Notes under the pieces: model-generated | Database searches by the model: none | Seen by the model: only the letters and a program-made list of their open reading frames with translations | What the model was told of the DNA's origin: nothing | Position numbers and translations under genes: made by a program | Part shown: one piece after another, positions 1-32,196 of the stretch | How the letters are laid out: every line of letters starts with the position of its first letter | How positions within the stretch are numbered: position 1 is the first letter of the stretch | Origin: Blastocladiella emersonii ATCC 22665 | Lineage: Eukaryota; Fungi; Blastocladiomycota | Direction: 5' to 3' | Length of the DNA stretch: 32,196 bases | Assembly: GCA_025594325.1 (NCBI GenBank) | Contig: JANHCV010000020.1 | Coordinates: 1-32,196 of the forward strand

Positions 1-84
<84 letters not shown>
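1..84 (+). repeat. (CTG)28 microsatellite = polyQ-coding CAG tract of the C2 gene on the minus strand, cut by the window edge
   Basis: 28 perfect CTG units at 1-84, then TTG CTG TGG. On the minus strand it is in frame with ...HYQQQPQQ. Confidence 0.95.
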
Positions 85-88
<4 letters not shown>

Positions 89-918
89 TGTGGCTGCTGC
101 TGGTAGTGCGAAGGCGGGCGGTCGGGCAGCGCCGGTGGCGCGACATTTCCGCCATTTGGAACGTGGCCATGGCTCGGCGGCATGCTGGCCGACTGCGAGG
201 AGTGGGCATACCCGTAGTGTGCAGCAGTGGTGGTAGCGGTCGCCGAGGTGTGCGACGACGACGAGACCGACGCGACCGAGACGACCGAGTACCGGTGCGG
301 GTTCGAGTTGGCAAACGGGCCGCCGCCTGGCGCCACCAACTCGCCCTTTGGCGGTGGCAGCGGTGGCGGCGGAGCACCACCGCTGCCCGCGCTACCGCCT
401 GCCCCGAAACCGACACTGACACCGCCAATACCACCCGGCGAGACATGCTGCGCGGGGACGGCGCCCGTCAGGTGCGACACGACGGGGAACCCGCCCGACG
501 CGTCCGGCACCTCGGTGAGCACGCCCATCTCCGTGTGCACGCCTGCTGCCATCTGGCCAAACGACGGCGCGTTGCGGATCCCGAGGCGGCCCTCGAGCGT
601 CCCAATCACCTGGCCGGCGTGGTTCTGGATCGGCACGCGGAACTGGAACAGCGAGCCGCCGGTCGCGGGCAGGTCGCGCACGCGCAGCTGGCCGTGGCCG
701 ACGCGCGCGCCGAGCCGCTGCGAGTGGACCTCGATCTGGAGTGCGCCCTCGCGGTAGTCCTATTCGTGCGTTTGGTCGGGTCAGTGGGACTGAAAGTTGG
801 GAGAGGCCCAACACGAAGGCGCACAAACGTACGCGGTACGAGGTATTGAAGACGAGCAGCGGGGCCGTGTTCCAGCTCGCCGTCGGGCCGGCCTGCGTCG
901 CGGGCGGCGTGGTCACCT

Positions 919-954
<36 letters not shown>

Positions 955-1794
955 TGGAGGACGATCCACTGTCGCCGGCCGCCTCGTTGGCGGCGCCGCC
1001 ACTACCGGAACCAGCAGCCGTCGCAGGAGAGATTTCGAGGTACGGCTCGTGGATGTGGTTGCCCGCGACGCGCAGCAGGAGGGCCTCGAACGTGCACGTA
1101 ATGTCGTTCCACAGGTCCATGTCGAGGTCGAACAGGATCTTGCCTGCTGGATGCTTGGCGTGCTACGTGTGCGCGGACGGGTGCTCGTGAGTAGGGCGGC
1201 CAGTGCGGGCGGGTAACGGGTGGTGACGCACGTCGCGCAGCGGCAGCTCGTGCTTGATGGGCCCGCGGGCCAGCGTGAGCAGGTCTGGACGCCGAACTTG
1301 GGGTGTCAGCCGAGTTTAGGGGACGGCAGCAGCAATGGGACCGCACCGACTTCGCACGCCCCGATAAACTCGTCGCGGCGCCACCGGTCGTGGTCGTACA
1401 CCTCGATGCGGAACCGCTTGTCGCGGAGGTGCTCGACGTAGCGCTACTGGGTTTTGGCGGGCGCGGTGGGTCGGATCAGCCGCGGGTCCCCGTACGCCCA
1501 GTAACAGGAGGAAGCCGTGCGCACCGTCTCGTAGAAAAAGGTCACGTCAAAGTCCCACGCCGGATTCAGGTCGCGCTTGACGACCTCGGACTTGCCCGTC
1601 TTGAAGTTGTCGAACGAGAAGCGGAACTGCGGGTCGCTGGTGCCGTTGCTGTCGCGCGCGGGCAGGTTGAGGGCGCGCACGCTGTGCAGGCGGACGCGGA
1701 AGCGGGCGTTGCTCCCCCCGCCGGCACTTGTAGAGGAAGAGCCGGACGACAGGCCGCTGGTGCCCGTGCCGGTGCCGCCAAACGCGGAGGCCAT
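1..1794 (-). CDS. C2-domain protein (probably two C2 domains) with polyAla, Pro/Gly-rich and polyQ regions; 3' end outside window; left-arm copy
   Basis: Mirror of 30406-32196. N-terminal C2 motif RVRLHSVRALNLPARDSNGTSDPQFRF...VVKRDLNPAWD...IEVYDHDRWRRDEFIG; four GT-AG introns keep the frame. Confidence 0.85.
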
Positions 1795-2074
1795 GGTCTG
1801 TCGGTCGGGGTGTTCAGGGTGCCGTCGTCGGGTGCGCAGCGGTTGCGGCTGCTTCCATGAGATTTCGTCTGCGGGTTGGTTGCCTCGGCGGGGTGCGGGT
1901 CGAGAGGAGGGGGAGCGGCCCGCTGAGGCCCGCCGGCGGCAGAGTCCGAAAGTAAAGTGGCGGCGGCGGCGTGACCGCGTCGCTCTTTCTCTTTCCTGCC
2001 TGAGCTCGTCGGCGATGCTCTCTCCCCGGCCGGCACACTGGCCTTGAATGAAGCACTGATTAACACTGAACGTG
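1795..2074. promoter_or_regulatory. Short divergent intergenic region, probably a shared promoter of the C2 gene and the isochorismatase (mirrored at 30126-30405)
   Basis: Two ATGs face away from each other 280 bp apart. No specific element was identified. Confidence 0.5.
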
Positions 2075-2909
2075 ATGCTGTCCCGCCTGCTGCCCAAGAA
2101 TACGGCCTTTTTCCTCTGGTGAGTGAGTGCCCCGCCACGCCGCGTAACTAGCGCCTAACCCCTCGCTCGCCGCGGACAATACATACCCTGAACACACCCA
2201 GCGACGTCCAGGAGCGCTTCCGCCCGCTCATCTTCCGTTTTGCGGACGTGGTCGCCACCTCGGACAAGATGGCGCAGGCCGCCAAGGCGCTCGGCGTGCC
2301 GCTCGTCGTCACCGAGCAGAACCCGGCGCGCCTCGGCCAGACGGTCGCCGAGATTGACGTGGCACACGCCGCCGTCAACGTGCCCAAGACGCGCTTCTCC
2401 ATGGTCGTGCCCGAGGTGGCCGACCTGCTCGCCGAGCGCGCTGTCGAGAACGTGGTCGTGTTTGGCATCGAGGTGCGTGCCTTCACGTTAGACTCTGCCG
2501 TTGCCTCAAATCGCTGACAACCCTGTCCTCTCCAACAACAACAGAGCCACGTCTGCGTCACACAGACCGTCCTCGACCTCCTCGAGCAGGACCCCAAGCG
2601 CGCCGTCTACGTGCTCGCCGACGGCGTGTCGTCCATGAACCCGGCCGAGATCCCGGTCGCGCTCAAGGTTCATCCTAGCTCGTTCCCACTCGTTGCATGG
2701 ACCTGAACTCACTCGGCCTGCCCCTCGCATCGTGTGTGTAGCGCCTCTCGGCCGCGGGCGTCGTCGTCACCTCGTCCGAGTCGGTCCTGTTTGCCCTGCT
2801 CAAGGACGCCAAGCACGCCCAGTTCAAGGACGTGAGCAACCTCGTCAAGGCCTTCCAGACCCGCGGCCAGGACAATGAGCTGTTCAAGTTTGTCGCCAGC
2901 AAGCTCTGA
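2075..2909 (+). CDS. Isochorismatase-family (ISOC/YcaC-like) hydrolase, 201 aa, 4 exons (2075-2118, 2202-2472, 2545-2667, 2742-2909); left-arm copy
   Basis: Spliced product [23 protein letters not shown]...[13 protein letters not shown]...KTRFSMV...[20 protein letters not shown]...VLADGVSS...[12 protein letters not shown] carries the family motifs (CDVQE, TEQ, K-x-x-FS, GIE-x-HVCV). Exon total 606 nt. Confidence 0.92.
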
Positions 2910-4029
2910 AGACTGTTGGTTCTCGCTCGCTCTCTTCAGGCTGCGAGGATCCGGGTTGCTGGAATGCCATGTATCACTATTTGCGTGTCTTCATGTGCAT
3001 CAGTGTGTTGAGCTTGAGCGTGGGTCGGCAGCACGAAGCGGACCTGCAATGCCTCGATTGTGATCGCGATCGCGACGAACAATCATGTGACTGACGGCGG
3101 TGCGAGACGCGTCGTGTCGCGGGCGGCCGAGTGCGAGACGCGACGCGCGTGAAGTCGCGCCGCTGGCCATCGCGCGCCGCCCCCGCCCCTGCCCATGTCG
3201 ATTCCCGAAATCGCGCCTGCCGCGGCACTCGCCCCGCGGCCATCGCCTCGGGCCAAGGCGCAGGCCGATCCCGCCGTTGCTCCCGTGGTTACCGCGTCCC
3301 CCACGGCGTGGCTCGCGCGGCCATCGCGAACCCGCTGCTCACGCCCTCGCGCAGGGCACAGCAGCTGGCACAGCAGCTGGCTCAGCCTGATGGCCTCTCC
3401 TCGATGCCTCGCACCCAGGCGCCGCGTTGCGCACCCGCCGCGGCAAATAGGGAGGGATCGCGCCGCGAAGCTGGATGGATGGATGCCCTGCGCTGCAGAT
3501 CGGGATAGCGCGCGTGTATGCGCCGCGGTGAGAGACGCGGACGGGTGCCGCTCGCCACACGCCAAGGTCGACCATGACCTTGACCGGGACCCGATGGCGA
3601 TGGTCGCGTGGTCGCGTCCATCCCTTGTTGTTGCTGTTTCTGTTGCTGTTGCTGGCCGCGCGATCGCGTATCCCTGCTGCCAGCCTGGCATGGCGGGCGG
3701 CGTCACGCACGCACACACTTGGTCTGCCCCCGTTGCGTGCGTCGCGTACACATTTTGGTGGAGATAACCTGAACTACTCCTGACCCCCGCGCACGCACTC
3801 GGTCCTCGTCCACCGGCCCGACCCAGTCACCACCTCCACCACGCAGCTCGTCGCGCTGAACCCTCGCTCAGGTGCTCTCGCGACCTCTACCCTCTTCCCA
3901 AACCTGTTGCCCCACAAGCGGCCCTCCGTCTCGCCGTCGGGCCCTCCTTCAGCATCTGCCTCGGCCGCCTCGCTCCCGCTCCCAAACTCGCTGCTGCTCC
4001 GGCACCAATCATCCGTTTCCGTGGCAGCC

Positions 4030-7000
4030 ATGTCGCCCCCGTGCCCCATCAACCAGCTCTCCGGCAACTCTGGCGGCGGCGGCGGCGGCGGCGCCGGTGA
4101 CATTCCGGGCCTCGCCCGCCTCGACTCGAACCACGGCAGCCGCCCATCGCGGTTGAACGGCGGCGGCGGCGCCAGCGACGGCCCGAGCAGCCCCGATCGC
4201 CGCAAGCTCATGATCCAGGACGACGGCACGGGCAACGGCACCAGCAACACGTACAACGCAGGCTACGGCCTCGGCGGCCTCGGCGGGCTCGACAACGGCG
4301 GCGGGGGCGGTGCCACGTCGCCGTTCCCCGCATCGTCACGCAACAGCCTCGGCGGCGCCGGCGGCGGGTTCGGCGCGGGCGACGCGCTGCTCAACCCGAT
4401 GCAGGCAGCCTCGCTCGGGTTCGACATGGACGGGCACTCGAGTGGCTCGTCTTCGTCATCGCCGTTCGGTCTCTCTGGTGGCAGCGGCGGCCATGGCGGT
4501 AACACGCACCACGGTGGCGGCCACGGCCACGGCGGCCAAGAACAGCAGCAGGACCAGCGGTACGCGGGCGAGACCGAGCAGCGCGACTCGATCAACTCGT
4601 GGCGCGACTCCATGGACACGAGCCTGCGGCGCATCTTCGAGAACCTTCGTGTCGGTGCGTTTTCCTCTTGCTCATGGACTTGTTGACGTGTCGCGGTGTG
4701 GCGCAGCGCGCGTCGCCGGCTGATATCCCACCGATCACGCGCGCTGCGCCACATTCCCCGTCCTCGGCTTACTGCTGCGTCGGACCATCAGTCTCACTGC
4801 CACGGACCGCACCACATGTAGATATTGACCGCATGGAGGTCAACATCCGCCAGGCCGAGAACGAGGTCTTCCGCAAGGTACGGTCCCCCACCTCTGACCC
4901 GACCGCGAGCCTGACCAAACTGAACTGACGACCGACGACGCACCCCACCACAACCCGAAAACAGGAAGAGGAGGCCTTCTTCATGCGGCAGGACGAAATC
5001 GAAATCAACCAGCTGCTCAAGCGGCAGGCCGACGAGCTGCAGCGCGCCGAGGACGTGTACCAGGCCATGCTCGAGGAGCGCAAGACGCGCAAGCACACCA
5101 AGAAGCTGCAGGCCACGATCCACAAGGAGGCCAAGGCGCGGCACTCGAAAATGTGCTACCAGGACGAGGCCAAGCACATGGCCATGCAGCTGCGCAACAC
5201 GCTGGCGCAGCACCGCAAGCGCTTCGAGTTCCTCATCATCCACATCGAGGCCAAGCACGAGCGCCAGCGCGGCCAGCTCGAGGAGTCGCAGGAGCGCAAG
5301 ATCCGCGAGCAGCGCGCCCTGCTCGAGATCGAGACGCGCGGCCTGCGCGACGAGGTGCGCGCCGAGGTGTTCAAGGACTTCGCGTACCGCATGAACCACC
5401 AGACGGCGCTCGACAAGCACGTTGCCGAGCAGCTGCACGACCTGCAGCAGCTCGAGCTCAAGCACCGCAAGGAGCGCTTCGACGCCGAGGCCAAGGCGCT
5501 CGAGGAGGTGGCCTTTCTGCGGGCGACGCACCACCGCATCGTCAACGAGCTCGAGACCAAGCAGCGGCTCGACTACGCGGCCGAAAAGGAGCGCATCGAC
5601 GAGGCGCGCGAGAAGATCAAGCTGATGCAGCTCGACAGCAAGCACGGCGCCGAGCTCAAGTCGCTGCGCGCGCTGCACAAGGTGCAGGTGACGCTCGCCG
5701 CGCGGTCGCAGCGGCTGCTGGCGTCGCTGCGCCTGAAGAAGTGGCGCGAGATCCTGGCCGCCGAGGACGACTACGAGATTGAGACGTCGGCGAGCATGAC
5801 TGCCGCCGTCAGCCTGTCGACGGTCGGGTCGCAGGCCGCGCTCAACACGGGTGGCGGCGGTATCGGGGGTGGTGGTGCCAACGACTCGGACAATATCAGC
5901 CGGTCCGGGTCGACGAGCTCCATGGGCAGTCTCGCGCACCACTCGGCGGTCCTCGGCGGCGACGAGAGCGGCGCCGCGTCATCCTCGTTTGCGCTCGGCG
6001 GCATGGGTGGTGGTGGCATGGGCGGCTCGAGTATCGGGGGTGGCGCCGGCGGAGACGATGCCGAGACAGCCACGGCCGCGTCCGAGCAGCGCGACGCCGA
6101 CTCGGCCGCCGCGCGCCAGTTTGCCGAGGACCAGGCGCGCGCGCAGGAGCAGCTCAACCGGCTCCTCGAGCACCTCAAGGTCATGGTCGGGCGGCAGGCC
6201 GACGAGCTCAAGCGCGTGCGGCGCGAGAACGTCGAGGAGATGCGGCGGCTCGAGCGCAGCATCAAGACGCGCATGGACGAGCTCGACCTGCAGCAGGACA
6301 CGGAGATGCGCAGCATGCGCAAGTCGCACGAGTCGGCCATCAACGACATTGTCACGATGCAGCAGCGCGAGTACCAGATGGACGCCAACATCCGCGTCAC
6401 GGAGCGCAAGATGCTGACGGAGCGGCGCACGCTCAACTCGATCCTCGACGCCGTGTACGACGCCATTGTCAACATCCGCCCCGACGGCACCATCACGCGC
6501 TTCAACCTCTCGGCCGAGAAGATCTTTGGGTACAAGGCCGACGAGGTGATTGGCAAGAACGTGCGCATCCTGACCCCCGAGGAGGTGTCGCGCCGCCACG
6601 ACGGGTACCTCTCAAAGTACCTGACGACGGGCGTCAAGTCTAAGGCGTGGAACGGCATCTCCAACTTTGGCCGCCGCAAGGACTCGACGCTGTTCCCGAT
6701 CGTGCTGTCGGTCTCGGAGGTCAAGGAGGAGGACTTCCACCTGTTCACGGGCGTGGTGCGCGACGTGACCGACAAGCAGCGCAGCGAGGAGGCGGCGCGC
6801 GCCGAGCAGGAGCGCAAGGAGTCGGAGATGAAGGCGCTCATCTCGCTGCTCGACGTGGAGCGCACGAAATCGCAGTCGCTCATCAAGGAGATTCTGCCCG
6901 AGACGATCGCGGCGCAGCTGATGCGCGGCGAGGCCGTGGTCCCGCGCACGTACCCGGACGCGACGGTGCTGTACACGGACCTGGTCGGGTTCACGGCCAT

Positions 7001-7778
7001 CTCGTCGGCGGCGCGCCCGCTCGACGTGGTCGACATGCTCAACGACCTGTACTCGTCGTTCGACGAGATCATCGAGCAGTACGACGTGTACAAAGTCGAG
7101 ACGATCGGCGACTCGTACATGGTCGCCTCGGGCGTGCCCCGCCCGAACGGCACCAAGCACCTGACCGAGATGGCCAAGCTCGCGATCCACCTGGTCAAGG
7201 CGATCGGGTCCATCAAGATCCGGCACCGGGCCGATGTGACGCTGCGCATGCGCATCGGCATCCACACGGGCCCCGTGGTGGCGGGCGTCGTTGGCCGCAA
7301 GATGCCGCGGTATTGCCTGTTCGGCGACACGGTCGCGATTGCGAGCAAGATGGAGTCGTCGGGCGTGCCCATGAAGATCCAGGTCTCGGAGACGACGCAC
7401 GACCGGCTCGACGCCCTCGGCGGGTTCAACTTTGAGGCCCGCGGCGAGATGAACATTCCGGTCCGTACTACCCTACCTCTCTCGAGTGGGCGTGGTTTCG
7501 TGAGAAGCTTTGGTGGCTGACACTCGCTCCTGGTTGGCGTCACATCGTAGGGCAAGGGCATGATGCGCACCTACTTCCTCAGCGGGTGCGACGGCTTCAA
7601 CCCGACGTTCGTGCCCAAGGAGGAGGGCGCCGGATCGCCCCTCTCGGCCCTAGCCGTCAACCCCAACGCGGGTTCAACCAAGCTTGACCCCTCGGTGCCC
7701 GCCAACCCAGCCGATACCATTTCCGCTTCTCATGCCACGCATTATCAGCGTGACGACGCACGGGGTCAAGCCCTTTGA
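4030..7778 (+). CDS. GC-A: soluble helical-domain + PAS + class III guanylate-cyclase protein, ~1134 aa, 4 exons (4030-4654, 4822-4877, 4965-7460, 7551-7778)
   Basis: Cyclase motifs VLYTDLVGFT, VYKVETIGDSYM, RIGIHTGPVVAGVVG, PRYCLFGDTV, then RGEMNIP|GKGMMRTYFL across the last intron. PAS at ~6433-6773. GTP-specifying E and C present. Exon total 3405 nt. The start is inferred from the first in-frame ATG and N-terminal similarity to GC-B. Confidence 0.92.
6870..7150 (+). repeat. 281-bp block identical to 10896-11176 (cyclase domain of GC-A vs GC-B)
   Basis: Read base by base from tcgcagtcgctcatc... to ...cgcccgaacgg; offset 4026; no mismatch found by eye. Confidence 0.9.
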
Positions 7779-8381
7779 AATTTCGCGTTCGTTCGTCATG
7801 CACTTCTCAACCAACTTCTGGTACGGGATTTCGTGTCGGGACCTCTCCTGCGTTTCCAAACGACTGCTGACAGGACGTCACTAGTTCATTGCCTCTGTGT
7901 TTAGGTCCAATTCGTAATGGGAGACAATATGAGCCGCACATTCGCATCGCTCGCTTGCCCGTGAAAATCACGTGATGCGACGCGTTCTGGGAGATGTCTC
8001 ACACGCGAACGCGTTCCAACACCACCGGCGGAGAGGAGCAGGTCCAAGTGTGCGCAACGTGGAGAATTCCTGCCGTGATATCCCCCATCGGCCTTGGTAA
8101 CCTGTCCCGCCAGCCACTCGCTTACTGCAAGGTCACCCTTGGCCCCCCCTCCCTCTCGCCCCTAGACCACTTCTCCTCCTACTGGCATACCGGACATCGA
8201 GCAATTCTCGGTGTATCTTTACTCGGGTCATAGAAGTATCGCCATAGTACGCATCCATGATCACATCGGCAGTGAGTGGGCCAGGACACAACTAACTGTG
8301 TGATCGCTCGCATTCTCCAGGCCGATTCGTAACGCTCACCCTTAGATTTGAGGCTACCTGTCGCTTGTCCTCGTTCCCAAA

Positions 8382-11300
8382 ATGTCGTGCCCGTTCCGTC
8401 CCGCCGCGGCTGCCCCCGGGCCCCAGACTGGATCCGCCTACGACAGCGACGGCTATATTCCGGGCCTCGCTCCGATGCCGCGCCGCAACGTCGGCCCGCC
8501 CGTCATCGGCACCGACATGGACAACCAGCCCATGAACGCCCATCTTCCGGGTACTGCCCTTGCCTTCGCGCTCAAATCACCCATCCCGATCCTGCGAACT
8601 GACACTTGAACGCCGCTAGCACTCACGGCAGGCCTTGGCGACGCTCTGAACAGCAGCAACCCCTCCTCGCTCGTCGCGTCGGCTCCTCGTAAGTTTGGTG
8701 GGAGCGAGCTGGCCGCCAACTCGTCGAGCACGGCAGATGACTACCAGGGCCGCAACGGCTTCCTCGTCAACACCGATGACCAGCGCATGCAGGTGCAGCT
8801 CGACAACGACAACGACGACCCCGTCAACTCGTGGCGCGCCAACATGGACTCGTCCGTTCGCCGGATTTTCGAGAATCTTCGCTACGGTTCGTTGCTTATG
8901 ATCGGACGAGTTTTTTCCCCCCTCAGAGCTAACGCGCACCCGTGTCCTCGTCTACTAGACATTGACAAGATGGAGGTCAACATCCGCCAGGCCGAGAACG
9001 AGGTCTTCCGCAAGGTCCGTGTGCCCATGCAGCCGATCATTCGCCGAGTAGCCCACTAACGCGATCCGATGCGATTACCGTAGGAGGAGGAGGCTTTCTT
9101 CATTCGCCAGGATGAGATCGAGACCAACCAGCTGCTCAAGCGCCAGGCCGACGAGCTGCAGCGTGCCGAGGAGACTTATCTCACTATGCTCGAGGAGCGC
9201 AAGACGCGCAAGCACACCAAGAAGCTCCAGAAGCACATGCATAAGGAGGCCAAGGCCCGCGACGCCAAGATCATGCACCAGGACCACGCCAAGCACATGG
9301 TCTTCGAGGTCCGCAACACGCTGGCGCAGCACCGCAAGCGCTTCGAGTTCCTCATCATCCACATCGAGGGCAAGCAGGACCGCCAGCGCGTGCAGCTCGA
9401 GGAGTCGCAGGAGCGCAAGATGCGCGAGCAGCGCGCCCTACTCGACATTGAGACGCGCGGTCTTCCGGAGGACCTTCGCGCCGAGGTGTTCAAGGACTTC
9501 GCGTACCGCATGAACCACCAGTCGACTCTCGACAAGCACGTCGCCGAGCAGCTTCACGATATTCAGCAGCTCGAGCTCAAGCACCGCAAGGAGCGCTTCG
9601 ACGCCGAGGCCAAGGCGCTCGAGGAGGTGGCCTTCCTTCGTGCAGCCGATCAGCGGCGCGTGAACGAGGTCGACACTGTGCAGAAGGCCGAGCTGGCGAC
9701 CGAGAAGGAGCGCATCGAGGAGGCGCGCGAGAAGATCAAGCTGATGCAGCTCGCCGTCCATCACGCGGCCGAGGTCCGCAAGCTCAAGGCCCTGCACAAG
9801 ACACAGCTCGCCCTCTCGGCCCGGATGCAGCGCATGCAGGCCAGCCTGCGCCTCAAGAAGTGGCGCGAGCTGCTCCTCAGCGACGACGACGAGACCAACG
9901 AGTTTGCGAGCGCCTCTCTCTCGAACATGCAGGCGAGCGTCTCGACGGTCGGGTCCGGCGCCGGTATCGGCACCGGAGACGACATCAACAGCATGAGCCG
10001 CAGCGTCTCAAGCAGCTCGGTCGGTAGTAGCGTCTCGGTCGCCAACCACCTTCCCATCGGCGACTCGGGCGGCAGCACCGTCTCGGGCCCGTCCGCCGAC
10101 GACCAGTTTGAGCAGCGCGAGGCCGAGCAGGCGTTCTTCCGCGCCCTCGACGACGAGCAGATCAAGGCCCAAAACGACCTGAACAAGCTGCTCGAGGTTC
10201 TCGCCACCACGCAGACTCGACAGAAGGAGGCCCTCAAGAAGCTGCGCAAGGAGCAGAACGAGGCGCTGCACCAGACCGAGCGCGACATCAAGTCGCGCAT
10301 GGAGGAGCTCGATCTGCAGCAGGACACGGAGATGCGCAGTATGCGCAAGTCGCACGAGGCGACCATCATGGAGATCATGGCGACACAGCAGCGCGAGTAC
10401 CAGATGGACGCGAGTATCCGCCTGGCCGAGCGCAAGATGCTCAACGAGCGCCGCACGCTCAACTCGGTCCTCGACGCTGTCGCCGACGGCATCATCAACA
10501 TCCTGCCCGACGGCACCATCACGCGCTTCAACATGGCCGCGGAGCGCATCTTCGGGTACACGACGGCCGAGATTGTCGGCAAGAACGTGCGCATCCTGAC
10601 CCCCGACACGGTGAGCAAGCACCATGATGGCTACCTGCGCCGGTACCTCACGACGGGCGTCAAGAAGGTGATCGGCGTTGGAACTAGTTCTCTCGCACGA
10701 AACGCGTCCGGCGCCGAGTTCCCGATCCGCCTCAGCGTGTCCGAGGTCAAGGAGGAGGAGTTCCACCTGTTCACCGGGATCGTGCGCGACCTCACCGAGG
10801 AGCGCAAGCACGAGGCTGCAGTGCGCTCGGAGCTCGAGCGCAAGGAGTCGGAGATGAAGGCTCTAATTGACCTTCTCGACGTCGAGCGCACCAAGTCGCA
10901 GTCGCTCATCAAGGAGATTCTGCCCGAGACGATCGCGGCGCAGCTGATGCGCGGCGAGGCCGTGGTCCCGCGCACGTACCCGGACGCGACGGTGCTGTAC
11001 ACGGACCTGGTCGGGTTCACGGCCATCTCGTCGGCGGCGCGCCCGCTCGACGTGGTCGACATGCTCAACGACCTGTACTCGTCGTTCGACGAGATCATCG
11101 AGCAGTACGACGTGTACAAAGTCGAGACGATCGGCGACTCGTACATGGTCGCCTCGGGCGTGCCCCGCCCGAACGGGTCCAACCATCTCGTGGAGATCGC
11201 CAAGCTGGCCCTGCATCTCCTCAAGGCGATCGGGTCCATCAAGATCCGGCACCGGCCCGACGTGACGCTGCGCATGCGCATCGGCATCCACACGGGCCCC

Positions 11301-11702
11301 GTGGTGGCGGGCGTCGTCGGCCGCAAGATGCCGCGGTACTGCCTGTTCGGCGACACGGTCGCGATTGCGAGCAAGATGGAGTCGTCGGGCGTGCCCATGA
11401 AGATCCAGATCAGCGAGACCACGTACGACCGCCTCGAGGCCATGGGTGGCTACCACTTTGAGCCGCGTGGCGAGATGGGCATCCCCGGCAAGGGTATGAT
11501 CAAGACCTACTTCCTCACGTCGCTGGACAACTTCAACCCGACCTTCACCCCGCGTGACGACTCGGTCGCGTCGCCGCTCTCAGCGCTCGCCGTTGGCGGG
11601 ACCAAGGAGCACCGCGGTGGCGACATCTTTGTCGGGTCCAGCACCGTCCAGAGCAACCACCACGAGCACGCTGCCGCTCGCCCTCACGGAGCCCAAGGTT
11701 AG
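8382..11702 (+). CDS. GC-B: tandem paralog of GC-A (helical domain + PAS + guanylate cyclase), ~1036 aa, 4 exons (8382-8550, 8620-8886, 8959-9014, 9084-11702)
   Basis: Same domain order and motifs as GC-A and shares the 56-nt exon (DI-D-x-MEVNIRQAENEVFRK). All three introns have GT..AG with a branch-like site; exon total 3111 nt is open. Confidence 0.92.
10896..11176 (+). repeat. 281-bp block identical to 6870-7150 (and to its mirror 25050-25330)
   Basis: Same comparison. A second block, 11221-11408 vs 7195-7382, differs at only 4 positions. Confidence 0.9.
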
Positions 11703-11997
11703 TGAGCCTCGGATTGGATTGTGAGCCATTGAGCACGCGAGTGGTCCCGAACTTGTCCGTTGGGAGATGAATACACTGTTTTCGCTTGACTGAAACCATG
11801 ACTTTCCACGTGAAATATTCAGCTCGCGCATCCCTGCAGAAAGACCAACGATATGTCCTCCGTGCCCGCGACCGCGTCGACGACACGAGTTCCTCGACCA
11901 CCATTCTGCGGCACAACAAGAAAGCAGGTGAGTTTAAAACAATTCGTAGCTAATCGAAAGAGTAGATCACCCCAAAAACGAGGGCCGACATGCGCCA

Positions 11998-12375
11998 TCA
12001 GGCCGACTTCACGGAGCCGGCGGTCGAAGGCTTGTTGAGCGCAGCCTCAACCATCCCCTTGAGCTTGGTCCCGAGGGCCGAGTCCAGCTTCTCCGTTGGC
12101 GTGGTGAGCAGGTACGCGTCGAGGCCGCCCTTCTTGTCGATAGTACGCAGCGCTGTGGACGACACCTTGATGCGGAAGTGCTGGTCGAGGACGCGCGAGA
12201 AGAGCGAGCGCTCGTGGACGTTGGGCTCCCACGTGCGCCGGGTCTTGTGCTCCGAGTGGCTCACCTTGTTACCGTACATGATGCGCTTACCAGCGAGAAG
12301 CCCGGTGTCGGCGCGCCCGGGCCGCGACCCGCCGCGGAGGAGCGCGCGCTGGACGGCATAGACCGAGAGGGACAT
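11998..12375 (-). CDS. MRPL24: Mitochondrial ribosomal protein bL28m (L28 family), 125 aa
   Basis: GLLAGKRIMYGNKVSHSEHKTRRTWEPNV...IKVSSTALRTIDKKGGLDAYLL is the L28 signature; Arg-rich presequence-like N-terminus. A probable 57-nt 5'UTR intron lies at 12382-12438 (gtgagt...actgac...ctag). Confidence 0.9.
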   Translation of the reverse strand: MSLSVYAVQRALLRGGSRPGRADTGLLAGKRIMYGNKVSHSEHKTRRTWEPNVHERSLFSRVLDQHFRIKVSSTALRTIDKKGGLDAYLLTTPTEKLDSALGTKLKGMVEAALNKPSTAGSVKSA

Positions 12376-12813
12376 GTTGCACTAGGATGCCCAGGGTGTC
12401 AGTCTCCCGGTTTTATCGACCGGGACGCGGATACTCACGTTGGAGATGGTTCACAGGCACGATCGTGTGTGGCGTTGGACAGCGAGCCGCGGAGCAAGTG
12501 TCAATGGGGAGCGTGGGGCGGATGGGCGTATCCCGACCGCGTTGCGTATGGTTACTCGAGGTCCCGGTGCGGTTAACGCTGCATAGGATACATAGATGGG
12601 GAGCGCGACGAGGCTTCGAGCGCTGATCTCGACCTTGCGGCCAGCGAAACAACGCATCGGCTGACCCCAGCTGACTCGGCCGCGCCGCTCCTCCGGCCGC
12701 GCCGCTGCTGAGGCAGAGCCTCTCGAGCGCCAACTGGAGGACCAGTCCCGCTGTCCGTGCCAGTTGAAAGCGTCCCTTCATGCATCTTAGAACATAAAGC
12801 ACTGAAAGAAAAC

Positions 12814-14543
12814 ATGGCTGCCATTGCCGCGTCCGGGGAGGCGTCCCTTGCCAACGTTGTCGATATTCCGTATCGCGTCGACGTCGCCGACGTCGTTGAC
12901 TTCTTCGACCTCCGCACTTCAGTGTGGAGCTCGCTCGAGCGCCACGCGGCTTCTGTCGCGTCCGCCAAGGCGGCCGCTTCGATCGCACCTGCTTTGGCCG
13001 ATGGACCCGTGTCGTTGCCAGTCGTCAAGGTCGGACTCCAGATCCCCGACGAGTTTCTCTCATATGCTGATCGCATCATGCGCGAGCTGCGCTCTCTTGC
13101 AGACGAGCGCGTCGATCCCACGTGGCTGCTCGACGTCTTCATCCTCGCCGACACCCAGTACAGCCCGTGCTGCGTTGACGAGGTTGCCGCCCAGCACTTT
13201 GACGCCGATGCGGTCGTCCATTTTGGCCGCTCGTGCCTCTCCAAGTGCGTTTTCCTGCCGCACCCGTTTCCACGCGGCGGATCCTAACCCAATCTCCACG
13301 CATGTCAGGCCTTCCCACATGCCTGTCGTATTCGCCTTTGGCAAGGTCGCCCTGGACGTCGAGCACGCCGCCGAAGCCATTCTTCACTCGGCGGAGGGCT
13401 CTCAGCCCATCTCCGTCATCTACGACGTGACGCTTATCCACGCCATCCCGCAGCTCAAAGCCGTCCTTGCTAGCCACGGTGGCTCCGACCGTGTTCGGTT
13501 CTGCGACGTGGCGCAGGTCGACAATGGCGGATATGTTCGCTACGTGCCGACGCGGGAAGTTCTCGCCGGCCACACGATCGTGCTCCTCGGGCCCCCTTCC
13601 TCGCTGGTGGGGCACTACTCGCTCGTGTTCAGCCAGAACAACGTATGGAGTCCTCCGTACTGCACGATCATGTACTCGAGCGGTCGCTGACCCCCGCACC
13701 CTGCTCGCACTGTAGCTTTACCACTACAATCCGCTCGACATGGACTGCTCACGGCCGCGAAGCATCCTCATGAAGCGGTACGCGCTCATGCAGAAGGCCC
13801 GCGACGCGAGCATCATCGGCATTGTCGTGGGGACGCTCGGCGTGGCCAACTACATTGACGCAATCGCTGGGCTCAAGCGCATGATCCGTGCGCACGGCAA
13901 GAAGTACTACACGTTTGTGCTGGGCAAGCTCAACGTCGCAAAGCTCGCCAACTTCATGGAGATTGACGTGTTTGTCCTGGTGGCGTGCCCCGAGAGCTCG
14001 CTCATCGACTCCAAGGAGTTTTACCGCCCCGTCGTGACACCGTACGAGCTTAGCATGGCGCTCGACTTTGGCAGTTCGTGGACCGGCGAGTACAAGCTCG
14101 AGTTTGGCGAGGTGCTGTCGCACATGCAGGAGGTGGAGCGCGACGGTGACGAGTACGTTGCTGACGCCGAGGGGGGTGTGGGCGCCGAAACCGACGGTCC
14201 CGAGGGCGCGTCCACGGGTGCGGGTGCTGCGAACGTCAAGGGCGGCGATGGCGAGAGTGACGACGATCCTGACCAGCCGTACTTTTCGCTCGTGACGGGG
14301 ACCTACGTGTCCAAGACCCGCGTCGAGAACAACGCCGAGATCCACTCGCGGATCCGCGATCTCACGCTGCGCGACGCATCCACGATGCAGCTCGCATTCC
14401 AGTCGCCGGCGTCGCAGCACGTCGCGACGCGCTCGTGGCGGGGGCTCGAGGTGACTGCGCGCGAGGACAAGTCGCTCGACCTCGTTGAGGGCCGGTTTGG
14501 CAATGCGGCGGGCTACGAGGGTGAGCAGGATCGAATGGAGTAA
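12814..14543 (+). CDS. DPH2: Diphthamide biosynthesis protein 2, ~530 aa, 3 exons (12814-13244, 13309-13642, 13716-14543)
   Basis: Motifs [73 protein letters not shown]; acidic C-terminal region typical of Dph2. Exon total 1593 nt. Confidence 0.92.
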
Positions 14544-14794
14544 ACTCTAGTCTTTTATAGTATGTCGCTTTGTTGACCAGCTGAGGCATGAGTGTGGGGC
14601 AAGCGCGTCGTGAGGAGCGGCCGCTCAACATTGATCAGTAACGGAGAGAAGCGAGAGTGCGGTGTATTCTTTGGCATGGGGGACGCGGAGCAGGAACATG
14701 ACGTGATGGTCAGAGTGGGTCCAGTGCATGGGATGAAGAAAGGAAGAATTCGGACAGGAGCTGCACCAAGCGCTTGCGACCGTGCACTGCGGCA

Positions 14795-16119
14795 CTAGTA
14801 CTTGACGGGGACGCACTTGTCGATCGGCTTGACGGGGTCGGTCGGCTTGATGGGGTCGGTCGGCTTGACGGGGTCGTACGGCTGAAGAGGGGTCGGGGCC
14901 GGGGTCGCGGTGGCCGAAGCGGTCGCGGTAGCCGAGTTGCTGGCCGTCGAGGTGGTGAGGGTGGCAATCGGAGTAGCGGTCGAAGCAGCCGAGCTCGCGG
15001 TAGTGGCCGAGATCGAGGTAGCGGTCGAAGTCGACGAGGCGGAGGTCGAGGTAGCCGTGGGAACGGGCGTCGAGGAAGACGTCGAGGTGGTAGTGGCCGT
15101 GGTCGTCGAAGTCGGGGTAGCGGTCGACTTGGTCGTAGTCGACGTAGTCGACGTAGCGGTAGTCGAGGTCGAAGTCGAGGTGGCGGTAGTCGAGGTGGAC
15201 GTGGTGGTGGACGAAGTCGTAGTGGTCGACGTGGACGTGGCGGCGGTCGTCGAAGAAGTGGAAGTCGACGTGGGCGCAACGGTGGTCGTGGTCGTCGACG
15301 AGGTGGACGTGGGCGCGGTGGTGGTGGTCGTGGTGGTGGTGGTCGTGGTAGTGGTCGTCGAGGTGGACGTGGCCGGCGTGCCGAAAGCGGCGAGCGCGGC
15401 CTTGAAGTAGGCCTTGCGCTGCGGAGCGCCGGCATCCTTGGAGAGGCCAAAGATGCAGCTGCCGATCAGGTCGAGGACCTGGTCATCGGCGGCGGCGCTG
15501 GTGCCCGTGTAGCGGTCGGCGAACGTGTTCATGGCGGTGCACTTGTTGTTGAGGACGAAGGCCGAGCCCGAGGCAAACCACCAGCCGGCCACACGGAACA
15601 TGACCTTGGGGTTGACCATGACGGCACGGGCAACGTCATCCACGCGGGTCAAGTCGCCGGTGAGCGGGGCAAAGAGGGCGGGGTACTTTGAGGCAAGACC
15701 CTTGAAGGCGTACTGCCAGTTGGACGGGAGCTACAAGAGGGAGGATGGTGGTGAGCGGATCATGTCCGGGGAGGATTCGACAGGAGGGGCAACGAACGTA
15801 CCATGTGAAGGGCACCGGCGCCGCCATCAATGGGCTGGTAGAAGGTGGTGAGGCGGGCCGTCTCGTGGGCGATCTGGGCAACAAAGGCGGAGAAGCGCTT
15901 GTCGGAGCACATGTCGAACTCGGCGGCGGCGGTGATCACGTCGGTGAAGAGCGGAGAGGGCGCGAAGACGGCGTTCATGGCGGCGAGGTAGCGCGGGGTG
16001 TCCGGGCACGTTGCCTCGGTGAGGCCGCCGGTCGGGCGGGCCTTGTTGCGGGCGGGCGCCGGGGCGGCGTTGGCGGTGGCGGCGAGGAGGGCGAGGGCGA
16101 GGACCGCGAGGATCTGCAT
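14795..16119 (-). CDS. Secreted GH19 chitinase-like protein with Thr/Ser-rich mucin-like stalk, ~417 aa, 2 exons (16119-15802, 15730-14795)
   Basis: Signal peptide MQILAVLALALLAATANA; GH19-like AFVAQIAHET, degenerate GAGALHMLPSNW (cf. GRGxxQLTxxxNY) and AGWWF. A 71-nt intron joins the exons in frame, followed by ~140 aa of T/S/A-rich sequence. Confidence 0.72.
14824..14876 (-). repeat. 18-bp tandem repeat x3 encoding (DP[V/I]KP[T/I])3 at the C-terminus of the GH19-like protein
   Basis: Plus-strand units tcggcttgacggggtcgg / tcggcttgatggggtcgg / tcggcttgacggggtcg. Confidence 0.85.
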
Positions 16120-16198
16120 CTTGGTCTATGGGTCTAGGGTCGGTGATCTAGGGGAACCGGCGTGAGGCAGGCGGGCGGGCGGCGGGCGGGCGATCCCC

Positions 16199-16205
16199 TT
16201 ATATA
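16199..16205 (-). promoter_or_regulatory. Probable TATA box of the GH19-like gene
   Basis: TATATAA on the minus strand 80 bp upstream of the ATG, an isolated AT island in very GC-rich DNA. Confidence 0.55.
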
Positions 16206-16857
16206 CGCAGCTCGGCTCGCCGCGGGTGACTCGACGCCGACCAGCCGGACGACCCCAGGGCCAGGCGCTCAAGCACTTCGGGCGCGCTCACGTCAGGAGA
16301 ACGACGGGCAGCCACCGGGTGCGGCGTTTCAGCCCGGGGGTAGCTCTATATCCGGTGGCTGCGCCACGGCCACGGTATCAGCCGCGGGCCGGCAACGCTG
16401 CCCGGCCGCGGTCGACTGGTCTGCCTCGCCCCCGTCGTCCTGCGGCAATGATCGGCGCGCGGCAGCGGATTGGGCGAGCGGGCCGGCCAGAGACATGAGT
16501 GCAGAAGGTCCGAGGCCAAGGTTGCGATGCATTGCAGGCAGGCGGGCCGTTGGGGCGTGAGGGCGGCGGCCGGAAGCGCGCGAAGCGAAACCCCCGGCCA
16601 CTGGCGGGCGTGCTGCCGGGCGTGCCGGTGAAACGCGGGCGGGGCGCCATGGCGTGACCGGCACGCGGCGCGCCCGCGGGCCCTGCGCCACTCGGCCTGC
16701 CGCGCGCCGCGCCGTTGCGAGGGAGTCCCTCGCGCCGTCCCTCGCGCCGCCGTCGCCGCCGTCCCCTCGGTCGCCCGCCCATCGTCCATCACCAATCGCC
16801 GCGCCACGGCGCACCCGATCTCTCGCACTCCCCTTGCACTGCACTGGCACCGAACCC

Positions 16858-18639
16858 ATGAAGACGGAACAAGAGTTCACCCTCCTGCCGGTCTACGGCG
16901 ACGCCGGCGCCCCGGCCCGCAGGCGGAGCGGCGGCGTCGCCGGCGGCGCGCGCCCGCCACGAACGCTGCGCGCCCTCCTGCTGCTGGCCGCGTCGCGCCG
17001 CGGCGTCCTTGCGATCGCCGCCCTCGTCGCGCTCACCATCCTCGTCGCGTCGCGCGGCCCGGGCTCCGCGTCCGCGCCCGCCGCCGCCGCCTCCAAGGTC
17101 CAGTACGTCGGCTCGCGCGTCTCGAGCAAGTGCGGCAAGCAGTCGGCCGTCGCCGGCCTGCCGCCCGTCGAGTACGGCCTCATGGTCGACGCCGGGTCGA
17201 CGGGCAGCCGCATCCACGTCTACCGCTTCAACCACTGCCGCTCGCGCGTCCCCGAGGTCGAGAACGAGGTCTTTGAGCAGCTGCACCCGGGCCTCTCCGC
17301 CTTTGCCGCTTCGCCGCCCGCCGCCGCCGACTCGCTGCGCCCGCTGCTCGACATTGCCCTGCAGGCCGTCCCCGAGGAGTTCCACTCGTGCACCCCGATC
17401 CAGGTCAAGGCCACCGCGGGGCTGCGCCTGCTCGGCACCGACACGGCCCGCGCCATCCTCGACGCCACCCGCGCCATGCTGCACACCAGCTACCCGTTCC
17501 CGCTCGTCGCCACCACCCCGGCCGCCGCCGCCCACCCGGACTCGCCCGCCGACGACAGCGTCGCCATCATGGACGGCGCCGACGAGGGCGTCTTCGCCTG
17601 GGTCACCATCAACTCGCTGCTCGACTCGGTGCGCGACGGCGGCCACACCGCCGCCATCATGGACCTCGGCGGCGCATCGACCCAGATCGTGTTTGCCCCC
17701 GCCTCGCCCGCCATCCCGGACCCCTACCGCACCGCCATGTCCTTTGCCGGCACCGACCACCTCCTCTACCAGCACTCGTACCTCGGCTACGGCCTCAAGG
17801 AGGCCCTCAAGTCCATCCGCGCCCGCGTCGCCCGCGTCGCGTCCAAGGGCGGGCCCATTGCCCACCCGTGCTACGCCAAGGGCTACCTCGCCACCGTCGA
17901 CCTGCCTGACCTTGGCCGCTCCACGGTCGTCAAGGGCCTGCCCGACCCGGACTCGTGCACCGCCGTCGTCAAGGAGGCCCTCTTTGCGTCCGCGGGCTCG
18001 ATGAACGCCACGGCCGCCCCCGCGTGTACCGCGCCGCCCTGCTCGTTTGCCGGCGTCCACCACCCGGACATTCCCGACACCGCCCCCGTCTTTGCCTTTT
18101 CCTACTTTTACGACCTCCTCTCGACCGTCCTCGACGTCACGCACGCGTTCCCGGAGACGGTCCCCGGCGAGCACCACAACTCGGACCAGCAGCAGCAGAG
18201 CGACCTGGAGCCCGAGCATGTGCCATCAAAGCAGGGCACCGCCGGCTCGGGCAGCTCCGCCGTCCCGGGCGCCAGCGGCACCGTCGACCCCGCCAACACG
18301 GCCGGCCGGCACACGCTGACCCTGGCCGAGCTGGACACGCTGCAGCGGCTGGCGTGCACGGACGCGGACGCGCTCGACAACATCCCGACGCTGGCGGGCC
18401 ACCCGGCCAAGTCGATCATCGGCGACCTGCTGCGCGAAGACCCCGACTACTGCGCGAGCCTCACGTACCTCGCGGCGCTGCTGCGCGGGTACCGCATCGC
18501 GCCGACGCGGCCCGTCACGGTCATGAAGAAGATCCGCGGGTTCGAGATGGGATGGTGCCTTGGAGCAACCATGACCATGCTCGACGCTGCGGAGCGGATC
18601 GGCGGCAAGTGCCGCGTCCCTTCGCCGCTCGCTGCCTAG
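16858..18639 (+). CDS. GDA1: GDA1/CD39-family nucleoside diphosphatase (type II membrane, Golgi GDPase-like), 593 aa, intronless
   Basis: Single N-terminal TM (GVLAIAALVALTILVAS) and the apyrase conserved regions: VDAGSTGSRIHVY, ATAGLRLL, IMDGADEGVFAWVTIN, DLGGASTQIVF, MGWCLGA. The ATG at 16858 is preferred over the GTG at 16654. Confidence 0.88.
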   Translation: MKTEQEFTLLPVYGDAGAPARRRSGGVAGGARPPRTLRALLLLAASRRGVLAIAALVALTILVASRGPGSASAPAAAASKVQYVGSRVSSKCGKQSAVAGLPPVEYGLMVDAGSTGSRIHVYRFNHCRSRVPEVENEVFEQLHPGLSAFAASPPAAADSLRPLLDIALQAVPEEFHSCTPIQVKATAGLRLLGTDTARAILDATRAMLHTSYPFPLVATTPAAAAHPDSPADDSVAIMDGADEGVFAWVTINSLLDSVRDGGHTAAIMDLGGASTQIVFAPASPAIPDPYRTAMSFAGTDHLLYQHSYLGYGLKEALKSIRARVARVASKGGPIAHPCYAKGYLATVDLPDLGRSTVVKGLPDPDSCTAVVKEALFASAGSMNATAAPACTAPPCSFAGVHHPDIPDTAPVFAFSYFYDLLSTVLDVTHAFPETVPGEHHNSDQQQQSDLEPEHVPSKQGTAGSGSSAVPGASGTVDPANTAGRHTLTLAELDTLQRLACTDADALDNIPTLAGHPAKSIIGDLLREDPDYCASLTYLAALLRGYRIAPTRPVTVMKKIRGFEMGWCLGATMTMLDAAERIGGKCRVPSPLAA

Positions 18640-18718
18640 ACTGCGCACCACGGGGAGACTATTGCAACACTGCGAATACATGCACTTGAAAGTATCATAT
18701 TACAATGGGAGAGAGCAA

Positions 18719-20170
18719 TCATTGTGAAGATGCCAAAGAGTCGGTCGAGGCCGCGAACACGACCACGGTCGGCGGAGGGGGTCCCGTTGGCGGTGGTGGA
18801 ACCGGTGCTGGCGGCTCGTCTGAAGCTTGGACAGCGGGAACAGGATCGTGTGCGGGCGGCGCGCCGCCGCCCTCCATGGCGAGCATGCGCTCCTCGCACT
18901 GGCTCAGCCGCTTGTCGAGGAGCTGGACGCTGGCGGAGAGCACGTTGAGCTGACAGCTGATGGTGGAGAGGGTCGTGGCAAGCGAGAGCGGCACGGTCTG
19001 GTTTGCGCTGGTGCTCGTGCTTGGAGTGCCGAGGACGGAGGCGGTCATGGGCTCCGAGTCGTGTCGCGTTCGTCCGAATGCTATAGGGAAGGCGGACCAT
19101 CAGCAACCGCGCGCAATCCAGGTAACACTGGCCCTCTCCGTACCTTGCTCAGTGAAAGTTGCACCGGGATCCGCGTTGGCGGCGGTGGCCGGGTCGAGGT
19201 TGCTCTTCCACACAAAGACCTGGCTGTCCATGCCGCCGGTGGCAAAGTAGTCACCGAGCGGCGAGAAGACGGCGGCGGTGGTCGGGAGCGACTCGCGGTG
19301 GCCGTGCAGCGTGTAGAGAAGGTGCCCCTCAAGCAGGTCCCAAACCTTGACCAGGCCGTCGCCGCCCGTGGTGATCATCCACTCGCCGCGCGGGCCGCCG
19401 AAGGCGACGGACCGCACGCCGCCCTCGGCGACGCCACCGGCGGTGCTGGCGGACGGCAGGGGCGGGCCGTGGGCGTCCGGGTAGTGCTGGACGAGGCGGT
19501 GCATGCGAATGTCCCACAGCTTGACGGCGCCGTCGGAGCAGGTGGCGCCGACCAGGTTGCCCGTCGGGTGGAAGGCGACCTGCGAGACCATGCCGCCGAC
19601 GTTCGGGTAGACCTTGACGCAAGTGCGGGCGTCGGGGTCCCACAGGCGAACCGACTTGTCGTCGGAGCCGCTGGCGATGAGCGAGTCGTCGGGCGAGAAG
19701 ACGGCGGAGCGGACCCAGTTGGCGTGGCCGGACAGGGTGGCGATGAACTTTGCGCGTGCGCTCGACCACAGCTTGAGGGTCTTGTCGTCGGAGGCGGTGA
19801 GCAGCAGGGCGCCGTTGCGGGCGAAGCGGACCTCGCGCACGGCGGCGGTGTGGGCGGTGAAGACGGCGACGTCGGCCTTGACGGTCGGGGTCCACAGGCG
19901 CACCGTCTTGTCGCGGCTGGCGGAGGCGAGCACGTTGGCGGTGCGCGAGAAGTCGACGCAGGTGACGGGGGCGCGGTGGCCGGTGAAGCGGAAGGCGCGC
20001 ATGCCCGGCTTGAAGTTCCAGACCATGATGGAGCAGTCGAGCGAGCCCGACGCCAGCTGCGTCATGGACTCCTTGAAGGCGAGGCAGGTGACGCCGTCGC
20101 GGTGGCCGCGGAAGGCGCGCTCGAGGGCCGGGTCGGCGTCGCCGGCGGCGGGCGCGGCGGCGTGCAGCAT
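18719..20170 (-). CDS. POC1: Centriolar WD40 protein POC1, ~462 aa, 2 exons (20170-19144, 19080-18719)
   Basis: N-terminus [16 protein letters not shown]...[11 protein letters not shown]...[12 protein letters not shown]...[13 protein letters not shown] is POC1-like. A 63-nt intron (19081-19143) joins a C-terminal coiled coil [28 protein letters not shown] matching the Poc1 motif. Confidence 0.9.
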
Positions 20171-20711
20171 GGTTGCATGGAGTGGTGGGGTGTAGTGTGC
20201 GATGTGGGGGAAGAGAGGAGGGTAAATAGGAGAGCGGAGCGGCGACGGGATCGGCCTGGCCCTGGGCGCGGCCCCGGCGACGCGTGCGACGCGCGGGCTA
20301 CGCGCGGGCCACGCGCATGTGGGCCCACATGCGTCTCCCGAATTCGGCGCCGCCGCCGCGCCGCCGCCGCGCCACACGTTCAGTTCGGCGCCACCGACCC
20401 GCGGGCGGCCGCCACCGCGACTTGCGCGCCGCGTCGCTCGCGCCTCGCCTCCACCCGCAGCGCACGCCCTGTATCCGCGACGTTATCGACTCCACGCATC
20501 CGGGACTGCCCGCACTGCCACGCATCGACGCCGCCCGACCCGCCCATCGCGACTCTGGCTGCTGCTCCCCGCGCCGGAACCCATCCCGTCCGCCCTCCGA
20601 CCCCTAGACGACGCGGCCCGACTCGCGACCCGCCGCCCACGACCTCGCGATCTGATCCGCTCCTGCACCGTCCTCGAGCCCATACATCCGCCTGCTGCTC
20701 GTTATCTCGCC

Positions 20712-22153
20712 AGTGCGTGTCACTCTCACGCACGCTCGAGGTGGCTGCGCCACCCCGGCCGCGGCGTCCCTGTCGGACCACCAACGCTGACCACTGCCCG
20801 CCCGTGTACCCGACGCTGCTCCCTCCCACGATTCGCTTCTTGCTCAGTGGCAACCAACGGCGTACGATCCTCTCCCCGTCACGCTCGCTGCACGCGGTAC
20901 CCGCGCTGACCCGCACCCTCCTCCCCCCGCAGATCGTCCCCAAACAGCTCAATGGCTTCGTCGGCTTCTCCAACCTGCCCAACCAGCACCACCGCCGCAG
21001 CGTGAAGAAGGGCTTCCACTTCACCGTCATGGTCGTCGGCGAGAGCGGCCTGGGCAAGTCGACCCTCGTCAACACCCTCTTCAACACCACCCTCTACCCC
21101 GAGAAGCGCGTCCCCATCACTACCGACCTGCAGAAATCGCTCGACATCCAGCAGATCTCGGCCGAGATCGAGGAGAATGGCGTGCAGCTGCGCCTCACCG
21201 TCATCGACACTCCCGGCTTCGGCGACTTCATCAACAACGAGGACAGTTGGAAGCCCATCCTGCAGAACGTCGAGGCACGCTACGACGCCTTCCTCGAGCA
21301 GGAGCTGCGCATCAACCGCTCCAAGATCGTCGACAACCGCATCCACGCCTGCCTCTACTTCATCCCGCCCACCGGCCACTCGCTGCGCCAGCTCGACATC
21401 GAGTTCATGCGCCGCCTCGCGCCCCGCGTCAACCTCATCCCCATCGTCGCCAAGTCCGACACCCTGACCGAAGACGAGATCCGCGTCTTCAAGGACCGCA
21501 TCCTCGACGACATCAACTTCCACAAGATCGACATCTACCGCCCGCCCACCTACGAGGACGACGACCAGGAGACCATCGCCGAGACCTCGGAGATCGCCAC
21601 CAAAATCCCCTTTGCCGTTGTCGGCTCCAACAAGGAGGTGGCGACCGCCGGCGGCCGCAAGGTGCGCGGCCGTGCCTACCCGTGGGGCATCATCGAGGTC
21701 GACAACGAGGACCACAACGACTTTGTCAAGCTGCGCCAGATGCTCATCCGCACCCACATGGAGGAGCTCAAGCGCACCACCGATCTCGCCCTCTACGAGT
21801 CGTACCGCACCCAGAAGCTGCGCGCCATGGGCCGCGAGCAGGAGATCTTCTCCAAGGAGATCAACCCCGCCGCCTCGCTCGAGGAGCAGCGCATCCTGCA
21901 CGAGCAGCGCCTCGCCAAGATGGAGAACGACATGAAGCTCGTCTTCCAGCAAAAGGTCCAGGAAAAGGAGGCCAAGCTCAAGCAGTCCGAGGAGGAGCTC
22001 TACGCCCGCCACAAGGAGATGCGCGAGGCCCTCGAGCGCCAGCGCGCCGAGCTCGAGGAGAAGAAGCGCAAGCTCGAGACCCTCATCCACAACGCCGGCC
22101 TCAACAAGCCCGGAACCCCCGAGAAGACCCGCAAGAAGGGTATCTTCAAGTAA
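20712..22153 (+). CDS. CDC3: Septin, Cdc3/AspB type, ~411 aa; exons 20712 (A of ATG), 20848-20861, 20933-22153
   Basis: GFVGFSNLPNQ.HRRSVKKGF, GESGLGKST, DTPGFGD, AKSDTL, GRAYPWG, C-terminal coiled coil and basic tail. The start codon is reconstructed across an intron (see findings). Confidence 0.9.
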
Positions 22154-22516
22154 TGGTCCGGCCCTGCTCCGTGAGCCTCCTCTCTTTTGCCGTCACTTCA
22201 TCTTCCCGCGTATACATGCAGTCTTCTTACAGGCCCCGCACTCGCCTCCTTCCCTCCGCGACGCTTCAGTTGGTCAGCGTTCAGCTTTTTAAGGATAACA
22301 CCGCTCTCATGAGCTTACTTTCGGCCGAACGGCCGTGGACGACCTCAAACACAGCGAGGCCACCAACAACGAGACAGGGCAAGGGTCGCGGCGCCATGAC
22401 CATCGTGGTCTCGCTCCAGGCGATTCACACCTGTCGCAGGCCCCGTCCGCAGGCGAGCTCCCGACCGACCACGCATCATGCTTGTTACAAGACGGGAGAA
22501 TGAATTTAATTGAAAT

Positions 22517-24010
22517 CTACAGGGCGTCCATGCTCGAGTGACCAGCGGATCGCTGTGGCGACACGGGACGGCGGCGCGAGCTTGCTGCTGGCTTGCTGTC
22601 GAGCTCGTCCGGCGTGGGCTGCATGAACGAGAAGGTGCTCATCGGCGACGCGGGAAGCGGGACGAGGGCCGGACTTGACGGCTCGGCAGCCGATGCCCGC
22701 CGGATGGACCACGCCGTGGTCGCTGGCTCGGCCGAGGGCCGAGACTCGAGCGGAGCGAGGGCCATGGACTGCTGCCCGGCGTGCCGAGACGTGTCGACGG
22801 TCATGGACCGGATCTGCGTCATGCTTGGCCGTGCCGAGGTGGTTCCTGGGTGATAACCGGCCGTCGTTGCTGGGTTCGAAGCGGGCGCGGTGATCGGGAC
22901 CGAGTGGTGCACGCCGCCGTGGGTGCTGTCGTAGTCGCCCTCCGAGTCGGACGAGAAGAACGGCAGGCTGTCGGAATCTCGGCCATGCGAACGAGAGAAT
23001 GGTGGGAGTCCTTCGCGACGATTGAGCTCGGCCTCGCCATCGACGAAGAGAACGATCCGGCCCCACCACCGGTTGCGCCCCATCTTGCCCTTGGCGATCC
23101 AGTGGTAAATTGAGAAAAGCGTGACGACGATACAGAAAGCGAACACAACGTCAATGGAATAGTGATACGTCGTGAAGATGAGCGAGTAGAGAGCGAGCGC
23201 CGTGAAGAGGACGGCGAAAACGCGAAGCAGGTAGTTGTCCGAGTACATAAGGTACAGGCGCGCGACCATGGTGAAGAAGATCGAGTGGCCGGAGAAGAAG
23301 ACGTCGCCGCAGCTGAAGCGCGTCTGCGTGAAGAGCAGAAAGGCGTCCCAGAAGAGATTCGGGTCGGGCCGCGCATCGCACGTCAGGTAAGGGTTGGGCA
23401 GGATGGTCATGAGCACGGTCGGGGCGCGCAGCAGGTACACGGTGCCGGAGATGTACATGGTGCGGCGGAAGACGGTCGCGGCGCGCGACTTGAGTGTGAG
23501 GATGCGCGCAAAGATCAGGACGGCCGAGGCGCGGACCATCCAGTCCGAGAAGTCGTTTGGCAGGCCGGAGCGCACAAAGACCTGGAAGGACCAGCGCTGG
23601 AGCGGATCGATGAGCGGCTTGCGCTCGTCGACGGGCAGCACGCTGTTCGGGTTGATACGATCGACGACCGAGTTGCTGAGGCAGGTGATGTAGGAGCACA
23701 CGAGGAAGTAGAGCAGCGCCGGCGCGCTCAGCTGCAGGTCGTAGCGCGAGCGCCAGAGTGTGAAGTACGGCCGGACGCGCTGGCGCCACGTCTTGGCCGG
23801 CGGGCCGCCAGGCGGCCCCGAAGAAGTGCCGGCGGGTGCTGGTAGAGCGGCGCCATTCGCCGTGGCAGATTGAGCGGCGGCGCCCGCGGCGGTGGCGGAT
23901 GTTGCAGCGTCGCGGGTCGATTGCATGGCAGGGAAGGATTGCATCGAGTGTAGCTGGTCGTCGGCATCGCGCGCCAGAGCGTAGCGGGAGGCGGAGCGAG
24001 GACCGGCCAT
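22517..24010 (-). CDS. Sphingomyelin-synthase-family (PAP2_C) ceramide phosphotransferase, ~497 aa, intronless
   Basis: About six hydrophobic segments plus family motifs PLID, TILPNP, CGDVFFSGHS and HYSIDVVFA (catalytic H-H-D). The first ATG is at 24010; the track ORF starts at a GTG at 24046. Confidence 0.85.
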   Translation of the reverse strand: MAGPRSASRYALARDADDQLHSMQSFPAMQSTRDAATSATAAGAAAQSATANGAALPAPAGTSSGPPGGPPAKTWRQRVRPYFTLWRSRYDLQLSAPALLYFLVCSYITCLSNSVVDRINPNSVLPVDERKPLIDPLQRWSFQVFVRSGLPNDFSDWMVRASAVLIFARILTLKSRAATVFRRTMYISGTVYLLRAPTVLMTILPNPYLTCDARPDPNLFWDAFLLFTQTRFSCGDVFFSGHSIFFTMVARLYLMYSDNYLLRVFAVLFTALALYSLIFTTYHYSIDVVFAFCIVVTLFSIYHWIAKGKMGRNRWWGRIVLFVDGEAELNRREGLPPFSRSHGRDSDSLPFFSSDSEGDYDSTHGGVHHSVPITAPASNPATTAGYHPGTTSARPSMTQIRSMTVDTSRHAGQQSMALAPLESRPSAEPATTAWSIRRASAAEPSSPALVPLPASPMSTFSFMQPTPDELDSKPAASSRRRPVSPQRSAGHSSMDAL

Positions 24011-24436
24011 GGTGGTGGTGGTGGTGCCGGGTGGGCGGGGAGGCACGGCCAGGCAGGGCGGCAGGGATGGGCGACAATCGGCGCCGAGAGGTCAGAATCC
24101 TGTTCGGGCAGCGCCGATGCGGGTGCGGCGAGGGTTGGCGGGGGCCGAGACGGCAATGCAAACAGCGTAGCGAGACGGAGAGCGACAGCAAGGACCCGAT
24201 GCCGAGCGGGATGAGACTGTTTGGGAGAGACTAAGGCCGGCGGATCGCGGGCAAGGCGAGGCGATGGCATCCGCGAGGCTCGCTGCCGCCGGATCCCGTC
24301 AGCAGGGGAGACGAAAACGCGCATCACGTGTGTCTCCTCAAAGGTGTCTCAAAAAATAGCCAGCGGCTGCGCCACCACGACGCGTCGCGCCCAGCGATCG
24401 GGGGGAGGACATGAACGGTTTCAATTCAAGTGACAA

Positions 24437-27400
24437 TCACTGAGCTGGCTGCTGGAAGCGGTGGTCGAGCGGCTCCATGCCCGATGATGCAGAGCCATCG
24501 TGGTTCGCGCCGCCGAGCTTGGCCGGGCCTGCGTTGGGGTTGACGGCGAGGGCCGAGAGGGGCGATCCGGCGCCCTCCTCCTTGGGCACGAACGTCGGGT
24601 TGAAGCCGTCGCACCCGCTGAGGAAGTAGGTGCGCATCATGCCCTTGCCCTACGATGTGACGCCAACCAGGAGCGAGTGTCAGCCACCAAAGCTTCTCAC
24701 GAAACCACGCCCACTCGAGAGAGGTAGGGTAGTACGGACCGGAATGTTCATCTCGCCGCGGGCCTCAAAGTTGAACCCGCCGAGGGCGTCGAGCCGGTCG
24801 TGCGTCGTCTCCGAGACCTGGATCTTCATGGGCACGCCCGACGACTCCATCTTGCTCGCAATCGCGACCGTGTCGCCGAACAGGCAATACCGCGGCATCT
24901 TGCGGCCAACGACGCCCGCCACCACGGGGCCCGTGTGGATGCCGATGCGCATGCGCAGCGTCACATCGGCCCGGTGCCGGATCTTGATGGACCCGATCGC
25001 CTTGACCAGGTGGATCGCGAGCTTGGCCATCTCGGTCAGGTGCTTGGTGCCGTTCGGGCGGGGCACGCCCGAGGCGACCATGTACGAGTCGCCGATCGTC
25101 TCGACTTTGTACACGTCGTACTGCTCGATGATCTCGTCGAACGACGAGTACAGGTCGTTGAGCATGTCGACCACGTCGAGCGGGCGCGCCGCCGACGAGA
25201 TGGCCGTGAACCCGACCAGGTCCGTGTACAGCACCGTCGCGTCCGGGTACGTGCGCGGGACCACGGCCTCGCCGCGCATCAGCTGCGCCGCGATCGTCTC
25301 GGGCAGAATCTCCTTGATGAGCGACTGCGATTTCGTGCGCTCCACGTCGAGCAGCGAGATGAGCGCCTTCATCTCCGACTCCTTGCGCTCCTGCTCGGCG
25401 CGCGCCGCCTCCTCGCTGCGCTGCTTGTCGGTCACGTCGCGCACCACGCCCGTGAACAGGTGGAAGTCCTCCTCCTTGACCTCCGAGACCGACAGCACGA
25501 TCGGGAACAGCGTCGAGTCCTTGCGGCGGCCAAAGTTGGAGATGCCGTTCCACGCCTTAGACTTGACGCCCGTCGTCAGGTACTTTGAGAGGTACCCGTC
25601 GTGGCGGCGCGACACCTCCTCGGGGGTCAGGATGCGCACGTTCTTGCCAATCACCTCGTCGGCCTTGTACCCAAAGATCTTCTCGGCCGAGAGGTTGAAG
25701 CGCGTGATGGTGCCGTCGGGGCGGATGTTGACAATGGCGTCGTACACGGCGTCGAGGATCGAGTTGAGCGTGCGCCGCTCCGTCAGCATCTTGCGCTCCG
25801 TGACGCGGATGTTGGCGTCCATCTGGTACTCGCGCTGCTGCATCGTGACAATGTCGTTGATGGCCGACTCGTGCGACTTGCGCATGCTGCGCATCTCCGT
25901 GTCCTGCTGCAGGTCGAGCTCGTCCATGCGCGTCTTGATGCTGCGCTCGAGCCGCCGCATCTCCTCGACGTTCTCGCGCCGCACGCGCTTGAGCTCGTCG
26001 GCCTGCCGCCCGACCATGACCTTGAGGTGCTCGAGGAGCCGGTTGAGCTGCTCCTGCGCGCGCGCCTGGTCCTCGGCAAACTGGCGCGCGGCGGCCGAGT
26101 CGGCGTCGCGCTGCTCGGACGCGGCCGTGGCTGTCTCGGCATCGTCTCCGCCGGCGCCACCCCCGATACTCGAGCCGCCCATGCCACCACCACCCATGCC
26201 GCCGAGCGCAAACGAGGATGACGCGGCGCCGCTCTCGTCGCCGCCGAGGACCGCCGAGTGGTGCGCGAGACTGCCCATGGAGCTCGTCGACCCGGACCGG
26301 CTGATATTGTCCGAGTCGTTGGCACCACCACCCCCGATACCGCCGCCACCCGTGTTGAGCGCGGCCTGCGACCCGACCGTCGACAGGCTGACGGCGGCAG
26401 TCATGCTCGCCGACGTCTCAATCTCGTAGTCGTCCTCGGCGGCCAGGATCTCGCGCCACTTCTTCAGGCGCAGCGACGCCAGCAGCCGCTGCGACCGCGC
26501 GGCGAGCGTCACCTGCACCTTGTGCAGCGCGCGCAGCGACTTGAGCTCGGCGCCGTGCTTGCTGTCGAGCTGCATCAGCTTGATCTTCTCGCGCGCCTCG
26601 TCGATGCGCTCCTTTTCGGCCGCGTAGTCGAGCCGCTGCTTGGTCTCGAGCTCGTTGACGATGCGGTGGTGCGTCGCCCGCAGAAAGGCCACCTCCTCGA
26701 GCGCCTTGGCCTCGGCGTCGAAGCGCTCCTTGCGGTGCTTGAGCTCGAGCTGCTGCAGGTCGTGCAGCTGCTCGGCAACGTGCTTGTCGAGCGCCGTCTG
26801 GTGGTTCATGCGGTACGCGAAGTCCTTGAACACCTCGGCGCGCACCTCGTCGCGCAGGCCGCGCGTCTCGATCTCGAGCAGGGCGCGCTGCTCGCGGATC
26901 TTGCGCTCCTGCGACTCCTCGAGCTGGCCGCGCTGGCGCTCGTGCTTGGCCTCGATGTGGATGATGAGGAACTCGAAGCGCTTGCGGTGCTGCGCCAGCG
27001 TGTTGCGCAGCTGCATGGCCATGTGCTTGGCCTCGTCCTGGTAGCACATTTTCGAGTGCCGCGCCTTGGCCTCCTTGTGGATCGTGGCCTGCAGCTTCTT
27101 GGTGTGCTTGCGCGTCTTGCGCTCCTCGAGCATGGCCTGGTACACGTCCTCGGCGCGCTGCAGCTCGTCGGCCTGCCGCTTGAGCAGCTGGTTGATTTCG
27201 ATTTCGTCCTGCCGCATGAAGAAGGCCTCCTCTTCCTGTTTTCGGGTTGTGGTGGGGTGCGTCGTCGGTCGTCAGTTCAGTTTGGTCAGGCTCGCGGTCG
27301 GGTCAGAGGTGGGGGACCGTACCTTGCGGAAGACCTCGTTCTCGGCCTGGCGGATGTTGACCTCCATGCGGTCAATATCTACATGTGGTGCGGTCCGTGG

Positions 27401-28170
27401 CAGTGAGACTGATGGTCCGACGCAGCAGTAAGCCGAGGACGGGGAATGTGGCGCAGCGCGCGTGATCGGTGGGATATCAGCCGGCGACGCGCGCTGCGCC
27501 ACACCGCGACACGTCAACAAGTCCATGAGCAAGAGGAAAACGCACCGACACGAAGGTTCTCGAAGATGCGCCGCAGGCTCGTGTCCATGGAGTCGCGCCA
27601 CGAGTTGATCGAGTCGCGCTGCTCGGTCTCGCCCGCGTACCGCTGGTCCTGCTGCTGTTCTTGGCCGCCGTGGCCGTGGCCGCCACCGTGGTGCGTGTTA
27701 CCGCCATGGCCGCCGCTGCCACCAGAGAGACCGAACGGCGATGACGAAGACGAGCCACTCGAGTGCCCGTCCATGTCGAACCCGAGCGAGGCTGCCTGCA
27801 TCGGGTTGAGCAGCGCGTCGCCCGCGCCGAACCCGCCGCCGGCGCCGCCGAGGCTGTTGCGTGACGATGCGGGGAACGGCGACGTGGCACCGCCCCCGCC
27901 GCCGTTGTCGAGCCCGCCGAGGCCGCCGAGGCCGTAGCCTGCGTTGTACGTGTTGCTGGTGCCGTTGCCCGTGCCGTCGTCCTGGATCATGAGCTTGCGG
28001 CGATCGGGGCTGCTCGGGCCGTCGCTGGCGCCGCCGCCGCCGTTCAACCGCGATGGGCGGCTGCCGTGGTTCGAGTCGAGGCGGGCGAGGCCCGGAATGT
28101 CACCGGCGCCGCCGCCGCCGCCGCCGCCAGAGTTGCCGGAGAGCTGGTTGATGGGGCACGGGGGCGACAT
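24437..28170 (-). CDS. GC-A': right-arm copy of the PAS-guanylate cyclase, ~1129 aa, with a different C-terminal tail
   Basis: Mirror of 4030-7651. The last exon (24649-24437) reads ...LSALAVNPNAGPAKLGGANHDGSASSGMEPLDHRFQQPAQ*. Confidence 0.92.
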
Positions 28171-29290
28171 GGCTGCCACGGAAACGGATGATTGGTGCCG
28201 GAGCAGCAGCGAGTTTGGGAGCGGGAGCGAGGCGGCCGAGGCAGATGCTGAAGGAGGGCCCGACGGCGAGACGGAGGGCCGCTTGTGGGGCAACAGGTTT
28301 GGGAAGAGGGTAGAGGTCGCGAGAGCACCTGAGCGAGGGTTCAGCGCGACGAGCTGCGTGGTGGAGGTGGTGACTGGGTCGGGCCGGTGGACGAGGACCG
28401 AGTGCGTGCGCGGGGGTCAGGAGTAGTTCAGGTTATCTCCACCAAAATGTGTACGCGACGCACGCAACGGGGGCAGACCAAGTGTGTGCGTGCGTGACGC
28501 CGCCCGCCATGCCAGGCTGGCAGCAGGGATACGCGATCGCGCGGCCAGCAACAGCAACAGAAACAGCAACAACAAGGGATGGACGCGACCACGCGACCAT
28601 CGCCATCGGGTCCCGGTCAAGGTCATGGTCGACCTTGGCGTGTGGCGAGCGGCACCCGTCCGCGTCTCTCACCGCGGCGCATACACGCGCGCTATCCCGA
28701 TCTGCAGCGCAGGGCATCCATCCATCCAGCTTCGCGGCGCGATCCCTCCCTATTTGCCGCGGCGGGTGCGCAACGCGGCGCCTGGGTGCGAGGCATCGAG
28801 GAGAGGCCATCAGGCTGAGCCAGCTGCTGTGCCAGCTGCTGTGCCCTGCGCGAGGGCGTGAGCAGCGGGTTCGCGATGGCCGCGCGAGCCACGCCGTGGG
28901 GGACGCGGTAACCACGGGAGCAACGGCGGGATCGGCCTGCGCCTTGGCCCGAGGCGATGGCCGCGGGGCGAGTGCCGCGGCAGGCGCGATTTCGGGAATC
29001 GACATGGGCAGGGGCGGGGGCGGCGCGCGATGGCCAGCGGCGCGACTTCACGCGCGTCGCGTCTCGCACTCGGCCGCCCGCGACACGACGCGTCTCGCAC
29101 CGCCGTCAGTCACATGATTGTTCGTCGCGATCGCGATCACAATCGAGGCATTGCAGGTCCGCTTCGTGCTGCCGACCCACGCTCAAGCTCAACACACTGA
29201 TGCACATGAAGACACGCAAATAGTGATACATGGCATTCCAGCAACCCGGATCCTCGCAGCCTGAAGAGAGCGAGCGAGAACCAACAGTCT

Positions 29291-30125
29291 TCAGAGCTTG
29301 CTGGCGACAAACTTGAACAGCTCATTGTCCTGGCCGCGGGTCTGGAAGGCCTTGACGAGGTTGCTCACGTCCTTGAACTGGGCGTGCTTGGCGTCCTTGA
29401 GCAGGGCAAACAGGACCGACTCGGACGAGGTGACGACGACGCCCGCGGCCGAGAGGCGCTACACACACGATGCGAGGGGCAGGCCGAGTGAGTTCAGGTC
29501 CATGCAACGAGTGGGAACGAGCTAGGATGAACCTTGAGCGCGACCGGGATCTCGGCCGGGTTCATGGACGACACGCCGTCGGCGAGCACGTAGACGGCGC
29601 GCTTGGGGTCCTGCTCGAGGAGGTCGAGGACGGTCTGTGTGACGCAGACGTGGCTCTGTTGTTGTTGGAGAGGACAGGGTTGTCAGCGATTTGAGGCAAC
29701 GGCAGAGTCTAACGTGAAGGCACGCACCTCGATGCCAAACACGACCACGTTCTCGACAGCGCGCTCGGCGAGCAGGTCGGCCACCTCGGGCACGACCATG
29801 GAGAAGCGCGTCTTGGGCACGTTGACGGCGGCGTGTGCCACGTCAATCTCGGCGACCGTCTGGCCGAGGCGCGCCGGGTTCTGCTCGGTGACGACGAGCG
29901 GCACGCCGAGCGCCTTGGCGGCCTGCGCCATCTTGTCCGAGGTGGCGACCACGTCCGCAAAACGGAAGATGAGCGGGCGGAAGCGCTCCTGGACGTCGCT
30001 GGGTGTGTTCAGGGTATGTATTGTCCGCGGCGAGCGAGGGGTTAGGCGCTAGTTACGCGGCGTGGCGGGGCACTCACTCACCAGAGGAAAAAGGCCGTAT
30101 TCTTGGGCAGCAGGCGGGACAGCAT
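29291..30125 (-). CDS. Isochorismatase-family hydrolase, right-arm copy
   Basis: Mirror of 2075-2909. Confidence 0.92.
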
Positions 30126-30405
30126 CACGTTCAGTGTTAATCAGTGCTTCATTCAAGGCCAGTGTGCCGGCCGGGGAGAGAGCATCGCCGACGAGCTCAG
30201 GCAGGAAAGAGAAAGAGCGACGCGGTCACGCCGCCGCCGCCACTTTACTTTCGGACTCTGCCGCCGGCGGGCCTCAGCGGGCCGCTCCCCCTCCTCTCGA
30301 CCCGCACCCCGCCGAGGCAACCAACCCGCAGACGAAATCTCATGGAAGCAGCCGCAACCGCTGCGCACCCGACGACGGCACCCTGAACACCCCGACCGAC
30401 AGACC

Positions 30406-31245
30406 ATGGCCTCCGCGTTTGGCGGCACCGGCACGGGCACCAGCGGCCTGTCGTCCGGCTCTTCCTCTACAAGTGCCGGCGGGGGGAGCAACGCCCGCTT
30501 CCGCGTCCGCCTGCACAGCGTGCGCGCCCTCAACCTGCCCGCGCGCGACAGCAACGGCACCAGCGACCCGCAGTTCCGCTTCTCGTTCGACAACTTCAAG
30601 ACGGGCAAGTCCGAGGTCGTCAAGCGCGACCTGAATCCGGCGTGGGACTTTGACGTGACCTTTTTCTACGAGACGGTGCGCACGGCTTCCTCCTGTTACT
30701 GGGCGTACGGGGACCCGCGGCTGATCCGACCCACCGCGCCCGCCAAAACCCAGTAGCGCTACGTCGAGCACCTCCGCGACAAGCGGTTCCGCATCGAGGT
30801 GTACGACCACGACCGGTGGCGCCGCGACGAGTTTATCGGGGCGTGCGAAGTCGGTGCGGTCCCATTGCTGCTGCCGTCCCCTAAACTCGGCTGACACCCC
30901 AAGTTCGGCGTCCAGACCTGCTCACGCTGGCCCGCGGGCCCATCAAGCACGAGCTGCCGCTGCGCGACGTGCGTCACCACCCGTTACCCGCCCGCACTGG
31001 CCGCCCTACTCACGAGCACCCGTCCGCGCACACGTAGCACGCCAAGCATCCAGCAGGCAAGATCCTGTTCGACCTCGACATGGACCTGTGGAACGACATT
31101 ACGTGCACGTTCGAGGCCCTCCTGCTGCGCGTCGCGGGCAACCACATCCACGAGCCGTACCTCGAAATCTCTCCTGCGACGGCTGCTGGTTCCGGTAGTG
31201 GCGGCGCCGCCAACGAGGCGGCCGGCGACAGTGGATCGTCCTCCA

Positions 31246-31281
<36 letters not shown>

Positions 31282-32111
31282 AGGTGACCACGCCGCCCGC
31301 GACGCAGGCCGGCCCGACGGCGAGCTGGAACACGGCCCCGCTGCTCGTCTTCAATACCTCGTACCGCGTACGTTTGTGCGCCTTCGTGTTGGGCCTCTCC
31401 CAACTTTCAGTCCCACTGACCCGACCAAACGCACGAATAGGACTACCGCGAGGGCGCACTCCAGATCGAGGTCCACTCGCAGCGGCTCGGCGCGCGCGTC
31501 GGCCACGGCCAGCTGCGCGTGCGCGACCTGCCCGCGACCGGCGGCTCGCTGTTCCAGTTCCGCGTGCCGATCCAGAACCACGCCGGCCAGGTGATTGGGA
31601 CGCTCGAGGGCCGCCTCGGGATCCGCAACGCGCCGTCGTTTGGCCAGATGGCAGCAGGCGTGCACACGGAGATGGGCGTGCTCACCGAGGTGCCGGACGC
31701 GTCGGGCGGGTTCCCCGTCGTGTCGCACCTGACGGGCGCCGTCCCCGCGCAGCATGTCTCGCCGGGTGGTATTGGCGGTGTCAGTGTCGGTTTCGGGGCA
31801 GGCGGTAGCGCGGGCAGCGGTGGTGCTCCGCCGCCACCGCTGCCACCGCCAAAGGGCGAGTTGGTGGCGCCAGGCGGCGGCCCGTTTGCCAACTCGAACC
31901 CGCACCGGTACTCGGTCGTCTCGGTCGCGTCGGTCTCGTCGTCGTCGCACACCTCGGCGACCGCTACCACCACTGCTGCACACTACGGGTATGCCCACTC
32001 CTCGCAGTCGGCCAGCATGCCGCCGAGCCATGGCCACGTTCCAAATGGCGGAAATGTCGCGCCACCGGCGCTGCCCGACCGCCCGCCTTCGCACTACCAG
32101 CAGCAGCCACA

Positions 32112-32196
<85 letters not shown>
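30406..32196 (+). CDS. C2-domain/polyQ protein, right-arm copy; exons 30406-30675, 30757-30853, 30916-30968, 31038-31367, 31441->32196 (3' partial)
   Basis: Spliced frame is open: MASAF...C2...YET|RYVEHLRDKRFRIEVYDHD...|DLLTLARGPIKHELPLRD|HAKHPAGKILFDLDM...SYR|DYREGALQIEV...HYQQQPQ(Q)n. Confidence 0.85.
32116..32196 (+). repeat. (CAG)27 microsatellite, polyQ-coding, cut by the window edge
   Basis: 27 perfect CAG units preceded by CAC TAC CAG CAG CAG CCA CAG CAA, in frame with the last visible exon of the C2 gene. Confidence 0.95.

Follow-up and report, generated by a model that had tools for sequence, protein, structure and literature searches.

The complete contig JANHCV010000020.1 of Blastocladiella emersonii ATCC 22665 (32,196 bp, hereafter the window) carries two long inverted arms around a spacer of ordinary genes, which raises the question of whether such a layout is a true nuclear structure or a product of assembly and, if it is true, how the two arms have come to be identical. 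The contig is unplaced and belongs to a PacBio HiFi assembly built with the La Jolla Assembler. A first-pass annotation, made from the sequence, had proposed a stable nuclear palindrome and had left room for a collapsed repeat consensus used twice. Both proposals are examined here against read-derived data from the same strain.

Arms, spacer and gene content

Self-comparison of the window identifies two arms that are exact reverse complements with 0 mismatches (pairing rule p+q=32200, with position 7652 as the first mismatch), in agreement with the mirrored segments described in the first-pass annotation. The 95% upper bound on divergence between the arms is 0.04% (0 differences in 7,648 nt). 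The features of the window are as follows.

1-102, plus strand: (CTG)28 tract with degenerate units at the left contig end; on the minus strand, the polyQ tail of the C2 gene
4-7651: left arm, 7,648 nt, exact reverse complement of 24549-32196
212-1794, minus strand: C2-domain/polyQ gene, left copy, annotated as 433 aa (P0052), with a C2 domain
2075-2909, plus strand: isochorismatase-family gene, left copy, 201 aa, PF00857
4030-7778, plus strand: PAS-guanylate cyclase A, left copy, Pfam PAS and Guanylate_cyc, stop codon at 7776-7778
7652-24548: spacer, single-copy and gene-dense, 16,897 nt, with half the word depth of the arms
7652-7686: left edge zone, 35 nt, 80% identical to 24514-24548 and unrelated further in
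8786-11702, plus strand: PAS-guanylate cyclase B, third, diverged paralogue, in direct orientation relative to the left arm; its protein is 68% identical to that of cyclase A
12824-14543, plus strand: diphthamide-synthesis gene, PF01866
14795-16119, minus strand: repeat-rich gene, 417 aa, no Pfam match
16858-18639, plus strand: GDA1/CD39 nucleoside phosphatase gene
18904-20170, minus strand: WD40-repeat gene
21029-22153, plus strand: septin gene
22517-24010, minus strand: PAP2_C (sphingomyelin-synthase-like) gene
24437-28170, minus strand: PAS-guanylate cyclase A', right copy, 1,129 aa (P0001, H9P43_010198)
24514-24548: right edge zone, partner of 7652-7686
24549-32196: right arm, 7,648 nt, exact reverse complement of 4-7651
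29291-30125, minus strand: isochorismatase-family gene, right copy, 201 aa, PF00857
30406-32186, plus strand: C2-domain/polyQ gene, right copy, annotated as 498 aa, running into the CAG tract and stopping 10 nt short of the contig end
32098-32196, plus strand: (CAG)27 tract at the right contig end, encoding the C2-gene polyQ tail, which is truncated where the contig stops

Three genes (C2-domain/polyQ, isochorismatase-family and PAS-guanylate cyclase) are thus duplicated together with their introns and intergenic DNA, as had been proposed. The arm boundary falls within the cyclase coding region, and the two copies accordingly end in different C-terminal tails: the final 42 codons of cyclase A are spacer sequence and encode a tail of its own, and the final 37 codons of cyclase A', also spacer sequence, encode another. 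The published annotation treats the identical arms unequally, fusing cyclases A and B into one 2,181-aa model as against a 1,129-aa model for A', and giving the C2 gene 433 aa on the left and 498 aa on the right; cyclase gene counts are therefore slightly off.

At least seven protein-coding genes are packed into the 16.9 kb of the spacer, whose expected housekeeping content is confirmed by the diphthamide-synthesis, GDA1/CD39, WD40, septin and PAP2_C genes. Cyclase B, which is absent from the earlier account, also lies there. It matches cyclase A at 77-94% nucleotide identity in blocks, the two share one exact tract of 281 nt, and this diverged paralogue is the only partner of spacer sequence within the window. 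GC content is 67.1% in the arms and 65.5% in the spacer; a signature of GC-biased conversion was considered and dropped, as the gap is too small and is confounded by coding content. The telomere motif AAACCT is absent from the window, as are tRNA genes and Rfam families, and there is therefore no pointer to the end of a linear mini-chromosome, an rDNA-type palindrome or an organelle.

Both contig ends fall within one and the same tract, as (CTG)28 on the left and (CAG)27 on the right, and the ends of the arms are for this reason read as an assembly break. The failure of the assembler to pass a (CAG)n tract of at least 28 units in the arms would likewise account for a contig that is short and unplaced. 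The arm length of 7,648 bp is a lower bound, since both arms reach the contig ends. The earlier statement that the arms run off the window stands in so far as identity reaches both ends, but the window is the entire contig and the assembly stops there. No arm genes were found on other contigs of the assembly, and an exhaustive, profile-free search for flanks, queried with the C2/polyQ gene's C-terminal exon, returned only the left-arm model P0052 and two distant multi-C2 proteins.

Depth and junctions in the read-derived data

Four runs are available, all from one strain and one sample record that is the source of the assembly itself, which limits their independence from it. Contigs assembled from a run of 2022, taken to be the HiFi run (X1), were compared with data from an apparently Illumina library (X2) and an apparently 454 library (X3). 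In X1, word depth is 121.4, 122.4, 127.8, 130 and 130.8 for the spacer contigs and 235.7, 238.2, 243.5, 252.2, 255.4, 266.9 and 269.6 for the arm contigs. The length-weighted arm:spacer ratio is about 2.1 (range 2.0-2.2), close to the twofold depth that the first-pass annotation had predicted for real arms. Within the covered part of the left arm (4850-7651) depth is 236-252, as against 121 in the adjoining spacer, and along the right arm it is 236-270 out to about 31275, with a 3,938-nt contig at 269.6. The contigs at the two spacer ends, 7622-8999 at 121.4 and a 9,744-nt contig ending at 24578 at 122.4, have depths that add up to approximately that of the arm contig adjoining the two junctions. 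The ratio in X2 is only about 1.5 and is noisy. According to the B. emersonii genome paper, mean HiFi coverage is about 186x (6.365 Gb / 34.27 Mb); the arm depth of 236-270 in X1 exceeds this value, and the arms are therefore not single-copy, provided that X1 is that HiFi run. Spacer depth amounts to about 0.65 of the published mean.

The topology of the junctions agrees with the depth. In X1 an arm contig ends exactly at 7651 and starts exactly at 24549, and each spacer contig overlaps the adjoining arm by 30 nt (k-1), to 7622 on the left and 24578 on the right, with no side branch. The spacer ends have no second continuation, and every copy of the spacer is therefore flanked by arm on each side. 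Break points in X2 are identical to those of X1; in X3, pieces begin at 7622 and 24549, and none crosses either junction. Both arm-spacer junctions (7651/7652 and 24548/24549) are thus supported by reads of three library types. Continuity of the spacer across 10651-14835 is that of the published assembly alone. A search for arm-to-arm variants, which had been suggested as a sign of collapsed and diverged paralogues, detected no alternative base in either X1 or X2 over the innermost 3 kb of the arms.

These observations bear on the possibility of an assembly artefact, in which a single arm copy was used at both ends of the spacer or two haplotypes were joined head to head. Such an origin is suggested by a small unplaced contig in an assembly that heavy purging reduced from 247 contigs to 21 according to the genome paper, by arms that both stop at one and the same position in a low-complexity tract, as would be expected of one graph vertex used in both orientations, and by the precedent of false palindromes in Adineta vaga (PMC8494291). 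Nevertheless, it is made very improbable by an arm word depth of 2.0-2.2 times that of the spacer in the HiFi-derived data, by spacer ends that both run 30 nt into the arm without a branch, by the recurrence of the break points in X2 and X3, and by an arm depth above the published genome mean. The joining of haplotypes was rejected on copy number and junction topology, and the reuse of one collapsed consensus is contradicted by the doubled arm depth, both junctions and the lack of variants in the part examined. The same three lines of evidence uphold the proposal of a real, nuclear palindrome.

Marginally less probable still is a functional inverted repeat of another kind, such as a centromere, a flip-flop repeat of an organelle or plasmid, or a foldback amplicon. 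Homogenised inverted repeats do surround the central core of Candida tropicalis centromeres (PMC7292649), and inverted repeats drive inversions in Candida albicans (PMC6591007). Arms and spacer in the window are, however, packed with ordinary nuclear genes with spliceosomal introns, and contain neither a telomere motif nor RNA genes. An inverted-repeat centromere of the Schizosaccharomyces pombe or C. tropicalis type was rejected, there being no gene-poor core in a spacer of at least seven genes. A foldback or palindromic amplicon was also rejected, as the 16.9-kb spacer far exceeds that of foldback amplicons and the arm:spacer depth is 2:1 and not amplified. An organelle or plasmid flip-flop repeat was set aside given intron-bearing nuclear genes (septin, WD40, GDA1/CD39 and the cyclases) and no rRNA or tRNA.

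Possible origin and maintenance of the identical arms

The inner edge of the arms is informative about their age. Mismatches number 7 in the first 35 nt past the arms and 23 in the next 35. The step from 0/7648 to 7/35 mismatches is abrupt (Fisher exact test, p=2e-17), and at least 28 matches in 35 would arise by chance with a probability of 1e-9. This fade in identity from 100% to 80% over 35 nt sits inside the cyclase coding tail. A repeat search gives the left arm as 4-7684 because weak similarity carries on for 35 nt after exact identity ends. Further into the spacer flanks, a search for diverged homology that would mark an older and larger palindrome found none beyond 35 nt. Read from the sequence, the edge step suggests an older duplication kept identical by gene conversion, with an edge of only 35 nt. 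A single recent copying event begun inside an older diverged paralogue would look alike at the edge.

The locus is probably a genuine nuclear inverted segmental duplication with a spacer, older than its arms appear and kept identical by recurrent arm-to-arm conversion. Arms of at least 7,648 bp with three genes each flank one 16.9-kb single-copy housekeeping block. On this model the duplication would not be brand new, given innermost 35 bp at 80% identity beside 7.6 kb of identical sequence, and recurrent arm-to-arm gene conversion would homogenise the repeat while seldom reaching its edges. Possible consequences are a double dose of the three genes, two cyclase isoforms that would differ only in their C-terminal tails, and arms between which recombination could invert the spacer. 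To our knowledge, no sexual cycle has been described for B. emersonii.

Two other histories are each unlikely. The identity of the arms could date from a very recent single inverted duplication, or from one long conversion or break-induced copying event that started in an older diverged cyclase and ran at least 7.6 kb outward, with no ongoing homogenisation. Zero differences in 7,648 nt (upper bound 0.04%) are what a very young copy would show, the cyclase family is multi-copy so that an older inverted paralogue could supply the entry point, and the diverged edge is just 35 nt long; against this, the 281-nt exact tract shared by cyclases A and B shows conversion acting at the locus. It is equally doubtful, on present data, that the contig is just the middle part of a far larger structure, a palindrome or something like an isochromosome, with arms that continue far past the CAG tracts. 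Perfect identity up to both contig ends would fit, truncation of the C2/polyQ gene at both contig ends means that each arm extends at least slightly further, and a continuation may have been purged or collapsed, with the arm genes on no other contig. The assembler would nonetheless break at a variable CAG tract whatever the length of the arms.

In a search for synteny by which the palindrome might be dated, B. britannica, Catenaria anguillulae and Allomyces macrogynus were found to have cyclase loci with no neighbours in common with this one, and none of these sister genomes carries the locus itself. Catenaria has three cyclases, in direct orientation and not inverted. Two dispersed B. emersonii cyclase paralogues likewise have no neighbours in common with the locus.

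A bolder and speculative extension, for which the odds appear poor, is that B. emersonii has a genome-wide habit of many large gene-bearing palindromes, homogenised by very active intrachromosomal gene conversion; at this locus the arms would then reach well past the CAG tracts and the spacer may flip. If so, palindromes could act as devices for self-repair and dosage, as on a non-recombining Y, which would explain unplaced parts of the assembly and could mean that part of the genome has been collapsed or purged, with a spacer depth of about 0.65 of the mean.

Implications and comparison with known systems

The words "palindrome" and "inverted" are absent from the published B. emersonii genome paper, which surveys the sensory repertoire, including a PAS-guanylate cyclase. 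For users of the genome, contig 20 is neither junk nor a haplotig, and three genes, one of them a PAS-guanylate cyclase of that repertoire, exist in two exact copies. On the conversion model, an early-diverging fungal lineage joins the organisms with homogenised gene-bearing palindromes, and the locus is suited to measuring arm-to-arm conversion, spacer inversion and CAG-tract instability with the existing HiFi reads of run SRR19593111.

A palindromic layout of gene-bearing segments was also seen in the draft assembly of the asexual Adineta vaga AV13, where the palindromes vanished in a better assembly and were blamed on erroneous scaffolding of phased haplotypes (PMC8494291). For B. emersonii, by contrast, the reads themselves show the 2:1 depth and both junctions. 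In Caenorhabditis elegans, near-perfect inverted repeats with homologous gene pairs lie on ordinary chromosomes and are interpreted as maintained by conversion (PMC1803023); the likeness lies in near-perfect inverted repeats that hold gene pairs, and organism and scale differ.

A closer fungal parallel is C. albicans, in which long inverted repeats span several complete ORFs and intergenic DNA (Todd et al. 2019, PMC6591007). In one such pair, 11.3 kb separate two copies of 3.2 kb that are 99.5% identical. Inversions, changes in copy number and isochromosomes can arise from these repeats (PMC6591007). In both fungi the repeat lies in the nuclear genome and its copies contain complete genes with intergenic DNA, whereas the B. 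emersonii arms are more than twice as long, perfectly identical and from a very distant lineage (Blastocladiomycota). The first-pass view that such repeats are unusual around ordinary nuclear fungal genes was overstated, as gene-bearing inverted repeats with kb-scale spacers occur in C. albicans (PMC6591007).

Mammalian sex-chromosome palindromes (human Y P1-P8 and those of the primate X) are maintained by arm-to-arm gene conversion (PMC3723533, PMC8327919, PMC8981503). The B. emersonii locus differs from them in that it belongs to a fungus with no sign of a sex or non-recombining chromosome, its visible arms are shorter (at least 7.6 kb), its spacer is more than twice the length of an arm and full of housekeeping genes, and conversion is suggested by a 35-nt edge and not by species comparison or pedigrees. 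What the systems have in common is kb-scale inverted arms at least 99.9% identical, a unique spacer, whole intron-bearing protein-coding genes in the arms and, in B. emersonii only tentatively, signs of homogenisation by gene conversion. In B. emersonii the arms are more than 99% identical, the spacer is unique, and both arms are present and joined to it; the locus is a known sort of structure, like the palindromes of sex chromosomes, and not an assembly error.

Layout and gene content of the inverted repeat

Self-comparison of the window revealed a single dominant inverted repeat, in which each position p pairs with 32200-p without a mismatch over 4-7651 (7,648 nt). The first mismatch between the arms falls at position 7652, and the intervening spacer (7652-24548) is 16,897 nt long, confirming the description in the first-pass annotation of identical inverted arms around a single-copy spacer. 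The overall GC content is 66%. The window opens with (CTG)28 and closes with (CAG)27, which are one trinucleotide tract of the two arms seen at both ends. Each arm carries three genes, and the arms and spacer contain the following features:

1-102, trinucleotide tract at the left end, coding for the polyQ tail of the C2-domain gene
212-1794 (-), C2-domain protein gene of the left arm, polyQ tail cut by the contig end
2075-2909, isochorismatase-family gene, left arm
4030-7778 (+), PAS-guanylate cyclase gene of the left arm (cyclase A)
~6869-7149, 281-nt tract in catalytic-domain coding sequence of cyclase A, exactly shared with cyclase B
~8786-11702, cyclase paralog B, in the spacer, direct to the left arm
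~10895-11175, the same 281-nt tract in cyclase B
14795-16119 (-), repeat-rich gene in the spacer, 417 aa, built from degenerate tandem units of 9-45 nt
24437-28170 (-), PAS-guanylate cyclase gene of the right arm (cyclase A')
29291-30125, isochorismatase-family gene, right arm
30406-32186 (+), C2-domain protein gene of the right arm, polyQ tail cut by the contig end
32098-32196, trinucleotide tract at the right end, coding for the polyQ tail of the C2-domain gene
Other spacer genes: diphthamide-synthesis, GDA1/CD39, WD40, septin and PAP2_C

The 417-aa repeat-rich protein has no Pfam match, and no tRNA genes, Rfam families or telomere motif were found in the window. The identical arms are annotated unequally. 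On the left, cyclase A and its neighbour B are fused as one 2,181-aa model (4030-11702, +), whereas on the right the same cyclase is a 1,129-aa model (24437-28170, -; hypothetical protein H9P43_010198), and the C2/polyQ gene is given 433 aa on the left versus 498 aa on the right. Nucleotide-cyclase gene counts for B. emersonii are consequently slightly off.

Copy number and junctions in the reads

Four public DNA runs of one sample, all from the strain and sample record behind the assembly, were read as Logan contigs (k=31) over the window from ~4.6 kb to 10651 and from 14835 to ~31275. Run X1 (dated 2022, longest contig 73 kb, depth ~120) is taken to be the HiFi run and X2 behaves like the Illumina run, while the loose ends of X3 and X4 bear what we take to be 454 adaptor and linker sequences. 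At the left junction, word depth in the arm contigs of X1 is 252.2, 243.5, 238.2 and 235.7, and the last of these contigs stops exactly at 7651; the adjoining spacer contig (7622-8999, depth 121.4) begins 30 nt (k-1) within the arm, and other spacer contigs nearby lie at 127.8-130.8. At the right junction, a contig of 9,744 nt (depth 122.4) extends from the spacer as far as 24578, likewise overlapping the arm by 30 nt, and the arm contig begins at 24549; arm depths on this side are 235.7-269.6, with one contig of 3,938 nt extending to ~31275. The length-weighted arm:spacer depth ratio in X1 is ~2.1, and the depths of the two junction-crossing spacer contigs (121.4 + 122.4) sum to approximately that of the arm contig adjoining the junctions. 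X2 has the same break points as X1, with a noisier depth ratio of ~1.5, and pieces of X3 begin at 7622 and 24549, none spanning either junction.

Because both spacer contigs overlap the arm by the full k-1, neither spacer end has a second continuation, and each spacer molecule carries an arm at both sides. This arm-flanked spacer rules out both a single-copy arm and an inversion polymorphism without duplication, and the ~2:1 depth together with both junctions in the reads leads us to reject an assembly artefact. In the innermost 3 kb of the arms, X1 and X2 contained no alternative letters, and there is thus no sign there of collapsed, diverged paralogs. Arm-versus-spacer depth, the junctions and arm-to-arm variants had been named in the first-pass annotation as tests of its palindrome, and each came out on its side over the parts covered.

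Provided that X1 is the published HiFi run, its arm depth of 236-270, above the published mean coverage of ~186x, is impossible for single-copy DNA. The X1 spacer depth (121-130 over 7622-24578) is ~0.65 of the ~186x mean obtained from the paper's figures. This could reflect a k-mer depth that falls well short of base depth, a large share of the genome being collapsed in, or purged from, the 34-Mb assembly, or a locus carried by only some of the nuclei.

Contig ends and the source assembly

Assembly GCA_025594325.1 was built from PacBio HiFi reads (mean 10.5 kb, 6.37 Gb in total); La Jolla Assembler gave 247 contigs, which purge_dups and a minimap2 overlap filter reduced to 21 contigs (34.27 Mb), with polishing by Pilon using Illumina reads (PMC9730499). 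The words "palindrome" and "inverted" are absent from the text of that genome paper (PMC9730499). The contig stops on both sides inside a pure (CAG) tract, at least 28 units long, that encodes the C2-domain protein's polyQ tail, and the gene is truncated at each contig end. Such ends would be expected if the tract tangled a de Bruijn graph and the contig were an edge with one vertex, in opposite orientations, as its start and end; we infer this from the behaviour of such assemblers. In the reads the tract may prove longer or variable, and it is probably the reason why the contig is unplaced.

The earlier proposal of a stable nuclear palindrome, possibly much larger, holds in part: the structure is real, with an arm at each spacer end in the reads. 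Longer arms would fit their identity up to both ends; the window, however, is all of contig JANHCV010000020.1, and at either end the assembly halts in the CAG tract, so that the apparent run-off is an assembly break. Apart from the left-arm model, no further copy of the C2/polyQ C-terminal exon was found in 1.8 billion representative proteins. The arm proteins are encoded on this contig only, and hence the continuation is either missing from the final purged assembly or unannotated.

Arm identity, relatives and known palindromes

The arm boundary falls within the cyclase coding region, the two copies being the same through ...SPLSALA and then differing in tails of 42 and 37 residues; this position would produce two cyclase tail isoforms. 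Beyond 7651, the two sides can be aligned for 35 nt more with 7 mismatches (chance probability about 1e-9), after which 23 of the next 35 positions are mismatched and no homology between the spacer flanks was found over 1.4 kb. The rise in mismatches, from 0/7648 to 7/35, is highly significant (Fisher p = 2e-17). A young duplication is expected to be identical right to its end, and conversion tracts require homology on both sides. Recurrent arm-to-arm gene conversion would homogenise the arm body and, because of that requirement, leave a diverged rim. One recent long copying event, entering through an older diverged copy, would account for the same pattern equally well. Ongoing conversion is favoured on account of cyclases A and B, whose catalytic domains contain an identical stretch of 281 nt although the proteins share only 68% identity. 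The surrounding region is 91% identical between A and B over 675 nt and has 94.5% identity to a dispersed paralog on contig 12. These alignments point to a short tract of gene conversion between the two neighbouring paralogs.

Blastoclads carry the cyclase family in clusters. In Catenaria anguillulae (MCFL01000003.1, L004 5650-21425), a 16-kb stretch contains three PAS-guanylate cyclase genes, all direct. Clustering is common to blastoclads; the inverted arrangement is not. No neighbours are shared between the palindrome and the cyclase loci of B. britannica, Catenaria and Allomyces, or the two dispersed B. emersonii paralogs (contigs 12 and 3), and for this reason synteny cannot date the palindrome, which appears to be specific to the B. 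emersonii lineage. On JANHCV010000003.1, the dispersed cyclase paralog P0003 has, ~10 kb upstream, a gene bearing a Cas12f1-like_TNB (TnpB/Fanzor-type) domain (L007 1-286).

The gene density, the nuclear intron-bearing genes, the 2:1 copy number and the 16.9-kb spacer rule out a centromere-type repeat, an organelle-type repeat and a foldback amplicon. In the first Adineta vaga assembly, palindromes proved false (PMC8494291); the present structure differs in having the depth and both junctions in the reads. It is special in occupying an entire unplaced contig, in the two cyclase tails set by its arm boundary and in ending in a long CAG tract. [quoted passage not shown]

What the first reader, a model, noticed from the sequence alone, without database searches (positions are those of the whole stretch)
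6433..6773. FixL-type heme-PAS fused to a guanylate cyclase: candidate gas/heme-sensing cGMP system in a zoosporic fungus
Seen: both paralogs carry a PAS reading ...GKNVRILTP....HDGYL..YLTTG.K...FPI.LSVSE......FTG..RD.T (His codons 6597-6599 and 10623-10625). It is followed by a signalling helix and a cyclase domain, with no transmembrane segment. Known: this closely follows the rhizobial FixL heme-PAS ([30 protein letters not shown]), where the His of HDGY is the proximal heme ligand; animal soluble GC senses NO through an unrelated H-NOX domain. Inference: a soluble O2/NO/CO-regulated cyclase built from different parts than animal sGC, plausibly steering zoospore aerotaxis or encystment. I do not know of a characterised fungal example, but could not search.
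Basis: partly seen in the sequence, partly recalled or inferred. Interest (0 to 1): 0.82.

Follow-up and report, generated by a model that had tools for sequence, protein, structure and literature searches.

The report
FixL-type PAS guanylate cyclase subunits
This water mould carries several copies of a soluble cGMP-making enzyme whose sensor closely resembles the bacterial heme oxygen sensor FixL. It probably works only when paired with a second, complementary subunit, much as animal nitric-oxide receptors do, though it is built from different parts.

Summary
The window is a 32-kb contig of Blastocladiella emersonii ATCC 22665. It carries GC-A, present twice as identical inverted copies, and the tandem paralog GC-B. 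Both are soluble proteins built as a PAS domain, a 42-residue signalling helix and a class III guanylate cyclase.

By sequence (E 1e-25 to 1e-28), by profile (5e-38) and by predicted fold (the top 20 Foldseek hits), the PAS domain is closest to FixL heme domains. EcDOS/DosP comes next, and non-heme PAS domains come later. The proximal His aligns exactly, at codons 6597-6599 and 10623-10625.

New here:
- The fusion is conserved across zoosporic fungi (Blastocladiomycota, Chytridiomycota, Rozella). His is kept in 55 of 59 members and the FixL O2-binding Arg in 50 of 59.
- The window's paralogs have lost that Arg (Ile in GC-A, Thr in GC-B).
- Their cyclase lacks the catalytic Asn/Arg (GDTVAIASKMES), which is the sGC-alpha pattern. 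BeGC3-type paralogs show the complementary beta pattern and lack the His.

Best reading: these are the heme-binding alpha-type subunits of a heterodimeric cyclase, more likely tuned to NO, CO or redox state than to O2. Heme binding and pairing are untested. No paper in the searched library describes this. The scan flagged the same fusion on two other pieces of this genome.

The parts
4030..7778 (+). GC-A gene, + strand copy. Exons 4030-4654, 4822-4877, 4965-7460 and 7551-7778, with GT-AG introns at 4655-4821, 4878-4964 and 7461-7550.
   Evidence: Exact mapping of the annotated protein P0002 (H9P43_010198) onto the window, and reading of the splice sites.
6432..6773 (+). GC-A FixL-type PAS domain. 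Proximal His codon 6597-6599. The position of BjFixL Arg220 is Ile at 6657-6659. The DVT junction motif lies at 6762-6770, within RDVTD at 6759-6773.
   Evidence: Pfam; PDB phmmer; AF2 model m17df294b8972 with pLDDT 81, and Foldseek top 20 all FixL; codon check.
6774..6941 (+). GC-A signalling helix and cyclase transducer element. Pfam matches this stretch only weakly, as the tail of the HNOBA model.
   Evidence: HNOBA model positions 169-216 of 216, below the cut-off. The equivalent stretch of GC-B is one continuous helix in the model.
6942..7460 (+). GC-A class III guanylate cyclase domain. The metal-binding Asp residues are kept (YTDLVGF at 6972-6992, KVETIGD at 7092-7112), and Glu and Cys sit at the base-specifying positions. 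The transition-state Asn is replaced by Ala and the Arg by Lys (GDTVAIASKMES at 7323-7358). The domain ends in exon 4.
8382..11702 (+). GC-B gene, the tandem paralog. The 5' exons are approximate: a start near 8382, then an exon ending at 8885. The later exons are 8957-9014 and 9084-11702.
   Evidence: tblastn with P0001, P0002 and P0003, and reading of the splice sites; ORF list.
10461..10799 (+). GC-B FixL-type PAS domain. Proximal His codon 10623-10625. The position of BjFixL Arg220 is Thr at 10683-10685. RDLTE lies at 10785-10799.
10794..10949 (+). GC-B signalling helix (model residues 118-159) and short transducer helix (162-169).
   Evidence: AF2 model m90d14c7f6409, pLDDT 87.
10968..11519 (+). 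GC-B guanylate cyclase domain, with the same alpha-type pattern as GC-A (GDTVAIASKMES at 11349-11384). It is 91-94% identical in DNA to the GC-A cyclase domain.
24440..28170 (-). Second copy of GC-A, inverted (annotated as H9P43_010198 = P0002). It is identical to the + strand copy as far as the repeat boundary and has a different C-terminal tail. Its PAS domain lies at 25427-25768.
   Evidence: Depth of about twice the unique region, and both junctions present in DNA contigs.

Best explanation
GC-A (two identical copies) and GC-B encode soluble proteins of about 1,000-1,130 residues. In order, each has a Gly/Ser-rich disordered N-terminus, a charged helical region of about 300 residues, a FixL-type PAS domain, a signalling helix of about 42 residues with a cyclase transducer element, and a class III guanylate cyclase domain.

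Shown here:
- The PAS domain is homologous to the heme-binding PAS of FixL and keeps the proximal His on the F helix.
- The helix emerges directly from the conserved D-x-T junction after the last PAS strand.
- The cyclase domain keeps both metal-binding Asp residues and the Glu/Cys guanine-specifying residues, but lacks the transition-state Asn and Arg. This is exactly the pattern of the animal sGC alpha subunit.
- B. emersonii has a sister group of PAS cyclases (BeGC3 = H9P43_009044, plus H9P43_005231 and H9P43_002510) with the complementary beta pattern: the first Asp is replaced by Glu, and Asn and Arg are kept. Their PAS domain has lost the His but keeps the distal Arg.
- The alpha-type and beta-type groups are sister clades, and both are retained in Coelomomyces, Allomyces, Blastocladiella and Catenaria.

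Inferred:
- The window's proteins bind a b-type heme through this His. They pair, through the PAS domain, the helix and the catalytic domain, with a BeGC3-type subunit to form one complete GTP site.
- Ligand or redox changes at the heme are passed down the coiled coil to switch cGMP synthesis.
- Because the O2-stabilising distal Arg is missing (Ile or Thr), the ligand is more likely NO, CO or the heme redox state than O2. This would make these proteins candidates for the unidentified NO-responsive cyclase of the Ca2+-NO-cGMP pathway reported to control zoospore biogenesis.
- The ancestral chytrid form keeps the His, the Arg and a full catalytic set, and looks like a homodimeric O2-sensing cyclase.
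For: FixL homology:
- phmmer against PDB gives FixL at E 1.5e-25 to 6e-28, in gapless alignments.
- A profile of 57 fungal PAS domains gives FixL at 5e-38, DosP at 3e-23 and LOV domains at 3e-9 or weaker.
- The AF2 PAS model has pLDDT 81. The Foldseek top 20 hits are all FixL heme domains (TM 0.72-0.89, 38-48% identity), followed by DosP/EcDOS and the heme PAS 10jx.

Residues:
- The His is present in 55 of 59 fungal and 88 of 103 bacterial FixL-type PAS domains. Arg220 is present in 50 of 59 fungal and 81 of 103 bacterial domains, but is Ile or Thr in the window's copies.

Architecture:
- One helix spans model residues 118-159 between the PAS domain and the cyclase.
- No transmembrane segment is present.

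Alpha and beta patterns:
- In the alignment with animal membrane GCs and the sGC alpha-like and beta1-like halves of P0077, the window proteins read TDLVGF...GDTVAIASKMES and the alpha-like half reads SDIVGF...GNNVTLANKFES.
- BeGC3 reads TEIEGF...GDTVNTSSRMKS and the beta1-like half reads SGIVGF...GNTVNLTSRTET.

Trees:
- The Blastocladiomycota clade (SH-aLRT 96) splits into an alpha-type clade (96) and a beta-type clade (99), each spanning four or five genera.
- The fungal PAS domains form one side of a branch against the bacterial ones (SH-aLRT 99).

Selection:
- dN/dS between GC-A and GC-B is 0.50 for the PAS domain, 0.23 for the helix and 0.31 for the cyclase.

Literature:
- NO-linked GC activity in zoospore biogenesis, and the absence of a predicted NOS gene, are reported in PMC9730499.
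- Heterodimeric GCs have a precedent in chytrids, the NeoR/RGC pairs (PMC10622942).
Against: - Nothing here shows heme binding. AlphaFold models carry no cofactor.
- In GC-A the FG loop next to the heme is rebuilt (SKAWNGIS, pLDDT below 50), and three pocket and propionate positions differ from the family consensus (Ser, Lys and Ala at BjFixL positions 214-216).
- The PAS dN/dS of 0.5 is the most relaxed of the three folded modules compared (PAS, helix, cyclase).
- The BeGC3 group keeps its PAS domain without the His, so the domain also has a heme-independent, structural role.
- Lys in place of Arg, and Glu in place of Asp, are conservative changes. Weak homodimer activity of either subunit type cannot be excluded.
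- Heterodimerisation is inferred only from complementary residues and co-retention of the two types.
- No RNA run could be listed, so expression of these particular copies is not shown.
- The preference for NO or CO over O2 rests on my recollection of published FixL Arg220 mutant behaviour and was not tested here.
Confidence: 0.55

Rival explanations
1. These are true FixL-like O2 sensors. The window's proteins still bind and report O2, for example for hypoxia or aerotaxis, using other distal residues in place of Arg220.
For: Most relatives keep both the His and the Arg220 equivalent (50 of 59). The fold and the D-x-T junction are those of FixL. The distal hydrophobic residues Leu236 and Val238 are kept.
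Against: In all four B. emersonii alpha-type proteins the Arg is Ile or Thr. No alternative basic residue appears on the G strand. From recalled literature, FixL Arg220 and DosP Arg97 are the residues that stabilise bound O2. PDB holds R220A and R97A mutant entries.
Confidence: 0.15
2. The PAS domain is heme-free. It serves only as a dimerisation and scaffold module, or binds another small ligand, and the conserved His is a relic or has another role.
For: BeGC3-type paralogs keep the same PAS domain without the His. The GC-A FG loop is divergent and poorly modelled. The PAS dN/dS is 0.5.
Against: The His, Tyr207, and the Ile216, Leu236 and Val238 equivalents are conserved across more than 50 fungal sequences separated by long evolutionary distances, in the same pattern as in bacterial FixL-type domains. 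All of the closest solved structures are heme-bound.
Confidence: 0.2
3. These are self-sufficient homodimeric cyclases, or alternatively catalytically dead regulators, with no BeGC3-type partner. The Ala and Lys substitutions would merely lower or abolish activity.
For: Lys can partly replace Arg. From recollection, some bacterial class III cyclases with non-canonical residues at these positions keep low activity. Both subunit types carry Glu and Cys.
Against: The alpha and beta patterns are complementary and match animal sGC exactly. The alpha-type and beta-type groups are sister clades co-retained in every well-sampled Blastocladiomycota genus. Chytrid relatives with a full residue set show that the substitutions are derived.
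Confidence: 0.2

Closest known systems
FixL heme-PAS domain (Sinorhizobium meliloti, PDB 1d06; Bradyrhizobium japonicum, PDB 1dp6 and 8js5)
   Same: The PAS fold matches (TM 0.79-0.89). Identity is 38-48% and the alignment is gapless. The proximal His, Tyr207, the hydrophobic distal Leu and Val, the FPxxLS strand and the RDLT junction into a coiled coil are all shared.
   Different: The output is a eukaryotic class III guanylate cyclase, not a histidine kinase. The distal O2-binding Arg220 is Ile or Thr in the window's copies. The Arg206 equivalent is Lys in GC-A and Arg in GC-B (Asn in most fungal relatives), and the His214 equivalent is Ser in GC-A and Lys in GC-B. The host is a eukaryote and the gene has spliceosomal introns.
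EcDOS / DosP heme-PAS c-di-GMP phosphodiesterase
   Same: It is the second-best sequence and structure match (profile E 3e-23; TM about 0.8). It is a heme-PAS domain that controls a cyclic-nucleotide enzyme through a helical linker.
   Different: Identity is only about 25%. DosP uses a distal Met and Arg97. Its output is an EAL phosphodiesterase acting on c-di-GMP.
Animal NO-sensitive soluble guanylate cyclase (alpha1/beta1)
   Same: It is a soluble protein built as sensor, coiled coil and class III GC. The catalytic residues are divided between two subunit types in the same way: the alpha type keeps the Asp residues but has lost Asn and carries Lys in place of Arg, and the beta type has lost the first Asp but keeps Asn and Arg. 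Only one subunit type keeps the heme His.
   Different: The sensor here is a FixL-type PAS domain, not H-NOX; no PF07700 hit was found. The His-bearing subunit here is the alpha-type one, whereas in sGC it is beta1. The origin of the split is independent, within Blastocladiomycota.
BeGC3 (H9P43_009044) and the B. emersonii cyclase repertoire of Leonard et al. 2022 (PMC9730499)
   Same: It belongs to the same PAS-GC family, with 51% identity over the PAS-to-cyclase region and the same architecture.
   Different: BeGC3 is the beta-type form and its PAS domain lacks the His. The paper inferred NO regulation from an HNOBA hit. Here that hit is 22.3 bits (below the 23.4 cut-off) and covers only the coiled-coil tail of the model. 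The word PAS does not occur in that paper's main text.
Fungal rhodopsin-guanylyl cyclases (BeGC1/RGC) and the NeoR/RGC heterodimers of chytrids
   Same: They occur in the same organisms and follow the same design of sensor, coiled coil and GC. They give a precedent for obligate heterodimeric GCs arising by duplication (PMC10622942).
   Different: Their sensor is a membrane rhodopsin, not a soluble PAS domain, and their input is light rather than a gas or redox signal.

Membership tests
FixL-type heme-binding PAS domain | PAS fold most similar to solved heme-PAS domains | tested here: met
   The AF2 model has pLDDT 81. The Foldseek top 20 hits are all FixL heme domains, followed by DosP/EcDOS. 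The profile search gives FixL at 5e-38.
FixL-type heme-binding PAS domain | Proximal heme-ligand His on the F helix (BjFixL His200, RmFixL His194) | tested here: met
   The gapless alignment puts the fungal His on chain index 61, which is His200. The codons are 6597-6599 and 10623-10625. The His is present in 55 of 59 fungal relatives.
FixL-type heme-binding PAS domain | Distal Arg that binds O2 and the heme propionate (BjFixL Arg220) | tested here: not met
   The residue is Ile in GC-A (6657-6659) and Thr in GC-B (10683-10685). Arg is present in 50 of 59 fungal and 81 of 103 bacterial relatives.
FixL-type heme-binding PAS domain | Hydrophobic distal pocket and FG loop (BjFixL Ile215, Ile216, Leu236, Ile238) | tested here: inconclusive
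   GC-B has Val, Ile, Leu, Val, matching the family consensus. GC-A has Lys, Ala, Leu, Val, with a rebuilt FG loop modelled at low confidence.
FixL-type heme-binding PAS domain | Actual binding of b-type heme | not testable with these tools
   This needs expression of the domain and UV-visible (Soret) spectroscopy.
FixL proper (two-component O2 sensor kinase) | Histidine kinase output (HisKA and HATPase domains) | tested here: not met
   Pfam finds only PAS and Guanylate_cyc domains.
Class III guanylate cyclase | PF00211 catalytic domain with two metal-binding Asp residues and Glu/Cys base-specifying residues | tested here: met
   E 2e-60 and 8e-65. Asp, Glu, Asp, Arg and Cys are present at the aligned positions.
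Class III guanylate cyclase | Transition-state Asn and Arg (GDTVNTASRMES) needed for a self-sufficient homodimer | tested here: not met
   The window proteins read GDTVAIASKMES, with Ala and Lys at these positions. This equals the alpha-like half of P0077 (a fish protein a source names sGC beta-1), NNVTLANKFES.
Animal-type NO-sensitive sGC | H-NOX (PF07700) heme domain | tested here: not met
   No HNOB hit was found. There is only a sub-threshold hit to the last 48 positions of HNOBA, which is the coiled coil.
Animal-type NO-sensitive sGC | Obligate alpha/beta heterodimer with complementary half-sites | tested here: inconclusive
   Complementary residue patterns and co-retained sister clades were found. 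Physical pairing was not testable.

The most novel reading that the evidence does not exclude
Blastocladiomycota evolved an obligate alpha/beta soluble guanylate cyclase independently of animals. Its gas sensor is a FixL-type heme-PAS domain of bacterial ancestry, not H-NOX, and it sits on the alpha-type subunit encoded here. Loss of the distal Arg retuned an ancestral fungal O2 sensor into the long-sought NO receptor of the Ca2+-NO-cGMP pathway that controls zoospore formation. The ancestral homodimeric O2-sensing form would survive in chytrids, including Batrachochytrium.
Probability: 0.3. Interest if true: 0.8.

Novelty: new variant of a known kind. Interest (0 to 1): 0.62.

Why it matters
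Heme-PAS sensors are known almost entirely from bacteria, where they drive kinases or c-di-GMP enzymes. Eukaryotic gas-sensing cyclases use H-NOX or globin domains. A FixL-type PAS domain wired to a guanylate cyclase, and conserved across the flagellated fungi, would be a third, independent way of building a gas-regulated cyclase.

It would also give a concrete molecular candidate for two open problems. One is what senses NO in Blastocladiella, which has NO-dependent cGMP signalling but no H-NOX domain in the PAS-type cyclases scanned here (BeGC3's reported HNOBA hit is only a coiled coil) and no predicted NO synthase gene. The other is how zoospores of chytrids, including amphibian and plant pathogens, might read oxygen.

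The alpha/beta split is a clean natural example of convergent subfunctionalisation with animal sGC. The domain pair is also a potential gas-switchable cGMP tool, alongside the rhodopsin cyclases already taken from this organism.

Tried and rejected
- RNA evidence: no RNA run could be listed for GC-B. A search of any run kind returned only four DNA runs from one sample. Expression and splicing of these copies therefore rest on the public annotation and on splice-site reading.
- Vieira et al. 2009 (PMID 19393757) is not held. My recollection that the heme-oxidising sGC inhibitor ODQ blocked sporulation could not be checked and is not used as evidence.
- The supplements of the genome paper are not held, so I could not see how its orthogroups classify these genes.
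- The Atlas search with the PAS domain returned only generic bacterial PAS clusters and added nothing.
- Pfam on the helical region of about 300 residues upstream of the PAS domain gave only noise.
- Bacterial contamination was considered and rejected. The genes have GT-AG introns, their G+C content matches the rest of the contig, and the cyclase is of the eukaryotic type.
- An assembly artefact as the source of the third copy was considered and rejected. Contig depth in the repeat arm is about twice that of the unique middle, and both junctions are present in the DNA contigs.
- The unrooted PAS tree cannot prove a bacterial-to-fungal transfer. It shows only that the fungal domains have one origin.
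Full report
WHAT THE WINDOW IS

The best database hits are proteins of Blastocladiella emersonii ATCC 22665. One of them, H9P43_010198 (P0002), sits on a contig of exactly 32,196 bases, so the window is that contig. G+C content is 60-75% throughout.

GENES AND COPIES

Two large + strand ORFs, 4983-7520 and 9186-11702, encode paralogous proteins. Mapping P0002 onto the window gives the GC-A gene model: exons 4030-4654, 4822-4877, 4965-7460 and 7551 onward, with GT-AG introns.

GC-B has homologous small exons ending at 8885 and at 8957-9014, and a last exon at 9084-11702.

The contig ends form a 7,681-base inverted repeat that is 100% complementary (4-7684 and 24516-32196). GC-A is therefore present a second time on the minus strand (24440-28170), with an identical PAS domain (25427-25768) but a different C-terminal tail.

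In Logan contigs of DNA run X1, pieces inside the repeat arm have word depth 236-244, against 121-131 in the unique middle. A loose end at 7669 reads into the other flank. The duplication is therefore in the DNA, not only in the assembly.

CHECKING THE OBSERVATION

Pfam finds a PAS domain (PAS_9, E 7e-11 and 4e-10) and Guanylate_cyc (E 2e-60 and 8e-65) in both proteins. It also finds a sub-threshold match to the last 48 positions of HNOBA, which is the coiled coil ahead of the cyclase.

phmmer of the two PAS segments against all PDB sequences puts FixL heme domains first:
- RmFixL 1d06: E 1.5e-25 and 6e-28.
- BjFixL: E 2e-22 and 3e-24.
- EcDOS/DosP: 1e-7 to 4e-10.
- The best PAS domain not labelled as heme-binding: 3e-5 or weaker.

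The alignments are gapless over about 120 residues. This lets every residue be numbered against BjFixL as query index plus 139. The fungal His falls on His200, at codons 6597-6599 (CAC) and 10623-10625 (CAT).

No 19-residue window exceeds a Kyte-Doolittle mean of 1.4, so there is no transmembrane segment.

STRUCTURE

An AlphaFold model of the GC-A PAS domain, built with an alignment of 57 fungal PAS domains, has mean pLDDT 81. Only the FG loop (residues 76-81) falls below 50.

Foldseek against PDB returns FixL heme domains in all of the top 20 places (TM by query 0.72-0.89, 38-48% identity). DosP/EcDOS and the heme PAS 10jx follow, and LOV and NifL domains appear only from about rank 28 onward.

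A profile of the fungal PAS alignment gives the same order: FixL 5e-38, DosP 3e-23, 10jx 9e-13, LOV 3e-9.

A model of GC-B from the PAS domain to the end of the cyclase (pLDDT 87) shows four parts:
- The PAS domain (residues 1-116).
- One unbroken helix (118-159) that starts at the conserved RDLTE junction.
- A short helix (162-169).
- The cyclase fold (177-361).

THE FAMILY

A search with the PAS-to-cyclase region finds the same architecture in many zoosporic fungi and in unnamed metagenomic contigs:
- Blastocladiomycota: Blastocladiella, Allomyces, Catenaria, Coelomomyces, Sorochytrium.
- Chytridiomycota: Batrachochytrium, Synchytrium, Polychytrium, Rhizophlyctis, Nowakowskiella, Entophlyctis and others.
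- Rozella.

A search with the PAS region alone finds, among eukaryotes, only these PAS cyclases. Otherwise it finds bacterial FixL-type histidine kinases at 45-50% identity.

In a tree of 59 fungal and 103 bacterial FixL-type PAS domains, the fungal ones form one side of a branch with SH-aLRT 99. The fusion therefore arose once, before these fungal lineages split. A bacterial origin of the domain is likely, but an unrooted tree cannot prove it.

KEY PAS RESIDUES

Counts across the 59 fungal and 103 bacterial FixL-type PAS domains:

| BjFixL position | Fungal | Bacterial |
|---|---|---|
| His200 | H in 55 of 59 | H in 88 of 103 |
| Tyr207 | Y in 57 of 59 | Y in 80 of 103 |
| Arg220 | R in 50 of 59 | R in 81 of 103 |

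Positions 215, 216, 236 and 238 are Val/Ile, Ile, Leu and Val/Ile/Leu in both groups. The family as a whole therefore has the FixL heme pocket, including the O2-binding Arg.

The window's copies are exceptions:
- GC-A has Ile at position 220. It also has Ser, Lys and Ala at 214-216, in a rebuilt FG loop.
- GC-B keeps Lys, Val and Ile at 214-216 but has Thr at position 220.
- The other two close B. emersonii paralogs (H9P43_002938 and H9P43_008877) have Thr and Ile at position 220.

THE CYCLASE HALF

I aligned the cyclase domain with animal membrane GCs, a Chlamydomonas H-NOX cyclase and both halves of P0077, a fish protein a source names sGC beta-1, which align as alpha-like and beta1-like halves.

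- The window proteins keep the two metal-binding Asp residues (TDLVGF, ETIGD) and the guanine-specifying Glu and Cys.
- They read GDTVAIASKMES where active GCs read GDTVNTASRMES. Asn is replaced by Ala, and Arg by Lys.
- The alpha-like half of P0077 shows the same pattern (SDIVGF, NNVTLANKFES).
- B. emersonii BeGC3 (H9P43_009044), H9P43_005231 and H9P43_002510 show the mirror image (TEIEGF, GDTVNTSSRMKS). This matches the beta1-like half of P0077 in losing the first Asp and keeping Asn and Arg.

The lead for this check came from another note of the scan (s1-248140), and I tested it here.

The BeGC3 group also has a deletion of 2-3 residues that removes the proximal His, while keeping the Arg220 equivalent.

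A maximum-likelihood tree of the PAS-to-cyclase region places all Blastocladiomycota sequences in one clade (SH-aLRT 96). That clade splits into a beta-type clade (99; Coelomomyces, Allomyces, Blastocladiella, Catenaria) and an alpha-type clade (96; Sorochytrium, Coelomomyces, Allomyces, Blastocladiella, Catenaria).

Most chytrid sequences keep the full residue set and look competent as homodimers. Polychytrium shows a separate alpha-type and beta-type pair.

HOW IT MOST LIKELY WORKS

Shown:
- A FixL-homologous PAS domain with the proximal His.
- A continuous signalling helix.
- A guanylate-type catalytic domain that is missing two catalytic residues.
- A co-retained sister family that supplies those residues.

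Inferred:
- The window's proteins bind heme and pair with BeGC3-type subunits to form one active site.
- They switch cGMP synthesis in response to a ligand or redox change at the heme.
- Without the distal Arg, stable O2 binding of the FixL kind is unlikely. NO, CO or redox sensing is the better guess.

This fits the reported dependence of zoospore biogenesis on NO-linked GC activity in an organism with no predicted NOS gene (PMC9730499).

That paper attributes NO sensitivity to BeGC3 because of an HNOBA hit. Here the hit is 22.3 bits, below Pfam's cut-off of 23.4, and covers only model positions 176-215 of 216, which is the coiled coil. HNOBA is in any case not the heme-binding domain. The His-bearing alpha-type paralogs in this window are the better candidates for the heme site.

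dN/dS between GC-A and GC-B is 0.50 in the PAS domain, 0.23 in the helix and 0.31 in the cyclase. dS falls from 0.67 in the PAS domain to 0.18 in the cyclase. This is consistent with homogenisation of the 3' half by gene conversion and with faster divergence of the sensors.

WHAT IS KNOWN

Full-text searches returned no paper describing such a fungal sensor: one query returned nothing and the other hits were unrelated. The searches combined heme-PAS or FixL with guanylate cyclase and with fungi, chytrids or zoospores.

The genome paper lists 11 predicted GCs but never mentions PAS in its main text. Heterodimeric GCs are established in chytrids for the rhodopsin cyclases (PMC10622942).

The proteins exist in public databases as hypothetical or generically named entries. 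The sequences are therefore known, while the reading of the sensor and the alpha/beta split appear to be new.

The scan flagged the same fusion on two other pieces of this genome (s1-283544 and s1-076739).

LIMITS

- Heme binding, ligand identity, heterodimerisation and expression are all untested.
- No RNA run could be listed.
- The key 2009 paper is not held.
- Statements about the role of FixL Arg220 and about the kinetic cost of Asn and Arg substitutions come from my knowledge of the FixL and class III cyclase literature, not from a tool.

VERDICT

It is a new variant of known kinds and is of moderate to high interest.

Noticed in passing
window 4-7684 and 24516-32196: The two contig ends form an inverted repeat of 7,681 bases that is 100% complementary. 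It duplicates the whole GC-A gene. DNA-contig depth in the arm is about twice that of the unique middle, and both junctions are read, so the repeat is real. The two copies end in different C-terminal tails (...NPNAGSTKLDPS... and ...NPNAGPAKLGGANHDG...).
   Followed up: partly
P0038 (BeGC3, H9P43_009044), another contig of the same genome: The published inference that BeGC3 is regulated by NO rests on an HNOBA hit. That hit is below Pfam's cut-off (22.3 against 23.4 bits) and covers only the coiled-coil tail of the model. The PAS domain of BeGC3 lacks the proximal His, through a deletion of 2-3 residues, but keeps the FixL distal Arg.
   Followed up: yes
window 6738-6740 (GC-A) and 10764-10766 (GC-B); alignment A1 position 108: A His in the motif xHLFTG, at the turn before the last PAS strand, is nearly invariant in the fungal PAS cyclases, including the BeGC3 group. 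It is absent from FixL, which has Pro-Tyr-Phe or Arg-Phe-Phe there. Its role is unknown.
   Followed up: no
window 6785-7460 versus 10811-11485: The cyclase-coding 3' halves of GC-A and GC-B are 91-94% identical in DNA (dS 0.18), against about 79% in the PAS region (dS 0.67). This suggests gene conversion confined to the catalytic half.
   Followed up: partly
window 4560-5770 and 8800-9900 (P0002 residues about 180-500): A highly charged helical region of about 300 residues, conserved in all PAS cyclases including BeGC3, has no Pfam match. It is preceded by a Gly/Ser-rich disordered N-terminus that begins with a conserved Cys-Pro motif (MSPPCP, MPCP, MACP, MSCP), which could be a lipidation site.
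   Followed up: partly
family table, (Polychytrium P0028, P0030, P0031 versus P0034; Rozella P0061 versus P0066; Terramyces P0053 versus P0058): Alpha-type or beta-type residue patterns also appear outside Blastocladiomycota, apparently from separate duplications. This hints that splitting of this cyclase into complementary halves has recurred.
   Followed up: partly
window 12000-24500: The unique middle of the contig holds further long ORFs, for example 16654-18639 and 18827-22153 on the + strand and 22517-24046 on the minus strand. I did not examine them.
   Followed up: no

What the first reader, a model, noticed from the sequence alone, without database searches (positions are those of the whole stretch)
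7320..7360. All three cyclases lack the catalytic Asn/Arg (GDTVAIASKMES): alpha-subunit-like halves that need a partner
Seen: the canonical GDTVNTASRMES is GDTVAIASKMES in GC-A (Ala 7335-7337, Lys 7347-7349), GC-B (11361-11375) and GC-A' (24851-24865). Both metal-binding Asp (YTDLVG, IGDSY) and the GTP-specifying Glu/Cys are intact. Known: class III cyclase active sites form at a dimer interface, with one half giving the two Asp and the other the Asn/Arg. Animal sGC alpha has exactly this pattern (GNNVTLANKFES), and obligate heterodimeric rhodopsin-cyclases are known from the chytrid Rhizoclosmatium. Inference: these are alpha-type subunits, inactive or weak as homodimers, with a beta-type partner encoded elsewhere. 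That would be a convergent heterodimeric sGC-like system.
Basis: partly seen in the sequence, partly recalled or inferred. Interest (0 to 1): 0.78.

Follow-up and report, generated by a model that had tools for sequence, protein, structure and literature searches.

The report
Alpha-type half of fungal guanylyl cyclase
Two neighbouring genes of the water fungus Blastocladiella emersonii (one present as an exact inverted duplicate) encode cGMP-making enzymes that lack two catalytic residues. The same genome has three sister genes that lack the complementary residues, so the enzyme most likely works only as a mixed pair, like the animal nitric-oxide receptor but evolved separately.

Summary
FGDTVAIASKMES stands at 7320-7358 (GC-A), 11346-11384 (GC-B) and 24842-24880 (GC-A'), in place of the canonical FGDTVNTASRMES. 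GC-A' is not a third case. It lies in an inverted repeat that is identical from 4 to 7651, so there are only two distinct genes.

The window is the whole 32,196-bp contig 20 of Blastocladiella emersonii ATCC 22665. The proteins have a long coiled coil, a FixL-type PAS domain and a class III guanylyl cyclase domain.

I tabulated the eight catalytic positions in 22 blastoclad relatives.
- 13 "alpha-type" proteins, including GC-A and GC-B, keep both metal Asp and the phosphate Arg but lack the ribose Asn. Most also have Lys for the second Arg.
- 9 "beta-type" proteins from six genera keep Glu, Cys, Asn, Arg and Lys. All have first Asp->Glu and phosphate Arg->Lys. Three are in this genome: BeGC3 (H9P43_009044), H9P43_005231 and H9P43_002510.
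- These are the same positions that differ between animal sGC alpha and beta.

A tree puts one alpha/beta duplication at the base of Blastocladiomycota, inside a clade of canonical fungal PAS cyclases, so the origin is independent of animals.

Heterodimer formation and activity were not tested. The scan reached the same reading on other DNA of this genome. No paper describing it was found.

The parts
4030..7778 (+). GC-A gene, an alpha-type PAS guanylyl cyclase. The main ORF is 4983-7460, followed by an intron at 7461-7550 and a last exon at 7551-7778. There are further 5' exons from ~4030.
   Evidence: ORF and translation. The GT..AG intron restores the GKGMMRTYFL motif. The 5' extent is taken by symmetry from the annotated model of the identical copy, H9P43_010198.
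6435..6773 (+). GC-A FixL-type PAS domain. The proximal His is kept and the distal Arg is lost.
   Evidence: Pfam PAS_9/PAS. PDB FixL match at E 1.6e-25, with RHDGYL aligned to the heme-His motif. Family table.
6942..7590 (+). GC-A class III cyclase catalytic domain, interrupted by the intron at 7461-7550.
   Evidence: Pfam PF00211 at 1.6e-60. ~57% identical to the ANP-receptor cyclase.
7320..7358 (+). FGDTVAIASKMES motif: Ala 7335-7337 in place of the ribose Asn, and Lys 7347-7349 in place of the phosphate Arg.
6978..7112 (+). The retained half-site residues of GC-A: metal Asp 6978-6980, base Glu 7098-7100 and metal Asp 7110-7112. The phosphate Arg lies further on, at 7251-7253.
   Evidence: Read. 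Column table.
9186..11702 (+). GC-B main ORF, an alpha-type paralog. Homologous 5' exons lie upstream (~8740-9185). The cyclase domain is 10968-11519 and the motif is 11346-11384.
24437..28170 (-). GC-A' (annotated H9P43_010198, protein P0002). It is an exact inverted copy of GC-A except for the last ~30 codons. The motif is at 24842-24880.
4..7651 (.). Left arm of the terminal inverted repeat, identical to 24549-32196. The repeat boundary falls inside the last exon of GC-A.
24549..32196 (.). Right arm of the terminal inverted repeat.

Best explanation
GC-A (with its exact copy GC-A') and GC-B are alpha-type subunits of a heterodimeric, soluble, PAS-linked guanylyl cyclase.

A class III cyclase builds each active site across the dimer interface. 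One chain gives the two metal-binding Asp and a phosphate-binding Arg. The other chain gives the base-reading Glu and Cys, the ribose Asn, and the Arg and Lys that hold the phosphates and the transition state.

GC-A and GC-B keep the first set and have lost the Asn (and the Arg, now Lys) of the second set. Three sister proteins in the same genome show the mirror pattern: BeGC3 (H9P43_009044), H9P43_005231 and H9P43_002510. They keep Glu, Cys, Asn, Arg and Lys, but have Glu for the first metal Asp and Lys for the phosphate Arg.

An alpha/beta pair would therefore have one complete catalytic site, with the metal half from alpha and the substrate/transition-state half from beta. It would also have one degenerate pseudo-symmetric site in which all the changes are concentrated, as in animal sGC and in the C1/C2 adenylyl cyclases.

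Shown here: the residue patterns, their conservation, the age and fungal origin of the duplication, and the colinear architecture with an identical PAS-to-cyclase linker length.

Inferred: that alpha and beta actually pair, that alpha homodimers are poor enzymes, and that the FixL-type PAS of alpha (His kept) is the heme/gas input while the Blastocladiella beta PAS (His deleted) is sensor-less.
For: - The motif and intact half-site are in the sequence.
- Family table of the eight catalytic positions defined in Table 1 of PMC6005667. In 13 of 13 blastoclad alpha-type proteins the metal Asp, Glu and metal Asp are kept and the Asn is lost; the phosphate Arg is kept in 12 of 13 and falls at an alignment gap in P0030. 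The Cys, second Arg and Lys positions vary. In 9 of 9 beta-type proteins from six genera the first Asp is Glu, the phosphate Arg is Lys, and the other five positions are invariant.
- The animal sGC alpha and beta domains in P0077 differ at the same positions.
- By my own arithmetic, the chance that the four changed alpha positions fall within the five-position set and the two changed beta positions within the three-position set, in either labelling, is about 0.015.
- Among 64 rows, Asn loss (22 rows) and first-Asp loss (9 rows) overlap in only one metagenomic protein.
- Careful tree: blastoclad clade 99/99, beta clade 100/99, alpha clade 92/86. Each mirrors the species order, and both types are retained in Blastocladiella emersonii, B. 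britannica, Catenaria, Allomyces arbusculus, Coelomomyces and Sorochytrium.
- GC-A and BeGC3 are colinear over 895 residues at 38% identity. The distance from the PAS DxT motif to the first metal position is 73 residues wherever the DxT motif was matched (9 of 13 alpha-type, not the four Catenaria, and all six beta-type tested), which is compatible with one parallel coiled coil.
- Independent replicate in Polychytrium: P0035 (first Asp->Asn, phosphate Arg->Gln) sits in one gene cluster with P0031, which lacks the Asn.
- Experimental precedent: the Rv1625c D300A and R376A mutants are each inactive and complement each other (PMC4821796).
Against: - No experiment or read data were available.
- Arg->Lys in alpha, and Asp->Glu and Arg->Lys in beta, are conservative changes. 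Residual homodimer activity of either type cannot be excluded.
- The Coelomomyces pair of alpha-type proteins keeps the Arg.
- Alpha and beta genes are on different contigs in B. emersonii, so there is no linkage evidence in this genome.
- Support for alpha monophyly is only 92/86.
- dN/dS between GC-A and GC-B is uninformative for the cyclase domain because dS is low, probably through gene conversion.
Confidence: 0.7

Rival explanations
1. GC-A and GC-B are self-sufficient homodimeric cyclases with lowered or differently regulated activity. Lys partly replaces the Arg, and the missing Asn only reduces turnover.
For: All other catalytic residues are intact and the domain is ~57% identical to an active receptor cyclase. 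Arg->Lys is conservative. The isolated cyclase domain of a chytrid heterodimer subunit (RgRGC1) is active alone (PMC10622942), which shows that 'heterodimeric' subunits need not be dead.
Against: The Asn position drifts freely in the alpha clade (A/S/T/L, and M/V in chytrid analogues), as expected for a position with no role. The residues that alpha would donate in trans are strictly kept. This reading does not explain the mirror-image, invariant changes in the co-retained beta clade.
Confidence: 0.14
2. The alpha-type subunits pair with a fully canonical cyclase (the rhodopsin cyclase BeGC1, or BeGC2) rather than with the beta-type PAS cyclases.
For: BeGC1 has all eight residues (Table 1 of PMC6005667). 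In Rozella and Terramyces/Boothiomyces, Asn-lacking PAS cyclases coexist with canonical PAS cyclases and no beta-like form was seen.
Against: BeGC1 is a membrane protein with a different N-terminal part and linker. Beta-type proteins share the whole architecture and exact linker length with alpha, and their own degeneration only makes sense with an alpha-type partner.
Confidence: 0.08
3. The genes are catalytically dead: pseudo-enzymes acting as scaffolds or dominant-negative regulators, or decaying duplicates on an artefactual contig.
For: Two key residues are missing. The contig is small, with perfect 7.6-kb terminal inverted repeats that could be an assembly fold-back. Expression was not checked.
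Against: The reading frames are intact, with conserved multi-exon 5' regions in both genes. The proteins are 60-65% identical to orthologs in other blastoclad genera over the PAS and cyclase region. The metal Asp, Glu and phosphate Arg are conserved across the alpha clade. Close paralogs lie on megabase contigs: H9P43_008877 is 93% identical to GC-A.
Confidence: 0.08

Closest known systems
Animal NO-sensitive soluble guanylyl cyclase (sGC alpha1/beta1)
   Same: It is a soluble, heterodimeric class III guanylyl cyclase with one catalytic and one pseudo-symmetric site. The alpha subunit keeps the metal Asp, metal Asp and phosphate Arg and has Thr/Lys for Asn/Arg. The beta subunit keeps Glu, Cys, Asn, Arg and Lys and has lost the first Asp and the phosphate Arg. 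These are the same positions as here. A coiled-coil signalling helix precedes the cyclase domain.
   Different: - The sensor here is a FixL-type PAS domain, not H-NOX. The Pfam HNOBA match covers only the helix and is below threshold (17 bits against a cutoff of 23.4).
- The heme-His-bearing subunit here is alpha, whereas in animals it is beta.
- The beta changes here are conservative (Glu, Lys).
- There is a long N-terminal coiled coil.
- The alpha/beta split arose within fungi.
Heterodimeric rhodopsin guanylyl cyclases of Chytridiales (NeoR + RGC(a))
   Same: Zoosporic-fungal guanylyl cyclases that became obligate heterodimers after a gene duplication. In the Polychytrium PAS-cyclase analogue the genes are also clustered (PMC10622942).
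   Different: They are membrane rhodopsin sensors and are restricted to Chytridiales. The isolated RGC(a) cyclase domain is active alone, so their dependence is not explained by clean complementary loss of catalytic residues. They are absent from Blastocladiomycota, whose rhodopsin cyclase is homodimeric.
Mammalian membrane adenylyl cyclase C1/C2 and the complementing Rv1625c mutants
   Same: The two half-sites are divided between two diverged domains. The metal-Asp mutant and the transition-state-Arg mutant of Rv1625c are each inactive but active together (PMC4821796).
   Different: C1 and C2 are fused in one chain and make cAMP. Rv1625c complementation is an engineered case, whereas the present one is natural and on separate genes.
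Bacterial FixL heme-PAS oxygen sensor
   Same: The PAS domain matches FixL structures at E 1e-25, with the proximal His motif aligned.
   Different: The output is a cyclase, not a histidine kinase. The distal Arg that contacts O2 in FixL is absent from all four B. emersonii alpha-type proteins. Heme binding was not tested.

Membership tests
Class III nucleotidyl cyclase (Pfam PF00211), guanylyl type | Catalytic-domain fold and sequence profile | tested here: met
   PF00211 at E 1.6e-60 (GC-A) and 8e-65 (GC-B). PDB ANP-receptor cyclase at E 8e-72.
Class III nucleotidyl cyclase (Pfam PF00211), guanylyl type | Glu/Cys pair that specifies GTP | tested here: met
   Glu 7098-7100 and Cys 7314-7316 in GC-A, and the same residues in GC-B.
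Class III nucleotidyl cyclase (Pfam PF00211), guanylyl type | Full set of eight catalytic residues in one chain (homodimer-competent) | tested here: not met
   Asn->Ala and Arg->Lys.
sGC-alpha-like half-site subunit (functional class) | Keeps both metal Asp and the phosphate Arg; lacks the ribose Asn and the transition-state Arg | tested here: met
   Pattern D E D R C A K K, against D E D R C T K for the animal alpha domain in P0077.
sGC-alpha-like half-site subunit (functional class) | A complementary beta-type subunit is encoded in the same genome | tested here: met
   H9P43_009044, H9P43_005231 and H9P43_002510 have the pattern E E D K C N R K.
sGC-alpha-like half-site subunit (functional class) | Physical heterodimer; activity only in the pair | not testable with these tools
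   No multimer modelling or assay was available.
Animal sGC family (by descent) | H-NOX / HNOBA sensor region and common origin of the alpha/beta split | tested here: not met
   There is no H-NOX domain. The HNOBA match is 17 bits, below the 23.4 cutoff, and covers only the helix. Alpha and beta are sister clades inside the fungal PAS cyclases.
FixL-type heme PAS | Proximal heme His in the F-alpha helix | tested here: met
   RHDGYL aligns with FixL EHDGYL and RHDSYI.
FixL-type heme PAS | Distal Arg that binds O2 | tested here: not met
   Ile or Thr stands at that column in GC-A and GC-B. The Arg is retained in most chytrid relatives.
FixL-type heme PAS | Heme actually bound | not testable with these tools
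   This needs spectroscopy of expressed protein.

The most novel reading that the evidence does not exclude
Blastocladiomycota run a combinatorial gas- or redox-sensing cGMP system built from obligate alpha/beta PAS-cyclase heterodimers (4 distinct alpha x 3 beta in B. emersonii).

The heme-His-bearing FixL-type PAS sits on the subunit that donates the metal-binding half. In Blastocladiella and Catenaria the beta subunit has lost its heme His. This wiring is the inverse of animal sGC.

This enzyme, rather than an H-NOX protein, would be the receptor behind the reported Ca2+-NO-cGMP control of zoospore formation.

The same half-site split has arisen repeatedly in zoosporic fungi (Polychytrium, Rozella, the Terramyces/Boothiomyces group). 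That would make the family a natural series for studying how homodimeric enzymes ratchet into obligate heterodimers.
Probability: 0.35. Interest if true: 0.8.

Novelty: new variant of a known kind. Interest (0 to 1): 0.62.

Why it matters
Complementary half-site heterodimers are a textbook feature of animal sGC and membrane adenylyl cyclases. An independent, natural origin inside fungi, with a different sensor domain, would show that this architecture is a recurrent evolutionary outcome.

It also gives B. emersonii, an optogenetics and phototaxis model, a concrete molecular candidate for its NO/cGMP pathway. The genome paper attributed that pathway to BeGC3 alone, on the basis of a weak HNOBA hit (PMC9730499).

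In practice, anyone expressing these cyclases singly, for example as tools, should expect little activity. The pairs listed here say which proteins to co-express.

Tried and rejected
- The supplements of the genome paper are not held, so its cyclase group table could not be compared.
- dN/dS between GC-A and GC-B was meant as a test of purifying selection. dS in the cyclase domain is only 0.19 (0.4-1.4 elsewhere), which points to gene conversion, so the ratio (0.39) is weak evidence. I relied on cross-genus conservation instead.
- I asked whether the contig is a haplotype of the H9P43_008877 locus, whose protein is 93% identical to GC-A. I rejected this because the flanking genes differ.
- I asked whether alpha and beta genes are linked in B. 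emersonii. They are not: all lie on different contigs.
- Literature searches for PAS or FixL guanylyl cyclases of chytrids or blastoclads, and for heterodimers of them, found nothing.
- No structure was predicted. Only single chains can be folded, which cannot test pairing, and the gap-free 57%-identity alignment to solved cyclases already places the residues.
- Rows left out of the careful tree by my motif filter: P0004, P0006, P0041, P0121, P0035 and P0036. Except for P0121, which was fetched only later, these rows are in the quick tree, where P0041 falls in the beta clade.

Full report
**What is there**

The window is the complete 32,196-bp contig JANHCV010000020.1 of Blastocladiella emersonii ATCC 22665. 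This is a GC-rich zoosporic fungus (65% GC).

Positions 4-7651 are the exact reverse complement of 24549-32196. The 'third cyclase', GC-A', is therefore the same sequence as GC-A. It is annotated as H9P43_010198 (protein P0002). The two proteins differ only in the last ~30 residues, because the repeat boundary lies inside the last exon.

GC-A has its main ORF at 4983-7460, a 90-nt intron at 7461-7550 and a last exon to 7778, with further exons from ~4030. GC-B has its main ORF at 9186-11702. Homologous upstream exons are visible in the translations. The two are tandem paralogs.

Both proteins consist of a long coiled-coil region, a PAS domain and a class III cyclase domain.

**The observation**

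FGDTVAIASKMES is present at the stated coordinates in all three places. In the gap-free alignment to the human ANP-receptor cyclase (E 8e-72, ~57% identity), Ala and Lys stand where that enzyme has the Asn and Arg of FGDTVNTASRMES.

The other six canonical catalytic residues are intact in GC-A and GC-B. They are the two metal Asp, the Glu, the phosphate Arg, the Cys and the distal Lys, as listed in Table 1 of PMC6005667. Those two genes have near-identical catalytic domains, with a low dS that suggests gene conversion.

**Is the change conserved, and is there a partner?**

A database search with the PAS+cyclase part of GC-B returned PAS cyclases from Blastocladiomycota, Chytridiomycota and Rozella. 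A second search with BeGC3 added more. I aligned the cyclase domains and read the eight catalytic columns.

| Position (PMC6005667 Table 1) | Alpha-type, 13 blastoclad proteins | Beta-type, 9 blastoclad proteins |
|---|---|---|
| 1, metal Asp | Asp | Glu |
| 2, base Glu | Glu | Glu |
| 3, metal Asp | Asp | Asp |
| 4, phosphate Arg | Arg (alignment gap in P0030) | Lys |
| 5, base Cys | Cys or Thr | Cys |
| 6, ribose Asn | Ala, Ser, Thr or Leu | Asn |
| 7, phosphate Arg | Lys (Arg in the Coelomomyces pair) | Arg |
| 8, phosphate Lys | Lys, Arg or His | Lys |

- The alpha-type set holds GC-A, GC-B, H9P43_008877, H9P43_002938, four Catenaria proteins, two Allomyces proteins, one Coelomomyces protein, one unnamed assembly protein and one Sorochytrium protein.
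- The beta-type set holds BeGC3 (H9P43_009044), H9P43_005231 and H9P43_002510. It also holds one protein each from B. britannica, Catenaria, Allomyces arbusculus, Coelomomyces, Sorochytrium and an unnamed assembly.
- The beta pattern is invariant across all nine proteins.
- The animal sGC alpha and beta domains, both present in P0077, differ at exactly the same positions: alpha has T and K at positions 6 and 7, and beta has G and T at positions 1 and 4.
- In a heterodimer, all of these changes fall in one of the two pseudo-symmetric sites and leave the other complete.
- Across 64 rows, loss of the Asn (22 rows) and loss of the first Asp (9 rows) overlap in only one metagenomic protein.

**Evolution**

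A careful maximum-likelihood tree was built from 26 rows. Six rows dropped by my motif filter are named under Tried and rejected.
- The blastoclad proteins form one clade (support 99/99) among canonical chytrid PAS cyclases.
- That clade splits into a beta clade (100/99) and an alpha clade (92/86).
- Each sub-clade repeats the order Sorochytrium, then Coelomomyces, then Catenaria plus Blastocladiella.

There was therefore one duplication at the base of the phylum. Both copies have been retained in every blastoclad genus sampled. The split is independent of the animal alpha/beta split.

A second, independent case is visible in Polychytrium. P0035 has first Asp->Asn and phosphate Arg->Gln. It is sister to three Asn-lacking paralogs. 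It lies in a gene cluster with one of them, together with a photolyase-family gene and a cNMP-binding protein gene. Asn-lacking forms also arose in Rozella and in the Terramyces/Boothiomyces group, where only canonical potential partners were seen.

**Compatibility of the two subunit types**

GC-A' (P0002) and BeGC3 align colinearly over 895 residues at 38% identity, including the N-terminal coiled coil. The spacing from the PAS C-terminal DxT motif to the first metal position is 73 residues in every blastoclad alpha-type and beta-type protein where the DxT motif was matched (not in the four Catenaria alpha-types), and in nearly all canonical relatives. A common parallel signalling helix is therefore geometrically possible.

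**Mechanistic precedent**

In the homodimeric cyclase Rv1625c, a metal-Asp mutant and a transition-state-Arg mutant are each inactive, and they complement each other in a mixed dimer (PMC4821796, citing Guo et al. 2001). The assignment of residues to the two sGC subunits is from PMC6005667.

**Sensor domain**

The PAS domain matches FixL heme-PAS structures at E 1.6e-25, with the proximal His motif aligned. Several differences stand out.
- The four B. emersonii alpha-type proteins keep the His but lack the FixL distal Arg, which most chytrid relatives retain.
- The beta-type proteins of Blastocladiella and Catenaria have lost the His: in B. emersonii and Catenaria through a short deletion, while B. 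britannica has Glu at that column.
- The beta-type proteins of Allomyces, Coelomomyces and Sorochytrium keep the His.

If heme is bound, the sensing subunit in B. emersonii is the metal-donating alpha. That is the reverse of animal sGC.

**Literature and earlier notes**

The genome paper lists 17 cyclase genes, 11 of them predicted to be guanylyl cyclases. It inspected only the YKVET and MPRYCL motifs, calls BeGC3 an HNOBA protein, and mentions neither PAS domains nor heterodimers (PMC9730499). Searches for PAS or FixL guanylyl cyclases in zoosporic fungi found nothing.

Heterodimeric rhodopsin cyclases are known in Chytridiales (PMC10622942). They belong to another sensor class, and one of their subunits has an active isolated cyclase domain.

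Earlier notes of this scan, on this window and on two other pieces of the genome, reached the same 'half of a two-part enzyme' reading. I treated these as leads and re-derived the residue tables myself.

**Limits**

Nothing here shows that alpha and beta bind each other, or that homodimers are inactive. The beta changes are conservative. The perfect terminal inverted repeat on the smallest nuclear contig of a HiFi assembly may be an assembly artefact. That would affect only the copy number, not the finding.

**Verdict**

It is a new variant of a known kind: a complementary half-site cyclase heterodimer that arose independently in fungi and carries a FixL-type PAS sensor.

Noticed in passing
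window 4-7651 and 24549-32196: The whole contig ends in perfectly identical inverted repeats of 7.65 kb. The boundary lies inside the last exon of GC-A, which gives two alternative C-terminal tails. This is either a very recent inverted duplication or a fold-back artefact on the smallest nuclear contig of a PacBio HiFi assembly.
   Followed up: partly
window 6435-6773 and 10620-10740: The FixL-type PAS domains of GC-A and GC-B keep the proximal heme His but have lost the distal Arg that contacts O2 in FixL. The loop carrying it differs strongly between the two paralogs.
   Followed up: partly
P0042, P0049, P0053, P0060, P0121 (beta-type proteins, other contigs and species): Beta-type subunits of Blastocladiella and Catenaria have lost the heme His of the PAS domain (a short deletion in B. 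emersonii and Catenaria; Glu at that column in B. britannica). Beta-types of Allomyces, Coelomomyces and Sorochytrium keep it.
   Followed up: partly
window 6785-7460 versus 10811-11485: The cyclase domains of GC-A and GC-B are 91-94% identical in DNA, with dS 0.19 against 0.4-1.4 in the rest of the genes. This suggests gene conversion confined to the catalytic domain.
   Followed up: partly
L001:1-18738 (Polychytrium aggregatum JAHLKK010000010.1): One cluster holds three PAS guanylyl cyclase genes (one beta-like, at least one alpha-like), a photolyase/cryptochrome-family gene and a 785-residue cNMP-binding protein gene. It may be a co-regulated cGMP signalling locus.
   Followed up: no
P0078, P0082, P0085-P0087, P0090, P0093, P0102 (oomycete proteins): Oomycete two-domain cyclases show the same half-site split within one chain. 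The first domain lacks the metal Asp but keeps Asn/Arg/Lys. The second keeps both Asp but lacks Asn/Arg.
   Followed up: no
window 12000-24400: The unique middle of the contig carries ordinary eukaryotic genes: diphthamide synthesis, GDA1/CD39 nucleoside phosphatase, a septin and a PAP2_C phosphatase. None is a cyclase partner.
   Followed up: partly
P0124 and P0129: FixL-type PAS cyclases also occur outside fungi, for example in the green alga Tetraselmis. There they have Lys/Asp at the base-specifying positions, so they are predicted adenylyl rather than guanylyl cyclases, and they have all the other catalytic residues.
   Followed up: no
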